Assembly: GCA_903959905.1 (NCBI GenBank)
Contig: CAJBYO010000005.1
Location: 148,674-212,673, forward strand
Reading direction: 5' to 3'
Length of the DNA stretch: 64,000 nt
DNA from: an uncultured Bacteroidales bacterium
GTDB taxonomy: Bacteria; Bacteroidota; Bacteroidia; Bacteroidales; FEN-979
Part shown: one piece after another, positions 1-64,000 of the stretch
Layout of the letters: every line of letters begins with the position of its first letter
How positions within the stretch are numbered: the first letter of the stretch is position 1
Position numbers and translations under genes: made by a program
Notes under the pieces: generated by a model
The model's database searches: none
Told to the model about the DNA's origin: nothing
Seen by the model: only the letters and a program-made list of their open reading frames with translations

Positions 1-94
1 ACAATCCAACCTTGGTCAATCCAATACAAGCGAGGCAAATAAAAATTATACTGAAAATAAATGGTATCGAGATTTTTTGATAAAAAATTTTCAT
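1..94 (-). CDS. 5' end of a membrane-protein gene that runs off the left edge (partial)
   Basis: ATG (cat on + strand) at 92-94. The minus-strand translation MKIFYQKISIPFIFSIIFICLACIGLTKVGL is one hydrophobic helix and stays open to the window edge. Too short to assign a family. Confidence 0.25.
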   Translation of the reverse strand, partial: MKIFYQKISIPFIFSIIFICLACIGLTKVGL

Positions 95-314
95 GCCTTT
101 TAAAGTAACAGTTCTTTTAAGAATTCGTATTTATTCACCCTTTACAAATATATGGCATTAATCTGTGAAAGAGTAAGAACTGGATTGACGTTTTTTTGTA
201 TAGGTGTCAATGACAGAACATATAACAGCAAAGGTATGGGCGCCATCGAACGCTTTGAAGAATCCCGACAAATAACTACAAAATCAATCAAATTAAAAAT
301 CAGATTGTTTTGAA

Positions 315-1085
315 TTATATGTCACTTTTATCGATGTCTTTTTTATTTTGATTCTTAATGCGTTGATAACCAAAAAATTCAAGTTCCTCCAACAATTCCA
401 GGTTGCATTTCACAATGTCATTATGGCTCATTTCGTCAGGATAACGTAATAATTTTCCGGTGTTGTATTGTTTTTTTCCCTTTATTGGATTAATAGTCAG
501 AGAATTGATCACTTCCATGACAATTGAAGATTCAAATTCGATGTTAATAAAATTCGTAAACCGATTTAATTCATATACGGGATTCATTAATAAGTCATGA
601 TAGGTATAGGTTTCGCATAAACCGGACCGAACCCATTCAATTCCGGTCCTGCAAAAACCTTTTACGATGGGTATTGAGTTCTGTACTGTATCAAACTGCA
701 AAAAGAAGGTGCTCTTCGCCGGATGAAGGAGTGAACGGGTTCCATGATCAATCGCTGACAGGATCACGTCACGCGGGTCGCGGTGAATATAAGTCGCAAG
801 AATTTGTTTATTTAAAATGAGGTCTCTTATCTGATTGGTTAACGACGAATGTGTCTTTACAACAAAAGGTCCAATTTTTTTACTTAAGTCAACAAGGTTT
901 CCAAGGGTTTCCGGTGACTCAATATCATGCACAAAGATCCCGATACCATTAACTTTTCCTTCTTTGATCAATTGCTCAAATTCAGCCTGTCCATTATTGG
1001 GCATCAAACGTTTCAGAACACCTTTTTGATATAGTGATAACAGGGTCGAACCGGATTTGGGCATTCCCACACTTAGAACAAACAT
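315..1085 (-). CDS. PAPS-dependent sulfotransferase family protein
   Basis: 256-aa ORF. It has the N-terminal 5'-phosphosulfate-binding loop GMPKSGSTLL and the 3'-phosphate-binding motif YIHRDPRDVILSA, the two hallmark motifs of the sulfotransferase fold. Confidence 0.75.
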   Translation of the reverse strand: MFVLSVGMPKSGSTLLSLYQKGVLKRLMPNNGQAEFEQLIKEGKVNGIGIFVHDIESPETLGNLVDLSKKIGPFVVKTHSSLTNQIRDLILNKQILATYIHRDPRDVILSAIDHGTRSLLHPAKSTFFLQFDTVQNSIPIVKGFCRTGIEWVRSGLCETYTYHDLLMNPVYELNRFTNFINIEFESSIVMEVINSLTINPIKGKKQYNTGKLLRYPDEMSHNDIVKCNLELLEELEFFGYQRIKNQNKKDIDKSDI

Positions 1086-1148
1086 ACTTGTAAGGTTTGA
1101 TTTATTGTAATATTCAATAATGTATATTGATTAAGCGCTTTCGGACCA

Positions 1149-1380
1149 TTAAGGAAAAACAGCAGCTACAATTACCCTTTCGAACAAATCAGCATAGTTG
1201 CTCCTATTCAGTTCGTAAGCAAATTCGTTTAGATAGTTCTGTAAATAATCTGAGCTCATTTTATGTTAATTATTCGGTAATATGCATATTGACAAACTTA
1301 TGGAGATCCTGATAGTTATTTCCATGGTCGGTGAATGTTCCATCACAGGCCCACTTCTTAACGAAGAACGAAAATGACAG
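1149..1380 (-). pseudogene. Frameshifted remnant of an IS1595-family (ISXO2-like DDE) transposase C-terminus
   Basis: Minus-strand frames read ..VKKWACDGTFTDHGNNYQDLHKFVNMHITE* (1380-1270) and, in a different frame, MSSDYLQNYLNEFAYELNRSNYADLFERVIVAAVFP* (1259-1149). From memory, the latter resembles the conserved HLQxYxDEFxFRxNxR tail of IS1595 transposases. There is no intact ORF and I found no terminal inverted repeats. Confidence 0.4.
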
Positions 1381-1440
1381 GCTTTACATTCAAATTCCGC
1401 TGGTAACAGCACCAGGTAACAAAAATATTAAATAAAAACA

Positions 1441-1448
1441 TACCTTTG
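1441..1448 (+). promoter_or_regulatory. Bacteroidota-type -7 promoter box (TAnnTTTG) for the rmlC-like operon
   Basis: TACCTTTG at 1441-1448, 56 nt upstream of the ATG at 1504, in an AT-rich divergent intergenic region. Confidence 0.4.
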
Positions 1449-1503
1449 CGAATTGAGATCTAAGGAATCAATTAATTGAATATCATAACGCGAAAAATCA
1501 TTC

Positions 1504-2163
1504 ATGAAAATACTTGAAGTAAAATCACTGGGGATTCCGGATGTATTCATTATCCGGTTTGGCAAGTTTCCGGATGAGCGTGGTTATTTTACCGAACCAT
1601 TCCGTCAAAGTGATTTTGATAATCATCCTGATATGTCTTTTATAAAAGGTATCAGGTTCGTGCAACAAAACGAAAGTTTTTCGAAAAAAAACGTATTAAG
1701 AGGTCTTCATCTCCAATGGAATCCTTACATGGGAAAACTGGTCAGGACCATCCATGGACATATGATTGATATTTTCTGTGATATACGTAAAGGATCTCCG
1801 ACTTTCGGTAAAGTTCTTATGTATGATATGCGAATGAGTCCGGACAGTGAATACAGTGAATGGATCTGGGTGCCTCCCGGGTTCGCCCACGGGAATCTCT
1901 TTATGCAGGAAACGACGATTGAATATTTGTGCAGTGGGGAATACAGTCAGGGCAATGAAGCCTCCATTTCTGCATTATCACCAGATTTGGATTGGAGTTT
2001 ATGCGATCCCAGGCTATCGGGATATCTTTCTTCATTGAAAGGACAGTTAATTATTGCGGAAAAAGACAGGGCGGGACTTTCTTTGGATTTTTGGACCAAT
2101 GATACAAGGTCAGATAATTTTATTTATGAAAAATTAACGAATTCGCATGTTCGATCAAAGTAA
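1504..2163 (+). CDS. rmlC: dTDP-4-dehydrorhamnose 3,5-epimerase family (RmlC-like cupin)
   Basis: 219 aa with the RmlC signature blocks FPDERGYFTEPF, NVLRGLHLQ, GKLVRTIHGHMIDIFCDIRKGSPTFGK and WVPPGFAHGN. Confidence 0.8.
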   Translation: MKILEVKSLGIPDVFIIRFGKFPDERGYFTEPFRQSDFDNHPDMSFIKGIRFVQQNESFSKKNVLRGLHLQWNPYMGKLVRTIHGHMIDIFCDIRKGSPTFGKVLMYDMRMSPDSEYSEWIWVPPGFAHGNLFMQETTIEYLCSGEYSQGNEASISALSPDLDWSLCDPRLSGYLSSLKGQLIIAEKDRAGLSLDFWTNDTRSDNFIYEKLTNSHVRSK

Positions 2164-2866
2164 AATGCTGATTACAGGAGGCAGTGGCCTCCTTGGCAGT
2201 GCCTTGAAAAGAATATTTCCGCATGCGTGCTTCCCGTCATCAACTGAATTTGATATTACGGATTATTCGCAGATGATAAATTTCCTGCAAGGGAAATCCA
2301 TCGATACTATTTTCCACGGTGCGGCCTTTATTTCTCCCCCAAGAATTGATCAGGATCCTTTCAAAGCCATTGAAGTCAATATAATAGGCACAGCCAACAT
2401 CATTCAAGTGGCACGGAAACACGAAGCCCGTGTAATTTACATCAGCACTGATTATGTTTTTAAAGGTGACCGTGGCAACTATAGGGAAGATGAACCGGTA
2501 TATCCTGTTAATAAATATGCCTGGTCAAAACTGGGTGGTGAATGTGTGGTAAGGTTATATGATAAATCACTTATCATCCGAACAACTTTCGGACCGGATG
2601 TTTTCCAATATGAAAAAGCGTTTACAGATCAATGGACCAGCAGGGAATGTGTTACAAAGATCGCGGTCATGATCTCAAAATTAATTCAACTGGAACAAAC
2701 CGGTGTTGTTCATGTAGGGGGAAAAAGAAAAAGTGTGTATGATTATGCAACCAATCTTGATCCATTGAAAGAAATAGGAAAGATCAGTATAAATGATGTT
2801 CCCTTCAATGTTCCTGTTGATACATCACTGAATACCGAATTATATGACAATCTTGTAAAGGAATAA
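2147..2866 (+). CDS. RmlD-like sugar-nucleotide reductase (short-chain dehydrogenase/reductase (SDR) family, short form)
   Basis: Rossmann motif MLITGGSGLLGSAL and an RmlD-type block ISTDYVFKGDRGNYREDEPVYPVNKYAWSKLGGE. About 50 aa shorter than canonical RmlD. The true start may be the ATG at 2165 (MLITGG..). Confidence 0.65.
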   Translation: MFDQSKMLITGGSGLLGSALKRIFPHACFPSSTEFDITDYSQMINFLQGKSIDTIFHGAAFISPPRIDQDPFKAIEVNIIGTANIIQVARKHEARVIYISTDYVFKGDRGNYREDEPVYPVNKYAWSKLGGECVVRLYDKSLIIRTTFGPDVFQYEKAFTDQWTSRECVTKIAVMISKLIQLEQTGVVHVGGKRKSVYDYATNLDPLKEIGKISINDVPFNVPVDTSLNTELYDNLVKE

Positions 2867-2885
2867 GTTCTATAACAAAAGATGA

Positions 2886-3869
2886 ATGGAGAATAATCAT
2901 AAAATCCGTATCCTGGTCGGTGGCGGTGCCGGTTACATCGGCTCTGCCCTTGTGCCGGTTCTATTGGAGCATGGTTATGATGTGACCGTGATTGATCTGT
3001 TATGGTTTGGGAATCATCTTCCGAAAGAAGTTAAGGTGATACAGAAGGATTTGTTTGACTGCAAGGCAGAAGAAATGCGTGGATATGACCAGTTTATTTT
3101 TCTTGCAGGACTTTCAAATGATCCCATGGCGGAATTGAGCCCGGCTAAGAATTTTATTTACAATGCCGCCTTACCAGCCTATCTTGCTTTTGAAGCCAAG
3201 AAGGCAGGGATCAGGCGATTCATTTATGCATCTTCCTGTTCTGTTTACGGATATACCGTTGATAAACTTTTTGACGAAGAGTCGCCTGTAACCTGTGAAT
3301 ACCCTTATGGCATTTCAAAATTACAGGGAGAAAGAGGCGTATTTCAGATCCAGGACAGTTCATTTTCGTGTATTGCGTTACGACAGGGAACGATCGTCGG
3401 GTATAGCCCGCGGATGAGATTTGATTTGATAATCAACATGATGTTCAAGTCCTGCATGATGGACGGAATAATAACCATCAACAATCCGGCTATCTGGCGG
3501 CCTGTTTTTGATATCAGGGATGCAGTTTCTGCTTATATCCGGGCGATTCAGGCAGATTATTCCATGAGTGGTGTTTTTAATGTAACCTCGGGTAATTATA
3601 CCGTAGGCCAGGTTGGGGATTTTGTCAAGCAACAGGTTGAAATGAAGACAGATATTAATATAAAACTGAATATTAAACATATCCAGGACTTCCGGAACTA
3701 TAAAGTGAATATAGAGAAAGCAAAAACACTGCTTGGATTTCAGCCGCAATTTTCAATCGTCGAAACCATAGATTATCTGTTTAAGCATTACAATGAAATT
3801 TCTGATTTTGAAAATGATAATTATTACAATATCAATATATTCAAGAAACTTTTGAATTTCCACCTGTAA
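2886..3869 (+). CDS. NAD-dependent nucleotide-sugar epimerase/dehydratase (extended SDR)
   Basis: ILVGGGAGYIGSALV Rossmann motif, ASSCSVYG, and the catalytic YxxxK in YGISKLQGE. Confidence 0.8.
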   Translation: MENNHKIRILVGGGAGYIGSALVPVLLEHGYDVTVIDLLWFGNHLPKEVKVIQKDLFDCKAEEMRGYDQFIFLAGLSNDPMAELSPAKNFIYNAALPAYLAFEAKKAGIRRFIYASSCSVYGYTVDKLFDEESPVTCEYPYGISKLQGERGVFQIQDSSFSCIALRQGTIVGYSPRMRFDLIINMMFKSCMMDGIITINNPAIWRPVFDIRDAVSAYIRAIQADYSMSGVFNVTSGNYTVGQVGDFVKQQVEMKTDINIKLNIKHIQDFRNYKVNIEKAKTLLGFQPQFSIVETIDYLFKHYNEISDFENDNYYNINIFKKLLNFHL

Positions 3870-3885
3870 CACAAAACCTTGCCCG

Positions 3886-4683
3886 ATGTCAAAGACACTT
3901 GTAATTATACTGAACCACAACATACCTGAATATGCAAACAGGCTTTACGATTCGCTTAAAGATTTCCAGGGAGAGACCTTTGATGTCTTTGTCATGGACA
4001 ACGGATCAAAGCCTGAACTGATGCCTGCTACCACCCATATAAGGTTTGAGCAAAACCTTTACTGGGGAGGAGCGCTGAATGAGGCATTCAAGATTGTGCT
4101 GAAGGATGATACCTATGATTCCCTGTTATTCTTAAATAATGATATAGAAGTAACCGGTGAGGTTATGGTTGACCTTCTCAGGCAGGAGTTGTTCAACAAC
4201 GATTTTGTCTTGATCCACCCTTGTGTAGCAGGCAGTCCGCAGCCCTGGAGGCAGATGCAAAATTGGGGTAGCAGGGAGACCCGGGAAGTGAAATGGATTG
4301 ATTTAATTGCCCCGCTGTTTCACCGCAAACTCATTGAACAAGTAAGGGAGTTTCCTTCCGAACTGTATTTCGGATGGGGACAGGAATTGATCATTTTTGA
4401 CATCTGCCAGGAGAAGGGATGGAAGACCGGGGTTTGCGATCATGTATGTATTCTGCATTTTGGAAAACAGACCTATATTCAACAGAAGCTGTTCATAACT
4501 GAAGAAACAGATAATGGTCTTGTGGAAAGGGCTATTCCGATCAGCGAGCGGCATGCTTTGGCTGCCATTGAATATCGCACATATTTTCAGCTGAATGTCC
4601 TTAAGCATGGTGTTTTTGACGATCTTCGGAAATACGGGGAGGAATATACCTATTATAATGCCCTGTCAGATAAAACATACTGA
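3886..4683 (+). CDS. Glycosyltransferase family 2-like
   Basis: N-terminal LVIILNHNIPEYANRLYDSL...VFVMDNGSKPE and LFLNNDIEV (DxD-like position), which is the GT-A fold pattern. Confidence 0.6.
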   Translation: MSKTLVIILNHNIPEYANRLYDSLKDFQGETFDVFVMDNGSKPELMPATTHIRFEQNLYWGGALNEAFKIVLKDDTYDSLLFLNNDIEVTGEVMVDLLRQELFNNDFVLIHPCVAGSPQPWRQMQNWGSRETREVKWIDLIAPLFHRKLIEQVREFPSELYFGWGQELIIFDICQEKGWKTGVCDHVCILHFGKQTYIQQKLFITEETDNGLVERAIPISERHALAAIEYRTYFQLNVLKHGVFDDLRKYGEEYTYYNALSDKTY

Positions 4684-4747
4684 TTCCATACTTTCGTGCC
4701 ACTAAAGAAAAAAAAGCGTAAAGGATTTTGTTTATAGGATAAGGGTG

Positions 4748-6142
4748 TTAATCGGTAACAGGTTTTTGATTTTTACCATTGTTCTGCCGTTCATATGCTT
4801 TCATTTCAGTTGCTTGTCCATTATCCCCTTGCTGGCTCATCCATCTCATCAATTTCTTTCTTAATTGTTGGACTGTCTGAGCATTATTTGGATCACTGAT
4901 GATGTTGTGTTGTTCATACGGGTCATTGATGATGTTGTATAATTCTTCTGCGGGACGATGCTGATATCGGTTAACAATGAATTTTGCAATGGTATCCGTG
5001 TCAGCTTTTGCTATCCAGGATTTGAAGAGATTACCCCGGGTAAAAGTGCATTGAAAACTGGCTTCCGGTGTCAGGTTATAAATATAGCGAAACGTATCTG
5101 AACGGATTGTCCTGATGCCGTAATATTCAGGCCCACGGTCAATCCCTCTGGAAGTCTGGATTCCATAGGTGTAGTTCTTATGCGTTGTTTTCTCTCCTAA
5201 TAAAACAGGCAAAAAACTCTTTCCATCAAGATTGGAAGGCACTTTTCCTCTGCAAATTTCAATTAATGTCGGCGTAACATCAACATATTCAACCATTGCC
5301 TTCGTTTTTGAACCTGCCTTTACCTTTCCGGGCCACCTGACAATAAAAGCTGTTTGTAAACCATTGTCATAACATGTCCATTTTGCAAAAGGAAAATTGT
5401 TCCCATTTTCACTGGTAAATACGACAACCGTATTCTCAGTAAGATTAAATTTTTTCAGGAGTTCCAGACATTTTCCAACTTCTTCATCCATATAGATAAT
5501 CTCAGCCAGGTATTTAACAAATTTACTCCTCATCTCTTTGGAGTCAACATAGTATGGTGGTAACTGAATTTGTTTGGGATCAAATTTCAATGTATCCCCT
5601 TTGGTATGAGGAAAATGCGGCTGATGAGAACAAACAAAAAGGCAAAAAGGTTGATCCTGTCTTTTTGTTTCTGCAAGGAAATCATCCATTGCGTTGAAAT
5701 TGAGGTCATCTCCAGGATCCCCAAGGAAGTCAAAAGGAAATGACTCTGGCGGGCTTATATGTTGTTTCCCTAAAAGTGCCACCCTGTAACCAGCGGGTTT
5801 CAGATAATGAAAAATGCTTTTGGTACCAGCGTTAACATGTGAATGATTGGGATAAGCCCCGTTCCTCACCGGATATAACCCTGTATATAAACATGACCGT
5901 GCAGGGGTGCACATAGAAGTTGGCTGAAAGCAGCGCATGAATTGCATTCCTTCATTCGCCAATTTGTCAATATTGGGGGTCACGACATTGACCCCGCCGT
6001 AACTGTCCAAATCACGGAAAGTACAATCATCAGCAATAAAAAAAAGAATATTTGGCAGATTCTTTTTTATCTCATTTGTCTGGGCTAATATGCTTGAACA
6101 TAACATAATTGCCACACATTGAAACAGGAGTAACTTTTTCAC
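4748..6142 (-). CDS. Secreted formylglycine-dependent sulfatase (arylsulfatase family)
   Basis: Signal peptide MKKLLLFQCVAIMLCSSILAQ, metal-binding NILFFIADD, the sulfatase signature C-x-P-x-R in SMCTPARSCLYTG, and GKQH. Confidence 0.85.
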   Translation of the reverse strand: MKKLLLFQCVAIMLCSSILAQTNEIKKNLPNILFFIADDCTFRDLDSYGGVNVVTPNIDKLANEGMQFMRCFQPTSMCTPARSCLYTGLYPVRNGAYPNHSHVNAGTKSIFHYLKPAGYRVALLGKQHISPPESFPFDFLGDPGDDLNFNAMDDFLAETKRQDQPFCLFVCSHQPHFPHTKGDTLKFDPKQIQLPPYYVDSKEMRSKFVKYLAEIIYMDEEVGKCLELLKKFNLTENTVVVFTSENGNNFPFAKWTCYDNGLQTAFIVRWPGKVKAGSKTKAMVEYVDVTPTLIEICRGKVPSNLDGKSFLPVLLGEKTTHKNYTYGIQTSRGIDRGPEYYGIRTIRSDTFRYIYNLTPEASFQCTFTRGNLFKSWIAKADTDTIAKFIVNRYQHRPAEELYNIINDPYEQHNIISDPNNAQTVQQLRKKLMRWMSQQGDNGQATEMKAYERQNNGKNQKPVTD

Positions 6143-6418
6143 GATTGTAAATTAATTTGTTGATCCTCATGTATTGACTTTTTCGGATCATTTAAATAGG
6201 TAGGAAATTTCCCGGATTATAATGAACATTTTGTTATAGTTTCTTTTCCGCAGGCTTTCGGATTCTGTTCCTTTAGCGAACTGTCTAACCAGATAGTTTA
6301 TTCAGGCAGGTTGTGTTTCAGGATGGTAATGGGGGTTTATAACATCGGCCAGGTTATTTTGCCAAAAGTAAAAATATTTTTAACTTTATAAAAATTTTGT
6401 TTTCAAAATGATACCCGT

Positions 6419-7573
6419 TTGAATAAAAAGGCAGTCATTGTATTGGGTACACATCGTAGCGGGACCTCAACAGCTTCCGGGATTCTTTACACACTTGGTC
6501 TTGACCTTGGAAATGCCGTAATGGGAGGTAATGATTGCAATCCAAGGGGTTTTTTTGAGAACTACAGGATCATGTTTTACAATGAAGACCTATTGTGCAA
6601 ACTCCATGCAAACTGGCATAATACGGTAGTACTTCCCATTGACTGGTGGAAATCCGATGAGATCCGTGCAGAAATTGATCGGCTGAAAAACCTCATCCTT
6701 GATGATTATCGTTCAGATGCCCCCTTATTGTTCAAAGATCCAAGGATGTGCATCCTGCTTCCTGTTTATCTTGAAGTTTTCAAGCAACTGGAGATAGAAC
6801 CGTTTTTCGTATTGGCTTACCGTAATCCCCTTGAAGTTACGGAATCCCTTCAAAAACGCGATGGATTCTCACACGATAAATCTATTCGGATCTGGCTTGA
6901 TCATATGTTAAAGGCGGAAAAATATTCCCGGCAATATCCCCGCATTTTTATTGATTTTGGAGATATTCTTGTTGACCCACTTTCACTGCCGGAAAAAATT
7001 CATTCTTTTTTTCCCCCGGAGATTCAGATTAGAACAGGCATAAGAGAAAAGATCCTTCAGTTTGTTGAACCAGAATTGAACCATTACATCGGAATCCGCG
7101 ATCCTGAGTCATTAGCCTATGATGCGGACAGAATGGGGATCTTTGAACTTTTCAGGCAATTCGTTCATCGACAGGACACTTCCGTAGATCATGAATATCT
7201 TGATGGCTATTCCTCGATGTTTTATAACACCTATAACTCAGCAGCCTGGCCAAAAATATCTGTGCTCATGATGGCGGGAAATGAACCGGCTGCTTTAGAG
7301 AAAACAATCGTGAACGTTGTTACCCAGGATTATCCTGACCTTGAAAGCATCCTAATCTGGAGCGATCCGGCAATGGCTGTGCAGGCAGTCATCGAGAAAT
7401 ACAGGCATCTCGTTTCGATATGTGTCAGTGAACAAGGCTATGGACTTGCCGACGCCAGGAACAGGGGCATCGAACAGGCGTCGGGCAAATGGAAGATATT
7501 GATGGAGGCAGGCGAAGCATTTTTCCGGCAATCATCCCTTACTGAACTTGTGGGAAGGAGGGAACAGTCCTGA
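6419..7573 (+). CDS. Sulfotransferase fused to a degenerate, truncated GT2-like domain
   Basis: TTG start. N-terminal half has VLGTHRSGTSTASG (5'-PSB loop) and AYRNPLEVTESL (3'-PB motif). The C-terminal ~100 aa (ISVLMMAGNEPAALEKTIVNVVTQDYPDLESILIWSD...ARNRGIEQASGKW) has GT2 layout, but the DD and DxD acidic positions are replaced and the domain stops early. Confidence 0.65.
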   Translation: MNKKAVIVLGTHRSGTSTASGILYTLGLDLGNAVMGGNDCNPRGFFENYRIMFYNEDLLCKLHANWHNTVVLPIDWWKSDEIRAEIDRLKNLILDDYRSDAPLLFKDPRMCILLPVYLEVFKQLEIEPFFVLAYRNPLEVTESLQKRDGFSHDKSIRIWLDHMLKAEKYSRQYPRIFIDFGDILVDPLSLPEKIHSFFPPEIQIRTGIREKILQFVEPELNHYIGIRDPESLAYDADRMGIFELFRQFVHRQDTSVDHEYLDGYSSMFYNTYNSAAWPKISVLMMAGNEPAALEKTIVNVVTQDYPDLESILIWSDPAMAVQAVIEKYRHLVSICVSEQGYGLADARNRGIEQASGKWKILMEAGEAFFRQSSLTELVGRREQS

Positions 7574-7688
7574 CCTCTGCACCAAAGTTGATTTCCCCAT
7601 TTTTTCTATCTTTGCATCAAACCGGGCAGGCCTTGAACAAGTACGGAGCAGCCTGTCCTGGTATCCATTTACATCATACACCTCATGC

Positions 7689-10600
7689 ATGACCAGTAAG
7701 GCAAAGCAAGTATTGTTTTCAGTCAAATCTGATTTTACTTCACTTTTTACAAGTCTTACGATATGCATACTTACCTACTTTTCTTTTTTTACTGACATCG
7801 CAAGACAGCCTGCAAGCAGTTTCCCTGACAGGAGTATTGGGATTGCCGTCGTTTCAGGGGTGGATGCGAATCTGCGTACTTTACACTACTGCCTCATTAT
7901 ATTCTTTAGTGTCATCCTGATCTTTGCGCTGACTGTTTTGTTTTCATGGGTTAACAGGCTGGTGACCCGATTAACAAACCGGATTTATCTCCAGGCAGAG
8001 CATTCTATCCAGTTCGTACTTTCCATTTTTTCGGTTTTTCTTGTTTTCTACGCAATCGTCAGGGGAGATCTTTTTATCATGAAAATTGCGGGGGTTCTCC
8101 TGATTTTCATTGCGTTTCTCTATTATCTTATTTTACTGAAGACAGCAGTCTTTCGAAAAGCGCCTGCTATTTATCGCTATTATAAGGACTATTCAAGCCT
8201 AACACTCTCATTAATCTTATCATTTGCATTGATTTTTGCAGGGTGGGCCCTGTGGGGTATCCCTTTGGCGTTTACAAAGGCCCATGTGTTCTTTTACTTT
8301 ATGTTCAATGTGGTCTTTATCACCACCTATCCTCTATTGTTGCAATGGATAGGTTTAAGCCCGGGAAAAGTAAAGGCTCCAAACCTGTTGGCCACAATTC
8401 CACTGGCGCTGATTCCGGCTATGCTGCCTGTTTCCAACGAAATGCAATATGCACTGTCGGGAATCGTAAAGATTCAGCCACAGGAGTTTGCGGGGTTGAT
8501 CATCGGGTTATTGTTCCTGTTAAGCGTTCTGTTCTATGTGTTATTTTTATTCAAGCCGAGGCCAGTTAATGTATCATCGTTTGTAAGATCATTTTTATTT
8601 CCGGTCATCATTATTGGTTTTTATATGTGCCTGGAAGTAGATGGTTTCGTGAAGTTTAAGACTTTTGACCTGTTTCACAACGGGGAAAGAATGCTGGTAA
8701 CCCAGCAGCTTTTCTCTTTTGGAAGGATTCCATTTATTGATATAATTCCCACTCATGGGATCATGGACTTTTTCGGTCAGGCTCTTTATTCAGCAGTAAA
8801 TGGTTATCGCGGACCAGAAATGTTCTTATGGCAATGGATACCGGTTTTGGCTGGAATCCTGTTGATGTACTTCATGCTTGCGCGGTTGATCTCGCCTGTT
8901 TTCAGTTTCCTTTTAATTCTCGTGACACCTGAAGTATTCATATTTAACGATTATTACACGTTATGTTTAGTCATACCCCTTGTTTTTCTGTGGGTTATCA
9001 ATCGACCAAACCTGACAAGGTACCTGGTGCTGTGGTTGTCGATAGTGCTGTTGTTTTTCTGGAGATATGATTTCGGTGTTATTGCCATTGTTACCTCTTT
9101 TTGCTTAGTCCCCGGCGTTTACTTTGTAAAATCAAATGATGCATTGACCTACAGTTCCATGTTAAGGGCATTCAAACCTGCTGTGATTGCATTTGTTATT
9201 GTTTTTTCTGTGTCGCTGCTTCTCTATTCCCTGATTTTATTGTTAAATGGCCAGAATCCTGTTGAGATGCTGGGGCAATTTTATATTTACTTTAAAAGTC
9301 AGGCACCCACACAGTCACTCGTTGACGTATTTAACAGTTACAACTTGTATTTTCTGCTGGAATATATCGTTAGTCCGATGATTTCCATATTGTACATCGT
9401 ATTTTATTTGAATTCCCTGATATTCAGGAAAGTTGACTTTAAGGCCCCGCAAATCCTATTGGCCTGGCTCGCGATATTTGCTGTTATCATGACGATGCGA
9501 ACGATTCAAAGGCATACGATACTTGAAGGGTTCAATCCTGTGCTTAGTATTTTTCTGCTTTGTACCATTCCTGTTTATTTTTCGCATACCAGCAAGTGGG
9601 TTTCCCATGCAGTCTTTATATTTACATTCCTGATATATACAATGTTACTGGCAAATATGCAGAAACGGGTCTATGTGAGAATAAACCCGGTGAACCTTAT
9701 TCCCAAGGATCAACTGTATAATTTCTTTTCATTTCCAAATAAAGCATCAAGGGTAACTATCAGTGATTCTTCGCAATTTAAAAATTTCAAAAAATTCTGT
9801 GATGCACAGCTCAAAAGTGATCAGACATTTTTTGATTTTTCCAATGCCCCTTTACTCTATGTTTTCACAAACAGGATGTTTCCTGCTCATCTTATCCCGA
9901 ACCTTTTCCAGGCAGCCGATCCGATTGAGGATTACCTGATAAAACGTTTGGATACTTATTTGAAAAGCGGGAAAATGCCATTGGTCCTGTTCAAACAGAA
10001 CACAGGATGGGATTCTATTGATGGTGTACCGCAACCAGTGAGGAGCTACCGGGTGGCAGAGTTTATCTACAGGAACTATATTCCATTTGCCAAGATAGAC
10101 AATTATGAGATCTGGAAAAGTAAACTGAGCCATTTAGACCTGGAGAAACCAAATGTGATCTCACCGGTTTTCCGGAAACACCCTGAGAATAGAATCCGGG
10201 AAATTGAAATCAGAGATTTTACTGCAGACAGTATCACCATGCATACTTACGGCGGAGACTCCCATATATTTAATGCACTGGATTTCGGAAAAGGTTTACC
10301 ACTGGACTCGTCCAGGGTGTATAAACTCTCCTTATCCTCTAGAAGTAGTCTTCCTGGGACCTTTCAAATTTTTTATTCTGTGAATGGATCACCATTTAAT
10401 GGAAAAGAGAGTATTTCTTTCCAGGTCAACGGGGGAAACTCCAAACAGGAGAGGTCTTTCATTCTCCCTAAATTTAGAGAAGGATCATTTCTGACCGATT
10501 TAAGGTTCGACCCTCCTTCCGGCGCAGATTTCTGCCTGTTTAAGCCGGTAATAACCGCAGCATTTTTTTTACCGGTTGACCGTACAGACCCCCAGATCTT

Positions 10601-10994
10601 TAACCTTAAAAAATTGCCTTATATCTGGGCAAATTTCGATGAAAAGAAGGCCTCCACAAAAACAGAAATTCTTGAGGACCATTTAATAAAAGACACCAGC
10701 CTGGGATCGATGGAATCAAAAAGTATCGCGATAGGTGCGGATTTTGACAAAAATGATGGCAACTACCTGCACCTGTTTATCAGTGCAAAAGACAGCGGCC
10801 AGGTTTCGATCTCTTACGGTAATTATTATACCTCGACGATTCAATTTGATCTGGAACCGACAGGAAAGACAGAACAATACCTGGTAAGAGTAAGTATGCA
10901 ATGGGCCTGGATGAACGACCGGATCGATAAAATTACTGTCCGGAGTTCCGTTCCGGTTATTTTTAGCAGGATGGTTATCAGAAAAGGAGACTAA
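7689..10994 (+). CDS. Very large polytopic membrane protein (~20+ TM segments) with a ~420-aa C-terminal soluble beta-rich region; family unassigned, possible GT-C/polymerase-like enzyme
   Basis: ORF 7548-10994. The likely start is the ATG at 7689 (MTSKAKQ..), just before the first hydrophobic segment. The stop overlaps the next start (TAATG). The C-terminal third is hydrophilic with beta-sandwich-like sequence (..LTDLRFDPPSGADF..). Confidence 0.55.
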   Translation: MTSKAKQVLFSVKSDFTSLFTSLTICILTYFSFFTDIARQPASSFPDRSIGIAVVSGVDANLRTLHYCLIIFFSVILIFALTVLFSWVNRLVTRLTNRIYLQAEHSIQFVLSIFSVFLVFYAIVRGDLFIMKIAGVLLIFIAFLYYLILLKTAVFRKAPAIYRYYKDYSSLTLSLILSFALIFAGWALWGIPLAFTKAHVFFYFMFNVVFITTYPLLLQWIGLSPGKVKAPNLLATIPLALIPAMLPVSNEMQYALSGIVKIQPQEFAGLIIGLLFLLSVLFYVLFLFKPRPVNVSSFVRSFLFPVIIIGFYMCLEVDGFVKFKTFDLFHNGERMLVTQQLFSFGRIPFIDIIPTHGIMDFFGQALYSAVNGYRGPEMFLWQWIPVLAGILLMYFMLARLISPVFSFLLILVTPEVFIFNDYYTLCLVIPLVFLWVINRPNLTRYLVLWLSIVLLFFWRYDFGVIAIVTSFCLVPGVYFVKSNDALTYSSMLRAFKPAVIAFVIVFSVSLLLYSLILLLNGQNPVEMLGQFYIYFKSQAPTQSLVDVFNSYNLYFLLEYIVSPMISILYIVFYLNSLIFRKVDFKAPQILLAWLAIFAVIMTMRTIQRHTILEGFNPVLSIFLLCTIPVYFSHTSKWVSHAVFIFTFLIYTMLLANMQKRVYVRINPVNLIPKDQLYNFFSFPNKASRVTISDSSQFKNFKKFCDAQLKSDQTFFDFSNAPLLYVFTNRMFPAHLIPNLFQAADPIEDYLIKRLDTYLKSGKMPLVLFKQNTGWDSIDGVPQPVRSYRVAEFIYRNYIPFAKIDNYEIWKSKLSHLDLEKPNVISPVFRKHPENRIREIEIRDFTADSITMHTYGGDSHIFNALDFGKGLPLDSSRVYKLSLSSRSSLPGTFQIFYSVNGSPFNGKESISFQVNGGNSKQERSFILPKFREGSFLTDLRFDPPSGADFCLFKPVITAAFFLPVDRTDPQIFNLKKLPYIWANFDEKKASTKTEILEDHLIKDTSLGSMESKSIAIGADFDKNDGNYLHLFISAKDSGQVSISYGNYYTSTIQFDLEPTGKTEQYLVRVSMQWAWMNDRIDKITVRSSVPVIFSRMVIRKGD

Positions 10995-12199
10995 TGGAAA
11001 AATTCAAATTCCTCATTATGGGAGCCGGGCCATCCGGACTTGCTTTTGCTCATACCTTACTGAGGCATGGAGAACGTTCATTTGTTGTGATGGAGAAGGA
11101 GGTGCAGGCAGGAGGACTTTGCCGGTCCAAAACAGTCGATGGGTCCCCGCTTGATATCGGAGGCGGACATTTCCTGGATACAAGAATCCCCCATGTCGTA
11201 GACTTTTTATTCCAGTTCCTTCCGAAAGATCAATGGACCATTTTTGAAAGAAAATCGGCAATAGACTTTGGGGATTACAGTGTTGATTACCCAATTGAAT
11301 CAAATATATGGCAGCTTCCGGTTGAGAAACAGGTTGAGTACATTGAAGCGGTAGCTTATTCAGGCGAAAACATGGGGGTCAATACTCCGGAGAAATTTCA
11401 AGACTGGATCTTATGGAAATTAGGCAGAAAGATCGCGGATGACTATATGTTTCCCTACAACCGGAAAATATGGTCAATTGACCTTGAGGAGCTAGGTACC
11501 TATTGGATCGATAAATTACCTTCTGTCTCCTTCAGGGAGGTGCTGTTCAGTTGCCTGTCACGAAAACCGTTTGGAAAGGTGCCAGCACATCAGACTTTCT
11601 ATTATCCTGAAAATTACGGATATGGGGAGGTCTGGGACAGGATGGGAAGGGAACTCGGTGATAAACTGTTGTTATCCATGCCAGTCCGTACCCTTGATGC
11701 TCCGAATCGCACTGTAAACCGTCAGATTTCGGCTGATATCATTATCAATACGGTTCCATTGAGCTCCTTTGAGCTTGCCGGCGTACCCGGGGATATTCAA
11801 AACTCCATTGCCAGCCTGAAACATGCCGGCATCCAGATTGATTATTACAATACGAATCTGGAAAGCGACAAACAGTGGATCTACATACCCAATGAACAAG
11901 TATCCTATCACAGGATACTTAACAGGAAAACCTTTGTCAACGGATCACATGGTTACTGGACAGAGACCAATTTACGCAGAGCTGTGGAAACTTCCGCCAG
12001 AGTCGCTGTAAACGATTTTTCATATCCGATAAATACCAGGGAAAAACCCATGCTGATGAAGAAGATAGCGGCGTTTTTCTCAGGTTTGAACATTTACGGA
12101 CTTGGTCGCTGGGGCACCTGGGAACATATTAATTCAGATATCGCGGTAAAACAAGGCATCGAACTCGCGGAAATGCTGCTAAATAAAACAACCAAATGA
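10994..12199 (+). CDS. FAD/NAD(P)-binding oxidoreductase, UDP-galactopyranose-mutase-like
   Basis: N-terminal dinucleotide fold KFLIMGAGPSGLAFAHTLL...VVMEKEVQAGGLCRS, DIGGGHF, and the C-terminal GLGRWGTWEHINSDIAVKQG, resembling the UGM/amine-oxidase superfamily layout. The exact activity is not determinable by eye. Confidence 0.55.
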   Translation: MEKFKFLIMGAGPSGLAFAHTLLRHGERSFVVMEKEVQAGGLCRSKTVDGSPLDIGGGHFLDTRIPHVVDFLFQFLPKDQWTIFERKSAIDFGDYSVDYPIESNIWQLPVEKQVEYIEAVAYSGENMGVNTPEKFQDWILWKLGRKIADDYMFPYNRKIWSIDLEELGTYWIDKLPSVSFREVLFSCLSRKPFGKVPAHQTFYYPENYGYGEVWDRMGRELGDKLLLSMPVRTLDAPNRTVNRQISADIIINTVPLSSFELAGVPGDIQNSIASLKHAGIQIDYYNTNLESDKQWIYIPNEQVSYHRILNRKTFVNGSHGYWTETNLRRAVETSARVAVNDFSYPINTREKPMLMKKIAAFFSGLNIYGLGRWGTWEHINSDIAVKQGIELAEMLLNKTTK

Positions 12200-12882
12200 C
12201 CATCGGCCTCTGTTTACTCGTTTACAATGAATTGGAAGGATGTCGGCAAACCGTCCCTTTGGTCAGTGCCGACCAATTTGATGAGGTTTTCGCAGTTGAC
12301 GGTGGCAGTACCGACGGAACGATCGAATACCTCAGGTCAGCCGGGATAGAAGTGCGGGTTCAGCCAAAGAAAGGATATAATGCCGCATATATCCATGCTT
12401 ATGAAACAACTTCCTGCGACGCATTGATTTTCTTTCATCCTAAAGGAACGATTCTTCCGGCGCAGACACTGCTTTTCAGGAATTATTTTTCCCTCGGATA
12501 TGATCTTATTATTGCCAGCAGGATCATGAAGGGAGCGGTAAATGAAGAGGATGTGCACGTTCTAAAGCCAAGAAAGTGGTTCGTGACTGGATTGGGGATG
12601 CTTGTAGCTCTTATTTGGAAACGGGAAGGGAATTTTGTGGGAGATGTATTGCATGGATTCAGAGGGATGACAAAATCGGCATTCCTGGAAATAGAACCTC
12701 TTGATAGAGGTCTTTCCATTGACGTTGAAATGGTTGTCCGCTCATATCGTAAAAAGATGAAAAGGATTGAATTCCCGGTTCACGAGCGTTCCAGAGAATT
12801 CGGGGAGACTCACTTCAGGCCGATACCTACTGCAAAAGGAATATTCAGGTATCTTTTGTTTGAATTAAAGAGACAGGCCTAA
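12196..12882 (+). CDS. GT2, DPM1-like polyprenyl-phosphate sugar synthase-like (soluble form)
   Basis: LCLLVYNELEGCRQTVPLV...AVDGGSTDGT and HGFRGM. 228 aa with no TM helices. The ATGA overlap with the upstream gene suggests translational coupling. Confidence 0.6.
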   Translation: MTIGLCLLVYNELEGCRQTVPLVSADQFDEVFAVDGGSTDGTIEYLRSAGIEVRVQPKKGYNAAYIHAYETTSCDALIFFHPKGTILPAQTLLFRNYFSLGYDLIIASRIMKGAVNEEDVHVLKPRKWFVTGLGMLVALIWKREGNFVGDVLHGFRGMTKSAFLEIEPLDRGLSIDVEMVVRSYRKKMKRIEFPVHERSREFGETHFRPIPTAKGIFRYLLFELKRQA

Positions 12883-12975
12883 GTCCTGCCGCTTACATGC
12901 ATGTGTATAGGTATCTCGGGCTTTTTACCTACCCTTGTTCATTGCACGCAATTTTGCCCGCGTTTGAGAATGTTC

Positions 12976-14652
12976 TTACCATGCAACATTGTATCCTGCA
13001 TTTTTGAGATCCCACCTTCTAAGGGATGAGGGGATGTCTCTCTGTCTAACAGTAAGTTGAGAACATTTCATATACAAGTCGTAATATTTGAAGTTCAGAG
13101 CAGGGTCAGAGTTTAAAGCTTTGTTTATAACCCATAGATTGCGGTAAACATCCGTTAACCATGGTGATACCACTAGATCCGAAATGCGTTTTTGCAAATC
13201 ATTCTGAATTAAAATCAACTGATCTTTATAATTAGTCATTGGATATACAATAACTTGAATATTTCCAAAAGTATAAACTGGATAGTGAGATTTAATATGC
13301 AATCCTGTAACAATAAAGTAGATATTGGTGGCAGATTGGACGTGTTGTACTTCGGAATAATCTTTTAGTTCATACCGTTTATATATAATGTCATTGAGAT
13401 ATGGAGTGATATTCAGATTACTAGACCAATCGTTAGAGAGTACCGTATTTCCTTTAGCTGAATTCTTGATGAAAGCGGCAACGTTTCCCCATGGTTGATG
13501 AATTTTTACTTTATATCCTTGTATGAAGGTTGGAACCCAGGTTGAAACCAGCAAAAGTGTAATAATTGTTATTGCAATACCTTTTTTTACTGGTATAATT
13601 GTGGAAAGATATATAATACCTTCTGCAATAAAAATGACACAAATAGGCATTAAAAAAATCAGAAAGCGTGTATAAGCATCAGGAAAGTGGGATATCCCTT
13701 GAATTGAAATTAATATGATTGATAATGGGATAAATGGTATTAGTATTAATAATGGGTTATTATATACTCTTATGGTCAGAAAGATTGCACTAAGCATAAG
13801 GAATGCTGATGCCCACGAATAAAAACCAGCTCCAAAATAGCTAGAGAATGCGAAAAATATATATGAAATACTTGTTGGTGGAGAATCATGCCATCGAAGA
13901 CCCCAGGCGGAAATATCTTCTATGAGGTTCAGGTATGAGATTAATGAGATTGCCATTGAGATTGACATAGGTATCAATAATGTTAAAAACTTATTTTTAT
14001 CTCTATTTACAAGAATAAAGTACAACTCTATACCTGCAAGAGAAAAGATGTATGCCAAAGTATAAGCTCCATTCAAGTGACTTAACATAAGCACATAGCT
14101 TGCCAGCGCCAAATAAATACCGTTCTTGAATGTGCGATTTGTATACCATTTGAAAAACAAAATAATTGTCAATAAAGACATTGCTGCTAAGAAAGAATAT
14201 GCTCTGATAATTCCGCTATAGGAAATCATATAGGGATTAAAAGCTATGAGAGTGGCTGCGACAAGAGCAGTTTTTTTTGACGCAAGCATTTTTGTTAATA
14301 TCGCAGTTAATGGAATAGTTGCGATTCCAGCGAGTTCGGGCAATATGGAAAGAGATATTTGATTCCCACATGCTATTTTTAAGAGATATTTTTCTGATAG
14401 TATAAAATAATTCATGGTAAGCCAGGGTTCAAAGTGCGTTAATAAATAACCTGCACTTTTTTTCAAATAGATAAGTGTTGCAACTTCATCGCCCACAAAA
14501 GGCCTGTTATAATGGTAAAAAAACCTGGTAATTGTTCCTCCAATAACTAAAAGGAGCAAATAGAAAATTTCATTTTTCGAAAAAGATTGTTTTCTGTTCT
14601 CGCTATTGATATACTTTTCTATCATAGTAATTTTCCTTAGGGATAATTGCAA
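12976..14652 (-). CDS. GT-C fold glycosyltransferase, ArnT/PMT-like (GT39/GT83-like)
   Basis: 558 aa with >10 TM segments. The first-loop acidic motif RPFVGDEVATLIY is typical of ArnT/PMT enzymes. There is a C-terminal soluble domain. The gene is visibly very AT-rich. Confidence 0.6.
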   Translation of the reverse strand: MQLSLRKITMIEKYINSENRKQSFSKNEIFYLLLLVIGGTITRFFYHYNRPFVGDEVATLIYLKKSAGYLLTHFEPWLTMNYFILSEKYLLKIACGNQISLSILPELAGIATIPLTAILTKMLASKKTALVAATLIAFNPYMISYSGIIRAYSFLAAMSLLTIILFFKWYTNRTFKNGIYLALASYVLMLSHLNGAYTLAYIFSLAGIELYFILVNRDKNKFLTLLIPMSISMAISLISYLNLIEDISAWGLRWHDSPPTSISYIFFAFSSYFGAGFYSWASAFLMLSAIFLTIRVYNNPLLILIPFIPLSIILISIQGISHFPDAYTRFLIFLMPICVIFIAEGIIYLSTIIPVKKGIAITIITLLLVSTWVPTFIQGYKVKIHQPWGNVAAFIKNSAKGNTVLSNDWSSNLNITPYLNDIIYKRYELKDYSEVQHVQSATNIYFIVTGLHIKSHYPVYTFGNIQVIVYPMTNYKDQLILIQNDLQKRISDLVVSPWLTDVYRNLWVINKALNSDPALNFKYYDLYMKCSQLTVRQRDIPSSLRRWDLKNAGYNVAW

Positions 14653-14706
14653 TTAATGTTCTTCCGCGTGAATTAAAGGTATTTTGATTCTGTAAATTTA
14701 AAGCAA

Positions 14707-15669
14707 TTATGCTTCAAGGTTGCGTTGGAAACATCGGCTGTAAATCTCAATTAACTCCTTATGGGTTAATTTTACAAGTATGTCATCAGGAGTTTCGCCC
14801 CCAAGCATAGGTATTCGCTCCCTGATGGCCACCATCTCACATTCCCTGATCATTTCGGATGTAACCGGGTTCTCGTCTGCGCCTGTCTGGATACATGTCA
14901 ACAGATACTCATCTTCCTGCCTGATATTAAATTGAATCATTTTTCGCGACGGAGACCATTTTCCATAAGTAGCTGCAAGACGGCGATTGACAAAGGTTGC
15001 CAGGGTTGCCCTTTCCTCTTCAGGAATATCACTCAGATGATCAGGCTTATCCTGGAAAATTGTGCGGTTACCATGGGGGATGTGATATAGTGTATCAAGG
15101 TCGAAATCATTGCGCGTCAGTCCTGCCGCTGCAAGACGCTGGTAAAGGTCACTGTCGTCCCATCCATAGAACTTGATGAACTCATTGTACCCGTTTACAC
15201 TAAAAAAATCTTCGCGATGCAGATAAACAATGCCGTTCAGATGCATCTCATTATCGTTGCGACGTATCCTCCAGTTTCCGCAGTAAAACTTCCCAGGTTC
15301 AAGAATGTGTTTTTCGAAAAAACGAGGTAGAATTTTAACATCGGCATCAATTTTAAGAATTTTGGTCCTGGAGGTGAGTCTGGCAGCAAGGTTATAGGCA
15401 AACGACAGGATCCATTTTGGCTGATCACTGACTACAGCCAGAATGATCTTTCCGTTCTGGTACTTTTGAACTAATGGCAGCAGGGTTAAATCAGATCCCC
15501 AGTCAACGATAATAATTTCATCAATCTCTTCATGGGTGATCCATGTTTTCAATGCTTCTTCAAAGGACTCCTGCCTGTTTTTTACAGCAGTGATCAGGGA
15601 AATTCCTTTTTTTATTTCTTCCTGACTTGCTTGAGAATCATTCGTGGAAATCCTGCGGATATTTACCAT
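14707..15669 (-). CDS. Glycosyltransferase (GT-A fold, GT2/galactosyltransferase-like)
   Basis: ISLITAVKNRQESFEEALKTW...IIIVDWGSD and a DxD motif in LKIDADVKI. Overlaps the SxtJ-like gene by 7 nt. Confidence 0.6.
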   Translation of the reverse strand: MVNIRRISTNDSQASQEEIKKGISLITAVKNRQESFEEALKTWITHEEIDEIIIVDWGSDLTLLPLVQKYQNGKIILAVVSDQPKWILSFAYNLAARLTSRTKILKIDADVKILPRFFEKHILEPGKFYCGNWRIRRNDNEMHLNGIVYLHREDFFSVNGYNEFIKFYGWDDSDLYQRLAAAGLTRNDFDLDTLYHIPHGNRTIFQDKPDHLSDIPEEERATLATFVNRRLAATYGKWSPSRKMIQFNIRQEDEYLLTCIQTGADENPVTSEMIRECEMVAIRERIPMLGGETPDDILVKLTHKELIEIYSRCFQRNLEA

Positions 15670-16031
15670 GGCTTAGTGAAGGAGGTGGCTGTAAATTGTT
15701 TGCCTGTGTTGGTAAAGAGACTTGAATCCCTGTTCTTTAACGTTAAAAAGTCGATTCGGCGAAAGAGCCGTGACAGCAACGTAATGGGAAAAATGACGAA
15801 ATAAAAAACAATCGCCAGAAGTATATTGGGTATTACCAGGCCAAGCAACCATGCCAGTTTCATCCACAGCCGGTCAATCAATAAGCTCAACATGGATGAA
15901 AACATTCCAGTCAGACCTATTGCCATAGCCAGGTATATAAGCCAGCCCAGTTTGGTGAAGCAGTAAATTACGAGGATGCCCGTACAAATTGTCAATACAG
16001 TTTTAGTGGGGTTAATATTTGATTTTTTCAT
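15663..16031 (-). CDS. SxtJ-family small membrane protein (carbamoyltransferase-associated)
   Basis: 122 aa with 3 TM helices and the C-terminal ..FTKPW tail that I recall for the SxtJ family. It sits in a carbamoyltransferase neighbourhood. Confidence 0.6.
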   Translation of the reverse strand: MKKSNINPTKTVLTICTGILVIYCFTKLGWLIYLAMAIGLTGMFSSMLSLLIDRLWMKLAWLLGLVIPNILLAIVFYFVIFPITLLSRLFRRIDFLTLKNRDSSLFTNTGKQFTATSFTKPW

Positions 16032-16092
16032 ATCCAGGTTGTAAAATTAGCTGAAAAATTGCGGAAGACTTAAGGGTGTCCATTCCCTCCTG

Positions 16093-16242
16093 TTAGAACA
16101 ACGCATAAATAAATGGCGCAACCGCACTGGTGCCTCCAAATACGATGAACAGCCCCAAAAGAAGGAGCACCAGGATGATAGGAGCAAGCCAGAGTTTTTT
16201 CCGTTCCTTCATGTATTGCCATAAATCATTTAAGAATTCCAT
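16093..16242 (-). CDS. DUF5989 / SxtK-like 49-aa membrane protein (absent from the ORF track because it is <60 aa)
   Basis: Minus-strand ATG at 16242 and TAA at 16093-16095. Translation is MEFLNDLWQYMKERKKLWLAPIILVLLLLGLFIVFGGTSAVAPFIYALF. The MEFLxDLWxYMKERKKxWLxPI..APFIYxLF pattern matches what I recall of the DUF5989 family. It starts 1 nt after the stop of the upstream gene. Confidence 0.75.
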   Translation of the reverse strand: MEFLNDLWQYMKERKKLWLAPIILVLLLLGLFIVFGGTSAVAPFIYALF

Positions 16243-16243
16243 T

Positions 16244-17533
16244 TTATTTGTGTTTTAATTGGTTGACGATGGCCTCCGTATAGATTGAATGTGCAAAAAT
16301 ATTTGGATGGGCATCAAATTGTATCGCCTTACGCGGTGTTGAATGATGGATTCGATACAATTTGCCATATTTCATTCCTGTTCGCAAAACAACTACCTCT
16401 AATGCTGAATCAATATCAATAACAGGGGCTCGCTGGCGTAATTGTCTTACCAGTTGTTTGCACTCACTATCCGGATAATTAATCTTTAAGAAGATTGGAG
16501 TTGCTGAATTTTTAAGACAAATGTCGGCCATTCGATTGTAAAAATAGGATTCAAGTTTTGACCTGTTCATGGTCGGATTTGGCTGGAAACCCAATATTAC
16601 TTTTAATGAGGTAAATTTGAATGCACAATAATCATGAATTTCAATTTTGTATCCATCAGAAAACAAGAATTTAATTTTTTCGAAATAGGATCTTTCAGTT
16701 TTTCGCCAGTTTTTACCAGAATACATTAATGTTGAATAAGAAGGGGGATTCAGTGTGAAAGTGTCATTATTGTCGGAAAAGTAAGGGAACGGGCGATAGC
16801 CGAATCGGGTTGGTCCGTTGATTTCCATTGCCCGGGGTACAATCCAGGAACTCAGTTGAATAAAAACGTAGTGAAATTTCCTTTTGGGAAGGAGTGTTTC
16901 TGCAATTTGGATCATTTGTCCTGAACCAAACCCAGATATCGCAGCATTGATATAGTTATGACCAAGCTTTTCTGATGTAAGATATGAATAGGTTTTCTGT
17001 GCTTCAACGAAATCTCCGAAAGTAAAGGAGCACCCCAGGTACAAGTCGGTTGTATCCGATTTAATCTGGAGGGAATCTGGTGCAGTGCGGAATCCAAGCG
17101 AATCAAAGAGTACAGGGACACTTCCGTCAATGGTATCCCCGATGTAGTAATTGTAGGTTCCTTTGGCGAATGGTCTGCCTTTGTACGACAATGAATCATC
17201 AAATTGGAACACCATGCCTGTCGTGCTTTTTTTCAGTGTCTTTGAATAATAGTAGAATTTGTTGACAGCGACCAGACGGTCGGCGACAGCCATGGAAACG
17301 ATTAAGGTAAAGATGATGAAAAAGGCAATGGTAAGTTTTTTTGATTTCAGACTGAAGGCCCTGTTGTATAAAAAATTAATAAACAGTAAAAACAGGGTAA
17401 TTGAAACTCCAAGGAAATCAGTCATGTAGAGCCACTGCCTTTCTTCCCATAAAAAGGTTCCCAGGTATACCAAATAGTCAAGTATAATCAGTATTGCAAC
17501 AATGACCAGTGTGGAAACAATCATTTTCCTCAT
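16244..17533 (-). CDS. Membrane-anchored SGNH/GDSL-like hydrolase or acyl(carbamoyl)transferase-like protein
   Basis: N-terminal 3-4 TM helices. Block-I-like YLGCSFTFGD (Ser retained) and block-V-like QFDAHPNIFAHSIYTEAI (DxxH). The likely ATG is at 17533, 5 nt after the carbamoyltransferase stop. Confidence 0.45.
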   Translation of the reverse strand: MRKMIVSTLVIVAILIILDYLVYLGTFLWEERQWLYMTDFLGVSITLFLLFINFLYNRAFSLKSKKLTIAFFIIFTLIVSMAVADRLVAVNKFYYYSKTLKKSTTGMVFQFDDSLSYKGRPFAKGTYNYYIGDTIDGSVPVLFDSLGFRTAPDSLQIKSDTTDLYLGCSFTFGDFVEAQKTYSYLTSEKLGHNYINAAISGFGSGQMIQIAETLLPKRKFHYVFIQLSSWIVPRAMEINGPTRFGYRPFPYFSDNNDTFTLNPPSYSTLMYSGKNWRKTERSYFEKIKFLFSDGYKIEIHDYCAFKFTSLKVILGFQPNPTMNRSKLESYFYNRMADICLKNSATPIFLKINYPDSECKQLVRQLRQRAPVIDIDSALEVVVLRTGMKYGKLYRIHHSTPRKAIQFDAHPNIFAHSIYTEAIVNQLKHK

Positions 17534-17538
17534 GTGCA

Positions 17539-19404
17539 CTAATCCAGTTTAAATGTTCTTTTCCATTTTTCTTTATTCTGCCATTCAGGCTGTTCTGTTT
17601 TGCAAAACAGAAAATCATTGATTACGAGGTAATCCATTTCAGTAGACATAAAACATCGGTATGCATCTTCAGGCGTACAAACAATAGGTTCGCCCCGCAC
17701 ATTGAAACTGGTATTCACCACAACCCCGTATCCTGTTTGTTGTTTAAAGGCATTGATCAATCCCCAATAACGCGGATTTGTTTCTTTATGCACGGTTTGT
17801 ATCCTTGCAGAAAAATCCAGATGTGTGACAGATTGAATGTCGCTTCGTTTGAAATACAACCTTTCCCAGAGAGGCAAATTTTCATAGTTGTTGGGGAGTT
17901 TTTCCCGTCGCTCCTCCTGCACGGGAGCCACCAGCAACATGTAAGGTGAATCTGCTTCCAGATTGAAATAAGTGGTAACATCTTCAATCAGTACGGAAGG
18001 AGCGAACGGACGAAATCCTTCGCGATACTTAATTTTAAGGTTGAGTTTTTTCTGCATTTCCGGATTCCTGGCATCGCCAATAATGCTTCTGTTCCCCAGT
18101 GCGCGGGGCCCAAATTCCATCCTTCCCTGAAACCACCCAACCACATTTCCTTCGGATATTTTCAAAGCAGCATACTCGCTCAGTTCGTCGAAGTGAGGAT
18201 ATTTCCGGTAGACCGCTTTCGCCATCCTGCTCATCAGTTCAACCTCTTTGTCAGAGTAAGCAGGCCCAAGGTATGCCCCCTGCATCTGATCAGTTTTGTT
18301 GTCTGCAACCCGGTTATGGTCAAAGTAAATGTAATTGACTGCCAGTGCTGCACCAAGGGCTCCACCTGCATCCCCGGCAGCAGGTTGAATGAAAATATTT
18401 TTGAAAATACCTTCTTTTAACAGTTTTCCATTTACAACGCAGTTCAGTGCAACACCACCAGCCAAACATAAATTTTCGGAACCCGTGATCCGTTTTGCCT
18501 CTTTGGCCAGCCTGAGAACGATTTCCTCTGTAACGGTTTGTATGGCAAGGGCAAGGTTGCAATGATGCTGTTGCAGTTCAGCCTCAGGCGTTCTCCTTGG
18601 GAAGCCAAACAGCGATTCCCATTTCTTATCAGGAACCATTCTCAATCCAGTTGCATAATCAAAATAGGACTGGTTGATCCAAATGGACCCGTCATCTTTG
18701 ATGTCAACAAGCCTGGTTTTAATGAGTTCTATGAACTCGGCAGTTTGTATTGACGAAGGATTACCATATGGAGCAAGGCCCATGAGTTTATATTCTCCGG
18801 AATTGACGGTAAATCCTATAAAATAGGTAAAAGCGCTATATAACAAGCCAATTGAATGGGGGAAATTCAATTCCTTTTCAATCCTGATCCGGTTACCCTC
18901 ACCATAACCGATAGAAGCCGTGCACCACTCGCCGACCCCATCAATGGTCAGTATTGCTGAAGAAACAAAGGGAGAGACAAAAAATGCGCTTGCTGAATGG
19001 GATAAATGATGCTCAGAGAAAAGCAGTGTAACACTTTTTTTTTGATAATTGCCAACCTCTTTGAGCCCGTTATAGATCAGGTTCTTTAAAAAGAGTTTTT
19101 CATTCAGCCAAACTGGTATGGCCTTCAGGAAGGAGGTCAATCCGCGAGGGGCAAATGAGACATAAGTTTCCAGTAATCGTTCAAATTTCAATAAGGGTTT
19201 GTCATAGAAAACAATGGCATCGAGTTCATCTATCGTATATCCTCCCTCTTCCAGGCAATACTTTATCGCGTTCACCGGGAAGTCGGGGGTGTGTTTGATA
19301 CGGGTGAACCGCTCTTCCTGCGCAGCCGCAACCACAACCCCATCTACGGTAAGTGCGGCGGCGGAATCATGGTAAAAAGCTGATATTCCGAGTATTATCT
19401 TCAT
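17539..19404 (-). CDS. NodU/CmcH-family carbamoyltransferase (SxtI-like)
   Basis: MKIILGISAFYHDSAAALTVDGVVVAAAQEERFTRIKH (ASKHA-type N domain), with the YrdC/Kae1-like C-terminal domain and C-terminal NTSFNVRGEPIVCTPEDA. The ORF opens at 19410 (TTG/GTG), but the ATG at 19404 is the likely start. Confidence 0.9.
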   Translation of the reverse strand: MKIILGISAFYHDSAAALTVDGVVVAAAQEERFTRIKHTPDFPVNAIKYCLEEGGYTIDELDAIVFYDKPLLKFERLLETYVSFAPRGLTSFLKAIPVWLNEKLFLKNLIYNGLKEVGNYQKKSVTLLFSEHHLSHSASAFFVSPFVSSAILTIDGVGEWCTASIGYGEGNRIRIEKELNFPHSIGLLYSAFTYFIGFTVNSGEYKLMGLAPYGNPSSIQTAEFIELIKTRLVDIKDDGSIWINQSYFDYATGLRMVPDKKWESLFGFPRRTPEAELQQHHCNLALAIQTVTEEIVLRLAKEAKRITGSENLCLAGGVALNCVVNGKLLKEGIFKNIFIQPAAGDAGGALGAALAVNYIYFDHNRVADNKTDQMQGAYLGPAYSDKEVELMSRMAKAVYRKYPHFDELSEYAALKISEGNVVGWFQGRMEFGPRALGNRSIIGDARNPEMQKKLNLKIKYREGFRPFAPSVLIEDVTTYFNLEADSPYMLLVAPVQEERREKLPNNYENLPLWERLYFKRSDIQSVTHLDFSARIQTVHKETNPRYWGLINAFKQQTGYGVVVNTSFNVRGEPIVCTPEDAYRCFMSTEMDYLVINDFLFCKTEQPEWQNKEKWKRTFKLD

Positions 19405-19917
19405 CACCAATTTGTAGTTTTATTTGTGCAATGGGGTGTAAAATTAATCTTAAATAGACTATGTTTTGATAGAGGTTAAAGAAATAATAAAATTTTTCAG
19501 GCTACAGTTTTCCACTCCGGGTCTCTTATTTCCTCCAGGTTATAGATCTGGGTAATGTTACGGATGTTTTTCATTCGTTGTATTGATGCATTTTGTCCAT
19601 TATGTAAAATTTCCGTATCCGGTTGAGTGAATTAAACAGTGGTTGCAATGGTTGGTCTGTATGCATCACGCGATACGCAACTTCCCATATTGATTGTCTT
19701 CATTAACAGCAAAAAGGTTTAGGGGTTGATTAACTGTATTTTCTAGTGATTAGGTGAACAGGCATGGCTTGTACAACAGAACAAGTTATTATTCTGAAAT
19801 TTAATTTGCCATAAAAATATACAAAATCAATAAAAATGGCAGTTATAGTCTGGTTTTTCTATTACCACCTTCGTTTTTCGGGTCGACTTGTATTGTCAAT
19901 GAGTAACCAGCCATTTC

Positions 19918-21519
19918 TTATTTCCGGCGAAACAACCGTAACGGTGCAAGCAGAATTCGCCCGGTCTTCCATGTACGTGAGTTTACCATCGAGTTGATTA
20001 CCTCTTTATGGGCGGCTACTTCAGACCTCAACTTTTCAATGTCAAGTTTGGTTTTATCAATTGCTTCGGCGTAATTTAAATCCTTTTCAGCGATGGTCCG
20101 TGCAAGGTGGTCAATGTGTTGCAGGTTTGACTCATTGATCTTCATGAACTCGTATTCTTTTTGCTGGTACATATCCCAGAATGACTTCTGTTCTGCATGC
20201 AGTGATTTGATAATCCCTTCGTAGCCACCTTTTATTGTTTCTACTGATTCTGAATGCACGGCTTTTATGTTAGCAATCAGCACCTCATATTCAGTTTTTA
20301 CTCGTGCCACATCCTGGTCATGGTTTGTTTTAAGGTCGGCGGCACGTTGATCATGCTTTAAATTCAAACTTGCAACTTCCTGGTTGTGTGCGGTTCGAAG
20401 TCCGGTGACAAATTGAGCATGTTCTGTCTTTAAATAGTTTATATACTGGTCGTATTCTGTTTTTAAATTCGAGATAATCTGACCATATTCTACTTTAAAA
20501 CCATTGACAGTCCGCTCGTGCATCTTCTCCATATTTTTAAGAATTGCGTAGTGTTCGGCTTTTATTGTTCTGAGTATATTTTCCTGTGCCGAATTCAAAT
20601 TTGTGATTTTCGCATCAAATTCTGATTTCAAAGCTGCTTTAGATTCTTCATGTTGCATTTGCATGACAGAAAATGATTCATTGAATTCTGATTGCTGATC
20701 GGCAACATGTTGATTGAGCCTGACTGTTTGTTCTTCTAATTCCCTGATACTACTGAGATATTCATTTTCCCGAAGTTTTGCCAACGGGTAAAAGAATGGA
20801 GATGTTCCCTGGTATAAATCACCATTATGTATGTCAAGGTCAAAGTATTTTACCACATTGTCAGGAAAATCAAGGTAAAGTGAATAATCACCTCCCTGGG
20901 ATGATTTGCCTCCAGTTGCAAAAAAAGCAATAATTTTTTCGGTATATGTGAATTTATACTTGGCCCAGCAGCGAAAATTGTAATCCCAGTCGGATGTAAC
21001 TTTATATTTTGTATTGTAATAACCAACAAGGCTTTTGACACTTTTAGGATACAATATGCTTTGATGGCATATATTCCATTTAAATAATTTTTCAAGCGTA
21101 AACGGCCCGTCATATATGGAATTGTCTTTTGCCCATGGCGCATCCCCTTTGATCATTACATTTCCATAGATGACGTGTTCTTCGCTGAACAATCCCTGTT
21201 CAAAAAGATCGGTCAGCACGTTTTCATTATAAAAGGTATCATCGGCACCCATGAAATAAATCCAGTCACCAGTACAAAGATCCATGCCCTTATTCATCGC
21301 ATGATAGATGCCCTCATCTTTTTCGGTTAACAACCGGATGTTTTTATGTTGCTTCTGATACTTGCGAATTGTTGGAAGTGTCTTATCTGTTGAGGCGCCA
21401 TCAACAATGATGTGCTCAATATTCGTATATGTCTGATTGGCTACCGACAAGAGGGTTGTCTCAATAGAATCCCCGATGTTAAATGTTGGGGTTATGATAG
21501 TAATCTTTGGTAGAAACAT
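19918..21519 (-). CDS. GT2 glycosyltransferase fused to a long hendecad-repeat helical domain and a basic amphipathic C-terminal tail
   Basis: The N-terminal ~230 aa is GT2 (ITIITPTFNIGDSIETTLLSVANQTYTNIEHIIVDGASTDKT, FMGADD). Residues ~286-450 hold 15 tandem 11-residue repeats. The C-terminal tail is NSRTWKTGRILLAPLRLFRRK. Confidence 0.8.
   Translation of the reverse strand: MFLPKITIITPTFNIGDSIETTLLSVANQTYTNIEHIIVDGASTDKTLPTIRKYQKQHKNIRLLTEKDEGIYHAMNKGMDLCTGDWIYFMGADDTFYNENVLTDLFEQGLFSEEHVIYGNVMIKGDAPWAKDNSIYDGPFTLEKLFKWNICHQSILYPKSVKSLVGYYNTKYKVTSDWDYNFRCWAKYKFTYTEKIIAFFATGGKSSQGGDYSLYLDFPDNVVKYFDLDIHNGDLYQGTSPFFYPLAKLRENEYLSSIRELEEQTVRLNQHVADQQSEFNESFSVMQMQHEESKAALKSEFDAKITNLNSAQENILRTIKAEHYAILKNMEKMHERTVNGFKVEYGQIISNLKTEYDQYINYLKTEHAQFVTGLRTAHNQEVASLNLKHDQRAADLKTNHDQDVARVKTEYEVLIANIKAVHSESVETIKGGYEGIIKSLHAEQKSFWDMYQQKEYEFMKINESNLQHIDHLARTIAEKDLNYAEAIDKTKLDIEKLRSEVAAHKEVINSMVNSRTWKTGRILLAPLRLFRRK
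20170..20664 (-). repeat. Protein-level tandem repeat: 15 x 11 aa (hendecads), consensus [LIVM]-K-T-E-[HY]-x-Q-x-[IV]-x-x
   Basis: In-register list: MQMQHEESKAA / LKSEFDAKITN / LNSAQENILRT / IKAEHYAILKN / MEKMHERTVNG / FKVEYGQIISN / LKTEYDQYINY / LKTEHAQFVTG / LRTAHNQEVAS / LNLKHDQRAAD / LKTNHDQDVAR / VKTEYEVLIAN / IKAVHSESVET / IKGGYEGIIKS / LHAEQKSFWDM. Confidence 0.85.
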
Positions 21520-21721
21520 ATTTTACTGTAATTGCTGATATATAACAGTATACACAAAGTGTTGGTTTTGGTATTTTAATGATAAACAGATTACAAAGCT
21601 AAGGATTCTTAAATAATGTTTTAGGATTGCCATGGTGAATTTAGAATAAAAAGGGCAACTGTGGTTTGGATCTTCAATATTAAAAAGGATATGTTTATTT
21701 CGGGATTTAATAAATTGTTTC

Positions 21722-21729
21722 TATTTTTG
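21722..21729 (+). promoter_or_regulatory. Putative -7 promoter box (TAnnTTTG)
   Basis: TATTTTTG at 21722-21729, 104 nt upstream of the ATG at 21833. Confidence 0.35.
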
Positions 21730-21748
21730 CAGCCTGAATGCGGAAATC

Positions 21749-21773
21749 TGCTGAAAAATTCAGCAATTCAGCA
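21749..21773 (+). promoter_or_regulatory. Small hairpin plus duplicated octamer in the 5' leader of the TPR lipoprotein gene
   Basis: tgctgaa-aaa-ttcagca (7-bp stem, 3-nt loop), directly followed by a second copy of attcagca. It has the same word/inverted-word grammar as the larger intergenic arrays. Confidence 0.4.
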
Positions 21774-21832
21774 AATCACTTAATTATCATCAAGACTGAC
21801 CTTAACAGAAAGTACCAATTAAACTGTATTTT

Positions 21833-22444
21833 ATGAAAAAAATTCTTTATCTGGCTGTTGCGCTGGTTTTTATCCTCAGTGCCTGTACTCAAAAAACCCC
21901 AAAAGAGCTCCTTGATTCGGCTGAAGCCAAGGTTAAAGCCGGTGAATTTAAAGAAGCAATTGTTGATTTTGATAAAGCAATTGAATTAGAACCGGGAAAT
22001 ACCCAGGCCCTTTTTCATCGTGGAAACACAAAGACTTGTGTGTCAGACTTCAAAGGCGCAATAGAAGATTATGGGAAAGTGCTCATTTTAGATCCGAAAG
22101 ATGGGAATGCCTACGCCTGCCGTGGAAACTGTAAAAAAATTACAAAGGATTATACAGGCGCAATTATAGAATTTGACAATGCAATGAAATTCAAGGTTAA
22201 TGAACCCGCAAAGGTTTATCAATTAAGGGGCTTCTGTAAAATGCAAACCGGCGATCTTCCTGGTTCGCAGGCAGACCTTGACAAGGCCATTGAACTCAAT
22301 CCAAATTCTGCTGATGCATTTTTATACAGGGGACAGCTGAAAATACAAACCGGCGTGTTACCAGAAGCCTGTGCTGACCTTGCCAAGGCTTCCGGGTTGG
22401 GGCAGAAGGAAGCAGATGACTTGATCAAGAAGCACTGCAAGTAG
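21833..22444 (+). CDS. TPR-repeat lipoprotein
   Basis: Lipoprotein signal MKKILYLAVALVFILSAC, then ~5 TPR-like units (..AIVDFDKAIELEPGNTQALFHRG.., ..DLDKAIELNPNSADAFLYRG..). Confidence 0.8.
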   Translation: MKKILYLAVALVFILSACTQKTPKELLDSAEAKVKAGEFKEAIVDFDKAIELEPGNTQALFHRGNTKTCVSDFKGAIEDYGKVLILDPKDGNAYACRGNCKKITKDYTGAIIEFDNAMKFKVNEPAKVYQLRGFCKMQTGDLPGSQADLDKAIELNPNSADAFLYRGQLKIQTGVLPEACADLAKASGLGQKEADDLIKKHCK

Positions 22445-22699
22445 GGGATTGGATTGGTTCATTATCGAGCGCAGTTAATTACTGTTTTGGTTTTTGATGG
22501 TCAACAGATCAACTAAGAAAGTTGGTTTCTACTGTATTTTTCTACAATGTCCAAAGCATTTCTGCATATTGTTGCCTTTTTAGTGTAAGCATGAAACCTA
22601 TTTTAGGATTTAAGACAAAAAATCACAGGTCATGCATCCCGGAGAATTCTGTGAAATACACTATTTTTACAGCTCATATGAATAAAAGCGGCTAATTGA

Positions 22700-24007
22700 A
22701 TGAATGATACCCGATTAATTGCCTTTTATCTGCCACAGTTTCATCCGATTCCGGAAAACGATGTTTGGTGGGGAAAAGGTTTTACGGAATGGAGAAATGT
22801 GGTTGCCGCCAAGCCTGTTTTCCCGGAACACTATCAGCCTCACTTACCGGCAGATCTGGGTTTTTACGACCTCCGTATACCCGAAGTCCGTGAAGCACAG
22901 GCTCAAATGGCCCGTGATCATGGGATTTACGGTTTCTGTTATTATTTCTATTACTTCAATGGCAAAAGGTTGTTGAACAGGCCATTGGATGAGAATCTTG
23001 CCTCTGGAAAACCGGATTTCCCTTTTTGCATATGCTGGGCCAATGAAAATTGGACCCGGAGATGGGATGGCAACGATTCGCATATCTTAATTGAACAGGT
23101 TCATTCACAGAAGGATGATATTGATTTTATTCATCAACTGATCCCTGTGTTAAAGGACAAGCGTTATATTCGTGTCAACAACAAGCTGTTACTGCTTGTT
23201 TACAGGGTGGATCGCATGCCGGAACCCCTGGAAACAGCCTCAACCTGGCGGGAAATCGTAAAAAAGGAACTCAATGCTGAGTTGTATCTGTGCGCAGTCA
23301 ATAACTTCGTGAAAGATATTGACCCTGTCAAGATAGGGTTTGATGGAACAGTTCAGTTTCCACTCGACTTTCATCCGAGTTGCCGGGTTGATATAGAACG
23401 ATTTGCCCAGGCCAATGAGCTTGATTTCGCAAACATAAAGGATCACTGGATCATTGATTACCCGAGAATAATCCAACAAATGGCCAGCCTGGAAAAACCC
23501 AGATATAAATTTTTCAGAGGGGTCTTTCCATCCTGGGACAATACGCCGAGAAGACAAAATTCCAGTGCGATTTTCATCAATTCTTCCCCCGACCTGTATA
23601 AACTATTTTTAAAGGCAACACTGGCACTTACCCGCGCTGAGCATGCAGGTGATGAACAACTGGTTTTCATTAATGCCTGGAATGAATGGGCAGAAGGAGC
23701 ACATCTGGAACCTGACCAAAAATACGGAATGAGATGGCTGGAAGCCACGAAGGAGGCAATGGATGAGGTTGATGATAAGGCTGATGCGTTGGAAGCACTT
23801 AGATCGCATTGTGGCGAAGACGCACTAAAAGTACCTGGTCTTTCCACACAATCCCAAAATGCACAGTTGCAATTTGAATCTCCTTTGAGTTCAGAAATTG
23901 ATGTAATATTAAATTCCTATACATTCAGGGCAGGTAAGTTGATCCTTTGGTTCCCAATCAGGATTCTCACTCTTTATAAACGGCTAACAAAGAAAAAACA
24001 TGAATAA
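22700..24007 (+). CDS. WbsX-family glycosyltransferase/glycoside-hydrolase-like protein (paralog 1, with C-terminal tail)
   Basis: IAFYLPQFHPIPENDVWWGKGFTEWRNV and CWANENWTRRWDG are the hallmark N-terminal blocks of the WbsX family. It carries an extra ~70-aa C-terminal extension ending NSYTFRAGKLILWFPIRILTLYKRLTKKKHE. Confidence 0.75.
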   Translation: MNDTRLIAFYLPQFHPIPENDVWWGKGFTEWRNVVAAKPVFPEHYQPHLPADLGFYDLRIPEVREAQAQMARDHGIYGFCYYFYYFNGKRLLNRPLDENLASGKPDFPFCICWANENWTRRWDGNDSHILIEQVHSQKDDIDFIHQLIPVLKDKRYIRVNNKLLLLVYRVDRMPEPLETASTWREIVKKELNAELYLCAVNNFVKDIDPVKIGFDGTVQFPLDFHPSCRVDIERFAQANELDFANIKDHWIIDYPRIIQQMASLEKPRYKFFRGVFPSWDNTPRRQNSSAIFINSSPDLYKLFLKATLALTRAEHAGDEQLVFINAWNEWAEGAHLEPDQKYGMRWLEATKEAMDEVDDKADALEALRSHCGEDALKVPGLSTQSQNAQLQFESPLSSEIDVILNSYTFRAGKLILWFPIRILTLYKRLTKKKHE

Positions 24008-26585
24008 GAGGCCCAGGATACTGATTATTTCTTACAACATACCCCGGCCGGATAAAAGTTCGGGAGAACTCCGGTTTGTGGCTATTCTGGATTTGTTATC
24101 CAAATTCTGGGACCTGGATTTTTGTGTGGCCAACTCTCACGCTGAATGGAATGCCACTGAAGAATTGGTTCCTTACATTGAAAAGCTTGAGGCAATGGGC
24201 ATCCGTGTTTACAGGCCTTCAAAGGATGCATTCAGCAGGGCCGTCAATGAAAACCAGTATGCCGGTGGTTATTTTAACCTCTACTGGATTGCCGAGGAGA
24301 TGATGCCCCTGTTTAAATCGGCTCAACCCGGTGCCTTTACGATTGTTGATTCGGTGGATGTTCACTTTGCACGCGAGGCGACACAGGCGAAACTTGGTGC
24401 CATTGAGATGTCAAAGGTTATGCAAACGAAGAAAAGGGAACTCGGTGTTTATAAGGCTGCCGATGTTGCCATTGCCGTGAGTAAGGACGACCTCCATCTG
24501 CTTACTGTTACTGAAGGATTGAAGAATATATTCCTCATTCCAAATATTGTAAGGGAGTTTCCCAGAACCGTGGGGAAACGCAAGCCTGTTGTAGTTTTTA
24601 TTGGAAGTTATGCTTGGTATCCTAACCCGGAAGCGGTTATTTGGTTTACTGAATTGATCTGGCCAGCAATTTATAAATCAACTCCTGAGGCAGAATTTTT
24701 AATTATCGGCAGTGACCCCACGCCGGAAATACTGGCATTGGGCACAGTTCCAGGCGTTAAGGTGTTAGGATATGTTCCTGAAACGAAACCGTACCTTGAA
24801 ATGGCTGCTGTTTCTGTTGCTCCACTCAGGGTGGGCGGGGGTATGAAGGGAAAGGTGAACGAAGCAATGGCCCATGGTATTCCTGTGGTAGCCACCAAAA
24901 TCGGTGCGCAGGGCTTTGAAGCAGTTCATGGGAAACAAATGATGATCACTGATGATCCGGACGAATTTGCCGAATGTGTGACAGCACTTATATCGAATGA
25001 TGCATTGCAGCAGGAAATGGGGCTGGCAGGTCAAAAACTTAATTCGGCCATATGTTCATACCAGGCGGTCAATGAGAAAATCAGAGATCTTGTTATTCAC
25101 TGCAATTCATTGATAACGACGATCCCCATCGTACCTGCTGTGAACTCACCTGTTCCTGAATCAACCAAATTATCCTTTTTCATCAAAGATTTCGGGTATG
25201 CGCTGCAATTGTTGAAAAGGGATGGACTTAGAGAGTTTTTCAAAAGGATGTGGTTATATCTTCATGGACAGCGATTACCGGTTGGTACGAATGATCAGGA
25301 AAAAAAAAAAAAAGAAATAACCAGGATTGAAAAGGCCACTGAGCCTCCTCAATTTTTTGAAACGACCAACCCCAGCTTTGCAAGCATAGAATTTCCAAAG
25401 ATATCCGAGACTCCAACAGTTTCTATCATTATCCCGGTTTATAACCAATGGGATTTTACCTATGCTTGCCTTGACTCTATTCTGAAAAACACCGGGGGCA
25501 TTTCTTACGAGATTATTTTAGCGGATGATAATTCAACAGATGAAACAAAATTTGTTGAACAATCTGTAAAGAACATCCATGTTGTCAGAAATGAAATGAA
25601 CCTTGGATTTCTTTTCAACTGCAACAATGCGGCAAAGTTTGCAAAAGGGAAATTCCTGATTTTTTTGAATAATGACACGCTTGTTCAGCCTGAATGGCTG
25701 AATTGGCTTTTAAAGACCATGGCAGATAATGCCGATGTAGGAATGGCCGGATCTAAATTCATGTTTTCTACCGGAGAATTGCAGGAAGCAGGCGGCATTG
25801 TCTTCACGGATGGTTCAGCAACGAATTATGGCAGATATGACTGGCCCAATGTATCGCACAATAATTACTTAAAGGATGTTGACTATTGTTCAGGCGCTTG
25901 CATTTGCGTACGGCACGAATTATGGCTGAAGGTTGGAGGCTTTGATCCGATCTATTCGCCCGGTTATTATGAGGACACCGACCTTGCAATGAAGATAAGG
26001 TCAATCGGGTACAGGACTGTTTATCAGCCAAAATCGGTGATTATCCATTTTGAAGGGGTTTCACACGGTTCGGATCTTACAACCGGCATCAAGAGCAAGC
26101 AGACTGAAAATCAACATATTTTTTTGAAAAAGTGGAAAAATGAGTTGGAAAAGAATAACTATGCCAGGTACGAGAATTTGTTCAGGGCAAGGGATAAAAG
26201 CAAACACAAGCATGTCGTTCTTCTCATCGATTACTGTGTTCCAACCTGTTCCAGCCAGATTGATAAACAAAAGTATTTCCATATTTTGAATTCTTTGCTG
26301 GAGAAGAGGATGAAAGTCATAATTTTACCTGATAATTTTTATAAAACAGAACCTGAAGTTTCTGACCTGGAACAAAAAGGAATTGAGGTTTTATACGGAG
26401 GGTGGTACCGTGAAAACTGGTGGCTGTGGTTTACTGAAAATTTCGTCAACATTAACACCATCATTTTTATTGATAAGCCAATTGCTGATAAATATATCCC
26501 AATGATCAAGACCATTCCCAGCGCTAAATTTAACATTGAAGTTATCAGGCAAGGAGTTGAATTTGACATCCGGAATATTTTGTAA
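24000..26585 (+). CDS. Three-domain glycosyltransferase: GT4 (N) - Lys-rich linker - GT2 - partial Rossmann (GT-B N-half-like) C-terminal domain
   Basis: GT4 block GGMKGKVNEAMAHGIPVVATKIGAQGF. GT2 blocks VSIIIPVYNQWDFTYACLDSILKNT..EIILADDNSTDET, FLNNDT and YYEDTDL. The C-terminal HKHVVLLIDYCVPT.. echoes the N-terminus RILIISYNIPRPD... The start overlaps the upstream stop by 8 nt. Confidence 0.8.
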   Translation: MNKRPRILIISYNIPRPDKSSGELRFVAILDLLSKFWDLDFCVANSHAEWNATEELVPYIEKLEAMGIRVYRPSKDAFSRAVNENQYAGGYFNLYWIAEEMMPLFKSAQPGAFTIVDSVDVHFAREATQAKLGAIEMSKVMQTKKRELGVYKAADVAIAVSKDDLHLLTVTEGLKNIFLIPNIVREFPRTVGKRKPVVVFIGSYAWYPNPEAVIWFTELIWPAIYKSTPEAEFLIIGSDPTPEILALGTVPGVKVLGYVPETKPYLEMAAVSVAPLRVGGGMKGKVNEAMAHGIPVVATKIGAQGFEAVHGKQMMITDDPDEFAECVTALISNDALQQEMGLAGQKLNSAICSYQAVNEKIRDLVIHCNSLITTIPIVPAVNSPVPESTKLSFFIKDFGYALQLLKRDGLREFFKRMWLYLHGQRLPVGTNDQEKKKKEITRIEKATEPPQFFETTNPSFASIEFPKISETPTVSIIIPVYNQWDFTYACLDSILKNTGGISYEIILADDNSTDETKFVEQSVKNIHVVRNEMNLGFLFNCNNAAKFAKGKFLIFLNNDTLVQPEWLNWLLKTMADNADVGMAGSKFMFSTGELQEAGGIVFTDGSATNYGRYDWPNVSHNNYLKDVDYCSGACICVRHELWLKVGGFDPIYSPGYYEDTDLAMKIRSIGYRTVYQPKSVIIHFEGVSHGSDLTTGIKSKQTENQHIFLKKWKNELEKNNYARYENLFRARDKSKHKHVVLLIDYCVPTCSSQIDKQKYFHILNSLLEKRMKVIILPDNFYKTEPEVSDLEQKGIEVLYGGWYRENWWLWFTENFVNINTIIFIDKPIADKYIPMIKTIPSAKFNIEVIRQGVEFDIRNIL
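25300..25313 (+). repeat. A14 homopolymeric tract inside the inter-domain linker of the three-domain GT
   Basis: Counted directly: ...cagg + 14 a + gaaata, read as CAG GAA AAA AAA AAA AAA GAA = QEKKKKE in frame. Confidence 0.9.
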
Positions 26586-26611
26586 ATTAACCAAACTAAA
26601 CAATCAATAAT

Positions 26612-27712
26612 TTGAACCAGAAGGCAATCATTCTTGCACATTACCTGCCTCAGTTTCACCCAATTCCTGAAAATGATGTTTGGTGGGGAAAGGGGTTTAC
26701 TGAATGGACGAACACCGCGAAGGCAAAGCCATTGTTTCGCGGTCATGTGCAACCGAATCTTCCGGCCGATCTGGGCTTTTATGATCTCCGTGTTCCGGAA
26801 GTCAGAGAGCAACAGGCGGAACTGGCAAGAAATCATGGCATTACCGGTTTTGCGTATTGGCATTACTGGTTTGGAAATGGTCAGCAGATTCTTGAACGGC
26901 CATTTAATGAAGTTCTTCAAAGCGGACAGCCTGATTTCCCTTTTTGCCTGGCCTGGGCGAATGAGTCGTGGACCGGTGTGTGGCATGGCCTGAAGGATCA
27001 GATCCTCATGGAGCAAAAATATCCCGGGGAGGCTGATCATATCCTTCATTTTAACCATGTATTGCCTGCTTTTCAGGATAAAAGGTATATTAAAATAGAC
27101 AACAAACCAATCTTTATTATCTATCTGCCTCAATTTCTTCCTGATACGGCTAAGTTCACAAAACTTTGGAATGATCTTGCCATCCAAAATGGCTTTGCAG
27201 GAATGTTCTTCATTGGGATCTATACGATGGACTGGGATCATAAACTTGAGGGATTTGAAGAAAAGTCGGTTCATCCGCTGCATCAATATATGGCTATGTT
27301 TGAGGCCAGTTCATTTAGAAGGAAGAAAAACAACCTGATCAATTTTTTAATGCAGAGGCTAAAGTCTACCTATAACTATTCGGACCTCGTAAGAAACTAT
27401 AATTTTTCATGGCTGGACAATAATGACTTTGTTCCGACCATTTTACCTAATTGGGACAATACGCCGCGCTCTGGAAAGAAAGGGTATATAATTCATGGTT
27501 CAACGCCTGCCTTATTCCGGGAACATTTTATGTCGGTTGTTCAATTTGTCAAACAACAAACCACCAATAAAAATAATATTATCCTGCTTAAAAGTTGGAA
27601 TGAGTGGGCTGAAGGTAATTATCTGGAGCCAGACAGCCGGTGGGGGACAGGTTATCTCGAGGTTATTCGGGATGTTTTGAAGGAGTTTGACATGGACAGC
27701 AACTATTTATAA
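26612..27712 (+). CDS. WbsX-family protein (paralog 2, no tail)
   Basis: TTG start. ILAHYLPQFHPIPENDVWWGKGFTEWTN and CLAWANESWTGVWHG are colinear with the 22700 paralog. Confidence 0.75.
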   Translation: MNQKAIILAHYLPQFHPIPENDVWWGKGFTEWTNTAKAKPLFRGHVQPNLPADLGFYDLRVPEVREQQAELARNHGITGFAYWHYWFGNGQQILERPFNEVLQSGQPDFPFCLAWANESWTGVWHGLKDQILMEQKYPGEADHILHFNHVLPAFQDKRYIKIDNKPIFIIYLPQFLPDTAKFTKLWNDLAIQNGFAGMFFIGIYTMDWDHKLEGFEEKSVHPLHQYMAMFEASSFRRKKNNLINFLMQRLKSTYNYSDLVRNYNFSWLDNNDFVPTILPNWDNTPRSGKKGYIIHGSTPALFREHFMSVVQFVKQQTTNKNNIILLKSWNEWAEGNYLEPDSRWGTGYLEVIRDVLKEFDMDSNYL

Positions 27713-27815
27713 CGTATCACTGGTATAAAATAACCTGATTGCTCCCGGAGAGAGGCTCTGATCTCGGGGAAGTGCAGTTTATATATATCAGGAAAGATAA
27801 AGTAATCGCAGTAAA

Positions 27816-29711
27816 ATGAACGAGATCTCCCAGAAGAATTTGAAGGGTTCAGTTGTAGTAAGCCCGGTTAGAAAAACCTTTCAAGCTTTGACGGTCATTG
27901 GTTCAATGATTAGAAAAAGCAAGAATGCGGGGAATATACTATTGGTTTTATTTGCTCTTTTACTGTTGGTTTTTATAGTGGCGCCGTTCTATGGAGTTCT
28001 TCCCCTGGGCAGCGCGAGCTCGCTCGGAATACTATACACGGTATTGGGAAATATTGAATGCCTGACCAAAATGGGGCTTTGCACACCCTGTGCTCTTACA
28101 GGATTGCCCATTGGTGGTTATATGCCACTTGGCCTCTCGTTTACATATGTTGCATCCGCGATACAGTTATTAACAGGGACTTCAGTTTTGAATGCCTTCA
28201 GCCTTGCCGGTTTAATATTTCTATGTATCGGTTGGCTGGGAGTTTATAAAATAATCTCGGTTTTTGGGGGGAATAAGTTTTTTGCTTTCCTCGGAGGTTT
28301 ACTCTTCCTTTTTATGCCAATAGTTTATGCAAAAAGCGACTATGTTTATATGATGTGGGCGTTTGCGTCGGTTGCTTTCTATATCTGGCTGGATTTGTGG
28401 TATTTTCAATCAAAACGAGTTGCAATAAGTTTGCCTGTTGCTATACTGTCAAAAATATTCCTGGTTTTTCTGGGACCATACACCTTTGTAATGGCCTCGT
28501 TGTTTACTGGTGTGATCATACTTTATGAATTTATTAAAGCGATCAGGGCGAAAAAGGAACTGATAAAGTCACTTCTTAAAATTACTGGTCTTGGGCTGGC
28601 GCTTTTAATCGCCTATATATTTTACTCATTTTATATACCAGGGGGCAACAGTTATTCTGTGATGCCAATGAACTTTTTCCGGGGGCAGGGCATTGACCTT
28701 GCAGCTTTTTTTAACAGACCACTGGAGATGTACGCTTTTAATCAGTTTTGGAATGCACCTATTTCCAATTCAAAATTGTTTTATTCTGATGGAGAATCTA
28801 TATACCATGTTTATTTTGGGTTGAGCCTGATGCTGACAATCCCGTTGCTTGTATTTTTCAGAAAGCAAATCCGACCTCAACACTGGTTTTTCATCGCCAT
28901 TGGGGCAATAACACTGGTCCTTTCACTGGGCCCGTCCTTGAAAGTAAACAACCAGCGTGATCCATTGGAGGCAGGAACGAATACAGACACCTTCGTTTTT
29001 GAAGATTATTTAATGCCTGAGCAGTCTGCCACCGCCACTCTGCCTCATTCATTTATTTATAAAATTACACCGGTAAAATATATGCGGTCGGTAAGCAGGT
29101 GGTTAATGCCAACAATACTGATTTGTGTTGTTTCTCTTATGGTTCTGATCACCTGTTTATGGAGATATAACCGTTTTGGAAAGATACTGGCAGCTCTGTT
29201 ACTTCTTGGAGTAATTTTTGAATATTCACCAAATTATAAACAGAGGTTATTGAAAATTCAGGGAACAACTTCCATGTTTAATAATTTTAATGCTGATGCC
29301 TTGGCTGAATTTAAAGAACAGATACAACCAGGTGATCTTATCCTTTTCATCCAGAATGGAGGCCTTACCAATGAATACCTGTCAACCTACTTGTGCTCGA
29401 ATGTTGGATGCAGTTCGTATAATGTTTCAACTGACAAGGCCGTTGAACTTTCTTTACTGCATTGGCCAAAGGTGGTTACCGATGCAGCAATGAACCCGGA
29501 TAGGAAAACAATTCTGGCATTGCTTGAATCAAAGCAAGTGACGGCAATTGTATTTCCTCATTTTGATATGCGCTGGAATTCATACAGATGGCCTCCCGCG
29601 CCGGAAACTAAAACACAATTTTCGGAATTTGCCCGACAGTTTTCAGATGAAAGTGCTAACATTGCATTTCAAACCAATGAATGGTTTTCGTATATGAGGC
29701 TTAATCCATAG
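27816..29711 (+). CDS. Large polytopic membrane protein, possible GT-C-like glycosyltransferase (unassigned)
   Basis: 631 aa with ~12-14 hydrophobic segments, a ~60-aa loop (residues ~375-430) and a ~150-aa C-terminal soluble region. It lies directly upstream of a GtrB-like GT2. Confidence 0.4.
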   Translation: MNEISQKNLKGSVVVSPVRKTFQALTVIGSMIRKSKNAGNILLVLFALLLLVFIVAPFYGVLPLGSASSLGILYTVLGNIECLTKMGLCTPCALTGLPIGGYMPLGLSFTYVASAIQLLTGTSVLNAFSLAGLIFLCIGWLGVYKIISVFGGNKFFAFLGGLLFLFMPIVYAKSDYVYMMWAFASVAFYIWLDLWYFQSKRVAISLPVAILSKIFLVFLGPYTFVMASLFTGVIILYEFIKAIRAKKELIKSLLKITGLGLALLIAYIFYSFYIPGGNSYSVMPMNFFRGQGIDLAAFFNRPLEMYAFNQFWNAPISNSKLFYSDGESIYHVYFGLSLMLTIPLLVFFRKQIRPQHWFFIAIGAITLVLSLGPSLKVNNQRDPLEAGTNTDTFVFEDYLMPEQSATATLPHSFIYKITPVKYMRSVSRWLMPTILICVVSLMVLITCLWRYNRFGKILAALLLLGVIFEYSPNYKQRLLKIQGTTSMFNNFNADALAEFKEQIQPGDLILFIQNGGLTNEYLSTYLCSNVGCSSYNVSTDKAVELSLLHWPKVVTDAAMNPDRKTILALLESKQVTAIVFPHFDMRWNSYRWPPAPETKTQFSEFARQFSDESANIAFQTNEWFSYMRLNP

Positions 29712-29763
29712 CCCTCTATACCGGCAACCTGCAAACTTGTTGTTAGAAAACACACCCTGAACC

Positions 29764-30702
29764 ATGAAACTCATCATCCAGATACCTTGTTTTAACGAAG
29801 AGAAAACGTTGCCAATTGCATTGGCCGATTTGCCAAGAGCAGTTCATGGTTTTGATACAGTGGAATGGCTGATCATTGATGACGGTTCAACCGACCGCAC
29901 TGTTGAAGTTGCCCGGGAACATGGAGTTGATCATGTTGTCAGTCTGCCAAAGCACCTGGGACTGGCTAAAGGATTCATGGCCGGCCTGGAGGCCTGCCTT
30001 CAGCATGGTGCGGATGTTATTGTGAACACCGATGCCGACAATCAATATTTTGCGGGCGATATCCCGGCGCTGACACAGCCGATCATTGAAGGCAGGGCCC
30101 AGATTGTTATTGGAGCCAGACCAATTCAGGAGATAGCACATTTTTCACCGTTGAAAAAGCTGTTCCAGAAATTTGGTTCATGGGTTGTAAGGCAGGCTTC
30201 AAAAACAAACATTGTTGACACAACCAGTGGTTTCAGGGCGATCAACCGAGAAGCTGCCATGTCGCTGAATGTATTTAATTCATATACATACACCCTGGAA
30301 ACAATTATACAGGCCGGTCAGAAAAATCTTTCCATCATGTCAGTACCCATCAGGGTTAACGGTGATTTAAGGCCCTCCAGGTTGTTAAAGAGCATTTCCT
30401 CATATATCAAACGCTCCATTGTAACCATTTTCCGCATTTTTGTTGTGTATAAACCTTTCCGCTTCTTTTTCATTTCAGGGGCCATATTGTTCAGCATCGG
30501 GATCCTGATCGGGTTCAGGTACCTGTATTTTGATTTTATCGGAGAAGGCAAAGGGCACATACAATCCATCATCCTTGCTTCGGTTTTTATGGGAATCGGT
30601 TTTCAGACGATCCTGGTTGCATTTTTAGCTGATCTCCTTTCTGTTAACAGGCGACTCCTCGAAGATGTTCAGTATAAACTGCGGAAAATGAATGTCAAAT
30701 AG
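29764..30702 (+). CDS. GtrB/DPM1-like GT2 with two C-terminal TM helices (polyprenyl-phosphate sugar synthase-like)
   Basis: KLIIQIPCFNEEKTLPIAL..LIIDDGSTDRT, NTDADNQY, TSGFRA; C-terminal hydrophobic pair FFFISGAILFSIGILIGF / SIILASVFMGIGFQTILVAFLADLL. Confidence 0.75.
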   Translation: MKLIIQIPCFNEEKTLPIALADLPRAVHGFDTVEWLIIDDGSTDRTVEVAREHGVDHVVSLPKHLGLAKGFMAGLEACLQHGADVIVNTDADNQYFAGDIPALTQPIIEGRAQIVIGARPIQEIAHFSPLKKLFQKFGSWVVRQASKTNIVDTTSGFRAINREAAMSLNVFNSYTYTLETIIQAGQKNLSIMSVPIRVNGDLRPSRLLKSISSYIKRSIVTIFRIFVVYKPFRFFFISGAILFSIGILIGFRYLYFDFIGEGKGHIQSIILASVFMGIGFQTILVAFLADLLSVNRRLLEDVQYKLRKMNVK

Positions 30703-30722
30703 TTTATCCAACCTATAAGCTG

Positions 30723-31376
30723 ATGCAAGAACGAAGTAATATGAAAGTCGCGGGTGGCCTGCAGGAGGACGGGATTGTTATTGGTAACACCTATGATAAA
30801 TATGGGTCCCGGAATCCTGTGGTGAGATACCTGATGAAGGGTTATGAGGAATCGTTGAATGAGATGGTGGACTTCGTAAAACCGGAATCAATTCATGAGG
30901 TCGGTTGTGGCGAGGGGTATTGGTCATTGAAATGGCTTGAAAAAGGAATTGCAACGCGCGGTTCTGATTTTTCAAAGATTGTTATTGATATGGCCAGGTC
31001 CAATGCAAGGGAACGTGGGCTTCCAGATGAAAATTTTGTTGCCAAAGATATTTATGATCTAGACCCTGGGGATGATAAGGCTAATCTTGTGGTTTGCTGC
31101 CAGGTGCTTGAGCACCTTGAACGACCTGATGATGCGCTGATGGTATTGCAACGGATTGCCTCGCCTTACCTGATCATCTGCGTTCCCTGCGAACCTAAAT
31201 GGAGCTTTCTGAACATGGCCAGGGGCAAATACTGGGCTGATATGGGTAATACACCGGGTCATATTCAGCGTTGGTCAAAAAAGGAGTTTGTGAAGCTGGC
31301 AGCCCGTTATTTTGATGTTGTAAAAGTCAATTCCCCGCTGCCCTGGACGATGCTGTTATGCAAAACCAGGCAATAA
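30723..31376 (+). CDS. Class I SAM-dependent methyltransferase
   Basis: Motif I IHEVGCGEGYWS and the post-I acidic residue, plus VVCCQVLEHLERP (motif II/III region). Confidence 0.75.
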   Translation: MQERSNMKVAGGLQEDGIVIGNTYDKYGSRNPVVRYLMKGYEESLNEMVDFVKPESIHEVGCGEGYWSLKWLEKGIATRGSDFSKIVIDMARSNARERGLPDENFVAKDIYDLDPGDDKANLVVCCQVLEHLERPDDALMVLQRIASPYLIICVPCEPKWSFLNMARGKYWADMGNTPGHIQRWSKKEFVKLAARYFDVVKVNSPLPWTMLLCKTRQ

Positions 31377-31386
31377 GAATCCTGGC

Positions 31387-32301
31387 GTGAAGCATTTATC
31401 CTGGAAGCAAATCTTCAATCTCGCCGGACTGTGCATCGGCATAGCCGGTGTGGTATTTGTGGTCATGAAACTGGTGGAATACGCCCACCAGATTGACCTT
31501 GGGGAACTCACCCTTACTTCATTTATCCTGCTGGCAGGACTCATCCTGGTATACTTCTCGGCCAACTTCCTGCTTGCCTTCGCCTGGCGCAATCTGTTGC
31601 AATTTCTCGGGGTGAAAACCACCTTGAGATGGGCCGTTCAAACGTATGGCATTTCACAGATCGGCAAATATGTTCCCGGGAATATTTTTCATTTCGCAGG
31701 CCGGCAGGCAATCGGGCAATCGGCAGGTATACCGCCTAAACCGCTTGCCAAATCTTCGGTTTGGGAAATCGGGCTGCTCGCTGTTACCGGTTCTTTGTTT
31801 TTCCTGTTGGTGCTCCCTCTGTTTATACATCAGATTGCATTTCAGCTTGCTGCTGTTTTATTTTTTCTCGTACTTATAATATTTGTAGCACTGTTACATC
31901 GCTTAGCCGGGTCTGCTGTGGCTTCCGCCGGGTTATACTACATCCTGTTCCTGGTTATTTCCGGGTTGATTTTCAATGGATTGTTACTGATTGTGGGAGC
32001 TGCTGCAAGTCTGCCTGTAGTAATGTTCATTGAGATCGCCGGGGTATATGTCGTTGCCTGGCTTGCCGGTCTGGTTACCCCGGGGGCTCCTGCCGGCCTG
32101 GGTGTGAGGGAACTGGTGTTTCTGACCATTCTTCATGGCGTAATTGGTGAAAAGGAACTGCTGGAAGCCATTGTACTGGGAAGGATTGTCACAGTAGGCG
32201 GTGATGTGCTTTATTATCTGTTTGCCATGTTCATGCGCTATGGTAAAGGGGGTGAAGGTAATTTTGCCGGGGAGGCAGAGATACAGGCGAATTCCCAATA
32301 A
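31387..32301 (+). CDS. UPF0104 / LPG-synthase-TM-like 'flippase-like' membrane protein
   Basis: GTG start. ~8 TM segments and the block YGISQIGKYVPGNIFHFAGRQ, typical of this family. Confidence 0.55.
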   Translation: MKHLSWKQIFNLAGLCIGIAGVVFVVMKLVEYAHQIDLGELTLTSFILLAGLILVYFSANFLLAFAWRNLLQFLGVKTTLRWAVQTYGISQIGKYVPGNIFHFAGRQAIGQSAGIPPKPLAKSSVWEIGLLAVTGSLFFLLVLPLFIHQIAFQLAAVLFFLVLIIFVALLHRLAGSAVASAGLYYILFLVISGLIFNGLLLIVGAAASLPVVMFIEIAGVYVVAWLAGLVTPGAPAGLGVRELVFLTILHGVIGEKELLEAIVLGRIVTVGGDVLYYLFAMFMRYGKGGEGNFAGEAEIQANSQ

Positions 32302-32321
32302 TTGTATACTTTTACTGCATC

Positions 32322-33407
32322 ATGAAGCGCCTGGTCTCCTTTTTAAAATCCGACGGAAAAACAACCATGCTCCGGTATTTCTATGCTGAACGTAAAGCGA
32401 TGTATGCCAGGTGGTTAAGTAAAGTCATGCCGCATAATCCTTTACGAAGCAATGCTGGCAAAATAAATCTGTCAGGACAGAAAAGCCGGCTGTTCGGGCT
32501 TCACAGGAGTGGACTGAGCTCTTCTATGCAGTATCTCCGTGATCTGCATAACCCGAAAGGTGTTTTGCTGGATGCCGCCGTTGACCGTACCTTTTCAGCA
32601 GGGAACCAAAACTTTACGGGTTATTCTGAGCCCTGGATCGGCATCATTCATGTACCGCCGGGTGTACCTGAGTGGATGGAATCAAAGCAATCAAACAGGG
32701 CTGTTTTTGATTCTGACGGCTGGAAACGCAGTATTCCTTATTGCCTGGGGTTGTTCACCCTCTCAGGATACCATAGAAAGCACCTTGAACCGCTCTTTAA
32801 ATTCCCGGTGGAAAATTTGTATCACCCGGTTGAATTCCCCTCCTTAAAGTGGAATTATGAGAAATTTGCCGCAAACCGGGATAAGAAGATCATTCACTCG
32901 GGATGGTGGCTGCGGCGGGTTTATTCTTTCTACCTGCTGAATGTAAAGGGTTACAGGAAAATCCTACTCGTGAAACCGGATGTGGATATTGAAAAGCATT
33001 TCCACCTTGAACTGGAGCACATGGATGATAAACAGCTTATTACCAGCCAGGTAATGAACAGTGTAACGCGCATTGATTTTCTTTCAAATAAACGCTACGA
33101 CGAGTTGCTTTCTGAGAATATTGTTTTCATTGACCTGATCGATGCCAGCGCCAACAACGCCATCATTGAATGCATTGCCCGAAATACGCCCATCCTTGTA
33201 AACCCCATTGAACCTGTGGTAGAATATCTCGGGAAAGATTATCCGTTTTACTTCAACTCCCTGGAAGAAGCCGCCCGGAAAGCGGAAAATATGAATCTCG
33301 TGAGAGATGCCCACGATTACCTTGCCAGTTACCCGTTTAAAAATAAATTAACCGGCAAGTATTTCCACGACAGCTTTTTGAACTCATCAATTTATCAATC
33401 GTTATGA
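32322..33407 (+). CDS. Hypothetical protein with GT-B (GT1/GT4)-like C-terminal half; putative glycosyltransferase
   Basis: NIVFIDLIDASANNAIIECIARNTPILVNPIEPVVEYLG resembles the E-x7-E/nucleotide-sugar region of GT-B enzymes. The N-terminal half is unassigned. Confidence 0.35.
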   Translation: MKRLVSFLKSDGKTTMLRYFYAERKAMYARWLSKVMPHNPLRSNAGKINLSGQKSRLFGLHRSGLSSSMQYLRDLHNPKGVLLDAAVDRTFSAGNQNFTGYSEPWIGIIHVPPGVPEWMESKQSNRAVFDSDGWKRSIPYCLGLFTLSGYHRKHLEPLFKFPVENLYHPVEFPSLKWNYEKFAANRDKKIIHSGWWLRRVYSFYLLNVKGYRKILLVKPDVDIEKHFHLELEHMDDKQLITSQVMNSVTRIDFLSNKRYDELLSENIVFIDLIDASANNAIIECIARNTPILVNPIEPVVEYLGKDYPFYFNSLEEAARKAENMNLVRDAHDYLASYPFKNKLTGKYFHDSFLNSSIYQSL

Positions 33408-34357
33408 TCAGTATCGGGCTGCCGGCAGTTAAACCCCAGTTTTTGGCGGATGCGATAAGCAGCGCACTGAACCAGACTTTTACTGACTTTGAACTCATCA
33501 TTGTCAACGACCGGGCGGATGAAACGATCAGGCGGATCGTACAAACGTTTGATGATGTGAGGATAAGGTATTTTGAGGTTGGGCCCATTCTGCCGGTGGT
33601 GGAGAACTGGAACAGGGTGCTTTCTTATGCCATGGGCGACCTGTTTGTCCTGTTTTCAGACGACGACCTGTATCATCCCGAATTTCTTTCTGAAATGAAA
33701 ATGCTGCTCGACAGGTACCCGATGAGTCATATTGCCCATTGCCGGGTGAGAAAAATCAATTCAGAAGGTGAGGTATTGGCGTTTACCAATATGTGCCCCG
33801 AATTTGAATCAGGCCTTGATTTTATCTTTCACCGGATGCTGGGTGACCGCGAGCAATTCGCCCCTGAGTTTGTGGTCCGCACGCAAAAGCTGAAAGATAG
33901 CGGAGGGTTTACCGACCTTCCGCTTGCATGGGGATCAGATGACCTGACCTGGTTTAAACTTGCCGTTGATGGTGGGATCGCGTACAGTTCCAGTGCTTTT
34001 TTTGACTGGAGGCAGTCCCGGTTTCAAATTTCCCAGGGAGGCGATGCCGGTGAACGTTTGAATGCGGTTGATGAATATTCCGTAAAACTAAGAGGTTTTA
34101 CTGATACATTGGTTGCTTCAACGAATGACGAATCTGAAACACTTACCCGTATCAGGTTGTTATTCAGCAGTTATATGAACCGGCAGAAGGAGCACCTTGT
34201 GGCTGTGAATGCAAGAAACACAACTTTAGCCGGTCAACTGTCATTCTTTTTTCGGCACAGAAAAAAGCACCGGCTTAAAGTGCGCTGGCTCCTTTATTCA
34301 TGCTATTCAAAATATTTTTTGTTTTTTTGGGGTGTTTGTTTTCTTTCATCCTTATAA
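33404..34357 (+). CDS. Glycosyltransferase family 2
   Basis: ISIGLPAVKPQFLADAISSALNQTFTDFELIIVNDRADET and LFSDDDL (DxD). ATGA start/stop overlap with the upstream gene. Confidence 0.7.
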   Translation: MISIGLPAVKPQFLADAISSALNQTFTDFELIIVNDRADETIRRIVQTFDDVRIRYFEVGPILPVVENWNRVLSYAMGDLFVLFSDDDLYHPEFLSEMKMLLDRYPMSHIAHCRVRKINSEGEVLAFTNMCPEFESGLDFIFHRMLGDREQFAPEFVVRTQKLKDSGGFTDLPLAWGSDDLTWFKLAVDGGIAYSSSAFFDWRQSRFQISQGGDAGERLNAVDEYSVKLRGFTDTLVASTNDESETLTRIRLLFSSYMNRQKEHLVAVNARNTTLAGQLSFFFRHRKKHRLKVRWLLYSCYSKYFLFFWGVCFLSSL

Positions 34358-34382
34358 TATTCCAACAGACACCTTCATCATA

Positions 34383-35159
34383 ATGAACCAAAACCAACCG
34401 AAAATCACCATCATCACAGTTGTTCGCAATGCGGCTGATGAATTGAGGAAAACGATCATCAGCATCATTGACCAGGACTATCCAAACCTGGAATTTATAC
34501 TGGTTGACGGAGGTTCAACAGACGGGACCCTAGAGGTGATTAAAGCGTATGCGGCACGGATCACATGGTGGATCAGCGAACCGGACCACGGCATCTACGA
34601 TGCCATGAACAAAGGACTGGCAAAAGCCACCGGCGACTGGGTCAATTTCATGAATGCAGGCGACATGTTTGTTGAAAATGATGTAGTTTCCAGGGTTATG
34701 GCGAGCGACCTGGATGGATTCGGCGTGGTTTATGGCGACAGCATTGCCGCCTACCCGAGGGCCAATGTCTTTAAAAAAGCCGGGCCCCCTGAGGAGATGG
34801 TTCATGGAATGGTTTTTTGCCACCAGGCTGCCTTTATCAGAAGGGAGTTGATTGGCGACGATGGGTTTGACCTTTCATACCCCATTGGCGCGGATTTCAA
34901 AATATTTTTCGGGTTGTTTTCAGCCGGATGCCGTTTTAAACACCTTTCCTTTCCGATCGCCATATTTGACACTACCGGAACTTCAAACCTTAAAATGGTA
35001 CAATCGGCCATGGAGCATTTTGCTGTTGTACGACTGTACAGGAAGCTGAGTTTTGCCGAAAGCCTTCATCATTACAGGTTTATCTGCTGGGTGAGCATGG
35101 TTTCGGCGGGATACAGGGTGTTGCCGGATGGGGTGGTGAGATGGATCAGGGGCAGGTGA
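34383..35159 (+). CDS. Glycosyltransferase family 2
   Basis: KITIITVVRNAADELRKTIISIIDQDYPNLEFILVDGGSTDGT and NAGDMF. The ORF track opens at 34332, but the ATG at 34383 (MNQNQPK..) clears the upstream gene. Confidence 0.75.
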   Translation: MNQNQPKITIITVVRNAADELRKTIISIIDQDYPNLEFILVDGGSTDGTLEVIKAYAARITWWISEPDHGIYDAMNKGLAKATGDWVNFMNAGDMFVENDVVSRVMASDLDGFGVVYGDSIAAYPRANVFKKAGPPEEMVHGMVFCHQAAFIRRELIGDDGFDLSYPIGADFKIFFGLFSAGCRFKHLSFPIAIFDTTGTSNLKMVQSAMEHFAVVRLYRKLSFAESLHHYRFICWVSMVSAGYRVLPDGVVRWIRGR

Positions 35160-35234
35160 GGTTAAAAATGTTTAGTGAACAATGAAAACTGAAAAGCGAA
35201 CAATTCAAGAAAACCCAAGACACACCAACCAAAA

Positions 35235-36467
35235 ATGAAAATTTTACTGATCAATACATATGATCAACGGGGTGGTGCTGCGAGGGCCACATGGCGGCTT
35301 TTTGAAGGGCTGAAAACCACCGGCAACGAAGTGTATCTGCTTGTCCAGGAAAGGCAGTCGAAGGATCCGATGGTGTTATTGGCCCCGGGGGTGCTGAACC
35401 CTTTCAGACCCTACATTGATTTTGCACTTCCTTTGCTGCAAACCCGCAGGCGTATTATCTTTTCCACCTCCATGATCCCCGATAACATTATCAGCGAGAT
35501 TGACCGCATCAACCCTGATGTGGTTCACCTGAATTGGATTGCCGGCGGATTTATCAAAATTGAGTCGCTTGCCAGGATCGGCAGGCCTGTTATATGGACC
35601 CTCCATGATATGTGGGGATTCACCGGCGGATGCCATTACACAGAGAATTGTACACGGTATATGCAGGAATGCGGTAAATGCCCGGTACTCCATTCGTCGG
35701 GGGAAAATGACCTGAGCCGACGGGTATTCCAAAGGAAATCAAAGGCCTATGCACAGATAGCGAATCTGACTGTCACCACCCCAAGCGAGTGGCTTGCGCA
35801 ACAGGTAAGAGAAAGTCCGTTGCTCGGCAACCGGAACGTTGTGGTTGTTCCCAACGGTCTTGACACTGAAAAGTTTACATCATCAGGGAAGGAGGAAGCC
35901 AGGAGAAGGCTGAATCTTGATAAAGCTAAAAAGATTATCCTGTTCGGAGCGATCCGGGCCACCGAAACACCATTGAAAGGGTTCGCCTTGCTGGTTCAGG
36001 CACTTAAATTGCTGAATCGGGAGGATTACCAGCTGGTTGTTTTTGGTTCATCCTCGGCAAAAAATACAGATGTTTCAGGTTTGGACATCAGGTTCACCGG
36101 GCATGTTGCCAGTCATGAAACACTTATTGACCTTTACTCGGCAGCAGATGTGGTGGCAGTTCCTTCCATGCAGGAGGTGTTCGGGCAGTCCGCCTCAGAA
36201 GCCATGGCCTGCAGCACCCCGGTGGTTGCCTTTGACTGCACCGGATTGCGCGATATTGTAGTTCACCTTGAAACCGGCTACCTGGCAGAGCCCTTCCGCC
36301 CTGAAGACCTGGCAGCCGGCATTGAATGGGTGCTTGCTGATGAGCCCCGACGTGTTTCATTGGGATTAAATGCCAGGAAGCGTGTGCTTGAAAAGTTTGA
36401 TTACAAAGTAGTTGCAGAAAAAATGACAAGGATATACCGGGAGGCCATGAATGGAACGAACCTGTAA
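35235..36467 (+). CDS. Glycosyltransferase family 4 (GT-B, group 1)
   Basis: MKILLINTYDQRGGAARA.. N domain. The C domain has AADVVAVPSMQEVFGQSASEAMACSTPVVAFDCTGLRDIV (E-x7-E region). Confidence 0.8.
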   Translation: MKILLINTYDQRGGAARATWRLFEGLKTTGNEVYLLVQERQSKDPMVLLAPGVLNPFRPYIDFALPLLQTRRRIIFSTSMIPDNIISEIDRINPDVVHLNWIAGGFIKIESLARIGRPVIWTLHDMWGFTGGCHYTENCTRYMQECGKCPVLHSSGENDLSRRVFQRKSKAYAQIANLTVTTPSEWLAQQVRESPLLGNRNVVVVPNGLDTEKFTSSGKEEARRRLNLDKAKKIILFGAIRATETPLKGFALLVQALKLLNREDYQLVVFGSSSAKNTDVSGLDIRFTGHVASHETLIDLYSAADVVAVPSMQEVFGQSASEAMACSTPVVAFDCTGLRDIVVHLETGYLAEPFRPEDLAAGIEWVLADEPRRVSLGLNARKRVLEKFDYKVVAEKMTRIYREAMNGTNL

Positions 36468-37251
36468 ATTTTCAATTGTCACCCCCTCTTATAACCAGGC
36501 TGGGTTTATTGAACGCACCATCCACAGTGTGGCGGATCAACAGGTTGATTTTTCCGTCGAGCATATTGTGGTTGACGGCGCCTCTACGGACGGCACACTC
36601 GATATTCTTAAACAGCATTCCGGCCGCATCCATCTTATTTCGGAACCGGATAACGGGATGCAGGATGCACTGAACAAAGGATTTTCAAAGGCTGCAGGTG
36701 AACTTGTCGGATGGCTGAACTCTGATGACATTTACCTTCCAGGGACTTTGCAGCGGGTTGCAACCTATTTTGACAGTCACCCTGATTGCCTTTGGCTTTA
36801 CGGAAATTGCCGCATGATCGATGAGCAGGACAGGGAGGTAAGGAAATGGATAACGGCTTACAAGAACCGGTCGGCAAGGAAATACAGGTATGAAAAGCTT
36901 TTGGTTGAGAACTTCATCTCACAGCCTGCGGTGTTTATGCGAAGGGAAGCCCTCGTAAAAGCCGGCCCCATTGATACGGGGCTCCCCACCGCCATGGATT
37001 ATGATTTATGGATCAGGCTGGCAAAACTGGGCAGGCCGGGATATATTGATGATGATCTGGCGTGTTTCAGGGTGCATGGGGAGTCAATCAGTTCAAGGAG
37101 TTATCGGGAGCAATTTGACGAGCAATACCGCATCCATCAGAAGTATGACCATAACCGGAGGAGGCTGTTAATGCACCGGGTCAACAATTTTATCATTGTA
37201 CTTACCTATTCAGTCATAAAAAAAATACAGGCTGTTTTCGGAAAAGATTGA
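36451..37251 (+). CDS. Glycosyltransferase family 2
   Basis: KFSIVTPSYNQAGFIERTIHSVADQ..EHIVVDGASTDGT and NSDDIY. Confidence 0.8.
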   Translation: MERTCKFSIVTPSYNQAGFIERTIHSVADQQVDFSVEHIVVDGASTDGTLDILKQHSGRIHLISEPDNGMQDALNKGFSKAAGELVGWLNSDDIYLPGTLQRVATYFDSHPDCLWLYGNCRMIDEQDREVRKWITAYKNRSARKYRYEKLLVENFISQPAVFMRREALVKAGPIDTGLPTAMDYDLWIRLAKLGRPGYIDDDLACFRVHGESISSRSYREQFDEQYRIHQKYDHNRRRLLMHRVNNFIIVLTYSVIKKIQAVFGKD

Positions 37252-37260
37252 CTCAAATAT

Positions 37261-37350
37261 CCTCTGTGGCCCTCTGTGACTCCTCTGTGAACCTCTGTGT
37301 AACAATTTATGACACAGAGGTTCACAGAGAAGACACAGAGAAACACGGAG
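37261..37350. repeat. Word-array hairpin: 4 direct CCTCTGTG words (10-11 nt spacing), then 4 inverted CACAGAG(G) words
   Basis: ctctgtg starts at 37262, 37272, 37283 and 37293. There is a perfect 13-bp inner stem, tgaacctctgtgt (37288-37300) / acacagaggttca (37312-37324), with an 11-nt loop. Pairing extends outward with mismatches to ~40 bp. Confidence 0.85.
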
Positions 37351-37363
37351 TAAAAAATAAATT

Positions 37364-37371
37364 TAAATTTG
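37364..37371 (+). promoter_or_regulatory. Putative -7 promoter box (TAnnTTTG)
   Basis: TAAATTTG at 37364-37371, 22 nt upstream of the ATG at 37393. Confidence 0.4.
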
Positions 37372-37392
37372 TGGCGAAATAATTAACTGACC

Positions 37393-39270
37393 ATGCATAA
37401 AAATCAAAAGAAGAAGGCCCCTGTGGTTCAGCATCCCAAAGGGGTACAGAAGAAATCTCCTGCAAAAAATGAATCTCTTCTGAAAATTCTGCAACCGTTA
37501 CTGGTTATCCTCCCCATCGTATTTATCGCATTTTTCCCGATTTTAAACAATGACCTCACCAACTGGGATGATCCCGACCTGATCATTGACAACCCGCTGA
37601 TCAGGGATTTCAGCTGGCACGGCGTCAAGGTCCTTTTCTCTTCGTTCTATTTCGGCAACTATCAGCCATTGCATTTGCTAGCATATATGTTGCAATTTCA
37701 AATGTGGGGGCTTAATCCCGCAGGATACCATGCTGTGAGCCTGGTACTTTTCCTGATTACCACATGCCTTGTGTATTACTTCATTTTTCAGATCAGTTCG
37801 AAAAACAAGACCATTGCAATCATTGCCACCCTGCTTTTTGCCATTAATGCCATGCGTGTTGAATCTGTAGCCTGGGCGGCAGAGCACAAAGACATGCTCT
37901 ACGCTGTATTTTATATGGCATCCCTTATTGCCTATGTGAAATACGTTATCGCGTTGAAGGAGCATGGTAAAGGTTTTATCCTGAAATATTTCATCTACGC
38001 ATTTCTCTTTTTCATTCTTTCCGTGTTTTCAAAAGTCATGGCAGTTTCCATCGTGGGGCCCATGATCATGTTAGACTATTTTTATAAAAGGAAACTCAGC
38101 ATCCGGCTGATCCTTGAAAAAATTCCGTTTGTGGTGTTAAGTGTCACCATCGGGTTGATCCAGGTTGATGCAACCGCCTCTGCAGGCACTATTGATAAAA
38201 GCAACCTCTTTACCTTGTTTGACCGCGTATTGATCGTTTGCAGGAACCTGATGTTTTTCGTGTATAAAAGTCTTGTTCCCGTTAACTTGTCAGCCTTTTA
38301 TCCCTATCCGAAAACAACCCCGGCAGAGTCGTGGCCTATTGAATTTTATATTGCGCCCGTCTTTGGGCTTGTCCTGCTGGTTCTTTTTATCTGGTCGGTC
38401 AGGAAATCTCCCGTAATAGCCTTCAGCATCGGATTCTTCTTTGCCGCCCTGGCCCTTGTCCTGCAGTTCGTTGCCATCGGACCTGCCATGTTCAATGAAC
38501 GGTATTCACTGATCCCTTCTGTGGCTCTTTCTTTTGCACTGGCCACAGGGATATGGTACCTGGTGAGCAAATATCCCGGGCAGAAATATATCATTTTCGG
38601 GGGTACCGGATTTTATCTTTTAGTCATGTTTTATCTCACCTTTACCCGGTGTGATGTATGGCAAACCAGCATCACACTGTGGGACGACGCCCTGGAGCAG
38701 TTCCCGCATGCATCCATGCCGCTGAACAACAGGGGAAAATTTTACGGAAAAGATCTGGGTAACACCACGAAGGCGATCGTTGACCTCAACAATGCCATCA
38801 GGTATAACAAGGGATTTGAACAGCCATACAGTAACCGTGGAATTATTTTCTGCATGAACGGGAAATTTGATTCAGCCATTTCCGATTTCAACAATGCCAT
38901 CCGGATCAAAAGCGATTATTACGAAGCAATTTCAAACCGTGCCATTGCCTATTCCCAAACGAACCGGCCGGCCCTGGCCCTTGAAGACTTCACGAGGTGT
39001 CTTACCCTCCAGCCCAACAAACCCGACATGTATCTTAACCGCGGATATTGCTATCTTCAGCTTAATCAGCCGGATAAAGCGCTGGATGATTTTAATGCAG
39101 GGTTGAAACTGAGCCCGGGAAACCCCGATTTTTACCTTCGGAGATCACAGGCTTATTTTACGCTGAAGAAATATGGTGAGGCATACTCGGATGTTGAAGC
39201 GGCAAGGAAGGCAGGCATTAAAGTCAATGATGCATATTTCAACCAGTTGAAACAAGCAGCAGGCCAGTAG
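37393..39270 (+). CDS. TMTC-like GT-C membrane glycosyltransferase with C-terminal TPR repeats
   Basis: N-terminal ~430 aa is polytopic, with the first-loop acidic motif LTNWDDPDLIIDNPLIRD. The C-terminal ~190 aa holds 5-6 TPR units (..AISDFNNAIRIKSDYYEAISNRA.., ..ALDDFNAGLKLSPGNPDFYLRRS..). This is the same architecture as eukaryotic TMTC O-mannosyltransferases and bacterial DUF1736 proteins. Confidence 0.65.
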   Translation: MHKNQKKKAPVVQHPKGVQKKSPAKNESLLKILQPLLVILPIVFIAFFPILNNDLTNWDDPDLIIDNPLIRDFSWHGVKVLFSSFYFGNYQPLHLLAYMLQFQMWGLNPAGYHAVSLVLFLITTCLVYYFIFQISSKNKTIAIIATLLFAINAMRVESVAWAAEHKDMLYAVFYMASLIAYVKYVIALKEHGKGFILKYFIYAFLFFILSVFSKVMAVSIVGPMIMLDYFYKRKLSIRLILEKIPFVVLSVTIGLIQVDATASAGTIDKSNLFTLFDRVLIVCRNLMFFVYKSLVPVNLSAFYPYPKTTPAESWPIEFYIAPVFGLVLLVLFIWSVRKSPVIAFSIGFFFAALALVLQFVAIGPAMFNERYSLIPSVALSFALATGIWYLVSKYPGQKYIIFGGTGFYLLVMFYLTFTRCDVWQTSITLWDDALEQFPHASMPLNNRGKFYGKDLGNTTKAIVDLNNAIRYNKGFEQPYSNRGIIFCMNGKFDSAISDFNNAIRIKSDYYEAISNRAIAYSQTNRPALALEDFTRCLTLQPNKPDMYLNRGYCYLQLNQPDKALDDFNAGLKLSPGNPDFYLRRSQAYFTLKKYGEAYSDVEAARKAGIKVNDAYFNQLKQAAGQ

Positions 39271-39288
39271 GATTAAAAAATGCCGGGA

Positions 39289-40692
39289 TCAGATAAACTT
39301 TATTTTCCGGGCAGCAAACATGCTCATTTTAACCAGCAGCCACCCATGTTTAAACCGGCTGATCTGGGTTGAACCGTATTCCCGGTCGCGGTACCGGATG
39401 ATGATCTCTGTCATCTTCAGGTTTAATTTGGCAGCACCGAACAGCAGGTCAAAATCACCAAACGGGTCAAAATCACCAAAGTAATGGCGGTTGTTCTGAA
39501 TGGCGGTGTAATCTTTTTTAAACAGGACCTTGGTGCCGCACAGTGTATCTTTTAACCGTTGCCCGAGAAGGTAGGTAAAGAACATTCCGAAAAACTTGTT
39601 GGCCAGAAAGTTAAGAAATCGCATGGCATCTTTATCCATCGGATACACCAGCCTGCACCCGTTGATGAATTCACCCTTGTTCTGCGACAGGGCACGGTAG
39701 AATTTTTCCAGTTCCTCAGGCGGCATGGTGAGGTCGGCATCCAGGATCATGAGGATGTCGCCGGTGGCTGCGTCAAACCCGGCCCTTACCGCATCACCCT
39801 TCCCTTTGCCGGTTTGTACCATCACCCTGATATTCTTTTCCGGGTAGGCTGCCTGTACCCTGAGCATCTCTTCATGGGTGTTGTCTGCAGAATGGCCCTC
39901 AACAAAAATAAACTCCTGCGACAGTCCGAATGCGGGAGTCCTAAGGATGGCGTTTTCAATGTTGCCCCGTTCATTCCTGGCTGGAACGACGATACTGACG
40001 GAATGTTCTACCTCCTGCGTGTAGGCAGGCCGTGCTACCAGGATGTTTACCAGGTCAAGTTTATTCAGCAGGGGTAAATTGGCAAGAAACCGGTTGAAAA
40101 TAAAATTTAAACCCGGGATATACTTAGGAAGGAGCAATTTATGCTGGACGGTAATGACCTGGAATCCTTCTAGTTCAAGCAACGTGTCAATATCTGCTGT
40201 TGACAGCCAGTTTTGTTTGGGCTGGGGCAGCTTAAGATGAAGGGTTTCTCCAAGGTTCATGATCCCTTCCCAGAGGTAGTTGTAATTGGAGATGACCACC
40301 CTTGTCTGGGGATGGCAGAGCTGACGGATATTGTTCAGTACTTTCTGAACATCCCACAGGCAACCGGCGAGATCGGATAAGATGATGTAATCAAATGTTT
40401 CATCCAGTTTTAACGCTTCCGCATCCTGAACATGAAAGTGCAGACCGGGATATTTCACCCTGGCCTGATCAATGATGGCGGGAGCAAAATCAACCCCTAC
40501 CCCATATGCGGGTTTTACCGATGCCAGAAGGTCGCCAAGGCCGCATCCCACCTCCAGCACCCTGCTGTTTTCAGCAACGATAAATGAAAAGTACTTTTGC
40601 AGGGAATTATGGTAGAACCAGTTTCTTCTTTTCCATTTTGCCCGCGAACCGGATGTATTGTTGTAAAAATCCCTGATCTCTTCTTTTTTCAT
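39289..40692 (-). CDS. Bifunctional SAM-methyltransferase / GT2 (DPM1-like) fusion protein
   Basis: Likely start MKKEEIRDF at 40692, 11 nt after the upstream stop. MT motif I VLEVGCGLGDLL. GT2 half has VSIVVPARNERGNIENAI..FVEGHSADNT and ILDADLT. Confidence 0.75.
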   Translation of the reverse strand: MKKEEIRDFYNNTSGSRAKWKRRNWFYHNSLQKYFSFIVAENSRVLEVGCGLGDLLASVKPAYGVGVDFAPAIIDQARVKYPGLHFHVQDAEALKLDETFDYIILSDLAGCLWDVQKVLNNIRQLCHPQTRVVISNYNYLWEGIMNLGETLHLKLPQPKQNWLSTADIDTLLELEGFQVITVQHKLLLPKYIPGLNFIFNRFLANLPLLNKLDLVNILVARPAYTQEVEHSVSIVVPARNERGNIENAILRTPAFGLSQEFIFVEGHSADNTHEEMLRVQAAYPEKNIRVMVQTGKGKGDAVRAGFDAATGDILMILDADLTMPPEELEKFYRALSQNKGEFINGCRLVYPMDKDAMRFLNFLANKFFGMFFTYLLGQRLKDTLCGTKVLFKKDYTAIQNNRHYFGDFDPFGDFDLLFGAAKLNLKMTEIIIRYRDREYGSTQISRFKHGWLLVKMSMFAARKIKFI

Positions 40693-40703
40693 GGAGGAAG
40701 ACG

Positions 40704-41585
40704 TTACTTTTGGTTCCTCCGGATCAGGGAGAGTTGTTCCGTGATAAGTCCCAAAAGGAAAAAAAGGAGGGTGGATACGATCCCCAGCAGTGTTCCGGAA
40801 CTTACACCCCGTCCTTCCAGGGCCAGCGGTATCCCCCAGGTCATGGTAACGATAAAACACACTGTTGCCAGGGGCAGGAAAATTTTCATGGGGTTGAAGA
40901 GAATCACGATATGGATGATCTCCATAACGGTTTGAAAGGCAGTTTGAAGGCCGATGGTACTTTTGCCGGTTTTGCGTTCCTTGATGCTGATCGGTTCCTC
41001 AAGCACGAGATGACGGTTGTTGATGAAAACAAGGGTAATCACATCGCTGAACGACATCGTGTCGGTTGTTAAATAGAGGTATCTTTTTGCGAGGTCGGTT
41101 CTGTAAATCTTCATTCCTGAGTTAATATCATGAACCGGAACCGTCATCATGATTTTTGCAATCAGCCGTATCATCCATTTTCCGATGTTCCTGTAATGGG
41201 AACTTGCCTTCAGTCCTTTGCGTGAACCAACAACCATATCCGCATCATGTGCAATAAGGCAGGCACTCAGTTTTTCAATATCTTCGATGTAATGCTGGCC
41301 ATCCGCATCGAATGTGATCAGGTATTCCGTTTCACAGGCGCGGATGCCCGACTTAATGGCTGCACCGTAGCCACTGTTCAGTTTATGGTGTATAACTGTT
41401 AAAAGAGGCTCTTCCTTGTAGGTTTTCAGGTACTCCTTCGTCCCGTCGAGGGACCCGTCGTTGACCAGGATGATCTTCCAATTGTTTTCCCGGCAGTAGG
41501 CGATCAGCGGCGGCAGAAATACCTCCAGGTTCTCAGCCTCGTTGAATGCAGGAATAATAACTGTTAACTGGATTTCGGAGTTCAT
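40704..41585 (-). CDS. GtrB/DPM1-like GT2 with two C-terminal TM helices (polyprenyl-phosphate sugar synthase-like)
   Basis: LTVIIPAFNEAENLEVFLPPL..ILVNDGSLDGT, TFDADGQH, NSGMKIY; C-terminal hydrophobic pair. Confidence 0.75.
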   Translation of the reverse strand: MNSEIQLTVIIPAFNEAENLEVFLPPLIAYCRENNWKIILVNDGSLDGTKEYLKTYKEEPLLTVIHHKLNSGYGAAIKSGIRACETEYLITFDADGQHYIEDIEKLSACLIAHDADMVVGSRKGLKASSHYRNIGKWMIRLIAKIMMTVPVHDINSGMKIYRTDLAKRYLYLTTDTMSFSDVITLVFINNRHLVLEEPISIKERKTGKSTIGLQTAFQTVMEIIHIVILFNPMKIFLPLATVCFIVTMTWGIPLALEGRGVSSGTLLGIVSTLLFFLLGLITEQLSLIRRNQK

Positions 41586-41595
41586 TTGACCGGGA

Positions 41596-43734
41596 TCAGA
41601 TATTATAATAGCGAATCAGGGTGATGTATACGGAATAAACCAGTGTTAGGATACAAAACAAGGTAATAAAAAGGTAAAGTGCCTTATTGAAAAGCTGCTC
41701 ATTCTCCACGATTTCCTGCAGAATGACCGGTTTTCCCCTGGCTTTTGCATTGTTGAATTCTTTTCGGCGGATACTGAAAAGAATGTTCAGTTTCGGATTG
41801 ATATACCCGTTGTAAAACAGCATGAAAATCAGGGGGGCCATCGGAATGAAGTACCGACCCTGGACCCCGAAAACCTGGTCGCGACCGGGGCGGGTGGCAT
41901 AAACAAACATGGCAGTGTGTATGATGAAATACGCTACTGCAAGCAAAAACAGCAGCAGTCCTTTTTTTGTCCACCCAAGGCTGACCCGGGTGCCATGCAG
42001 CGTAAATGCGGCAAAAAGCAACAGGAACAAATATGAATATGTGAGCATTGACGGGAGTTCCACATCTATCCATCCAAGGAGCCCGACAAAACTGTCGAGG
42101 ATATACAAGCCATTTTTGACAAAACCACTTTTAACAATAAGGGCGATATACCCCGGAAAATCGTTGGTGATGGTTCTGATCTGTTCATCGGGCCTGAAAA
42201 GTTGTGCGGTGGCGGTTGCACCTGTGTCGGGCAGGGCGAACTGTGTCGGGGCTTTGGATGAGGAAAGATAATTAACAGCAACTGGTCCGGCTTTGAATAC
42301 TGCCAGCAGAAGTACCACCGCACCAACTGAAATCATGATATACCTGTAAAGTTTCCCGAATTTCCGCGGAGGGATAAAAAAGAAAAGAAGGCCCAGGATA
42401 AAATACGGGGGTTTGCACAACAGGAGCAACAACACCAGAAGTGCAATGATTGCAAGGTCTTTGATGCCCAGATCCCTTTCACAAGCCCATGCGTAGTAAA
42501 AGAATACGGCGATGGTGATGAAAGAAAGGCTGACTGTGAGGCTGTCGTAAGAAAGAGATCCGAACAGGAAAAGTGTTTTTGGCATCAGGGCCAGCAGCAG
42601 GAATAACCATTTAAACTCCGGGATGATCCGGATGGCAAAGAACATGATAATAATGGATATCAGCAGGTTGAAAATTCGGCCAAGGTACATCAGTACCAGC
42701 GGTGACGAATTAAACAGCTTCCCCAGCATGATACCCAGCGCCTGTGGCAGATAAGGCAGGGTATAGGCCGGCGGTGTAATAGTGGCTCTCTTTGCAGGTT
42801 CAAGCCTTGTTCCAAGGTGTTTTTTTATCTCCGCCATGCTGGTTTTTTCTCCGGCTGAAAAGTGCAGGTCCTGGAAGGCCGAATCAAGCATTAAGATTGA
42901 TACAGGGCCTGTTTTCTCCTGGCTGAATATGCGGAACTCGGATATCTCAAAGGAACGCTGGAAGTGGCTGCCTTCATCGGGAACCTGCAGTGGAGGCGTG
43001 ATGAAGGTGAATATCATGGAAACAGGAACGGCAATGGCAAGAAAGATCCATTCGGGGCGGATTGAGATGCGCGCCAGGGCTGCCTTTATCTGGCTGTACC
43101 AGATGATTAGGCAGGCAATAATTGTCCCGAGGAGGTAGAGAAACACTTTCATGAGCCAGAACTGGCTGTTGTCGGTCTCATACGTTCTGATCATCAGGCT
43201 TCCGCTGAAGACCTGTGTCCTGGTTTTTACTGATCCGATCAGGTCATTATCAATGACTTTTGATACGTACAGTGCGCCAATTGAATCTGTTTTATTGACC
43301 AGGAGTGAGGCCGTGTTATCTGCGGTGCCGTCGTTGGAGAAAACAGAGATGTAAACGTGTTTTCCTTTTCCGACAAATACCGATTTGTCAAAAAGGAAGG
43401 GCGTCATATCTCCTTCTTTTACATCAGCGGAGGAGAAGGTTCTTTTCCAAACAGTCTGGTAGTCGGCATTGAGCAGCAGAATGGTATTTTCATTTGTATT
43501 GTTTCTGCCGTTGTGGGTAAATATTACTTCAACTCCGCTTATGTAGTCTTTTGTTGCAGTGAACTCCTGGGTGACGATCAGCCCCTTGATGAGGCCTCCG
43601 AGGATGCCTGCTGTGCGTGACTGAGTTGACCGGGTGGGTGTTGTTGAAGCCTGGTTTATCCGGATCAGGGTAATGACAACAACGGCCAGTATGAAAAACA
43701 GAACACCGGCAATTGTCCTGGTATTTTGACTCAT
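41596..43734 (-). CDS. DUF2142-like polytopic membrane protein (putative GT-C glycosyltransferase) with an extra N-terminal extracytoplasmic domain
   Basis: 712 aa. One N-terminal TM, then a ~170-aa beta-rich domain, then a polytopic region beginning TPPLQVPDEGSHFQRSFEIS (the PDE..H motif I associate with DUF2142). Confidence 0.5.
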   Translation of the reverse strand: MSQNTRTIAGVLFFILAVVVITLIRINQASTTPTRSTQSRTAGILGGLIKGLIVTQEFTATKDYISGVEVIFTHNGRNNTNENTILLLNADYQTVWKRTFSSADVKEGDMTPFLFDKSVFVGKGKHVYISVFSNDGTADNTASLLVNKTDSIGALYVSKVIDNDLIGSVKTRTQVFSGSLMIRTYETDNSQFWLMKVFLYLLGTIIACLIIWYSQIKAALARISIRPEWIFLAIAVPVSMIFTFITPPLQVPDEGSHFQRSFEISEFRIFSQEKTGPVSILMLDSAFQDLHFSAGEKTSMAEIKKHLGTRLEPAKRATITPPAYTLPYLPQALGIMLGKLFNSSPLVLMYLGRIFNLLISIIIMFFAIRIIPEFKWLFLLLALMPKTLFLFGSLSYDSLTVSLSFITIAVFFYYAWACERDLGIKDLAIIALLVLLLLLCKPPYFILGLLFFFIPPRKFGKLYRYIMISVGAVVLLLAVFKAGPVAVNYLSSSKAPTQFALPDTGATATAQLFRPDEQIRTITNDFPGYIALIVKSGFVKNGLYILDSFVGLLGWIDVELPSMLTYSYLFLLLFAAFTLHGTRVSLGWTKKGLLLFLLAVAYFIIHTAMFVYATRPGRDQVFGVQGRYFIPMAPLIFMLFYNGYINPKLNILFSIRRKEFNNAKARGKPVILQEIVENEQLFNKALYLFITLFCILTLVYSVYITLIRYYNI

Positions 43735-43909
43735 TATATGATTTAAAAAGTTATATTACAGATAAATACAGTCAAATTTGACCGTATTTTGCCGGTTACA
43801 AAACCAGGCGGATATTTGCAAAATTGAGAAAATTATTCATAAATATGAAAAAAAGTTCTGTTTTGCGTATTACCTTTTGACCCCTAACCCGATTAAGCAT
43901 GAAAATGAG

Positions 43910-43917
43910 TACTTTTG
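43910..43917 (+). promoter_or_regulatory. Putative -7 promoter box (TAnnTTTG) for ssb
   Basis: TACTTTTG at 43910-43917, 32 nt upstream of the ssb ATG. Confidence 0.4.
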
Positions 43918-43948
43918 TTCACGGAGTTTTTAACTTAAATTTTTTATC

Positions 43949-44380
43949 ATGGCAACTGGAGTTAACAAGGTGATTCTGATCGGCAATCTGGGACGGGATC
44001 CGGAGGTTCAAAATTTCGAAAACGGTGTAAAAAAGGCGGCTTTTACGCTCGCAACCACCGAAGCTTACAAGGGAAAAGACGGAGAAAGGGCGACGCATAC
44101 CGAGTGGCATAACATTGTGATGTGGCGTGGCCTTGCTGATGTAGCTGAACGCTTCCTGAAAAAAGGCAGCACGATCTACGTTGAAGGCAGAATCCGCAAA
44201 CGCGAATATGAAGACAAGGAGGGCCAGAAAAAGTTTATTTATGAGATTCTGGGCGATGTGATGCAGATGCTTGGCGGTGGCCCGCGCAAAGATGAGGGCA
44301 CCGGTGCCCCGGTGGCGGGAGAGATCCACAAAGATGAAGGTTTGCCGGCGAATACTCCGGATGACGATCTGCCGTTCTAA
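43949..44380 (+). CDS. ssb: Single-stranded DNA-binding protein
   Basis: OB-fold N-terminus VNKVILIGNLGRDPEV, TEWHNIV, and the acidic C-terminal tip DDDLPF. Confidence 0.95.
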   Translation: MATGVNKVILIGNLGRDPEVQNFENGVKKAAFTLATTEAYKGKDGERATHTEWHNIVMWRGLADVAERFLKKGSTIYVEGRIRKREYEDKEGQKKFIYEILGDVMQMLGGGPRKDEGTGAPVAGEIHKDEGLPANTPDDDLPF

Positions 44381-44418
44381 TAGAAAGTAGCGAAGTGGCG
44401 AGGTGGCGAAACAGTGAA
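44379..44418 (+). repeat. Tandem octamer word array (5 units, in phase) starting inside the ssb stop codon
   Basis: aatagaaa gtagcgaa gtggcgag gtggcgaa acagtgaa, strict 8-nt phase. Shares the exact word gtagcgaa with the array at 59200-59247. Confidence 0.75.
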
Positions 44419-44458
44419 ATTCTGTCACCTTGCCATCTCGGTACCTCAATTTTTTCAA

Positions 44459-45070
44459 ATGAGGATTTTACCGTTTTTCTTTCTTCTTATCCTGCTGATG
44501 TCATCCTGCAGTGAAAACTACACCCCGAAGCCGCGGGGTTATTTCAGGATTGACCTGCCTGAAAGATCATACCGCATATTTGATACAACTTATCCGTATA
44601 CTTTTGAATATCCGGTCTATTCGGCTATTTCCATCGACAGCACAAGAATGGCTGAGCCTTTCTGGATTAACATCAGCTATAAACCTTTCAATGCCACCCT
44701 TCATTTCAGCTATAAAGCAATCAACGGGAACCTTGCAGAGTACCTTGATGATGCACACACGCTGGTGAATAAACACATTCCAAAGGCAAATGCGATCACA
44801 CAAAGAGAATATGCAGACCCGGCCCACCGGGTTTTTGGCCTTGTTTATGATATCCGCGGGGCCGATGCAGCGTCACCTTACCAGTTTTACCTGACCGACA
44901 GCATAGCCAACTTCGCCAGGGGGGCATTGTATTTCAACCGTGTCCCGAATAACGATTCACTGGCCCCTGTCATCGAATTCTTAAAAGCCGACTTGGAGCG
45001 CATGATCAGCACATTCAGGTGGAAAAGTACAGGTAACCAGGTTTCTGTAAAATATAAAACCAAACACTAA
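44459..45070 (+). CDS. gldD: GldD-like gliding-motility lipoprotein
   Basis: Lipoprotein signal MRILPFFFLLILLMSSC, then the PKPRGYFRIDLPERSY pattern I recall for GldD. The ssb-proximal context is seen in Flavobacteriia. The ATG at 44459 is preferred over the GTG at 44414. Confidence 0.55.
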   Translation: MRILPFFFLLILLMSSCSENYTPKPRGYFRIDLPERSYRIFDTTYPYTFEYPVYSAISIDSTRMAEPFWINISYKPFNATLHFSYKAINGNLAEYLDDAHTLVNKHIPKANAITQREYADPAHRVFGLVYDIRGADAASPYQFYLTDSIANFARGALYFNRVPNNDSLAPVIEFLKADLERMISTFRWKSTGNQVSVKYKTKH

Positions 45071-45096
45071 AGCGCAGTGGCGCAAAAAACTGATCA

Positions 45097-47517
45097 ATGA
45101 AAGGAATAATTCTGCTTTTTTGTTCACTGTTACTGACTTTTCAGGTTAACGCGCAAAGTTCGGCATGGTCGGAGGTGAAGGTTCACAACGGACGCCAGGG
45201 GATTGACCAACTGGCGCGAATGGGCCTTGCCGTGGAGGACGGGTTTTATGATAAAGACGGAACATGGACAACAATTTTATCGGCCAGGGAACTTGCAAAA
45301 ATCAACCAGGCAGGATTCATTACGGAAATTCTTCATGCCGATTATTCAAATTTTATTGCCGGCCGGAATCAATCGACACCCGACCTGGTGAACTACATCA
45401 ACAATCACAAAATTGAATTCAACAGTCCGGATGTAAGCAACTACACAGTTCCCCAGCATTTTCACCTTGGCTCCATGGGCGGTTACCTTACTTTACAGGA
45501 GGTTCTTAACGAGCTGGACAGCATGCGTTTACACTATCCAAACCTTATCTCTGCAAAGCAAACTGCAGGTGGTCAGAGCACCAATGAAAATCGTTGGATC
45601 TTTTATGCGCGGATATCTAATACTCCAAACCAGGTGACCGAAAAGCCTAAGATCATGTACAATGCCCTGACGCATGCACGTGAGCCCATGGGGATGCAGC
45701 AACTGATTTTTTATATGTGGTATTTGCTGGAGAATTACAATACCAGTGATGAGGTAAAGTACCTGGTCGACAACCTGGAGCTGTATTTCATCCCGGTGGT
45801 GAATCCCGACGGGTATGAGTATAACCATGCCAGTTACCCGAACGGCGGGGGGCAGTGGAGGAAAAACCGCAGGGTTAACGGTGGCGGGGAATATGGTGTG
45901 GACCTGAACCGCAATTTTGGGTATAAATGGGGTTTTGACGACAACGGGTCATCGCCGTACCCCTCTGATGAAACCTACCGCGGAACTATTCCATTTTCTG
46001 AACCTGAAACACAGATTATCCGCGACTTCTGCACCGAAATCGTGTGCAAAGTATCATTGGGCTACCATACCTACAGCGATTATACCCTTTATCCATGGTG
46101 TTATCAAACCGTGGATTCGCCCGACAGTGCCCTCTTTACCACCTATGCAAGCTATCTGACGAGGCAAAACGGGTACCTCACCGGCCTGCCCGGACAAATT
46201 CTCTACAATACCAACGGTGATGCCCTTGACTGGCAGTATGGCGATACCATTACAAAGCCAAAGGTTATTTGTTTCACTTCCGAAATCGGCACCCAGTCTG
46301 ATGGGTTCTGGCCATTTCCCAACAGGATCATTGCACTCTCCCAGGAAAACATGTACTCAAACCTGATGATCGCCCATTTTGCGCTTCACTATGCAGAGGC
46401 ACAGGACCAATCGCCCGTGATCCTTTCAAGCAGGCAGGGATATTTCAAATTTGACCTCAGGCGCTTAGGCATGGAGGGTGGCGCCAATTATACAGTGTCA
46501 CTTCAACCGCTGGATAATGACCAGTTTGTAAACGTTGGCGGCCCCAAATCATTCATCAATCCTGTCCAACTGCAACCTGTTCATGATTCAATAGCCTATT
46601 TGCTTAAGCCCGGAGTTACTTCCGGCGACGTGATCCGGTTTGTATATGAAGTTAACACAGGGGAGTACATATACCGCGACACTGTGACAAAGTATTATGG
46701 CCCCCCGATTGTCATTTTCACCGACAGCGCTTCAACCATGGCCAACTGGAGCTCTGCAAAATGGAATGTGACCACTTCGCAGTACTATTCACCCCCCGGG
46801 TGTATTACAGATTCACCCTCAGGAAATTACAGTACAAACACAAATGCAACCATTTCCCTGGTCAATGGCCTCAACCTGCTGAACTCGCCGGTTGCAGTTA
46901 TCAATTACATGGCAAAATGGAAAACCGAGAAGGGTTATGATTACGTTCAGTTCAACCTTTCAGGCAACGGCGGGCCATGGACGCCACAGAAGGGAAAGTA
47001 TACCAAGACCGGTTTTTACCTGGAAGCAGCACAACAACCCCTCTACGACGGTTACCAGCCTGCATGGGTAAAGGAGCAGATTGTCACTACCGACTTCACA
47101 AACAGAACCATGAAGATGCAATTCGTGCTTAAAAGCGACGCAGGGTTGAATTATGACGGGTTTTATTTTGATGATGTTACAGTTACCGTGGTTGATATGA
47201 CAAAGGTTGGCATTGCTGAAGTATCCGCAGGCGGTATGAAAATATCTGATCCTGTTCCCAACCCGGCATCCGGAGCGGTCATGATCCGGTATGAGTTACC
47301 GGCAGGTGATATTGCCCCTGTTGATTTACGAGGGGCAACGCTCATACTCACTGATTCACGTGGCGTTACCACAGGGAAATTCGCACTTGCTCCAAACCGG
47401 AAAAGTATTTCATTCAATGTAAATGATCTTGCATCCGGCATCTATTTTTACAGGATAATTGGTACCTTTGGCATGACGGAAGTCAGAAAACTTGTGATTG
47501 TTCATTCATCCATGTAA
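45097..47517 (+). CDS. M14-family zinc carboxypeptidase with T9SS C-terminal sorting domain
   Basis: Signal peptide. M14 blocks HAREPMG, NPDGYEY and the DLNRNF region. The C-terminal ~80 aa, ..ASGIYFYRIIGTFGMTEVRKLVIV, is typical of Por/T9SS CTDs. Confidence 0.8.
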   Translation: MKGIILLFCSLLLTFQVNAQSSAWSEVKVHNGRQGIDQLARMGLAVEDGFYDKDGTWTTILSARELAKINQAGFITEILHADYSNFIAGRNQSTPDLVNYINNHKIEFNSPDVSNYTVPQHFHLGSMGGYLTLQEVLNELDSMRLHYPNLISAKQTAGGQSTNENRWIFYARISNTPNQVTEKPKIMYNALTHAREPMGMQQLIFYMWYLLENYNTSDEVKYLVDNLELYFIPVVNPDGYEYNHASYPNGGGQWRKNRRVNGGGEYGVDLNRNFGYKWGFDDNGSSPYPSDETYRGTIPFSEPETQIIRDFCTEIVCKVSLGYHTYSDYTLYPWCYQTVDSPDSALFTTYASYLTRQNGYLTGLPGQILYNTNGDALDWQYGDTITKPKVICFTSEIGTQSDGFWPFPNRIIALSQENMYSNLMIAHFALHYAEAQDQSPVILSSRQGYFKFDLRRLGMEGGANYTVSLQPLDNDQFVNVGGPKSFINPVQLQPVHDSIAYLLKPGVTSGDVIRFVYEVNTGEYIYRDTVTKYYGPPIVIFTDSASTMANWSSAKWNVTTSQYYSPPGCITDSPSGNYSTNTNATISLVNGLNLLNSPVAVINYMAKWKTEKGYDYVQFNLSGNGGPWTPQKGKYTKTGFYLEAAQQPLYDGYQPAWVKEQIVTTDFTNRTMKMQFVLKSDAGLNYDGFYFDDVTVTVVDMTKVGIAEVSAGGMKISDPVPNPASGAVMIRYELPAGDIAPVDLRGATLILTDSRGVTTGKFALAPNRKSISFNVNDLASGIYFYRIIGTFGMTEVRKLVIVHSSM

Positions 47518-47523
47518 CAGCCT

Positions 47524-48435
47524 GTGATTGAAACCATAAAATTCGGCACATTGAAATGGTCGCATATCGTGCGGCCCACCGAAGATGACCTTCTGGCACT
47601 GAAGGACCGTTATCATTTCCACCCGCTTGACCTGGAGGACTGCCGTACGGAGGTGAATCTCCGCCCCAAAATAGATATTTACGATGACTATCATTTCATC
47701 ATTCTCCACTTTCCCGATTTCGGCGTTACTGAGCAATTTGTTGAAATCCGGGAAATAAAGTTTTTCTGGGGTAAAGACTACCTGATAAGCATTGCCAAGT
47801 CGCAGTGGATGCTTAAAGACCTGTTTAACCGTGAGAAAGCCAAATCACCGACATCAGGGCGGATGGAGGTTGGAAGCAGCGACACCCTGTTCTACGAGAT
47901 CCTTGATCACCTGATGAAAGATACCCAGCGGCTGGTTGAGCGCGTTGATAAAGATGTGGATGACTGCGGCAAGTCACTTTTTGCAAGAAAGGCGGAGTCA
48001 ACGATTGAGAAAATTTCCATGACCCGCAAGAATGTCATCCTGCTCAATACCATGTTCAAACCGCAGATGGTGCTCTTCAATAAGCTTCAAAGCGGTGTTA
48101 TTGAAGGATTTGCTGAAAACATGGAAGACTACTGGGGGAATATCATGGACTACTATCAGAAGATCTGGGATATGGTGGAGGATGACGGTGAATTGATCAA
48201 AGGCTATTCGCTGACTTTTGACTCGCTCCAGGTGAACAAAACCAACGAGGTGATGAAAATCCTGACGCTTGTCTCGTCTGTGCTTCTCCCGCTGACATTT
48301 ATCGCCAGCCTTTACGGCATGAATATCAAACTTCCGATCCAGGACCACGCTTATTCGTTCGCCATCGTTTCAAGCGTGATGGTTGGCATTGCCGTCGTGA
48401 TGTTCCTGTATTTTAAAATCAAGAAATGGATGTAA
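47524..48435 (+). CDS. corA: CorA-family magnesium/cobalt transporter
   Basis: GTG start. C-terminal two TM helices with the YGMN signature (LYGMNIKLP). Confidence 0.85.
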   Translation: MIETIKFGTLKWSHIVRPTEDDLLALKDRYHFHPLDLEDCRTEVNLRPKIDIYDDYHFIILHFPDFGVTEQFVEIREIKFFWGKDYLISIAKSQWMLKDLFNREKAKSPTSGRMEVGSSDTLFYEILDHLMKDTQRLVERVDKDVDDCGKSLFARKAESTIEKISMTRKNVILLNTMFKPQMVLFNKLQSGVIEGFAENMEDYWGNIMDYYQKIWDMVEDDGELIKGYSLTFDSLQVNKTNEVMKILTLVSSVLLPLTFIASLYGMNIKLPIQDHAYSFAIVSSVMVGIAVVMFLYFKIKKWM

Positions 48436-48441
48436 CGGGGG

Positions 48442-49584
48442 TCAGGAATCCTCCCGGTTCATGACATCTATCTGGCGCTGTATGCCTTCCTCATGAACAT
48501 CTTCCAGCAATTTCAGGATAAATTCACGGCTTAAACCCAGTCTGATCCCGTTCTCAATGCGGTCCTGCGTTAGCTGGCTCCATCTTTTCAACTGCAGGAT
48601 CGTAATTTTGTTCAGCTTTTTATAGAGTCCGATCTCTTCAATTACATTCATCCTTCTCGCCAGGATATCAATCAGTTCTTCGTCGAGCTTGTCAATTTCC
48701 GAGCGCAATTCTTCCAGTTTTGAGGAGAAACCACTGTTGTCGGATTCCTGCCGGATGATCAGCTTATCAACGAATTCCTGAAGCTGGGCCGGTGTAACCT
48801 GCTGGTTTTTATCCGTCAGCGCCCTGGAAGGGTTGCAATGGGCCTCCACCATCAGCCCGTTCATTTCAAGGTCGAGGGCCTTTTGCATGGTGCTGTGCAG
48901 CAATTCCCTGTTTCCGCAGATATGACTGGGGTCGACCAGGATAGGCAGTTCGGGGTATAGTCGTTTTAATTCAATGGGAATTTCCCACATGGGGGCATTC
49001 CTGTATGGCGACCGGTTGAAGAATGAAAATCCGCGATGGACCGCGATCAGCTTGGTTTGTCCCATCCTGTTCAGGCGCTCAATGGCCCCCAGCCAGGTTT
49101 TGAGGTCGGGGTTGAGCGGATTTTTGATCATCACCGGGATTTCACGGTTGCCAATGGCTTCCCCGATCTCCTGAACGGAGAACGGATTGACGACCGTGCG
49201 GGCACCGATCCACAGGATGTCGATGCCATGATCAAGTGCTTCCTGCACGTGTTTGGGGTGTGCTACCTCTACGGTAACGAGCAGCCCCGTTTGTTCCCTG
49301 ACTTTCTGAAGCCATTTGAGTCCCTTGGTGCCAACCCCTTCAAAGGCACCGGGCCGGGTTCTCGGCTTCCAGATTCCTGCCCGGAATACTTTCACCTGGG
49401 GGATGGAAGCAAGCCCGAAAGCCGTTTCCATGACCTGCTCTTCCGTTTCGGCACTGCAAGGACCTGCAATGATCAACGGAACAGATTGGGCTGGAAGCCA
49501 TTCTGCAAGAGGGGTTATATTGAGCGTGGATGCCATTTGCGGCAAAGGTAAGGAATTCAGCTTCGCCAGAATATCAATTTCCAC
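48442..49584 (-). CDS. Bifunctional 3-deoxy-7-phosphoheptulonate (DAHP) synthase / chorismate mutase
   Basis: KDO8PS-like type I-beta DAHPS core (IIAGPCSAETEEQ, VFRAGIWKPRT, DPSH). The C-terminal chorismate mutase type II helices include LRSEIDKLDEELIDILARRMNV. The start may be the internal ATG at 49536 (MASTLNI..), which removes the overlap with the upstream gene. Confidence 0.85.
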   Translation of the reverse strand: MEIDILAKLNSLPLPQMASTLNITPLAEWLPAQSVPLIIAGPCSAETEEQVMETAFGLASIPQVKVFRAGIWKPRTRPGAFEGVGTKGLKWLQKVREQTGLLVTVEVAHPKHVQEALDHGIDILWIGARTVVNPFSVQEIGEAIGNREIPVMIKNPLNPDLKTWLGAIERLNRMGQTKLIAVHRGFSFFNRSPYRNAPMWEIPIELKRLYPELPILVDPSHICGNRELLHSTMQKALDLEMNGLMVEAHCNPSRALTDKNQQVTPAQLQEFVDKLIIRQESDNSGFSSKLEELRSEIDKLDEELIDILARRMNVIEEIGLYKKLNKITILQLKRWSQLTQDRIENGIRLGLSREFILKLLEDVHEEGIQRQIDVMNREDS

Positions 49585-50045
49585 AGATTGGAAAACACTT
49601 TAAGTGCAGAAACAACCATGCCTATGATGAAAGCAATCGGAAGGAACCAGTCAAGCCAGAACAACCCGTGAAAATGGGTGAAATCAAACGGGAAAATGTA
49701 AAACAGCACCATCTGCGTTACGAAACTGGCTGATTCCATCACAATCTGTGAAAAATAGCGTATTGGCGCCAGTCCCGACATGAACATCAGGGCATTTCCG
49801 GCGATCTGAACAATGATGTTCACGTTGAGAATCCAGATCACAACAGAAAAATTATTCTTGATAAAGCCTACGTCCCAGTTCTGAACATTGTTGACGATCC
49901 AGAGGAATAAAAGATTGAAAATGATGGACCCGATGTATTCGCCTTGTCGCGACTTCGCGGCTTTTTCCTTATGCCAGTGCCTTTTGCCATAAGCATCGGC
50001 TTTTTGTGCCCAATTGGGCATGTTTTCGCGGTGATGGTGGTTCAT
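49557..50045 (-). CDS. Hypothetical 4-TM membrane protein
   Basis: 162 aa with a His-rich N-terminus (MNHHHRE) and four hydrophobic segments. No family recognised. Confidence 0.5.
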   Translation of the reverse strand: MNHHHRENMPNWAQKADAYGKRHWHKEKAAKSRQGEYIGSIIFNLLFLWIVNNVQNWDVGFIKNNFSVVIWILNVNIIVQIAGNALMFMSGLAPIRYFSQIVMESASFVTQMVLFYIFPFDFTHFHGLFWLDWFLPIAFIIGMVVSALKVFSNLWKLIFWRS

Positions 50046-50082
50046 AGTTGCGATTTTAATCTCTTTGACGTTGGAATATGGA

Positions 50083-50090
50083 CAAAGTTA
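50083..50090 (-). promoter_or_regulatory. Putative -7 promoter box (TAnnTTTG on minus strand)
   Basis: The plus strand reads caaagtta, which is TAACTTTG on the minus strand, 38 nt upstream of the minus-strand ATG at 50045. Confidence 0.35.
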
Positions 50091-50127
50091 CTGAAACCTT
50101 AATGATCTGGATTTGTAAGGGATAAAA

Positions 50128-50215
50128 AAACCACTAAGGCACGGAGGGCACTAAGAACCACTAAGATATATAATGCCCTTAGTGTTTCTTAGTGAACTTA
50201 GTGCCTCAGTGGTTT
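50128..50215. repeat. 88-nt near-perfect word-array palindrome (CACTAAG words / CTTAGTG inverted words)
   Basis: The outer 15-bp stem aaaccactaaggcac (50128-42) / gtgcctcagtggttt (50201-15) has 1 mismatch. The inner 17-bp stem cactaagaaccactaag (50149-65) / cttagtgtttcttagtg (50178-94) has 1 mismatch. There is a 6x6 internal loop and a 12-nt apical loop. Confidence 0.85.
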
Positions 50216-50234
50216 AAAATTCCTGACATTTCAG

Positions 50235-50242
50235 TAAATTTG
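50235..50242 (+). promoter_or_regulatory. Putative -7 promoter box (TAnnTTTG) for asnS
   Basis: TAAATTTG at 50235-50242, 22 nt upstream of the ATG at 50264. Confidence 0.45.
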
Positions 50243-50263
50243 CGGATTCAATAACATATATCC

Positions 50264-51661
50264 ATGGAACATTTAAGAAGAAACAAAATCATTGATTTGC
50301 TGAAATCAAAGGATTTTGGCATTGAAGTTTTAGTCAAAGGCTGGGTCAGGACCAAGAGGGGAAATAAGAACATCAATTTTATCGCGATCAACGACGGATC
50401 AGTGATCCATCAGATCCAGGTTGTGGTGGAAGTGGCAAACTTTCCCGAGGAAGATCTGAAGCTGATCACCACCGGAAGTTGCATTGCCGTGAAAGGCATC
50501 CTTGTGGAATCGATGGGACAAGGTCAGAGCGTTGAAATACAGGCAAAACACATTGAGGTTTACGGCACTGCCGATCCGGAAACATATCCGTTGCAGAAAA
50601 AGGGACACAGCCTTGAATTTCTGCGTGAGATAGCCCATCTCCGGCCACGAACCAATACATTTGGCGCCGTGCTGCGCATTCGCCACGCCATGGCTTATGC
50701 CATTCATAAATATTACAACGACCAGGGATTTTTCTACATACACGCCCCGATTATTACTGGTTCGGATGCAGAGGGAGCCGGTGCCATGTTCCGCGTGACG
50801 ACGCTGGACGACAAGAACCCGCCGCTGCTGCCTGACGGACATGTTGACTATAGCCAGGATTTCTTCGGCAAAGAGACAAAACTGACGGTTAGCGGACAGC
50901 TGGAAGGTGAACTTGGTGCCATGGCACTTTCGCTGGTGTATACTTTCGGCCCAACATTCAGGGCTGAAAACTCAAATACGCCCCGACACCTTGCTGAGTT
51001 CTGGATGATTGAGCCGGAGATGGCCTTCTACGATATCCACGACAACATGGACCTTGCCGAAGACTTCCTGAAGTACCTTATTCAGTATGCGCTTGATCAT
51101 TGTTATGACGATCTTGATTTCCTTAACAACATGTATGACAACGAACTGATTGACCGTTTGAAACAGGTCGTCAGCGGGAAATTTGAACGGTTGTCGTATA
51201 CCGAAGCAGTTGAGATTCTGATGGCATCCGGACAAACCTGGGAGTTCCCGGTTGGATGGGGAACCGACCTCCAGGCGGAGCATGAGCGCTACCTGGTGGA
51301 GAAACATTTTGGCAAACCGGTTATCCTTACCGGCTACCCCAAAGACATCAAGGCGTTCTACATGAAGATGAACGAGGATGGCAAAACCGTGCGTGCCATG
51401 GATGTGTTGTTCCCGAAGATCGGAGAGATCATTGGCGGCAGCCAGCGTGAAGAGAACCTGGACGCCCTGCTGAAAAGGATCCATGAAATGAATATTCCGG
51501 AAAAGGATGTGTGGTGGTACCTCGACACCCGAAAATTCGGAACTGCTCCCCATGCCGGCTTCGGCCTTGGATTTGAACGGTTGATCCTGTTTGTTACCGG
51601 TATGTCAAATATCCGTGATGTGATTCCATTCCCAAGGACGCCGAAGAACGCTGAGTTTTAG
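50264..51661 (+). CDS. asnS: Asparagine--tRNA ligase
   Basis: 465 aa. OB anticodon-binding N-terminus and class IIb core ([36 protein letters not shown]). C-terminal end [10 protein letters not shown]. Confidence 0.95.
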
Positions 51662-51854
51662 GGACGGGTGGACGGGCGGACGAGTGGACTGGCGGACGAG
51701 CGGACAAGCGGACAAGTGAACGGGTAAACAGGGGTGCAAGTGGGCAGGTGAAAAAGCAGGCAGGTGACCAAGTGAACAGGAGAACATAGTTTGATACGCC
51801 GGTAAGCTCGTCCGCTTGTCCGCCAGTCCGCTTGTCCACTTGTCCGCTCGTCCG
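51662..51854. repeat. Octamer word array: 16 in-phase direct units (GGACNNGY-like) + 17-nt spacer + 6 in-phase inverted units
   Basis: Direct units, 51662-51789: ggacgggt ggacgggc ggacgagt ggactggc ggacgagc ggacaagc ggacaagt gaacgggt aaacaggg gtgcaagt gggcaggt gaaaaagc aggcaggt gaccaagt gaacagga gaacatag. Inverted units, 51807-51854: ctcgtccg cttgtccg ccagtccg cttgtcca cttgtccg ctcgtccg. The array starts on the nucleotide after the asnS TAG. Confidence 0.9.
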
Positions 51855-51940
51855 CCACATTTCCGGAACAGAGATTTTTTATCGGAAGAATTAGTCCCTG
51901 TCCCGAATTTTTAGTAATTTAGCCTAAAGAATAACAAGAG

Positions 51941-53686
51941 ATGGATAAGTGCTGGGTGGTTAGGCCCTCGGGGGATCCCGAAAAGGTTAAGGAAATATCG
52001 CAGGTGCTGGGCATTGACCAGTCGCTTGGGAATCTTTTGGTTCAACGGGGCATCACCACGTTTAATGATGCAAAGACCTTCTTCAGGCCATCTCTAGAAG
52101 ACCTTTTTGATCCTTTCCTGATGAAGGATATGGACAAAGCCATCACCCGCATCCGCAAGGCAATTGATTCAAAAGAACGCATCCTCGTATACGGTGATTA
52201 TGATGTGGACGGAACGTCGGCTGTGTCGCTCGTGTATACCTTTTTCCAGGCCTTTCACCCCGATATTGATTTTTATATCCCTGACAGGTATACCGAAGGA
52301 TATGGCATCTCTTTTAACGGGATTGATTTTGCAGCTGAAACAAACGTGAAGCTGATTATAGCCCTTGATTGCGGCATCAAAGCCGTTGAAAAAGTTGCTT
52401 ACGCCACCTCCAAAGGGATTGACTTCATTATCTGCGACCATCATCGCCCGGGAGCCGAAATTCCGGCCGCCGCAGCTGTCCTTGATCCGAAACAGAGTGA
52501 CTGCAACTACCCATATAAAGAGCTTTCAGGTTGCGGTATCGGGTTTAAACTGATACAGGCCTATTCGCAGGAGAATAAACTACCGTTTGACAACCTTATT
52601 CAGTATCTCGACCTGGTTGCCATCAGCATCGCCTCAGATATTGTTGACATCACCGGGGAGAACAGGATCCTGGCCTATTTCGGGCTCAAACTGATCAACA
52701 CGCACCCGCGCCCGGGCCTGGAGGCACTGCTCCGTTATTCTGCCATGATGAAAAATGACGACGGACTTGGCGGCAATGTGTTCATCCGCGAATTAACCAT
52801 TACCGACCTCGTATTCATGATCGGCCCGCGGATCAACGCGGCAGGACGTATTGAGAGCGGGAAAAATTCAGTCAGGCTGTTGATCACCAAAGACCTGGAA
52901 GACGCCAAAAATGTGGCTGTTCAGATCAATGCCCACAATACCGAACGTAAAACGCTTGATTCATCCGCCACACTGCAGGCCATTGGCATGATAGGGGCCG
53001 ATGAACGGCTGAAAAATGCAAGGTCGACGGTGATTTACCATCCCGACTGGCACAAGGGGGTGATTGGCATTGTAGCCTCCCGGCTGACGGAAACATACTA
53101 CCGCCCAACCATCGTGCTGACCTTATCTAACGGTCTTATCACCGGATCGGCCAGAAGTGTGCGTGACTTTGATATATATGAGGCGGTTGACGCCTGCAGC
53201 GACCTCCTTGAACATTTCGGCGGGCATAAGTTTGCTGCAGGATTGTCGCTGAAGCCGGAAAACCTCGCCGCTTTCAGTGAACGCTTTGAATCAGTGGTAA
53301 GCGATCGTTTACAGGGAATTGAACTGGTGCCGGTCCTTGATGTGGATGCTGTTATCTCCCTGCATCATATCAATTCACGTTTTTACGGCATACTGAAGCA
53401 GTTTGCCCCGTTCGGCCCGGGAAACATGGCCCCGCTGTTTATGACCAAAGGGGTGATGGATGCCGGTGGTTCCAGGATCGTAGGGAAAAATCACCTCAAA
53501 CTTTCTGTGGTTCATCCCGACATTGCCGGCGGACCATTTTCTGCCATCGCTTTTCAACAGGGTGAGCGGTACGGGTTGATTGAAAAACAGATACCTTTCA
53601 ATATCTGCTATCATGTGGAGGAAAATGAGTGGAATGGCTCGGTGAACCTGCAACTCAATGTGAAGGATATAAAATTTTCCGATTAA
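51941..53686 (+). CDS. recJ: Single-stranded-DNA-specific exonuclease RecJ
   Basis: DHH motifs: VYGDYDVDGTSA, DCG, ICDHH. DHHA1 region GGHKFAAG. Confidence 0.95.
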   Translation: MDKCWVVRPSGDPEKVKEISQVLGIDQSLGNLLVQRGITTFNDAKTFFRPSLEDLFDPFLMKDMDKAITRIRKAIDSKERILVYGDYDVDGTSAVSLVYTFFQAFHPDIDFYIPDRYTEGYGISFNGIDFAAETNVKLIIALDCGIKAVEKVAYATSKGIDFIICDHHRPGAEIPAAAAVLDPKQSDCNYPYKELSGCGIGFKLIQAYSQENKLPFDNLIQYLDLVAISIASDIVDITGENRILAYFGLKLINTHPRPGLEALLRYSAMMKNDDGLGGNVFIRELTITDLVFMIGPRINAAGRIESGKNSVRLLITKDLEDAKNVAVQINAHNTERKTLDSSATLQAIGMIGADERLKNARSTVIYHPDWHKGVIGIVASRLTETYYRPTIVLTLSNGLITGSARSVRDFDIYEAVDACSDLLEHFGGHKFAAGLSLKPENLAAFSERFESVVSDRLQGIELVPVLDVDAVISLHHINSRFYGILKQFAPFGPGNMAPLFMTKGVMDAGGSRIVGKNHLKLSVVHPDIAGGPFSAIAFQQGERYGLIEKQIPFNICYHVEENEWNGSVNLQLNVKDIKFSD

Positions 53687-54705
53687 CGTGTCTCTTTTCC
53701 GAAGCAGACATCCATCCGTCGTGCTTTCTCAATCAGCGGATGATCTTCAGGAACCAGCCTTAATTTTCCCCCGACTTCTGCCAGCGGGACAGAAGTAACA
53801 GTATCGCCTCTGAGGGCGACCATTTCACCGAATCTTTTCCGTGCAATCAGTTCAACAGCAAAGGCACCATAGCGCGTTGCAAGGACCCTGTCCATGGGAG
53901 AAGGGCTTCCCCCGCGCTGAATATATCCAAGAATGGTCTCCCTTGTTTCAAGGCCGGTTAATTCCTTGATACTGTTAGCCACATAATGGCCTGCTGATTC
54001 CCCTTTGGGAGTGGGAATGCCTTCGGCCACCACGACGATGGAATAGGGCTTTTTATTCACGGCACGTTTTTTCAGGCACCTGGCCACCACGTTGATGTCA
54101 AAGTTTATCTCCGGAAGCAGGATAACGTCACCTCCGCTGGCCATCCCTGAATAGAGGGCAAGCCAGCCGGCATGATGTCCCATCACCTCTATGACCATAA
54201 TTCGTTTATGGCTGTTGGCAGTGGTATGCAGACGGTCAATGGCTTCGGTGGCAATCCAGAGAGCGGAGTCAAAACCAAAGGTTACATCGGTACCGTAAAC
54301 GTCATTGTCAATGGTTTTTGGGATGCCGATCACATTCAGCCCGACTTCTGCGAGGAGGGCTGCTGTGCGTTGGGTGCCATTGCCTCCGATACATACCAGG
54401 GCGTCAAGGCCGAGTTCCTGGTAATGTTTTTTGATCAGCTTTGGCTTGTCAATCGCATTGAAGGTGCTGCTTTTTTTAAAGGGGTTTTCCCTGGAGGTGC
54501 CGAGGATGGTGCCGCCGAGGGTGAGGATACCCGAAAGTACGTTCTCATCAAGTTGCACGTATTCTTCGTTGATCAGGCCGAGGAATCCGGAAGAGATGCC
54601 GATAACCTCCATGTTGTATTCAAGGATGGCGGTTTTACCGACTCCCCTGATGGCTGCATTGATCCCGGGGCAATCGCCTCCGGCAGTTAAAATGCCAATT
54701 CGCAT
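53683..54705 (-). CDS. pfkA: ATP-dependent 6-phosphofructokinase
   Basis: MRIGILTAGGDCPGINAAIRGV, IGGNGT, PKTIDND, MGHHAGW. Its stop codon shares the tetranucleotide TTAA (53683-53686) with the recJ stop. Confidence 0.9.
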   Translation of the reverse strand: MRIGILTAGGDCPGINAAIRGVGKTAILEYNMEVIGISSGFLGLINEEYVQLDENVLSGILTLGGTILGTSRENPFKKSSTFNAIDKPKLIKKHYQELGLDALVCIGGNGTQRTAALLAEVGLNVIGIPKTIDNDVYGTDVTFGFDSALWIATEAIDRLHTTANSHKRIMVIEVMGHHAGWLALYSGMASGGDVILLPEINFDINVVARCLKKRAVNKKPYSIVVVAEGIPTPKGESAGHYVANSIKELTGLETRETILGYIQRGGSPSPMDRVLATRYGAFAVELIARKRFGEMVALRGDTVTSVPLAEVGGKLRLVPEDHPLIEKARRMDVCFGKETR

Positions 54706-54715
54706 AAGAATGGAA

Positions 54716-55615
54716 TTATTTCAAATCAAATGAACCGGTGCCGATTTCCTTGTCATCGGCAAACACCGTGACAATATATTTCCCTTTCATGGCGGGTTTG
54801 TCGTTGTCTTTCTTGGTCCAGTTTACGCAAACATTAAGTGCTTTCCCCTGGTAGTCAATATCTTCCCTGAGTGAATATGGCAGCGTTTGCCCGTTAAAAT
54901 CAAAGGTGTCGTACTTGCTTTTGATGACAACAATATTATCGGGGCGTACTAAACGGATGTAGATGTTCTTTTTTCCGGTGGGCACAAGGGGGTTGTCGCC
55001 GATGGTAAAGCAAACCCTGATCCTGTCGGTCCGGCTTGCCTTATCTGTGACTTGTTCCTTTGAGCCGCCGGATTTAAGTTTCAGCGGGGTGGCTGTAACG
55101 TCGTAGGCTTTGATGAAGGCGGCCTGGTTCATCTTTTCTTTCAGTTCTTCCTTGTCCTTCATCAGCGACTGGTTCCGGTTTTGCTCGGTTTTCACTACCT
55201 GGCGGATCCGGTCGTTTTCGGCTGTGAGTTCACGGTTCACCGTATAAAGTGAATCCATCTGGTGGACATAACCCTGGGCTACCTTCTGCAGGCGCTCAAA
55301 TTTCTTATGGATAGTGTTGTAATCCCATTGATTATCCAGCAGTTTTTTGATTTCCAGCGCATTCACCTGGATAAGACTGTCCTTGACTTTCAACGTGTCG
55401 GATAAGGCACCATAGGCTGCCTTGATCTTGTTGTGTTCAGACATCAGTGAGTCAAGATTGTGCTGAAGCGCGAGTTTCTCGGTTTCTTTTTCTTTTACCA
55501 GTTTCATCATTTGTGACCGCTGGATGAAAAGCCAGAAAAGAAGAACCAGTAAAAGGAGGGCCAGAATTGCAAGGTAAATCTTGTAGTTGCGGGATGAAGA
55601 GTTTTGATCTTCCAT
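54716..55615 (-). CDS. Hypothetical membrane-anchored coiled-coil protein with C-terminal beta domain
   Basis: One N-terminal TM (IYLAILALLLLVLLFWLFI), ~130 aa of heptad-like helix, then a ~110-aa beta-rich C-terminus. No family recognised. Confidence 0.5.
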   Translation of the reverse strand: MEDQNSSSRNYKIYLAILALLLLVLLFWLFIQRSQMMKLVKEKETEKLALQHNLDSLMSEHNKIKAAYGALSDTLKVKDSLIQVNALEIKKLLDNQWDYNTIHKKFERLQKVAQGYVHQMDSLYTVNRELTAENDRIRQVVKTEQNRNQSLMKDKEELKEKMNQAAFIKAYDVTATPLKLKSGGSKEQVTDKASRTDRIRVCFTIGDNPLVPTGKKNIYIRLVRPDNIVVIKSKYDTFDFNGQTLPYSLREDIDYQGKALNVCVNWTKKDNDKPAMKGKYIVTVFADDKEIGTGSFDLK

Positions 55616-55650
55616 GTGAAAGTTAATTTTCCTGAATTAAGGCGCAAAGA

Positions 55651-55692
55651 TAAAACAAAAAGAGGATTCTGCCGTGGGCAAATCCTCTTTTT
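55651..55692 (-). terminator. Rho-independent terminator for the C69 peptidase gene
   Basis: A 12-bp perfect stem aaaaagaggatt (55657-68) / aatcctcttttt (55681-92), extendable by tgcc/ggca. On the minus strand the stem is followed by tttttgtttta. Confidence 0.7.
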
Positions 55693-55704
55693 GAATAATT
55701 GTCT

Positions 55705-55749
55705 GCATTGCTTACATTGCGTGCATTGCTTACATTGCGTGCATTCGGT
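55705..55749. repeat. Tandem nonamer word array (5 units, or 2.5 x 18 nt), 1 nt after a minus-strand stop codon
   Basis: gcattgctt acattgcgt gcattgctt acattgcgt gcattcggt. No inverted arm. It lies between the C69 stop (55751-53) and the terminator hairpin. Confidence 0.85.
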
Positions 55750-55750
55750 T

Positions 55751-57427
55751 CTAGTGTCCCGACGCCCCAACCTGCTTGATCACATCGCCATGCTGTTTCA
55801 CGATCTCTTTCAGCCACCATTCGGGATAACCGGGTTGTGAAGGCATTACCGGCGTGTTGTAAGGATTGGTTTCAAATTTTCCATCTTTTTCCTTCTTGAT
55901 GTTTCCGTCAATATATTTCACCAACAGGTACTGATAGAGTTCCTGCCAGCGCTTTACAGTTGCCTGGCCGGTATTGACAGAATAATCTGTCAGATATTTT
56001 ACAGCAGCTTCCTTGTCATTCTTTAAAAGTTCTGCAGCTTTTTTATCCATGAGGGCAGTTTCGGCAACATATTTCTGTTCCAGTTCAGACTGAACAGGCT
56101 GAATATCTTTGATCATGTAGTTGTACTTTGTATAGGCCCAGTTGGAAACCATGCTGAATGTCCAGAAAGCGGAGGTGGGAGAAAAATGAAGCATGTCGCC
56201 GTTGCCGACTTTGTAGGCTTCCGGGATAGTCGTCATACAGGTATACATTGGAGAATATACCATGGTGTAGGTGTCGTCCACACCAAACCAGAGAATTCCT
56301 CCGATAGGATCAGGCATCCAGCTGCGTGACTGGGCAACAAAGACAAAACCTGTTTGCTGGGTGGAGGTGGCGCGTTCATGCACATAGGCAATACTGTCTA
56401 CTTTCAGTGTCATCGGGCGCCAGCGGTAAGGGCATTCAAACGGACCGGCGCCGATATCTTTGGTCATGTCCATTTTGGTTCCTTCATAATGGTCGCGCAT
56501 GAGGTTCATCACGTCAATAGCGCTGATCTTTTTATCCGGTTTAATCCACAATGGCATGCGGTTGGTGGTATATCCCCAGTTTCCTTTGGTGAGGTGGCCC
56601 ATGGCGTAGTCCTGGTATTGCCCCATGTTTGAATTCACCCTGTTGAACATGGACCAGACGCGGGCTTCGCAGGCACGGGCACCGCTGAAGGAAACCGGTG
56701 CATAGGTGTCGGAAAAACTGAACTCAGCATCTTTGCCGTCAAAATAGCCTTTTGAACGGGCGAACGTGATAACATCCTTTGCATAGATGCAATTTTCAGG
56801 ATCGTTCAGTGGGAAAGTGGTGATACGGGCCTGGTTTGCATGTCCGCATACATATCCGTCTGGGATGCGCAGGGCGACCCATACAGCACCAACCTGGCCT
56901 TCGCCTTTGCCAATCATTTCCAGGATCCATGCTTCATTCGGATCAGAAATGGAGAATGATTCGCCTTCGCTGGCATATCCGTATTTTTCGGTCAGTTCAC
57001 CAAAAACCTTGATGGCTTCACGCGCATTTTTAGCACGCTGAAGTGTGATGTAAATGAGGGAACCGTAATCAACGATGGCACCTTTCTGGGTGAACAGCTC
57101 TTCCCGTCCGCCAAATGTGGTTTCTCCGATTGCCAGCTGAAATTCGTTCATATTGCCGACAACATTGTAGGTGTGATTCACCTGGGGAATCTTGCCAAGC
57201 GGTTTCCCGGTGTCCCATTCCGTAACATCCAGCATGGAACCTGCAGGCCAGTCGCGGGCGGGCCAGTAGTATAATTCGCCATAAAGTGTGTGAGAATCAG
57301 CAGAATAGGTGATCATCACAGAACCATCAGTTGTGGATCCTTTGGTAAAGATAAAGTTCGTACAGGCGATGGAGTGGTAGCTGAAACCCGCAAGTAACAG
57401 CAACAGGCTAAACAGGGTTTTACGCAT
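55751..57427 (-). CDS. Peptidase family C69 dipeptidase (secreted)
   Basis: Signal peptide, then the N-terminal nucleophile context SIACTNFIFTKGSTTDGS. The 558-aa length is typical of C69. Confidence 0.8.
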   Translation of the reverse strand: MRKTLFSLLLLLAGFSYHSIACTNFIFTKGSTTDGSVMITYSADSHTLYGELYYWPARDWPAGSMLDVTEWDTGKPLGKIPQVNHTYNVVGNMNEFQLAIGETTFGGREELFTQKGAIVDYGSLIYITLQRAKNAREAIKVFGELTEKYGYASEGESFSISDPNEAWILEMIGKGEGQVGAVWVALRIPDGYVCGHANQARITTFPLNDPENCIYAKDVITFARSKGYFDGKDAEFSFSDTYAPVSFSGARACEARVWSMFNRVNSNMGQYQDYAMGHLTKGNWGYTTNRMPLWIKPDKKISAIDVMNLMRDHYEGTKMDMTKDIGAGPFECPYRWRPMTLKVDSIAYVHERATSTQQTGFVFVAQSRSWMPDPIGGILWFGVDDTYTMVYSPMYTCMTTIPEAYKVGNGDMLHFSPTSAFWTFSMVSNWAYTKYNYMIKDIQPVQSELEQKYVAETALMDKKAAELLKNDKEAAVKYLTDYSVNTGQATVKRWQELYQYLLVKYIDGNIKKEKDGKFETNPYNTPVMPSQPGYPEWWLKEIVKQHGDVIKQVGASGH

Positions 57428-57461
57428 AAGGGAGTGTTTATGGAGTTATGGTTATGATTAA

Positions 57462-57510
57462 AGCTGTTAGCTGTTAGCTGTTAGCATTCAGCATTCAGCA
57501 TTCAGCATTT
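57462..57510. repeat. Tandem heptamer word array with a word switch: AGCTGTT x3 then AGCATTC x3 (+AGCATTT)
   Basis: agctgtt agctgtt agctgtt agcattc agcattc agcattc agcattt, strict 7-nt phase. It lies between the C69 ATG (57427) and its putative -7 box (57529-36), so it is probably in the 5' leader. Confidence 0.9.
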
Positions 57511-57528
57511 TGCTTTAGTTTCATTTTT

Positions 57529-57536
57529 CAAAATTA
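57529..57536 (-). promoter_or_regulatory. Putative -7 promoter box (TAnnTTTG on minus strand) for the C69 peptidase gene
   Basis: The plus strand reads caaaatta, which is TAATTTTG on the minus strand, ~100 nt upstream of the ATG at 57427. Confidence 0.3.
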
Positions 57537-57622
57537 CAAAAATTTTCCTGACCATCATGCTCCCCTCCGACGGCAGAATATCCTGTCGTATCTCCTGCAG
57601 ATGAATAATAGCGGAAAAACAG

Positions 57623-57630
57623 TAACTTTG
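57623..57630 (+). promoter_or_regulatory. Putative -7 promoter box (TAnnTTTG)
   Basis: TAACTTTG at 57623-57630, 23 nt upstream of the ATG at 57653. Confidence 0.45.
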
Positions 57631-57652
57631 TAATGTCGTTGACGCATACCAT

Positions 57653-58420
57653 ATGAAAAAGACAACTTTATTTTTGTTCTTGCAATTCACTTTTGTGGTG
57701 GTTTTTGCACAAAATTCCGCCCCGGATCCAGCTAATCCTGTTAACCACCGCATGGGGCTGGAAGCATCAGCAGGCTATTCTGTGGCACTCGGGGCCTATT
57801 CCTCACATGACAATGGGAATGAAAAGTCCGGTTATGCTCATAATGGCTGGCAGATGCAGGTCACCTTTGACTGGATGGGGAAAAAGGATTTTGGCATGGC
57901 CCTGCAGTATACCTTTCAGCGAAACCAGGTAAATGGTCTGTGCAACCTTATTTATCCGAATGGAACGCCCGATACAACGGTTACAAATCCCTGGTCAAAC
58001 CATTACCTGATGGCAGGGCCGGTATTTATGAAGGCCCTCGGGAAACTGCACCTGGATGCCAAACTTTTAGGAGGTGTAATCGTTTCTTCAGGATCCGGTT
58101 TTGACACACGGAATCCGACCGATACGGCAGTGATCAGCTACAGCAAGAATATTGCCACCGGTTTCGGGTTTCAGCTTTCGGGCGGTGTTGGCTATAACTT
58201 CACCCGTCATTTTGCACTCAAATTCAACCTGGCATTGCTTGGCGGCTGGCCTGGGAAGAACAGGCAATATCCGTCACAACTTGTGGGTACCGCTTTTTAT
58301 AAGGATCCTGTTACCGGAATTGAATATCAAAAACCTATCTATTCAGCTCCTGTGGAGTATGATATTAAGAAAGTCGTGATGACCCTGAACCCTTCACTTG
58401 GGGTTGTATTCAGGTTCTAA
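57653..58420 (+). CDS. Outer-membrane beta-barrel protein (porin-family-like)
   Basis: Signal peptide MKKTTLFLFLQFTFVVVFAQ, alternating amphipathic beta-strand pattern, C-terminal ..GVVFRF. Confidence 0.6.
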   Translation: MKKTTLFLFLQFTFVVVFAQNSAPDPANPVNHRMGLEASAGYSVALGAYSSHDNGNEKSGYAHNGWQMQVTFDWMGKKDFGMALQYTFQRNQVNGLCNLIYPNGTPDTTVTNPWSNHYLMAGPVFMKALGKLHLDAKLLGGVIVSSGSGFDTRNPTDTAVISYSKNIATGFGFQLSGGVGYNFTRHFALKFNLALLGGWPGKNRQYPSQLVGTAFYKDPVTGIEYQKPIYSAPVEYDIKKVVMTLNPSLGVVFRF

Positions 58421-58437
58421 TTTTATAACTGCTGCTC

Positions 58438-59199
58438 ATGTTCCGTAAAACGCTGACTATTATTTCTGCCCTGTTGCTCACGGTTTCATCCCTGTTTGCA
58501 CAGCTGAACATCCATGACTCCATCATTTCCACCCCGCTCATCTATGCCACCTACAGCTACCAGTTTCCGGGAGGTGACCTGGCAAAGCAGTTTGGAAGCA
58601 ACTCTAGCATCGGCGGCGGACTGTTGTTTAAAACCCGGCACAACTGGCTGTTCGGGGCAGAAGGAAATTTCATGTTCGGGCAATCCGTTAAAAACAGCGA
58701 CTCCCTGCTGAAATCCATCACCACGCATGAGGGCTTTGTCATCGACGCCAACGGGTATTATGCCGATCTTGTCTATTATGAACGGGGATTCAGTTTCCTT
58801 GTGAAGTTCGGGAAGGTGATCCCGTTACTCGCCCCGAACCCCAACTGCGGATTTACTTTGATTGCCGGAGCTGGCTATATCCAGGATAAAATTCGCATTC
58901 ATAATCCCGGAAATACTGCACCGCAGCTGCTGGGGGATTATAAGAAAGGCTATGACCGGTTAAACGGTGGAATCGTGGCTACCGGTTCGCTTTCATACAT
59001 GTACCTGAGCAACACCCGCCTGCTGAACTTTTCTGTCGGATTTGAATTCATGCAGGCGTGGACCAACCCCTATCGTGAAATTGATTTCGGCACCGGACTG
59101 AAGGACACCGGGAAACTGAGCAGCCAGTTTTATGGGATAAAAGTGTGCTGGATCATTCCATTGTATAAGAGGATGCCGAAGGAGTTCTATCTGTACTAA
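58438..59199 (+). CDS. Putative outer-membrane beta-barrel protein
   Basis: Signal peptide MFRKTLTIISALLLTVSSLFAQ and Gly/aromatic-rich alternating strands. Tandem to the preceding OMP gene. Confidence 0.5.
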   Translation: MFRKTLTIISALLLTVSSLFAQLNIHDSIISTPLIYATYSYQFPGGDLAKQFGSNSSIGGGLLFKTRHNWLFGAEGNFMFGQSVKNSDSLLKSITTHEGFVIDANGYYADLVYYERGFSFLVKFGKVIPLLAPNPNCGFTLIAGAGYIQDKIRIHNPGNTAPQLLGDYKKGYDRLNGGIVATGSLSYMYLSNTRLLNFSVGFEFMQAWTNPYREIDFGTGLKDTGKLSSQFYGIKVCWIIPLYKRMPKEFYLY

Positions 59200-59247
59200 A
59201 TGGTGTATTGGTGAGATGGTGAAATGGTGAAATAGCGAAGTAGCGAA
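59200..59247 (+). repeat. Tandem octamer word array (6 units) filling the whole intergenic space between a stop codon and the waaA ATG
   Basis: atggtgta ttggtgag atggtgaa atggtgaa atagcgaa gtagcgaa in strict 8-nt phase. The stop TAA is at 59197-99 and the waaA ATG is at 59249. Confidence 0.85.
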
Positions 59248-59248
59248 A

Positions 59249-60499
59249 ATGAGGATACTGTATTCGACTGTAATAACTTTTTTCGGGCTGTTTATACGGT
59301 TTGCGGCGTTGTTCAATGGAAAGGCAAGGCTGTGGGTAGAGGGGCGCAAAGGGATTTTCGGGCATCTTGAAGAATTTTTGAAGCAGGTAAACCGCGAAAA
59401 ATGTCCTTTAGCCTGGTTTCATGTTTCCTCCCTGGGTGAGTTTGAACAGGGAAGGCCTGTCATCGAAGCTTTCAGGAAACGATGGCCGGAAAAGAAAATC
59501 CTGCTGACTTTTTTTTCACCCTCCGGCTATGAGGTCCGGAAAAATTATGAGCAGGCAGATTTTGTTTGTTACCTCCCGCTTGACAGCCGTTCCAACGCAA
59601 GGAGATTCCTGGAAATTGTGCGTCCGGAAATGGTGTTTTTTGTCAAGTATGACTTCTGGTTCAACTATATTGACGCAGTTCACAGGCGCCAAATACCATT
59701 GTATTTCATTTCCGTACTGTTCCGGAAAAATCAGCATTTTTTTAAATGGTATGGAGGCTGGTTCCACAAACATCTGGAATATGTGACCCGCTTTTTTGTT
59801 CAGAATGCCGAATCCCTTGAATTGTTGGTTAATTCAGGTATTCAGCAGGTTACGTTGTCCGGTGACACGCGTTTTGACCGGGTTTTTGCCATTGCTGCCC
59901 AATCGGGACCGATCCCGGCAATTGAAAAGTTCTGTGGCGGAAAACAGGTGTTTATTGCCGGCAGCAGCTGGGAGCCGGATGAAACCGTGTTCATCCCGCT
60001 TATTCAGTCGGGAAAATCCGGCCTGAAGTTCATCATCGCACCGCATGACACCTCCCCCTCACGCATCAGGAACATCAGGGAACGGCTGAAAGTTCCTTCG
60101 GTTTGCTTTTCAGAATTACAGAATGGCAACACAGGAGAAATCAATGTGCTCATCATTGATTCGGTCGGAATCCTGTCGAAACTTTACAGGTATGCAACAA
60201 TCGCCTTTATCGGCGGAGGATTTGGCAGTGGAATTCACAACATCCAGGAGCCGGTCACTTTTGGTGTTCCGGTGTTGTTTGGACCCGGCTTCAGGAGGTT
60301 CACGGAGGCCAGGGAACTGGTTGAACAGGGAGGGGCATTTTGTATTACCACAACGGACGAACTTTTAAGGAAAGTTGAGGCCATAACCGGGGATGCAGCT
60401 GAACACAGGCGGGTATCCGCGATTTGCCGGGATTATGTGGAGGCGAACCGGGGGGCGACGGAAAAGGTGATGGGGTACCTGGAGAAGGTGAGCGGGTGA
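59249..60499 (+). CDS. waaA: 3-deoxy-D-manno-octulosonic acid (Kdo) transferase
   Basis: WFHVSSLGEFEQGRPVIEAF (the WxHxxSxGE block of the Glycos_transf_N domain), with a GT-B C-terminal half. 416 aa. Confidence 0.85.
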   Translation: MRILYSTVITFFGLFIRFAALFNGKARLWVEGRKGIFGHLEEFLKQVNREKCPLAWFHVSSLGEFEQGRPVIEAFRKRWPEKKILLTFFSPSGYEVRKNYEQADFVCYLPLDSRSNARRFLEIVRPEMVFFVKYDFWFNYIDAVHRRQIPLYFISVLFRKNQHFFKWYGGWFHKHLEYVTRFFVQNAESLELLVNSGIQQVTLSGDTRFDRVFAIAAQSGPIPAIEKFCGGKQVFIAGSSWEPDETVFIPLIQSGKSGLKFIIAPHDTSPSRIRNIRERLKVPSVCFSELQNGNTGEINVLIIDSVGILSKLYRYATIAFIGGGFGSGIHNIQEPVTFGVPVLFGPGFRRFTEARELVEQGGAFCITTTDELLRKVEAITGDAAEHRRVSAICRDYVEANRGATEKVMGYLEKVSG

Positions 60500-62551
60500 T
60501 TACCAGATTTTTACACGGAGGCTGTCGGGGATCCACATGCGGTCGCCCTGTTTGATGCCAAAGGCTTCGTAGAATTCCGGAATGTTTGCAAGCGGTCCGA
60601 GCACCCTGAACTTAGCGGGGGAGTGGACATCACTTTTCACCTGGCTGGCAATGGCTTCCGGCCGGTCGTTAATCATCCATGCAAGGGCATATCCGAGGAA
60701 ATAACGCTGATCAGGCGTCAAACCCGCAATTTTCTCGCCGTTTTTAAATTGAGCGGTCTTTTTAAAAGCCTCATAGCCCATCACAGTTCCTGCAAGGTCG
60801 GCAATATTTTCTCCCTGGGTAAGGTCACCGTTCACATGAAGGCTGTCAACAGCGACGAACTGATCAAACTGGCGCACGATCATCTTCGTTTTCGCATAAA
60901 ACCTCACACTGTCATCCACGGTCCACCAGTTGAACAGGTTGCCATTTGCGTCGTACTTACTTCCCTGGTCATCAAAGCCGTGGGTTATCTCATGGCCGAA
61001 GGTCGATCCGCCAATGATGGAATAAAGAATGGCGTCATCCGCCAGTTTCCGTTCAAATCCCGGCACAATGATGTTGCATCCCGGTACGACGATTTCGTTG
61101 TTTGACGGGCTGTAGTAGGCATTGTAGGTTTGGGGTTCCATGTTCCATTCGGTACGGTCGACCGGCTTGCCGTATTTTGCGATCATGTAGCCAAACCACC
61201 ATTTATTTGCATTCATCACATTCTCAACGTAAGAGGTACGGTTGATCTGAAGCGCGCTGAGGTCCTTCCATTTGTCGGGATAACCGACTTTGATGATCAC
61301 TGCATCCAGTTTTTTAAGCGCTTTCACCTTGGTGGGTTCGCTCATCCAGTCAAGTGATTTGATCCGTTCTGCATAAACGGCCTTTATGGCATTTCCGATT
61401 TCGGTAAGCTTTTCTTTGGTGCCTTTCGGGAGGTATTCATCCACATAGATCTGGCCGATCAATTCACCCAGTGAACCGTCTGTTTCCTGTACAACGCGCT
61501 TCCACCTTGGTTTTGGCTCAGGAACACCGCGCAAAGTGGTGGAATAGAAGCTGAAAAACTCATTGTAGGTCTTGTCGTCAAGGTAGCGCGACAATCCATG
61601 GGACAGGTGGTATTTGAGGTAATTCTTCCAGGCGTCTGACGGAAACTTTTTCAGGTTCATGTTCAATGCTGAAAGGAATTCAGGTTGACCAACAATAACA
61701 GAATCAACACCATGCAGCCCGGTTCCTTCAAAAAACCGGGTCCAGTCAAAATCAGGGGAGATCTGTTTGAGCCTGGCAACGGCGAATTTGTTGTAGTTTT
61801 TAAGCGGGTCGCGTGTATCTGCACGTTTTCGTGAGCCTGAAGCCAGGGCGGTTTCAATTTTTACCACCTGTTCCGACGCCAGTTTTGCCTTGTCATCTGC
61901 ATAACCCATGATTTTGAACATGTTGGTAAGGTGTTCTGCATATTTGCCGCGGATCATCACTGCCCTGGCATCTTTGTCAAAGTAGAAATCACGGTCGGGC
62001 AAACTCAGGCCACCCTGGGAGATCATCACTGCATTTTTACTGCTGATCCGGTCGTCCTGTCCAATATAAAAGCCAAAAAGGGGAGAACCGGATACGGCAT
62101 GAACAGAAGCTGCTTCCCGGGCAATTTCTTTTACATCCTTCAGTGCGTCAATGCGGTCAAAACCTGCTTTCAGACCTGATAGCCCATTCTTGTTCAGCGT
62201 GATGCTGTCCATCCCGGAAAAGAAAAAGTCGCCTATTTTTTGCTTGTTGCTTCCGGGAACCGTTTTGGTATCAGATGCCGCAGATTCACAGATGTTTTTT
62301 ACCTGGCTGTTGATCGTATCCTGGATGAGTTGCCAGAGTCCGTTGCTTTGTTCGCTTGACGGGATGGGGTTTTCCCTGAACCATTTCCCATTTGCAAACT
62401 GGAAAAAATCGTCGCCCGGTTTCACTGTTGAATCAATGTGGGACGCCAGTGGATCAGGATCCTGTATATTGCTTTGGCCGGGACGGGAGTTGCAGGAAAT
62501 GGCGGTTGCCAGAAGGGCCATCGCGAGCAGATTCTGAAGGCGGTTGTTCAT
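60500..62551 (-). CDS. M13-family zinc metallopeptidase (PepO/neprilysin-like) lipoprotein
   Basis: Likely start MNNRLQNLLAMALLATAISC (lipobox) at 62551. NAYYSPSNNEIV, HEITHGFD (HExxH), GENIADLAG. Confidence 0.9.
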   Translation of the reverse strand: MNNRLQNLLAMALLATAISCNSRPGQSNIQDPDPLASHIDSTVKPGDDFFQFANGKWFRENPIPSSEQSNGLWQLIQDTINSQVKNICESAASDTKTVPGSNKQKIGDFFFSGMDSITLNKNGLSGLKAGFDRIDALKDVKEIAREAASVHAVSGSPLFGFYIGQDDRISSKNAVMISQGGLSLPDRDFYFDKDARAVMIRGKYAEHLTNMFKIMGYADDKAKLASEQVVKIETALASGSRKRADTRDPLKNYNKFAVARLKQISPDFDWTRFFEGTGLHGVDSVIVGQPEFLSALNMNLKKFPSDAWKNYLKYHLSHGLSRYLDDKTYNEFFSFYSTTLRGVPEPKPRWKRVVQETDGSLGELIGQIYVDEYLPKGTKEKLTEIGNAIKAVYAERIKSLDWMSEPTKVKALKKLDAVIIKVGYPDKWKDLSALQINRTSYVENVMNANKWWFGYMIAKYGKPVDRTEWNMEPQTYNAYYSPSNNEIVVPGCNIIVPGFERKLADDAILYSIIGGSTFGHEITHGFDDQGSKYDANGNLFNWWTVDDSVRFYAKTKMIVRQFDQFVAVDSLHVNGDLTQGENIADLAGTVMGYEAFKKTAQFKNGEKIAGLTPDQRYFLGYALAWMINDRPEAIASQVKSDVHSPAKFRVLGPLANIPEFYEAFGIKQGDRMWIPDSLRVKIW

Positions 62552-62639
62552 GGGGATTTTTTTATAAAAGTATTTTTTTACCGCGAAAGAAAACAGGAAA
62601 ATCTGTGAGTCCGGCGATTTAAACGATGTTCGTGTTAAT

Positions 62640-63023
62640 TCAATGCCTGAATGCAACCAGCAGGGCACCTGTAATGTATGCTGCTATCCACCACAGGTAG
62701 GCCCCCAAAGAGTAGCGGTGAATACCCGGGCTCACTTTGCTGCCCCGGTCATTTTTCCTGTAAAATCCCCAGATGAGTACAGCGTCAATGAACATGCCTG
62801 CCAGCGAAGAATATCCAAGAAACCCGTGAAGAGTAAATGGCCCACTGCTTGATCCAAGGATCATGAAGGCGGTGGCGGTTATGTCAAACAGAACGCCAAG
62901 TGTGAGGAAAGCCAGGATGGAGCCTGTTACCAGGTGTTTGCGTTGTTCAGAAATGATGGCTACGCTGTAGCAGATCAGTGCGATCTGTACCAGGATGATA
63001 CCGGCCAATGAATATGGATTCAT
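62640..63023 (-). CDS. Hypothetical 4-TM small membrane protein
   Basis: 127 aa with four hydrophobic segments. No family recognised. Confidence 0.5.
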   Translation of the reverse strand: MNPYSLAGIILVQIALICYSVAIISEQRKHLVTGSILAFLTLGVLFDITATAFMILGSSSGPFTLHGFLGYSSLAGMFIDAVLIWGFYRKNDRGSKVSPGIHRYSLGAYLWWIAAYITGALLVAFRH

Positions 63024-63040
63024 AAATTTTATGTTTAAGA

Positions 63041-64000
63041 TTAGTCTTCTGTAACTTCTTCTGAGCTACCGGGATGGTCGCCTGGAGCAATTCTGACCAG
63101 TGAGCTGAACAAAGCCTTGTCGGCAGTGAGCCTTCCCGCATTCCCGTATACGCAAAACGCATTCTGGTCAAGCACTTCGCGCACCAGTGCGGAATAACCA
63201 CGAATATCTTCGGGAGTAACCGATAATACTGCATCGCGGTCTTTTTGAACTTCGTCAGCCGTTCTGCGGGAGAAGAACATACTCACTGCCTGGTCGCCTT
63301 TTTGCGAAGGGGTAAGCGGTGAGTCCATCTCTGAAATGGTTCCGATGATATACCTTGTCATGCTTTGTGCATCTGCATCAAAGGAGGAGAGGTATTCCGG
63401 GGTCTGGTCAAAGTTATCAAGTGTGCTTCCGAGATTCGGGTCACGGTAAGAATTGAAGGTGAAATTTCCCCCCGGGGAAATGCTGCTGAATCCGCCATAG
63501 GCCCCGCCGATCACGCGAATACGTGTTTGAAGCCAGTCGGTGGAAAGCACCTGGTTGAGCACCCGCATTTTGCCGTCCCAGGCATGACCAAGATTTTTGT
63601 AATTGAAGCCTTTAACTACATACTGCACATTGGATGCCGCCAGCAGCCCCTCCGTCCGGATTTTCCGGTGAAAATTCCAGGCATTGTTCGCCGGGGTTAT
63701 ATTCGTCATCCGGCTGGCAAGAGATTCAAGTCCGGCTGCAAAACCGGCCTGGTCCTCTTTTGCGCCGGTTACCGAAACGATCATGTTGTTCCTCGAAAAG
63801 ATCGAAGAGGCAGCTTTCCTGATGTTCGCAATGACCTCAGCTGAATTTGCATCAAAATTTTTGAGCAGATCGGTCACAAACCAGTAGTAGGAAAGCCCCC
63901 CGGTGAGCTCGTTGAACATCCCGTTGTTGCTGATATAGGAAGAGAGGCGCCTGCTTGCCACATGGTAGCCGTTGCCTTTCATCTGGGCGTCGAGCTGCGA
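63041..64000 (-). CDS. M16-family (insulinase/PreP-like) peptidase, C-terminal part (partial; continues beyond the right edge)
   Basis: The ORF is open to the window end. The sequence (..RVIGGAYGGFSSISPGGNFTFNSYRDPNL..) resembles the M16C-associated C-terminal domain of PreP-like peptidases. Confidence 0.65.
   Translation of the reverse strand, partial: SQLDAQMKGNGYHVASRRLSSYISNNGMFNELTGGLSYYWFVTDLLKNFDANSAEVIANIRKAASSIFSRNNMIVSVTGAKEDQAGFAAGLESLASRMTNITPANNAWNFHRKIRTEGLLAASNVQYVVKGFNYKNLGHAWDGKMRVLNQVLSTDWLQTRIRVIGGAYGGFSSISPGGNFTFNSYRDPNLGSTLDNFDQTPEYLSSFDADAQSMTRYIIGTISEMDSPLTPSQKGDQAVSMFFSRRTADEVQKDRDAVLSVTPEDIRGYSALVREVLDQNAFCVYGNAGRLTADKALFSSLVRIAPGDHPGSSEEVTED

Follow-up and report, generated by a model that had tools for sequence, protein, structure and literature searches.

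Two probably distinct, abutting glycan clusters and a neighbouring Wzm/Wzt exporter at a many-module glycan locus of an uncultured Bacteroidales bacterium

The window, i.e., the whole stretch of 64,000 nucleotides analysed, contains 33 consecutive open reading frames at 315-43734, all of which encode glycan-related or membrane proteins; both the coordinates and the run of about 30 sugar genes in the original prediction were upheld. Housekeeping genes follow from 44.4 kb on (GldD, T9SS carboxypeptidase, CorA, DAHP synthase, AsnRS, RecJ, PFK and KdtA). At about 30-31 kb the GC content changes from 0.39-0.42 to 0.46-0.49. Because the GC content differs and the two parts are distributed independently, we consider it quite probable that the region consists of two abutting glycan clusters, and is not the single exporter-less super-locus that had been proposed:

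about -5.7 kb (Wzm) to about 32 kb: cluster A, an O-antigen-type locus of low GC that depends on Wzm/Wzt and contains a hypervariable insert
about 32.3-43.7 kb: cluster B, of genome-typical GC and adjoining gldD; relatives have cluster B without cluster A

Wzm and Wzt are encoded on the same contig, 3.4-5.7 kb to the left of window position 1, and over 11,085 bases this contig and the window have identical sequence. Wzm was detected by Pfam ABC2_membrane (48 bits), while Wzt combines ABC_tran with a Wzt_C carbohydrate-binding domain (58.6 bits versus a cut-off of 30.4). Both genes are kept at the same place in relatives, including one of 61% identity. The reported lack of an ABC exporter is thus an artefact of the window edge, and the view that the locus departs from a classical ABC capsule pathway does not hold. 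Inspection of the flanks revealed export genes in this form but, as predicted for Wzx, Wzy and the initiating phosphoglycosyltransferase, none of these three, nor Wza/Wzc, turned up between -10 kb and +64 kb; a WaaL-type ligase and an outer-membrane export component were likewise not found within the 74 kb examined. An initiating phosphoglycosyltransferase is normally missing from ABC-dependent O-antigen loci, e.g., those relying on WecA encoded elsewhere. Two further sulfotransferases and the remainder of TM541 also lie left of the window. The full TM541 gene (L001, 10992-12617) encodes about 10 TM segments with 'YYDELHQ' in the first loop, and a co-linear, sub-threshold PMT_2 match (E value 0.0028) suggests a probable sixth GT-C-like protein.

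The strain-specific extras reside in a low-GC hypervariable insert that separates Wzt from the TPR-WbsX core; they comprise sulfotransferases, a sulfatase, Rml-like genes, a UGM-like/TM1101 module, TM558 and a carbamoyltransferase. The genes from the left edge of the window to the end of the insert are as follows (aa, amino acids; E values in parentheses):

1-94, minus strand: first 31 codons of TM541, a 541-aa polytopic membrane protein, running past the left window edge
315-1085, minus: sulfotransferase (Pfam Sulfotransfer_1, 3e-10), one of three, the other two left of the window
1504-3869, plus: nucleotide-sugar modification genes for an RmlC-like epimerase, a short RmlD-like reductase and an NAD-dependent epimerase/dehydratase (Pfam dTDP_sugar_isom, 1.7e-40; RmlD_sub_bind, 1.6e-29; Epimerase, 1.8e-27)
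3886-4683, plus: soluble GT2 of 265 aa (Pfam Glycos_transf_2, 7e-07), kept in L004
4748-6142, minus: sulfatase-family protein (Pfam Sulfatase, 1.2e-37; SGSH_C, 8.5e-22) with an N-terminal TM segment, residues 4-22
6419-7573, plus: GT2 (Pfam GT2, residues 281-368) with an extra N-terminal region of 280 aa; it opens the conserved four-gene TM1101 module
7689-10994, plus: TM1101, 1101 aa, with about 17 TM helices and, C-terminal to them, a periplasmic beta-sandwich (CBM-like) region of ~400 aa
10994-12199, plus: UDP-galactopyranose-mutase-like (UGM-like) flavoenzyme (PDB phmmer against Aspergillus fumigatus UGM, 1.5e-29, residues 6-308; Pfam NAD_binding_8, Amino_oxidase)
12196-12882, plus: small soluble polyprenyl-/dolichyl-phosphate-hexose-synthase-like GT2 without a TM segment (NCBIfam AglJ, 2.7e-18; Dol-P-hexose transferase, 1.4e-08; both below cut-off)
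12976-14652, minus: TM558, Agl23-like, 9 TM, GDE in the first loop at residue 54 (NCBIfam TIGR03663 (Agl23), 1.7e-11, residues 32-215, below cut-off)
14707-15669, minus: GT2/Glyco_transf_7C glycosyltransferase (Pfam), kept in L004
15663-17539, minus: two membrane proteins adjoining the carbamoyltransferase, of 122 aa (2 TM segments) and 431 aa
17539-19410, minus: O-carbamoyltransferase (Pfam Carbam_trans_N, 4.5e-95; Carbam_trans_C, 2.8e-73)
19918-21519, minus: GT2 with a C-terminal coiled-coil-like extension (Pfam GT2, 3.7e-25; weak coiled-coil family match, residues 317-418)

The predicted carbamoylation and sulfation genes, and the sulfatase, were confirmed by Pfam. The sulfatase-family protein has an N-terminal hydrophobic segment and is therefore probably exported. 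The 431-aa protein consists of three N-terminal TM segments and a soluble domain containing GCSFTFG ... FDAHPN; neither it nor its 122-aa neighbour has a significant family match (weak SxtJ, E value 0.019) or a PDB match. The GT2 with the coiled-coil-like extension, kept in L003 and L004 and partly in L061, is possibly a chain-length or terminating component.

TM1101 had been counted among five GT-C-like enzymes, but no sequence or fold link to GT-C was detected (hhalign probability at most 20%). It has no sequence match in Pfam, NCBIfam or PDB, and Foldseek aligned only the C-terminal part of its model, to CBM22/SGBP-like domains, with no match for the TM part (model pLDDT 63). Its family is large (at least 1,792 representative clusters at E<=1e-3) and has no description in the family and structure libraries that were searched. 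Conserved residues include D59, R63, E251, H356, R604, R608, H609 and E613. L003 and L004 likewise have the GT2 of 6419-7573 immediately 5' of their TM1101 homologue, and the UGM-like flavoenzyme adjoins TM1101 also in L004 and L007. A synthase-like GT2 is found beside TM1101 in six of seven long-subfamily loci, with six phylum- or class-level lineages represented. This gene context makes TM1101 a candidate polyprenyl-phosphate-sugar-dependent transferase, and its periplasmic CBM-like domains parallel those of GT136 ORF12, the Emb proteins and AftD (PMC11127046).

The right part of cluster A comprises the polymer-synthesis core and a set of membrane-associated functions:

21833-27712, plus: TPR protein (203 aa), WbsX, GT4-GT2 two-domain enzyme (861 aa) and second WbsX (Pfam)
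27816-29711, plus: TM631, predicted GT-C-fold membrane glycosyltransferase (AlphaFold model, pLDDT 81, pTM 0.83)
29764-30702, plus: GT2_312, GtrB/ArnC-type GT2 (NCBIfam AglJ, 6.3e-31; PpgS, 5.7e-19; ArnC, 1e-08) with C-terminal TM segments at 232-250 and 269-287
30723-31376, plus: SAM-dependent methyltransferase (Pfam Methyltransf_25/11/23), also following GT2_312 in L061 and L062
31387-32301, plus: UPF0104-like membrane protein with 6 or more TM segments (Pfam LPG_synthase_TM, 0.011, sub-threshold), weakly similar to the MprF flippase domain

The order of the core recurs after Wzm/Wzt in L061 (65-77% identity), where one compact run reads Wzm-Wzt-TPR-WbsX-GT4GT2-WbsX-TM631-GT2_312-methyltransferase. 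From TPR to methyltransferase its genes share 57-82% identity, the highest value being that of GT2_312; for its Wzt the identity is 32%, and only Pfam detected its Wzm. L062 represents a minimal form with Wzm-Wzt, one large glycosyltransferase, TM631 and GT2_312, the last two being paired beside the exporter in both loci. The Foldseek search against PDB supports a GT-C fold for the modelled TM631, as its top 11 matches are all GT-C, i.e., AftA (8if8; E value 2e-05, TM 0.50), ArnT, STT3, PglB and AftD, while a 12-sequence alignment gave no invariant acidic residue in the first loop. GT2_312 is a candidate polyprenyl-phosphate-sugar synthase. In L008, a homologue of the UPF0104-like protein (E value 6e-24) follows a GT2_312-like gene beside a TM1101 homologue. 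The UPF0104 'flippase-like' call originally given to this protein depends on the weak LPG_synthase_TM match; the protein is a candidate flippase for a lipid-linked sugar. Family searches of the window's ORFs detected no GtrA/SMR- or MATE-type flippase.

Cluster B is found beside SSB-GldD-CorA in L059, with no Wzm/Wzt nearby, and L060 has only its TM-TPR and MT-GT2 pair:

32322-37251, plus: 361-aa protein, two GT2s, GT4 and a further GT2 (Pfam; the glycosyltransferases cytoplasmic), syntenic in L059 at 42-68% identity
37393-39270, plus: TM-TPR, with an 11-TM PMT/TMTC-like putative GT-C domain and C-terminal TPR repeats; W58-D59-D60 invariant
39289-40692, minus: MT-GT2, methyltransferase-GT2 fusion (Pfam), the GT2 half synthase-like (NCBIfam AglJ, 3.3e-25; ArnC, 4.1e-13)
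40704-41585, minus: GT2_293, GtrB/ArnC-type GT2 (NCBIfam PpgS, 5.9e-24; ArnC, 1.8e-17), C-terminal TM segments at 227-245 and 264-282, paired with the DUF2142 protein
41596-43734, minus: DUF2142 polytopic membrane protein (Pfam DUF2142, 4.4e-57, 194 bits versus a cut-off of 30), PDE at 252

The TM-TPR family is Bacteroidota-wide, with more than 2,258 homologues; PMT_2 matched two of 12 members (E value 5.8e-10) and PMT also two of 12, and hhalign against the TM631 family gave a probability of 57% (E value 1e-04). The invariant WDD, the TPRs and these matches in relatives support its assignment as a GT-C enzyme. The Pfam match likewise supports a GT-C type for the DUF2142 protein, the type also of the lactococcal WpsI/WpsJ (PMC9746298, PMC12599335).

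All five large proteins are indeed polytopic (about 7-17 hydrophobic segments each), and the predicted GDE, WDD and PDE motifs were confirmed. At most four would be GT-C-like, i.e., TM631, the DUF2142 protein, TM-TPR and, weakly, TM558. The four GT2s described as DPM1/GtrB-like do have polyprenyl-/dolichyl-phosphate-sugar synthase models (AglJ, PpgS, ArnC, Dol-P-hexose transferase) as their best NCBIfam matches, all below curated cut-offs, and two C-terminal TM helices in the GtrB/ArnC style occur only in GT2_312 and GT2_293; the remaining GT2s match WcaA/WcaE/TuaG-type models instead. Each of the synthase-like GT2s has a large membrane protein as its neighbour. Three of these pairs are also present in other genomes: TM631 with GT2_312 (L061, L062), the DUF2142 protein with GT2_293 (L059, L061), and TM-TPR with MT-GT2 (L059 and L060, 72-79% identity).

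Taken at the level of sequence, the genes are consistent with a pathway that we favour with fair confidence, in which cytoplasmic polymerisation is followed by ABC export and several periplasmic glycosylation modules. In cluster A, the polymer would be built on undecaprenyl diphosphate by the GT4-GT2 enzyme, the two WbsX proteins, the coiled-coil GT2 and others, and probably capped or decorated with methyl, sulfate and/or carbamoyl groups. Wzm/Wzt would export it, the Wzt_C domain recognising the chain end, and the exported glycan would be glycosylated further on the periplasmic face: a GT2 would make a polyprenyl-phosphate-sugar, a flippase (the UPF0104-like protein and/or TM558) would carry it across the membrane, and a GT-C-type enzyme (TM631, probably also TM1101 and TM541) would add the sugar. 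Cluster B would contribute cytoplasmic glycosyltransferases and two more synthase/GT-C pairs. Substrates throughout, the order of steps, the flippases and the acceptor, whether an LPS-linked glycan or protein, are those we infer.

The partial Agl23 match of TM558 weakly supports a GT-C-type transferase, but the protein may instead be a lipid-linked-sugar flippase; Agl23 is reported to be a hexose-phosphate-dolichol flippase (PMC11182771). Instead of transferring side-chain sugars, some of the GT-C-like proteins could act as ligases or polymerases. The original idea that much of the chemistry takes place on the periplasmic face, with GtrB/DPM1-like GT2s supplying GT-C enzymes, fits the pairing, the recurrence of three pairs and the TM631 fold. 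Three or more such modules in one locus, combined with sulfation and carbamoylation, had been put forward as an arrangement not known to be described; loci with several modules of a synthase and a GT-C-type polytopic membrane protein together with an ABC exporter are known in streptococci and lactococci, and the three-component principle is known for Gram-negative O antigens (PMC9746298, PMC11127046). The locus thus represents a known pathway with many modules; it is not a new one lacking an exporter.

The ABC exporter of the glycan locus is encoded directly to the left of the window. A look-up of the first gene (315-1085) retrieved L001, a contig which extends leftwards and matches the window at each of the 11,085 bases that the two share. 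Beyond window position 1, in leftward order, it encodes TM541, two sulfotransferases, Wzt, Wzm, two unknown proteins and T9SS cargo proteins. The features of this flank, together with the membrane proteins and family 2 glycosyltransferases (GT2s) of the window to which repeated reference is made, are as follows.

L001 15897-16808: Wzm; Pfam ABC2_membrane, 48 bits against a cut-off of 26.9
L001 14475-15869: Wzt; ABC_tran and Wzt_C domains; TagH model E value 1e-73, Wzt model E value 1.8e-52
Window 1-94, continuing to L001 10992-12617, minus strand: TM541; 541 aa, of which the first 31 codons are in the window (94-1), about 10 TM segments; sub-threshold PMT_2 match, E value 0.0028
Window 6419-7573: GT2_384
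Window 7689-10994: TM1101, membrane protein of 1101 aa
Window 12196-12882: GT2_228, synthase-like
Window 12976-14652: TM558, membrane protein
Window 27816-29711: TM631, membrane protein
Window 29764-30702: GT2_312, synthase-like
Window 37393-39270: TM-TPR, membrane protein with TPRs
Window 39289-40692: MT-GT2, methyltransferase-GT2 fusion, synthase-like
Window 40704-41585: GT2_293, synthase-like
Window 41596-43734: DUF2142 protein, membrane protein

The Wzt_C domain of Wzt spans residues 313-445 (E value 8.7e-16; 58.6 bits against a cut-off of 30.4). On the same contig as the window, the two exporter genes occupy a stretch 3.4-5.7 kb beyond its left end, and in three other genomes (L003, L061 and L062) they are likewise found in synteny with the locus core. 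The locus thus starts about 5.7 kb to the left of the window and depends on an ABC transporter; with Wzm and Wzt encoded among its glycosyltransferases it is, judged by gene content, of the ABC-dependent O-antigen type. The original prediction had seen no ABC exporter and had proposed an exporter-less pathway, which, as written, is contradicted by the Wzm and Wzt genes on L001, canonical export genes immediately beyond the window edge. The presence of Wzt_C implies that the polymer would carry a recognised terminal group, and methyl-, sulfo- and carbamoyl-transferases detected in the locus with Pfam would be available as chain-end modifiers for such recognition. The absence of Wzx/Wzy and of an initiating phosphoglycosyltransferase was predicted correctly: Pfam scans from -10 kb to +64 kb found no initiating phosphoglycosyltransferase, WaaL/Wzy_C, Wzx or Wza/Wzc, and no match to Bac_transf, Glycos_transf_4 or Wzy_C. 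For ABC-dependent O antigens the initiating enzyme is commonly encoded elsewhere, as often is the ligase, so that their absence here is compatible with an ABC-dependent pathway.

Inside the window, the ORF listing and Pfam scans confirmed the predicted coordinates and revealed 33 glycan-related genes that follow one another without a break between 315 and 43734. For the start of MT-GT2, the predicted 40692 agrees better with the gene calls in relatives (467 aa) than does the longest ORF (40860). Housekeeping genes occupy the sequence from 44.4 kb on (GldD, a T9SS-tailed carboxypeptidase, CorA, DAHP synthase, AsnRS, RecJ, PFK, KdtA and peptidases), and by its GldD and Por_Secre_tail domains the window belongs to the Bacteroidota. 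Exact-match look-ups found the window proteins only in metagenome assemblies and in MAGs labelled 'Bacteroidota bacterium', and tRNA and Rfam scans of the window gave no match. The glycan region is bracketed by T9SS cargo genes (Por_Secre_tail; L001 16969-20771 and window 45097-47517) and gldD. Between the DUF2142 gene and gldD, 43949-44380 on the plus strand is probably an SSB gene, a 143-aa SSB (PF00436) being encoded at the same position in a relative (L059); if so, the ORF that overlaps it on the minus strand (43919-44458) is likely spurious.

This run had been taken for one super-locus. It is instead made up of two units which differ in GC content and are independently distributed among other genomes (L059-L062), namely cluster A, the ABC-dependent O-antigen-type locus from about -5.7 kb to about 32 kb, and cluster B, at 32.3-43.7 kb beside gldD. 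As far as about 30 kb the sequence has a GC content of 0.36-0.44; beyond about 31 kb it reaches 0.46-0.49, the value of the housekeeping flank. The step, from about 0.41 to about 0.48 at about 30000-31000, coincides with the junction of the ABC-dependent locus and the gldD-side cluster. In L061, the compact run Wzm-Wzt(Wzt_C)-TPR-WbsX-GT4GT2-WbsX-TM631-GT2_312-methyltransferase, with 57-82% identity for the TPR-to-methyltransferase genes, is followed by part of the right-hand cluster, while L062 represents a minimal form with Wzm-Wzt, one 1053-aa multi-domain glycosyltransferase, TM631 and GT2_312. In the closest species representative (L003/L004; TM1101 identity 61%), Wzm-Wzt is followed by a different variable segment, which retains GT2_384-TM1101-UGM-like-GT2_228, and then by a GT2-coiled-coil-TPR-WbsX-GT4GT2 core. 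In cluster A the variable part is a hypervariable insert of low GC content, located between Wzt and the TPR-WbsX core. L059 carries the cluster B genes (p361, the 361-aa protein that starts the cluster, GT2s, GT4, GT2, TM-TPR, MT-GT2, GT2_293 and DUF2142) beside SSB-GldD-CorA with 42-79% identity; it is without Wzm/Wzt and has a Bac_transf gene and YjbH-like genes on its other side. In L060 only the convergent TM-TPR and MT-GT2 pair is conserved, alone among housekeeping genes. The GC step and the comparative contexts together show clusters A and B to be distinct units which happen to adjoin one another here.

Five membrane proteins had been predicted to be GT-C-like. TM631 has no Pfam match of its own, and one homologue carries DUF6311. 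Its AlphaFold model, built from a 12-sequence alignment (pLDDT 81, pTM 0.83), had GT-C enzymes as all 11 of its best Foldseek matches in the PDB, i.e., AftA (E value 2e-05, TM 0.50), ArnT, yeast and human STT3, PglB, AftD and ALG9, and a GT-C fold is thereby supported at the level of the model. No invariant acidic residue was found in its first loop in the 12-sequence alignment. The product of 41596-43734 matches Pfam DUF2142 (E value 4.4e-57; 194 bits against a cut-off of 30) and has PDE at residue 252 in the single sequence; DUF2142 proteins are treated as polytopic GT-C-type enzymes in the lactococcal and streptococcal literature (PMC9746298, PMC12599335). TM558 has GDE at residue 54, again in a single sequence, and a partial NCBIfam match to TIGR03663/Agl23 (E value 1.7e-11; 44 bits against a cut-off of 126). 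The prediction thus stands for TM631 by its fold, for the DUF2142 protein by Pfam and for TM-TPR through its relatives, but the match of TM558 is sub-threshold and TM1101 is without a GT-C match. TM541, flanked by three sulfotransferase genes, contains the first-loop motif YYDELHQ, with DE at 34 in the single sequence. PDB sequence searches with single proteins and with profiles A1, A2, A3 and A5 gave no GT-C link for any membrane protein, the only matches being to TPRs for 37393-39270, and among the membrane-protein families hhalign linked only TM631 and TM-TPR (57% probability, E value 1e-04).

TM1101 and 40 diverse relatives had no match in Pfam, NCBIfam or the PDB by sequence; a consistent GT-C family match was found in none of the 40, and hhalign comparison with GT-C families was not significant (at most 20% probability). 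An exhaustive profile search revealed 1,792 clusters at 50% identity with E values up to 1e-3, and 844 with E values up to 1e-30. An apparent rarity of the family (8 matches) in a word-indexed search was rejected as an artefact of sensitivity; the same search gave 12 matches for TM631. The family occurs in 53 species representatives, mostly Bacteroidota (Brumimicrobium, Crocinitomicaceae, Saprospiraceae and Chitinophagaceae), with outliers in Spirochaetota, Vulcanimicrobiota, Thermoanaerobaculia, Gammaproteobacteria and Binatia. Conserved residues include D59 (in at least 90% of members), R63, E251 (invariant), P348, H356, R604, R608, H609 and E613; the motif R-x3-R-H is invariant, and a soluble domain is also conserved. 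The AlphaFold model, from a shallow 9-sequence alignment, was poor (pLDDT 63), and its Foldseek matches were confined to CBM-like beta-sandwiches (CBM22, SGBP-B) in the C-terminal 400 or so residues. GT-C enzymes with periplasmic CBMs are known, e.g., the GT136 enzyme ORF12, EmbA-C and AftD (PMC11127046). A synthase-like GT2 is encoded directly beside the TM1101 homologue or within 2.5 kb in six of the seven long-subfamily loci (L004-L010), and in L006/L058 genes for DUF2142, GT2_TM_C and DUF2304 proteins follow it. L058 (the context of P0006) is another multi-module locus of synthases and membrane proteins, with a 29%-identical TM1101 homologue amid GT2, GT2 plus GT2_TM_C, DUF2142, GT2 and DUF2304. 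A short subfamily of about 950 aa is without one beta-sandwich domain; in the one locus examined (L057) a Glyco_transf_9 gene of LPS-core type adjoins the TM1101 homologue. A neighbourhood fixed across the whole family was rejected, since the short subfamily is found in unrelated or LPS-core-like contexts. The gene context provides the best evidence on TM1101, for which a function of GT-C type is plausible; it may found a new family of polyprenyl-phosphate-sugar-dependent GT-C-type transferases.

Four GT2s had been predicted to resemble polyprenyl-P-sugar synthases. Their best NCBIfam matches are indeed the AglJ, PpgS, ArnC and Dol-P-hexose transferase models, the other GT2s matching WcaA/WcaE/TuaG types. 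However, all of the synthase scores fall below the curated cut-offs, which indicates resemblance and not equivalog membership, and a C-terminal TM hairpin is present in only two of the four (29764-30702 and 40704-41585). Each is encoded beside a polytopic protein, in the pairs TM631/GT2_312, DUF2142/GT2_293, TM-TPR/MT-GT2 and TM1101 (with TM558)/GT2_228, the first three of which recur in other genomes. This context, in which every candidate adjoins a synthase-like GT2, would fit a GT-C-type use of polyprenyl-phosphate-sugar donors at the outer face of the membrane.

No flippase of the GtrA/SMR or MATE type was found with Pfam among all ORFs of at least 120 aa in the window, and two proteins are candidates in their place. 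The product of 31387-32301, described earlier as a UPF0104 flippase-like protein, retains that description at a sub-threshold level, having a weak co-linear match to LPG_synthase_TM (E value 0.011); in L008, a Thermoanaerobaculia MAG, one homologue of it comes after a GT2_312-like gene, with a TM1101 homologue alongside. The other candidate is the Agl23-like TM558, whose gene is tail-to-tail with GT2_228. Agl23 has been reported to be a hexose-P-dolichol flippase and moves lipid-linked glycans across in vitro (PMC11182771). Because TM558 lies beside a synthase-like GT2, it may be the flippase of the GT2_228 module and not a transferase.

The same module includes a UGM-like flavoprotein (10994-12199), which is much more similar to the eukaryotic enzymes (Aspergillus, E value 1.5e-29; Trypanosoma, 2.4e-21) than to bacterial UGMs (E value 1e-06 or weaker) and travels with TM1101 in L004 and L007. 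Its product could supply a furanose to a cytoplasmic glycosyltransferase or, more speculatively, to a lipid-linked donor; given that this neighbour is conserved, TM1101 may add a furanose from a lipid-linked donor. Further to the right (15663-19410 region, minus strand), a carbamoyltransferase is followed by two unassigned membrane proteins. One, of 122 aa, has a weak SxtJ match (E value 0.019), while the other, of 431 aa, has three TM segments at its N terminus; its soluble domain contains GCSFTFG ... FDAHPN, which recalls motifs of the SGNH type. None of the fetched relatives contained the trio. A sulfatase (Sulfatase and SGSH_C; 4748-6142, minus strand), probably exported, is encoded inside the biosynthetic locus together with three sulfotransferases and could perform periplasmic sulfate editing; the fetched relatives contain no homologue of it.

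Taken together, the genes comprise a Wzm/Wzt exporter with a CBM, many predicted cytoplasmic glycosyltransferases including a two-domain 861-aa enzyme, and the four synthase-like GT2s with their polytopic partners, one membrane protein having a GT-C fold and three more having family-level support. We propose that the polymer would be assembled on undecaprenyl diphosphate in the cytoplasm, terminated or decorated (for which the methyl-, sulfo- and carbamoyl-transferases are available) and exported by Wzm/Wzt, after which GT-C-type enzymes would glycosylate it in the periplasm with Und-P-sugars as donors. The target of cluster B may be this polymer, the LPS core or proteins. It is highly improbable that the whole is one exporter-less super-locus, in which GT-C enzymes build the glycan from polyprenyl-P-sugars, essentially at the periplasmic side of the membrane, and no Wzx/Wzy or ABC pathway takes part. 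Although 315-43734 contains no Wzx, Wzy, Wza/Wzc or ABC gene and the locus abounds in GT-C-like and synthase-like genes, Wzm/Wzt with Wzt_C lie 3.4-5.7 kb further left in a position syntenic with the core in three other genomes, some 14 cytoplasmic glycosyltransferase genes imply assembly in the cytoplasm, and the region splits into two units of independent distribution. We also consider it unlikely that any of the large membrane proteins is a ligase or polymerase which moves the whole exported chain to lipid A-core (WaaL-like), to another polymer (WpsJ-like) or to proteins. Such a role would fit the lack of a WaaL/Wzy_C-type ligase in 74 kb, the place of TM631, which in L061 and L062 always comes immediately after the core of polymer-synthesis genes, the proposals that lactococcal DUF2142 proteins are a polymerase (WpsI) or a chain transferase (WpsJ) (PMC12599335), the invariant R-x3-R-H of the TM1101 family and the GT9 gene of LPS-core type beside its short-subfamily member. 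However, TM631, the DUF2142 protein, TM-TPR and TM1101 are each paired with a GT2 resembling polyprenyl-monophosphate-sugar synthases, a partner for which a ligase of Und-PP-linked chains would have no need, and the best Foldseek matches of TM631 are GT-C enzymes which transfer mono- or oligosaccharides, WaaL being absent from them.

The remaining alternative concerns cluster B, or at least TM-TPR and MT-GT2, which might serve TMTC/PMT-like protein O-glycosylation and merely abut the O-antigen-type locus. TM-TPR has 11 TM segments and TPR_1/TPR_2 matches (Pfam E values 1e-22 to 1e-25), and W58-D59-D60 in its first loop is invariant in the family; an acidic first-loop motif in a GT-C-like domain combined with TPRs gives it, by sequence, a TMTC/PMT-type architecture. 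TM-TPR itself has no significant PMT match in Pfam and no PDB sequence match outside the TPRs, while two of 12 diverse relatives match PMT_2 (5.8e-10) and two match PMT; the name 'protein O-mannosyl-transferase' given to some relatives derives from automatic JGI annotations. More than 2,258 homologues, nearly all of them from Bacteroidota, make up a family that spans the phylum and whose members often stand alone among housekeeping genes. In L063, a Chitinophagales MAG, the homologue adjoins a TMEM260_2-like gene, which we take to represent another O-mannosyltransferase-type family. According to a 2025 review, the O-glycosylation transferase and core machinery of Bacteroidota are undiscovered and resemble eukaryotic O-mannosylation (PMC12871550), and our literature search found no characterised bacterial TMTC-like enzyme in this phylum. 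Against such a role, the TPRs could bind partners other than a protein acceptor, the current model of the O-glycosylation characterised in Bacteroides, Tannerella, Porphyromonas and Flavobacterium is en-bloc transfer from Und-PP (PMC12871550), and TM-TPR and MT-GT2 are adjacent only in closer relatives (L059 and L060), the idea of a constant pairing failing in L063 and the other relatives at 40-49% identity. We regard a separate O-glycosylation function as rather unlikely, and the more specific proposal, that TM-TPR with its MT-GT2 partner is the initiating protein O-glycosyl(mannosyl)transferase of general O-glycosylation in Bacteroidota, as doubtful.

An ABC-dependent pathway followed by periplasmic glycosylation has close parallels: its logic equals that of known ABC-exported O-antigen systems (PMC11127046) and of multi-module rhamnan loci (PMC9746298, PMC9574508, PMC8035078). 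Three-component systems acting on O antigens include Gtr of Salmonella and Shigella and that of Citrobacter youngae O1/O2, which employs the GT136 enzyme ORF12 (Kelly et al. 2024, PMC11127046). There, as proposed here, a polymer of cytoplasmic origin is exported, and a donor made by a dedicated synthase is flipped and its sugar added by a GT-C enzyme; ORF12, a GT-C with an extra periplasmic CBM, parallels TM1101, and Wzm/Wzt with Wzt_C are present here. In contrast to the single module of those systems, the present locus has four synthase-like GT2s and five to six GT-C-like proteins, MprF-flippase-like and Agl23-like candidates in place of a GtrA/SMR or MATE flippase, a TM1101 candidate outside the described GT families, a Bacteroidota host, and sulfo-, carbamoyl- and methyl-transferases. 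The rhamnose-rich wall loci of streptococci and lactococci (RgpCD; GacI/GacL; CsdA/CsdB/CflA; PMC9746298, PMC9574508, PMC8035078) likewise combine an ABC exporter, several pairs of GT2 and GT-C/DUF2142 proteins, multi-domain glycosyltransferases and a bipartite conserved/variable organisation. They direct the synthesis of peptidoglycan-linked wall polymers in Gram-positive bacteria, whereas the present host is a diderm with LPS genes (KdtA); the backbone enzymes are RgpA/B/F there and WbsX plus GT4-GT2 here, and no sequence relationship was detected beyond the family level.

Other likenesses concern single modules. In the mycobacterial arabinan pathway (EmbA/B/C and AftA-D, which use decaprenyl-phospho-arabinofuranose) a single polymer is likewise the substrate of several GT-C enzymes; TM631 has its closest structural match in AftA, Emb and AftD bear CBMs as TM1101 does, and the TM1101 module includes a furanose-forming UGM-like enzyme. 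Here, however, the donor would start from GT2 synthases and UDP-sugars rather than from enzymes of the PRPP/UbiA type. Pfam scans of the window revealed neither DprE1/E2 nor a UbiA-like gene, and no sequence similarity to the arabinan GT-C enzymes was detected. With archaeal Agl22/Agl23 of Haloarcula hispanica (PMC11182771) the locus shares the matches of GT2_228 to the haloarchaeal Dol-P-hexose transferase and AglJ models and that of its convergent neighbour TM558 to Agl23, but these are partial and below cut-off, the host is bacterial, the carrier is presumably undecaprenyl phosphate, and TM558 keeps a GT-C-like GDE. TM-TPR resembles eukaryotic TMTC1-4/PMT (PMC7801869) in its N-terminal polytopic domain with a WDD first loop, followed by TPRs, and in the PMT and PMT_2 matches of its relatives; it differs in being itself without a PMT or PDB sequence match and in being paired, in close relatives, with a methyltransferase-GT2 fusion.

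The pathway logic, ABC export and then periplasmic glycosylation from lipid-phosphate sugars, is an established one, and the locus defines no new assembly route. What distinguishes the locus from known systems is the number of modules, the lack of a canonical small flippase, the absence of the TM1101 family from the libraries searched, the Bacteroidota host, and sulfation with carbamoylation. It is unusual for a Bacteroidota genome to have four donor synthases grouped with five or six GT-C-like proteins around one exporter, next to genes for sulfation, carbamoylation and methylation, and from this combination an unusually decorated, probably anionic surface glycan is predicted. To our knowledge, O-antigen biosynthesis in Bacteroidota is less studied than that of Enterobacteria or Gram-positive cocci. 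In the TM-TPR family, which occurs across the phylum, there is a concrete candidate for the transferase, as yet undiscovered, of general protein O-glycosylation (PMC12871550). The TM1101 family, membrane proteins of about 950-1100 aa found mostly in Bacteroidota and unannotated in the libraries searched, merits study by structural and genetic means: lipid-sugar synthases are repeatedly encoded next to it, which makes a role as a glycosyltransferase testable.

Follow-up and report, generated by a model that had tools for sequence, protein, structure and literature searches.

A Bacteroidales surface-glycan locus with four sulfotransferase-like genes and an exported sulfatase that probably processes the same glycan

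Organization of the locus

The window analysed here, a stretch of 64,000 nucleotides, overlaps a ~55-kb surface-glycan locus in an uncultured Bacteroidales genus, which spans roughly C5:139.7-192.4 kb of a draft assembly (104 contigs, 97.75% complete) and has the sulfation module as its middle (Table 1). GC content is 0.33-0.45 across the locus versus 0.471 genome-wide, and the housekeeping genes found from ~44 kb of the window onward lie past the locus. The coordinates and strands first reported for ST_C, the sulfatase and ORF7 were all verified, as was their placement among sugar-nucleotide enzymes and glycosyltransferases, with RmlC-like, RmlD-like, SDR epimerase and many GT2 genes as neighbours.

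Table 1. Features of the glycan locus. Positions are those of the window, except where prefixed C5.
Feature	Position	Strand	Basis or remarks
Sulfotransferase gene ST_A	C5:145220-146170		PF13469, 58 bits
Sulfotransferase gene ST_B	C5:146224-147042		PF00685, 86.5 bits
Sulfotransferase ST_C, 256 aa, no signal peptide	315..1085	-	PF00685 Sulfotransfer_1
Apparent IS1595-type transposase remnant, near the sulfatase	~1149-1380
RmlC-like	1504-2163	+	PF00908, 139 bits
RmlD-like, short	2147-2866	+	PF04321, 103 bits
SDR epimerase	2886-3869	+	PF01370, 97 bits
GT2 glycosyltransferase, 265 aa	3886..4683	+	PF00535, 29.7 bits
Exported S1 formylglycine-type sulfatase, 464 aa, GTG start	4748..6142	-	PF00884 (130 bits), SGSH_C (PF16347)
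Divergent intergenic region, sulfatase/ORF7	6143..6418	.	Conserved with metagenome contig L051
ORF7, 384 aa, TTG start	6419..7573	+	Divergent sulfotransferase (1-270), half GT2 (280-384)
Polytopic membrane protein, ~1100 aa	7688-10994	+	Downstream of ORF7
UGM-like flavoenzyme	10994-12199	+	PF13450, PF01593, weak GLF match
Small GT2	12196-12882	+	PF00535
Rest of glycan locus	12976..43734	.	Family searches
Methyltransferase-GT2 fusion	39289-40860

In the sugar-nucleotide gene group, TIGR01221 and TIGR01214 also match, at scores under their cut-offs, and the product of the three genes is probably a 6-deoxy-L-hexose; the same trio is present on the P0002-bearing contig. The GT2 gene that follows them is the most constant companion of ORF7 homologs, with versions of 54-70% identity adjoining these in 12 fetched loci. 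Searches of Pfam, NCBIfam and the PDB gave no match for the large membrane protein downstream of ORF7; in locus L010 an ORF7 homolog is followed by the same gene order, from this membrane protein to the small GT2. The remainder of the locus encodes a second polytopic membrane protein lacking a family match, a GT2/GT7C, an SxtJ-like protein with a NodU-type carbamoyltransferase (a weak match to the NodU model, with 124.6 bits where the cut-off is 1000), a coiled-coil GT2, two WbsX proteins, a GT4-GT2, a methyltransferase, several GT2/GT4 proteins, a methyltransferase-GT2 fusion and a DUF2142 membrane protein.

Sulfotransferases, PAPS supply and export

The initial annotation recognized two sulfotransferases, ST_C and ORF7, each with both PAPS-binding motifs. 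Both are real, and both motif pairs were re-read at the residues given here, but the count was incomplete: the locus contains four sulfotransferase(-like) genes, as ST_A and ST_B lie 1.6-3.5 kb ahead of the window start. ST_C matches PF00685 at 40.4 bits (E 3e-10; cut-off 22) and contains PKSGST (residues 9-14, the 5'-PSB loop), KTH (77-79) and RDPRDVILS (102-110, 3'-PB), and its orthologs (52-63% identity) adjoin ORF7 homologs in L010, L041 and L052.

As first noted, the window lacks cysC, cysDN, anSME and FGE genes, and the genome-wide matches to these families are all on other contigs. The PAPS-synthesis genes are indeed encoded in the genome, with profile scores of 248 bits for CysC, 455 for CysD and 539 for CysN. 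CysH passes the APS-reductase model and carries the CC...CxxC cysteines of the Fe-S type, so that sulfur assimilation needs no PAPS. PAPS does have other consumers, since at least six additional sulfotransferase genes lie elsewhere in the genome, and the genus has CysC among its core genes; both points weigh against the overall model.

Wzm (PF01061) and Wzt (PF00005, with Wzt_C, PF14524, at 58.6 bits) are encoded directly upstream of ST_A, ahead of the window, and are likewise paired in L009, L010 and the P0002-bearing contig. At 11 distinct loci, seven of which are not from Bacteroidota, an ORF7-like gene has a Wzt-like ATPase within 10 kb. The proposal of a sulfated surface glycan thus gains support from the four sulfotransferase(-like) genes, Wzm/Wzt with Wzt_C, CysDN and CysC, and a CysH of the APS-reductase type, with the sulfate itself still inferred.

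ORF7 is a sulfotransferase fused to half a GT2

ORF7 contains HRSGTS (residues 12-17), RNPLEVTES (135-143, with R-x7-S spacing) and FKDPR. A Pfam search with ORF7 itself gives no direct sulfotransferase match; among 60 members of its family, 35 match PF13469 and 13 match PF00685, and HRSGTS, R135 and S143 are (nearly) invariant. The AlphaFold model (pLDDT 93.5) has as its top PDB matches TPST2-PAP, the sulfotransferase domains of CurM and OLS, and SULT2B1b. By family, fold and both PAPS motifs, the N-terminal 270 residues are a divergent sulfotransferase; comparison of the ORF7 profile with those of ST_B and ST_C gives an E of about 0.008 with a probability of only 5%.

Residues 280-384 represent only the first half of the GT2 fold (PF00535 positions 1-91 of 168), with EAGE where DxD is expected. 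Orthologs with 77-79% identity end at the same stop position and dN/dS is 0.28 in this half (0.23 in the sulfotransferase domain), showing that the half-GT2 is not decaying. Conserved though its DxD is lost, it probably serves in acceptor or partner binding rather than sugar transfer.

The sulfotransferase-like proteins might instead act on a lipid, a small molecule or a protein, or ORF7 could be a non-catalytic pseudo-enzyme scaffold and the sulfatase a relic without formylglycine. The missing Pfam match and low profile probability of ORF7, its lost DxD, and the lack of a maturase in the assembly (see below) are in keeping with this, as is an Aeromonas salmonicida cluster that has a sulfotransferase gene and in which no sulfate was found (PMC4483657). 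We regard it as very improbable, given the (near) invariance of the PAPS-binding motifs, a fold matching PAP-bound sulfotransferases, purifying selection on both ORF7 and the sulfatase, and the position of four sulfotransferases amid glycosyltransferase and export genes in an arrangement kept in several genomes.

The neighbouring wzt raises another prospect, in which a sulfotransferase, most plausibly ORF7 with its half-GT2, would cap the non-reducing end with sulfate, Wzt_C would read the cap and license export, and the exported sulfatase would remove or edit it. Two sulfotransferase genes directly follow a wzt that has a Wzt_C domain, several phyla have ORF7-like sulfotransferases with a Wzt-like ATPase nearby, the coiled-coil GT2 is suggestive of a molecular ruler, and the modifier-GT2 design recurs in the methyltransferase-GT2 fusion. 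The A. salmonicida gene also adjoins wzt, although no sulfate was seen in the repeat unit there, and a literature search gave no report of a sulfate cap. The idea is purely inferential, however, the locus methyltransferases could make a conventional methyl cap, a single cap does not need four sulfotransferases, and most loci of the ORF7 type have no sulfatase; we therefore think it unlikely.

The sulfatase and its origin

The signal-peptide sulfatase with an intact CTPAR site described in the initial annotation is borne out by Pfam and by its motifs, namely the active site CTPAR-SCLYTG at residues 78-88 and a DD metal site; its N-terminus, MKKLLLFQCVAIMLCSSILA/QT, is signal-peptide-like as judged by eye. 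SENG replaces DHG or DNG, as it does throughout the clade alignment. Among solved structures the S1_8A sulfatase 9bb9 is the best match (1e-43), and other close ones are the S1_11 enzyme BT4656 (5g2v) and human SGSH (4mhx). The gene lies on the strand opposite to ORF7, presumably with its own promoter, and mean column identity with L051 is 91% over the aligned stretch 5850-6450.

Searches of 24 congeners and of 400 genomes from the order found no ortholog. Of the syntenic contigs that are fully sampled, the closest one, with an ORF7 of 79% identity, also lacks the sulfatase, as does each of the more distant ORF7-type loci compared; the glycan pathway thus clearly works without it. The nearest full-length relatives of the sulfatase (56-66% identity) occur in PULs that have SusC/D genes, fucosidases and further sulfatases. 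Two metagenome contigs, fragments of 2.3 kb over which neighbours were compared, carry related genes: L051 has the same divergent sulfatase/ORF7 pair (88% amino acid identity over 98 residues), and L052 has a sulfatase (71%) followed by an ST_C-like sulfotransferase (53%) and then an ORF7-like gene. In the tree, the copy in the window joins that of L052 in a long-stemmed clade with 100/100 support, and the groups around it include the three homologs that were checked and located in PULs. With dN/dS of 0.11-0.19 (0.11 alongside a saturated dS of 1.8), the sulfatase is under purifying selection. It is neither a conserved core gene of this locus type nor a plain passenger, and its sequence relationships indicate lateral derivation from PUL-type catabolic S1 sulfatases.

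No sulfatase-maturating enzyme, the other function proposed for a genome search, was detectable in the assembly: no protein passes the anSME cut-off (the best match, 62.7 bits versus 349, looks like a RiPP maturase), and the five FGE-domain proteins all lack the catalytic Cys pair. The gap thus concerns the assembly as a whole and not just the window; anSME is present in 10 of the 24 congeners.

The choice originally posed between an editing enzyme and a passenger gene comes out in between, with retention beside sulfotransferases pointing to editing and absence from related loci and genomes to a passenger. As a passenger, the sulfatase would be a catabolic enzyme with no link to the cell's own glycan, directed at foreign sulfated fucans or comparable glycans and carried in a recombination-prone, low-GC locus whose glycan would be sulfated all the same. 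Consistent with this are the PUL affiliation of all its closest full-length relatives, its absence from the related loci and genomes given above, its opposite strand, the nearby transposase remnant and the lack of a maturase. We nevertheless consider it a lesser, somewhat doubtful possibility: the same sulfatase subclade sits beside the same sulfotransferases in three independent samples and two gene orders, dN/dS is low even though dS is saturated, the gene's neighbours in the window include no catabolic partner such as SusC/D or a glycoside hydrolase, and an exo-sulfatase on its own, with no glycosidase to work with, would be of little evident use in catabolism.

A model for glycan sulfation and processing

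The best explanation as a whole, to which we assign a probability of roughly 0.55, is that the cell makes a glycan that is sulfated in the cytoplasm and exported by an ABC transporter, and that the sulfatase, recruited laterally and itself exported, probably acts on this glycan. Assembly would take place at the inner membrane, on its cytoplasmic side, where ST_A, ST_B, ST_C and the ORF7 N-domain, all of PAPS type and without signal peptides, would add O-sulfate to the lipid-linked glycan or to its non-reducing end; sulfation by these four proteins prior to export is likely. PAPS would be supplied by CysDN and CysC, encoded elsewhere in the genome, and export would proceed through the Wzm/Wzt ABC transporter, with the C-terminal Wzt_C of its ATPase as a carbohydrate-binding domain. 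One small sublineage would have gained the sulfatase laterally from PUL-type S1 enzymes and then kept it beside the sulfotransferase genes. Because it is exported, the sulfatase would meet the sulfated glycan after export, and we lean towards desulfation of the cell's own product as its most likely role, with the sulfate pattern trimmed or stray polymer cleared. Such a role would require conversion of Cys78 to formylglycine, for which no route could be identified in the assembly.

Comparison with known systems

Bacterial loci for sulfated polysaccharides with PAPS sulfotransferases, as summarized in their reports, include the synechan xss cluster of Synechocystis (PMC8205485) and those for the sulfated capsules of Cobetia marina and Vibrio sp. 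KMM 8419 (PMC11766843, PMC11641403) and the exopolymers of Pontiella (PMC7356697). On these summaries, the locus described here shares with them cytoplasmic PF00685/PF13469-type sulfotransferases amid glycosyltransferase and export genes and PAPS provision through CysDN and CysC, but differs in its Bacteroidales host, Wzm/Wzt export with Wzt_C, four sulfotransferases of which one is fused to half a GT2, and an exported S1 sulfatase inside the locus. The titles and abstracts of the four reports make no mention of a sulfatase in a biosynthetic cluster.

In ABC-transporter-dependent O-antigen systems, a capped chain end is read by the carbohydrate-binding module of Wzt, as with WbdD of E. coli O9a and WbbB of K. 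pneumoniae O12 (PMC3482155, PMC9445017). Wzm, Wzt with Wzt_C, a coiled-coil glycosyltransferase and modifier-enzyme fusions are common to these systems and the present locus, in which no WbdD-like kinase was seen; the known caps are methyl, phosphomethyl and beta-Kdo.

Rhizobial NodH and NodU decorate Nod factors, and LpsS/KPS sulfation occurs in Sinorhizobium. Both the Nod system and this locus combine PAPS-dependent sulfation with NodU-type carbamoylation of a glycan, the NodU match here being weak, but the product here would be a Wzm/Wzt-type exported polymer rather than a lipochitooligosaccharide, and nod gene context is absent.

The sulfatase shares its fold and active-site motif with the S1 sulfatases that PULs encode in Bacteroidota and other phyla, but this copy and its two closest relatives adjoin sulfotransferases, not SusC/D, and make up a long-stemmed clade of their own. 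The analogy initially drawn to the eukaryotic Sulf1/Sulf2 endosulfatases holds for function only, in that sulfate would be taken off a completed, already exported glycan. The nearest structures solved are from other subfamilies, of the S1_8 and S1_11 types, and the 464-aa protein shows no sign of an inserted hydrophilic domain. At most it functions like Sulf1/Sulf2, without being a member. Degradative enzymes are also encoded in exopolysaccharide biosynthesis operons, where AlgL, BcsZ, PslG and PelA are lyases or glycosidases and conserved core members. The sulfatase would resemble these as an exported enzyme, encoded amid synthesis genes, that degrades what the operon itself makes, and differs in being a sulfatase confined to one sublineage.

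Organization of the glycan locus

The window begins inside a glycan locus of ~55 kb in total, whose first genes lie in the preceding 20 kb of the same contig (L008) and beyond whose end housekeeping genes begin. The locus is AT-rich, with a GC content of 0.33-0.45 against 0.471 for the genome. Genes coding for a Wzm permease, a Wzt ATPase and two sulfotransferases (ST_A and ST_B) directly precede the window start, and with ORF 315-1085 and ORF 6419-7573 (ORF7) they therefore constitute a four-gene sulfation module in an ABC-transporter-dependent pathway. Wzm, Wzt and the Wzt_C domain that marks a cap-reading Wzt are all present, and by gene content this is an ABC-transporter-dependent glycan locus with four predicted cytoplasmic sulfotransferases or sulfotransferase-like proteins.

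Features of the glycan locus, in gene order, and of other regions discussed in the text. Locations without a prefix are window positions; C5, C15 and C67 are contigs of the same genome (G000), and L009 is a related locus in GCA_005795865.1.
Feature	Location	Strand	Length	Matches and motifs
T9SS C-terminal-domain protein	L008:11062-14117 (with the next two proteins)		about 486 aa	
Two conserved proteins, no known function	L008:11062-14117		about 220 and 262-287 aa	no family match
Wzm permease	C5:142951-147042 (L008:14278-18369), with the next three genes			PF01061 48 bits
Wzt ATPase				PF00005 80 bits; Wzt_C PF14524 58.6 bits (cut-off 30.4)
Sulfotransferase ST_A				PF13469 58 bits
Sulfotransferase ST_B				PF00685 86.5 bits; QKGGTS, RNPADRAYS
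Membrane protein				weakly PMT_2-like (possibly GT-C)
Sulfotransferase ORF 315-1085	315-1085	minus	256 aa	PF00685 Sulfotransfer_1 40.4 bits (cut-off 22)
Gap between ORF 315-1085 and rmlC-like gene	1149-1380	minus		...SDYLQNYLNEFAYELNRSNYADLFERVI..., interrupted by stops
Sulfatase	4748-6142	minus	464 aa	Sulfatase + SGSH_C; PF00884 130 bits
ORF7, sulfotransferase domain and half GT2	6419-7573	plus	384 aa, TTG start	HRSGTS, RNPLEVTES
Polytopic membrane protein	7688-10994	plus	~1100 aa	
NodU/CmcH-type carbamoyltransferase, SxtJ-like small membrane protein, third protein	15663-19410	minus	third protein 431 aa	third protein without family match
Methyltransferase-GT2 fusion	39289-40860	minus		methyltransferase residues 95-237, GT2 289-447
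Other downstream genes: glycosyltransferases, two WbsX, methyltransferase, DUF2142 membrane protein	to about 43.7 kb (locus end)			
cysD and cysN beside Wzc-like gene (L050)	C15:64413-68870	same strand		
Sulfotransferase and second S1 sulfatase	C67:6590-12032	both minus	396 aa and 787 aa	PF13469 106 bits; CSPTR
FGE-sulfatase-domain protein	L009:12923-13861		312 aa	

The backbone of the locus recurs in other Bacteroidales MAGs and comprises the T9SS-domain protein, the two proteins that follow it, Wzm/Wzt, sulfotransferases and a GT2, together with an ORF7 homolog, the ~1100-aa membrane protein, a UGM-like flavoenzyme and a small GT2. In 11 distinct loci, seven of which are outside the Bacteroidota, a gene for a Wzt-like ATPase is no more than 10 kb from one for an ORF7-like sulfotransferase. 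In several Bacteroidales MAGs (L008, L009, L010, L011 and L017) such loci open with the T9SS-domain trio, whose conservation may point to a connection of the glycan with type IX secretion. The ~1100-aa membrane protein has a large C-terminal soluble part and is conserved behind ORF7 homologs (60% identity in L010); searches of Pfam, NCBIfam and PDB gave no match for it. Given the NodU-type carbamoyltransferase and its SxtJ-like partner, the glycan probably bears carbamoyl groups in addition to sulfate; in L010 methyltransferases stand where the window has this group.

The sulfotransferases

The initial annotation had described two sulfotransferases and a sulfatase at the start of the window, and translation and Pfam searches bear out all three at their described positions. 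Motifs were read in the translations, with a PKxGTT-like loop taken as the 5'-PSB and R-x7-S as the 3'-PB. ORF 315-1085 has both (PKSGST, residues 9-14, and RDPRDVILS, 102-110), and in the HMMER alignment its KTH (77-79), at the position of the catalytic base, lines up with the KSH of SULT1A3. Its top PDB matches are cytosolic SULTs, which are weak (E 0.05). ORF 315-1085 is thus a member of the PAPS-dependent sulfotransferase superfamily, with predicted PAPS binding and sulfate transfer. The interrupted stretch in the adjoining gap resembles the C-terminus of IS1595-family transposases, and would represent a rearrangement scar beside an inverted sulfotransferase gene.

ORF7 is more divergent. 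No direct Pfam sulfotransferase match is obtained for its N-terminal 276 residues (at E up to 1, only a weak AAA_18 match), searches of the PDB with this domain, whether by single sequence or by profile, return only GT2 matches, and hhalign comparison with ST_B and ORF 315-1085 is weak (E about 0.008, 5% probability), with the motifs in register with those of ST_B. A database search finds 95 relatives of ORF7, and among the 60 that were aligned 35 match PF13469 (best 2e-15) and 13 match PF00685; R135 is invariant in this alignment, and conservation reaches at least 90% at H12-S17 (HRSGTS) and at S143. A confident AlphaFold model derived from the same alignment (mean pLDDT 93.5) has human TPST2-PAP (3ap3) as its top Foldseek match (E 7e-5, TM 0.50 on the target), followed by CurM ST, the olefin-synthase (OLS) ST and SULT2B1b. 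The annotation of ORF7 as a sulfotransferase is therefore upheld by fold, both PAPS motifs and family, but not by its own HMM score. We file the N-terminal domain as a divergent superfamily member, linked by HMM only transitively, in which PAPS binding and transfer are predicted.

The C-terminal part of ORF7 (residues 280-384) matches the first half of GT-A glycosyltransferases when the model is compared with the PDB. It covers only positions 1-91 of a 168-position GT2 model (PF00535) and has EAGE at the DxD place, and thus lacks both a complete GT-A fold and a DxD. In long members of the family (513-533 aa) the GT2 domain is more complete, with NAGD or NPGD at this place, and the window protein and its 77-79% orthologs end just past the equivalent point. 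A pseudogene or frameshift was rejected, as the next frame does not continue the GT2. The orthologs share the stop, dN/dS against the ortholog in L051 (a metagenome contig, JGI 3300038679) is 0.28 for the half-GT2 and 0.23 for the sulfotransferase domain, and the truncation is therefore a maintained state rather than decay. The gene downstream of ORF7 has its own ATG (7688), as it does in L051. Beside the weak direct matches stand the conserved motifs and the low dN/dS of ORF7, and we judge it highly improbable that the sulfotransferases act on another acceptor or that the proteins are inert.

A sulfotransferase joined to a presumably dead half-GT2, encoded near a Wzt with Wzt_C, also allows for sulfate to be a transient chain-end tag: the fusion would cap the finished chain, Wzt_C would read the cap for export, and the exported, PUL-derived sulfatase, dedicated to this task, would remove or edit it outside the cytoplasm. 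The locus encodes several candidate cap enzymes, namely the four sulfotransferases, a methyltransferase and the methyltransferase-GT2 fusion. The last of these shares the modifier + GT2 architecture of ORF7 and is a conventional candidate for the enzyme that caps the chain end. We regard the tag as improbable, if slightly less so than an unrelated acceptor; if true, a mark on a bacterial surface glycan would be written, read and erased in a cycle.

Sulfate activation

PAPS-synthesis genes, which the initial annotation had proposed to seek elsewhere in the genome, are present: profile searches place CysC on contig C69 and CysD-CysN on C15, all far over the family cut-offs. Organisms with APS-reductase-type CysH reduce APS directly in sulfur assimilation. 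The sole CysH of the assembly satisfies the thioredoxin-dependent APS-reductase model and carries the iron-sulfur cysteines CC...CxxC; the PAPS made by CysC is therefore for sulfation and not for assimilation. These genes are a necessary condition for sulfation, not proof of it. CysC does not serve as a marker of this locus, as it is core in the genus (22 of 24 congeners) and other contigs of the genome bear at least six more sulfotransferase genes. The cysD and cysN genes are directly downstream of a gene for a Wzc-like polysaccharide tyrosine autokinase, which places APS synthesis in a polysaccharide-export context. On C67, a sulfotransferase gene is 1.9 kb from that of the genome's second S1 sulfatase, with two genes between them (one outer-membrane beta-barrel-like by eye); this is another sulfotransferase/sulfatase neighborhood, outside any glycan locus.

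The sulfatase and its origin

S1 sulfatases were recognized by a sulfatase HMM, the C/S-x-P-x-R-x4-TG signature and metal ligands. ORF 4748-6142 contains CTPAR-SCLYTG and begins with what looks like a signal peptide. Throughout the clade alignment CTPARSCLYTG and the DD pair do not vary, and SENG in place of DHG/DNG is a trait of the whole clade. By HMM and motifs it is an S1 formylglycine-dependent sulfatase of predicted activity. The nearest solved structures are S1_8A (1e-43), S1_11 (BT4656; 8e-39) and human SGSH (2e-37), only an indication of subfamily S1_8.

More than 5,000 homologs are found at E <1e-40. All three close full-length homologs whose neighborhoods were read (56-66% identity) are in SusC/SusD polysaccharide utilization loci (PULs) with other sulfatases, one with fucosidases and one with a putative GH120. 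Around the window sulfatase neither SusC/SusD nor glycoside hydrolases are present in the ~55-kb locus, which is thus not a PUL. No ortholog was found in 24 same-genus genomes and no close homolog in 400 other genomes of the order, and the closest syntenic contig without the gene (JGI 3300075153, with a 79% ORF7 ortholog) has a mere 287-bp gap at its position; the sulfatase is therefore laterally acquired and dispensable for the locus type. Its GC content (0.398) is uninformative as to foreign origin, matching the rest of the low-GC locus. A PF00884 protein in L011 was rejected as a second recruited sulfatase, being membrane-anchored and LtaS/EptA-like without CxPxR.

The sulfatase is retained beside sulfotransferases in 2.3-kb fragments from two other samples. 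L051 has the identical divergent arrangement of sulfatase and ORF7 ortholog (77% identity), with a conserved intergenic region and 88% identity over the first 98 sulfatase residues. In L052 (JGI 3300013136) the order is a 71% identical sulfatase, an ORF 315-1085-like sulfotransferase (53%) and the beginning of an ORF7-like gene. In a 51-sequence tree the window sulfatase and that of L052 join in a long-stemmed 100/100 clade, separate from the groups containing the three PUL-linked homologs. The dN/dS of the sulfatase is 0.11-0.19, and in the comparison with L052 synonymous sites are saturated. A single recruitment with long retention beside the sulfotransferases, through at least one rearrangement, explains these observations better than a chance insertion of recent date. 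The initial annotation had offered glycan editing or a passenger gene. Dispensability for the locus type and PUL-type origin speak for the passenger, while retention in L051 and L052 and the low dN/dS speak for editing; we consider a true passenger unlikely, if clearly less so than a chain-end tag.

Sulfatase maturation

The genome, a 104-contig draft MAG (97.75% complete), has three true S1 sulfatases, its remaining PF00884 matches being LtaS-like membrane proteins. A maturase had been absent from the window and was sought in the genome, and neither anSME nor a true FGE was detected in this draft. The best TIGR03942 score (62.7 bits; cut-off 349) belongs to a C85 protein that is better matched by RiPP radical-SAM maturase models than by the sulfatase maturase model. 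The same search is positive in 10 of 24 congeners (460-500 bits), so the method works. Visual inspection of the five PF03781 (FGE-domain) proteins showed the catalytic C-x4-C pair in none of them; by our own reading at least two of them resemble GldJ/GldK-type proteins. Either the gene falls within the ~2% that the draft lacks, or Cys-type sulfatases are matured by another route, as happens in E. coli, or the sulfatases are inactive. An FGE-sulfatase-domain protein is encoded among glycosyltransferases in the related ORF7-type locus L009.

Proposed mechanism and comparison with known systems

From the gene content, domain identities, synteny, selection and phylogeny observed here we infer the following mechanism. 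The sulfotransferases, which have no export signals and are predicted to use PAPS, would for these reasons act in the cytoplasm, on the lipid-linked glycan, and Wzm/Wzt would export the sulfated product. We assign this sulfated-glycan part a probability of roughly three in four. The exported sulfatase may then meet the glycan after export and remove some of the sulfate, either trimming or clearing it, a logic comparable to that of AlgL, BcsZ and PslG. That it acts on the cell's own product is slightly favored over the alternatives taken together.

Few bacterial glycans are so far known to be sulfated, and in the Bacteroidota a sulfatase is read as a marker of catabolism. If confirmed, the locus would give an uncultured Bacteroidales genus a genetically defined, ABC-transporter-based route to a surface glycan that is sulfated and probably carbamoylated, and would be a case of a PUL-type sulfatase transferred to a biosynthetic context and retained there; metagenome sulfatase counts would therefore not all represent degradation potential. 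Sulfate patterns of bacterial glycans may then undergo editing after export, and a testable candidate for a new Wzt-read chain-end signal would be at hand. The sulfotransferases could also serve microbial production of sulfated polysaccharides.

Sulfotransferase-bearing polysaccharide loci are already known from cyanobacteria, marine Gammaproteobacteria, Kiritimatiellae and rhizobia, and capped, Wzt-read O-antigens are well studied. What is new here is the combination: a Wzm/Wzt(Wzt_C) pathway with four sulfotransferases in a member of the Bacteroidales, a conserved sulfotransferase-half GT2 fusion, and a PUL-derived sulfatase subclade resident in a biosynthetic locus.

Follow-up and report, generated by a model that had tools for sequence, protein, structure and literature searches.

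A hendecad-repeat stalk on a GT2 glycosyltransferase of a Bacteroidota Wzm/Wzt locus: a candidate chain-length ruler

Introduction

To our knowledge, experimental proof of coiled-coil chain-length rulers is confined to a few enterobacterial O-antigen systems. We know of no GT2 enzyme shown to be a chain terminator, and the known terminator glycosyltransferases are the GT99 and GT137 Kdo transferases. In the ABC-transporter-dependent systems that possess a terminator, a coiled-coil protein serves as the marker and the terminator is located at its distal end (PMC11231755; PMC5082667). In all characterised systems, the polymerase modules are found near the membrane and the terminator lies at the far end (PMC11231755). 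The chain-terminating kinase-methyltransferase WbdD of Escherichia coli O9a and Klebsiella pneumoniae O3 and O5 is placed on a trimeric coiled-coil ruler (PMC11231755; PMC5082667), and the terminating Kdo transferases WbbB (GT99; K. pneumoniae O12 and Raoultella terrigena) and ORF7 (GT137; K. pneumoniae O4) are likewise carried on coiled coils (PMC11231755). WrtF of Rhizobium tropici CIAT 899 (PDB 9omh-9omn) is a GT2 fucosyltransferase with a GT-A fold.

Here, a gene encoding a GT2 glycosyltransferase with a long repeat-bearing stalk is described. The gene lies in a window of 64 kb, i.e., the whole stretch of Bacteroidota DNA that was analysed, and positions refer to this window unless contig numbering is indicated. 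The encoded protein is compared with the systems listed above.

Results

Gene Organisation and the GT2 Head

According to the list of open reading frames and the translation, the gene (position 19918–21519, minus strand; P0001) encodes a protein of 533 aa in which a GT2 domain is followed by a hendecad stalk and an amphipathic tail. The catalytic domain (residues 1–242; 20794–21519, minus strand) was delimited using Pfam, Foldseek and an alignment with WrtF, and contains a G91-A-D-D94 motif. It matches the Pfam profile PF00535 with E = 3.7e-25 and 89.2 bits (cut-off 23.3), and the best Foldseek matches were the WrtF structures 9omk and 9omh (E = 1e-17, TM(target) about 0.7). Residues D68, G91ADD94, H152, D177 and F200 align with D66, G89ADD92, H142, D167 and F191 of WrtF, and D68, GADD, H152, D177 and F200 are invariant or nearly so across the orthologues. 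[quoted passage not shown] Judging from its intact catalytic residues, it is apparently an active enzyme.

The Hendecad Array

The stalk comprises about 270 residues, is free of proline in its sequence and is helical by prediction. It begins with a conserved non-repeat lead-in (ENEY..IxEL..; residues 243–274; 20698–20793, minus strand), recognised from the family alignment and from the AlphaFold 2 (AF2) helix that starts at residue 243. The hendecad array of 15–16 units follows (residues 275–450; 20170–20697, minus strand) and is defined by periodicity statistics, profile matches exactly 11 residues apart and the AF2 helix. The stalk base (residues 451–512; 19984–20169, minus strand) is again a conserved non-repeat segment (FW..QKE.EF...), according to family alignments, and is helical in the AF2 model.

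The first-pass annotation had described residues 286–450 as 15 ungapped units of 11 residues, and its description of the repeat was confirmed; the minus-strand orientation of the gene was not part of it. Cut at 11 residues, the units map exactly to 20170–20664; position 1 is M, L, I, V or F in all 15 of them, position 2 is mostly K (9 of 15) and position 5 is His, Tyr or Phe in 13 (H in eight, Y in four, F in one). The units are in phase and their consensus is approximately L-K-x-E-H/Y-[DE]-Q-x-[IV]-x-N. Position 9, on which the first-pass annotation was silent, is likewise hydrophobic in almost all units of the array. The family profile scored one extra weak unit at residues 275–285 and left the degenerate last unit (440–450) unscored, and the array count is therefore given as about 14–16 units.

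The hydrophobicity power was high at a period of 11 (z = 8.2; none of 2000 shuffles reached this value) and of 11/3 (z = 7.2), and no heptad signal was found in the array at a period of 3.5 (z = -0.4). At lag 11, the fraction of identical residues was 0.227 versus a shuffle mean of 0.061 and a maximum of 0.143 in 5000 shuffles. On an 11/3 helical wheel, positions 1, 5, 8 and 9 fall inside +/-65 degrees and form an apolar stripe. Given the period of 11 residues, the stripe at 3.67 residues per turn and the missing heptad signal, the sequence of the array reads as that of a hendecad (11/3) coiled coil. The view that the array is not a recent DNA duplication held for this genome: Tandem Repeats Finder reported no repeat in the array DNA, and the mean pairwise nucleotide identity of the units was 44%.

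Structure Prediction and Database Searches

The protein and its orthologue P0016 were modelled with AF2 as single chains. The model of the 533-aa protein contains a helix at residues 243–512 and a tail helix at 515–532, with a low-confidence break at 345–348 (pLDDT below 50 at residues 340–347). P0016 was modelled with a single unbroken helix of 325 residues (242–566). An extended helix had been expected for the stalk, as opposed to a disordered or globular region, and AF2 indeed gives helix throughout it.

A sequence search of the PDB with residues 243–533 returned nothing even at E <= 10, so that no solved relative of the stalk was found there. When the two AF2 models were compared with PDB and BFVD by Foldseek, GT-A domains alone were retrieved, and the stalk remained without a match. 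Weak Pfam matches of the stalk (TSNAXIP1_N, Gp58, Sds3, FBF1, DksA, HutZ and sll1863) were all far under the cut-offs and were taken as coiled-coil noise. A faint precomputed match of two orthologues to Pfam Scy (PF28068) did not reappear when hmmscan was run at E <= 0.01. A literature search combining hendecads and glycosyltransferases gave no match; the Bacteroidota family may already have been catalogued elsewhere.

The C-Terminal Tail

The tail (residues 513–533; 19921–19983, minus strand; NSRTWKTGRILLAPLRLFRRK) was delimited by its near-invariant residues, AF2 helix and charge. It had been proposed to be basic and amphipathic, which agrees with a net charge of +7 for residues 514–533 and a hydrophobic moment of 0.47 for the predicted helix at 515–532. 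Residues S514, W517 and G520 vary little or not at all among the orthologues. The tail motif also terminates stalk-less glycosyltransferase relatives and a neighbouring WbsX enzyme, and the tail is presumed to be a membrane anchor.

Orthologues and Stalk Length

About 27 full-length orthologues (37–61% identity) were found in Bacteroidota, and the phase of the array is strictly preserved in them. In 24 of them the profile matches were 11 or 22 residues apart, and each protein had between 5 and 26 units scored by the profile. Stalk length, taken between the end of the GT domain and the tail motif, fits 11n+5 residues for 16 of the 27 distinct values (148–390 aa), compared with a chance expectation of about 2.5; the other 11 lengths are off this value, which counts against the ruler reading. 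Fresh duplicated blocks of 11, 22 or 33 residues are present in some orthologues. The implied length of the stalk is about 40 nm here and 22–58 nm across the family, at about 1.65 nm per 11-residue unit.

Relatives of the GT domain from Mucilaginibacter and others (30–57% identity) are 210–310 aa long and consist of the GT domain and a basic amphipathic tail. A relative from Geotalea contains the GT domain, a coil of 40 aa and then the tail SLSWKVTAPFRF. Since the relatives elsewhere combine GT and tail without a stalk, the stalk appears to be an inserted spacer.

The Wzm/Wzt Locus and Conserved Neighbours

The wzm gene (PF01061), which heads the locus, and wzt (PF00005 and PF14524) were found at 142951–145284 of the same contig (contig numbering), which places them 3.4 kb upstream of the point where the window begins and some 23 kb away from the hendecad GT2 gene. 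The interval between them is filled by genes for glycosyltransferases and sulfotransferases. The Wzt protein carries a Wzt_C carbohydrate-binding domain (58.6 bits; cut-off 30.4). Each of the four orthologue genomes that were searched contains a Wzt_C gene; in three it adjoins the orthologue or lies about 10 kb off, and in the fourth its location on the same contig is unconfirmed. From wzm to 44 kb, the hendecad GT2 is the sole extended coiled-coil-like protein.

On the plus strand, a WbsX-family enzyme (22700–24007; Pfam PF14307, E = 2.8e-136) ends in the tail motif NSYTFRAGKLILWFP... and has no stalk. It is followed by an 861-aa multidomain glycosyltransferase with GT4 and GT2 domains (24000–26585, plus strand), identified by Pfam and synteny, and by a second WbsX-family enzyme without the tail (26612–27712, plus strand; PF14307, E = 2.3e-132). 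A block of genes for a TPR lipoprotein, the tailed WbsX, the GT4-GT2 enzyme and WbsX is conserved beside the hendecad GT2 in three loci, and a fourth orthologous locus contains a WbsX-GT4 fusion variant. The tail of the first WbsX enzyme is kept in the three orthologous loci where this enzyme is stand-alone. The 861-aa protein is the candidate polymerase of this conserved module. The locus also encodes sulfo-, methyl- and carbamoyl-transferases.

Discussion

A Model of the Hendecad GT2

By analogy with the enterobacterial systems, we consider it on balance probable that the hendecad GT2 is the distal chain-terminating glycosyltransferase of a Wzm/Wzt surface-polysaccharide pathway, placed on a rigid coiled-coil ruler stalk that is tuned by whole units. 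The rigid stalk (243–512) would keep the GT2 head (residues 1–242) at a distance from the inner face of the cytoplasmic membrane and would be a nearly straight coiled coil of parallel alpha-helices whose core would be built from positions L1, H/Y5, x8 and V/I9 of the hendecad. The stalk base and the tail (513–533) would sit at the membrane, and, by analogy with WbdD (PMC11231755), the base is a candidate docking region for polymerase components. Elongation of the lipid-linked glycan at the membrane would be the task of the tail-bearing WbsX and the GT4-GT2 enzyme; the head would cap only chains long enough to reach it, and the C-terminal carbohydrate-binding domain of Wzt would read the capped end for export, following the logic of WbdD and WbbB. 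Evolution would tune the stalk through gain or loss of whole 11-residue units, and since stalk length is tuned in this way, product length is presumably tuned too.

[quoted passage not shown] This suggestion is now supported, short of proof, by four lines of evidence, namely the Wzt_C-containing locus, the synteny with polymerase-like glycosyltransferases, the stalk-less relatives composed of GT and tail, and the whole-unit quantisation of stalk length. The implied length counts against a ruler, being two to three times the 20 nm of WbdD.

Alternative Explanations

The stalk could instead be an oligomerisation or scaffold rod that forms GT2 dimers or trimers and recruits partners, and chain length would then not be set by it. 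Coiled coils commonly serve oligomerisation, and the conserved basal segment together with the shared tail suggests complex formation. However, a plain oligomerisation module needs neither 190–390 residues nor strict whole-unit changes of length, the stalk-less relatives manage with GT and tail, and the combination of a Wzt carbohydrate-binding domain with a single coiled-coil protein matches the pattern of terminator rulers; we therefore regard a simple rod as unlikely. It is quite unlikely that the stalk is a spacer for a distal GT2 that acts as a polymerase or branching enzyme, in which case the cap could come from a sulfo-, methyl- or carbamoyl-transferase. The nearest solved relative, WrtF, is a repeat-unit polymerising fucosyltransferase (PMC12595478), and genes for several candidate capping enzymes lie nearby. 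In addition, two GT domains (GT2 and GT7C-type) are joined in the head before the coil in the relatives L024 and L026, although such a head would suit a polymerase and a terminator equally well. A distal polymerase would depart from the order seen in every characterised system (PMC11231755) and would have to work 40 nm from its lipid-linked acceptor, which is mechanistically awkward; moreover, no other modifying enzyme of the locus has an extended coil.

Two further readings concern the shape of the stalk. An 11-residue periodicity is typical of amphipathic lipid-binding helices of the apolipoprotein, alpha-synuclein or perilipin type, and two orthologues gave weak matches to Pfam Apolipoprotein (18.8 and 24.9 bits), which would allow the array to lie on the membrane surface with the enzyme flat against it. 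These scores are far under the 90-bit cut-off, and the 533-aa protein itself had no match to this profile. The net charge of the array is -5 and its hydrophobic moment 0.22, as against +7 and 0.47 for the tail, and its apolar stripe is narrow; bacterial inner membranes are anionic, and soluble proteins of eukaryotes and bacteria contain the same repeat. This reading was rejected as extremely improbable because of the charge, the hydrophobic moment and the sub-threshold profile scores. We attach an equally slight probability to an antiparallel helical hairpin or bundle that would bring the GT2 head close to the membrane. The AF2 break at 345–348 would permit a fold-back there, but AF2 often produces artificial fold-backs when parallel coiled coils are modelled as monomers, and the position of the break is not conserved. 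The hendecad phase runs unbroken through these residues and the orthologue P0016 is one continuous helix in its model, which makes a hairpin unlikely.

A bolder version of the ruler would be quantised and switchable: the number of units (16–35 in nature) would set the modal glycan length, one step being about 1.65 nm, the His/Tyr core would make coil assembly or stiffness depend on cytoplasmic pH or metal, and surface polysaccharide length would track the environment. If this were true, the recurrence of the His-bearing hendecad would point to a general undescribed pH- or metal-sensitive coiled-coil module. We consider this very unlikely. The hendecad phi-K-x-E-H-x-x-x-phi was found in numerous unrelated proteins of bacteria and eukaryotes and not in glycan enzymes alone; a literature search combining hendecads and histidine found no description of the motif. 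Its presence in dozens of unrelated proteins makes the ladder look like a generic coiled-coil flavour, and the earlier idea of a metal- or pH-responsive device was thus not sustained.

If the ruler reading of the hendecad GT2 is true, the principle extends to Bacteroidota, to a GT2 head and to a regular hendecad stalk, and if the enzyme is indeed a terminator, GT2 joins GT99 and GT137 as chain-capping glycosyltransferases. The family provides a graded natural series of at least 16 stalk lengths in whole 11-residue steps on a conserved enzyme and module, which makes the ruler hypothesis directly testable. The stalk could also be of use as a modular, non-supercoiling spacer in the glycoengineering of polysaccharides of defined length.

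Comparison with Known Systems

The cytoskeletal proteins Scy and FilP of Streptomyces share with the hendecad GT2 only the non-heptad, hendecad-based periodicity of nearly straight rods, and no homology is claimed; unlike the hendecad GT2, they have no enzyme head. WrtF is the best structural match and one of the top sequence matches to the head. In both proteins G-A-D-D replaces DxD, and the residues D66, H142, D167 and F191 of WrtF are retained, whereas its N143 corresponds to Q153 and the overall identity is only about 23%. WrtF also originates from an O-polysaccharide locus with wzm and a CBM-containing wzt, and was modelled with C-terminal membrane association (PMC12595478). In contrast to the hendecad GT2, it has 279 aa, no coiled coil and a role in repeat-unit polymerisation.

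WbbB and ORF7 resemble the hendecad GT2 in that a glycosyltransferase is carried on a coiled coil in an ABC-transporter-dependent pathway, the distal terminator role being shown for these two proteins and proposed here. ORF7 of serotype O4 is a stand-alone terminator with the polymerase glycosyltransferases on separate proteins (PMC11231755), as proposed for the locus of the hendecad GT2, whereas WbbB bears its polymerase glycosyltransferases on one polypeptide. The hendecad GT2 differs from both in its GT-A fold GT2 domain related to WrtF, in place of GT99 or GT137, and is set apart by the regular hendecad array of its stalk, a periodicity read here for the GT2 alone.

With WbdD, the hendecad GT2 shares the order of its parts, namely an N-terminal catalytic head, an extended coiled coil (predicted here), a conserved region that is membrane-proximal in WbdD and presumed to be so here, and a C-terminal amphipathic helix, membrane-associated in WbdD and a presumed anchor here. 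Both are encoded in a wzm/wzt locus with a carbohydrate-binding domain in Wzt and a single coiled-coil protein. The two proteins have no detectable sequence similarity; the hendecad GT2 belongs to a different phylum, Bacteroidota, and has a glycosyltransferase head of GT2 instead of a kinase/methyltransferase. Its hendecad-repeat stalk is about 40 nm long versus about 20 nm for WbdD, the periodicity having been read for the GT2 stalk alone, and, unlike in WbdD, the length of this stalk shifts among orthologues by whole 11-residue units.

Hendecad Array and Domain Organization of P0001

The gene of the protein P0001 (19918–21519, minus strand, from the ORF list) encodes 533 aa, and residues 286–450 match window positions 20170–20664 exactly. 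This segment was described in the first-pass annotation as fifteen 11-residue units aligned without gaps, and cutting it into 11-mers did yield 15 ungapped units. The residue preferences claimed for the units were likewise recovered: position 1 is always hydrophobic (M/L/I/V/F in 15/15), position 2 is mostly K (9/15) and position 5 is occupied by H, Y or F in 13 of the 15. Beyond these preferences, position 9 is hydrophobic in nearly all units. The hydrophobicity power of the array at period 11 (z = 8.2) was reached by none of 2000 shuffles; a signal was also found at period 11/3 (z = 7.2) and none at the heptad period of 3.5 (z = −0.4). Residue identity at lag 11 was 0.227, compared with a shuffle mean of 0.061 and a shuffle maximum of 0.143. 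The periodicity of the array is thus far beyond chance. Plotted on a helical wheel with 11/3 geometry, positions 1, 5, 8 and 9 lie within ±65 degrees of each other and correspond to the a/d/e/h stripe typical of hendecad coiled coils. As had been stated, the DNA is not a recent tandem duplication: Tandem Repeats Finder did not report the array, and nucleotide identity between units averages 44%. Taken together, the ungapped units, the periodicity statistics and the DNA-level checks confirm the hendecad repeat. A profile derived from the family detected an additional weak unit at 275–285 but left the degenerate last unit unscored, so the number of hendecads is about 14–16.

Residues 1–242 of P0001, encoded on the minus strand, form a GT2 catalytic head with a GT-A fold (PF00535, E = 3.7e-25). 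Its best solved matches are structures of the fucosyltransferase WrtF from Rhizobium tropici (Foldseek E = 1e-17), and phmmer gave E ~1e-15 to WrtF with full P0001 and 3e-16 with the head alone. In the alignment, the G-A-D-D motif that replaces the usual DxD in WrtF is kept as G91–D94, and WrtF residues D66, H142, D167 and F191 are kept as D68, H152, D177 and F200 (PMC12595478). All of these positions are invariant or nearly so among the P0001 orthologues. The head looks catalytically competent.

Modeling of P0001 using AF2 (30-sequence alignment, mean pLDDT 82) led to a stalk of two helices (243–344 and 349–512) with a low-confidence break at 345–348, followed by a separate tail helix (515–532). 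In the model of the orthologue P0016 (593 aa), a single unbroken helix (242–566) precedes the tail helix. Structure prediction returned helix for the stalk, as proposed earlier. The stalk region is very probably an extended helical coiled-coil spacer, which would form a parallel oligomer. The tail, NSRTWKTGRILLAPLRLFRRK, has a net charge of +7 and a hydrophobic moment of 0.47, compared with −5 and 0.22 for the array, and may act as a membrane anchor.

Orthologues and Stalk Length

A word-indexed search revealed about 27 full-length orthologues (37–61% identity, 433–649 aa). Those with a named source all come from uncultured Bacteroidota or Bacteroidales, and a genome scan added further MAGs labelled Bacteroidales, Draconibacterium and Bacteroidetes. 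Profile matches were spaced 11 or 22 residues apart in 24 orthologues, with 5 to 26 profile-scored units each, showing that the hendecad phase is conserved in the family; in some arrays, blocks of 11, 22 or 33 residues were freshly duplicated. Stalk length was taken as the distance between the motif SPF[FY]Y, at the end of the GT domain, and the tail motif S-x-T-W-K-x-G-K/R. The expression 11n+5 fits 16 of the 27 distinct lengths, which range from 148 to 390 aa (chance expectation ~2.5), and the lengths that deviate come mostly from the most divergent members. Therefore, nearly all length change occurs by whole hendecads, and such steps would preserve the angular register between head and stalk base. 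Assuming a straight helix with 0.15 nm per residue, the stalk would span ~40 nm in P0001 and 22–58 nm in the family. The metagenomic orthologues P0020 and P0022 are ~97% identical outside the array and differ within it by a single 29-residue indel, which is not a multiple of 11 and could be an assembly artefact; by this indel, array length varies between close strains too.

Distant relatives of the GT domain (30–57% identity) from Mucilaginibacter, Ferruginibacter and Flavobacterium have only 210–310 aa; in these, no stalk separates the GT domain from a terminal basic amphipathic helix. A Geotalea relative contains the GT domain, a 40-aa coil and then the tail SLSWKVTAPFRF. In two Bacteroidota MAG contigs (L024 and L026), a WrtF-like GT2 is joined to a second GT2/Glyco_transf_7C domain, followed by a coil without an 11-residue signal and the same tail as in P0001. 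These comparisons show that the hendecad stalk is an insertion. The second GT domain of L024 and L026 is similar to a stand-alone gene of the window (14707–15669, minus strand), and the fusion suggests that the WrtF-like GT2 and this enzyme work together.

His/Tyr Ladder

In an exhaustive HMMER search, residues 243–533 matched 75 representatives (E ≤ 0.001), most of which are not glycan enzymes. These non-glycan matches (the HMMER matches being numbered P0122–P0194) include a fish AIG1-type GTPase, EF-hand and DUF2357 proteins, response regulators and giant proteins of 2000–3900 aa, and in most of them copies of phi-x-x-x-H-x-x-x-phi lie 11 residues, or a multiple of 11, apart (sample units VKAEHAQTLEA, IKTDHDKEIQN, LNTEHAEEIDR and LKQEHRSIVDN). 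Dozens of unrelated proteins carry the His hendecad phi-K-x-E-H-x-x-x-phi-x-x in phase. Because it is common to unrelated proteins, the core-position His is a recurrent flavour of the hendecad coiled coil and not an adaptation of the hendecad GT2. A metal or pH role for the ladder is neither supported nor excluded. Literature searches did not reveal a description of a His-bearing hendecad motif.

Genomic Context

The glycan locus is a single large one, extending from wzm to ~43.7 kb of the window. The genes wzm (ABC2_membrane) and wzt (ABC_tran and Wzt_C carbohydrate-binding domain) lie upstream of the window (G000:C5:142951–145284, contig numbering, in which the window covers 148674–212673) and are followed by two sulfotransferase genes; the stretch from wzm to the sulfotransferases covers G000:C5:142951–147042 (12952–17043 of the stretch L003). 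A third sulfotransferase gene is located at 315–1085 (minus strand), and several are present in the orthologous loci as well. The polysaccharide made by the locus is probably sulfated, with sulfate as an alternative candidate for the cap. The locus also contains genes for many GT2 and GT4 enzymes, WbsX enzymes, methyl-, sulfo- and carbamoyltransferases, dTDP-sugar enzymes and large membrane proteins. The presence of GldD and type IX secretion sorting domains assigns the organism to Bacteroidota. When every ORF between wzm and 44 kb was scanned in a crude way, no extended coiled-coil-like region was seen besides that of P0001.

On three long contigs with orthologous loci, the hendecad GT2 gene adjoins, in divergent orientation, the same block of genes as in the window, which encodes a 202/203-aa protein, WbsX, an ~850-aa GT4-GT2 enzyme and a second WbsX; a fourth orthologous locus has a WbsX-GT4 fusion in place of separate enzymes. 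Each of the four orthologue genomes that were searched contains a Wzt_C gene, which adjoins the hendecad GT2 gene or lies ~10 kb from it in three; in the fourth, it may be on the same contig or on another. In the window, the gene that separates the hendecad GT2 from the WbsX block (21833–22444, plus strand) encodes a 203-aa TPR protein with an apparent lipoprotein-type signal (LSAC); among its equivalents in the three orthologous loci, only one showed TPR matches, which were faint. Three large polytopic membrane proteins of the locus without a Pfam match, of 1148 aa (7548–10994, plus strand), 558 aa (12976–14652, minus strand) and 631 aa (27816–29711, plus strand), could be periplasmic glycosyltransferases of a GT-C-like type. 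Conservation was seen for the 1148-aa protein, in the orthologous locus L008 (1100 aa).

The first WbsX (22700–24007, plus strand) ends in the tail motif of the hendecad GT2 without the stalk (NS[YW]TF[RK]xG[RK]..[WL].P; NSYTFRAGKLILWFP at 23912–24004). This tail-bearing WbsX occurs in the window and in L004, L008 and L009, the three orthologous loci encoding a stand-alone first WbsX; the second WbsX does not carry the motif. The common tail seems to be portable and to serve in docking to the membrane or to a partner.

Putative Function and Comparison with Known Rulers

ABC-transporter-dependent glycans with chain terminators are characteristically marked by an extended coiled-coil protein (PMC11231755; PMC5082667), and P0001 seems to fit the published layout part for part. 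Its exporter includes a Wzt with a carbohydrate-binding domain, which presumably reads a cap. This match and this exporter allow us to read P0001 as a putative capping glycosyltransferase held on a stalk that would act as a ruler of glycan chain length. Elongation would be carried out close to the membrane by the tail-bearing WbsX and the GT4-GT2 enzyme, with the conserved stalk base (residues 451–512) as a candidate docking site. We consider this full mechanism moderately probable.

A stalk serving purely as an oligomerisation or scaffold rod is unlikely, since it would leave both the stalk length and its whole-unit quantisation unexplained. [quoted passage not shown] An amphipathic 11-mer helix lying on the membrane is highly improbable given the charge and hydrophobic moment of the array and the sub-threshold Apolipoprotein scores of two orthologues. 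The break in the P0001 model would suit a fold-back hairpin; however, the hendecad phase is unbroken and the P0016 helix is continuous, so a hairpin is hardly to be expected either.

The coiled-coil ruler capping P0001 would represent is a known concept, exemplified by WbdD, WbbB and the Klebsiella pneumoniae proteins O4 ORF7 and O7 ORF6. Unlike these four, P0001 has a WrtF-like GT2 head, and the variable part of the stalk in its family is a regular hendecad array. The P0001 stalk is two to three times longer than that of WbdD. In addition, the P0001 family differs from the four in that at least 16 stalk lengths, graded in whole units, occur naturally in it, and in its presence in Bacteroidota within a conserved WbsX/GT4-GT2 module.
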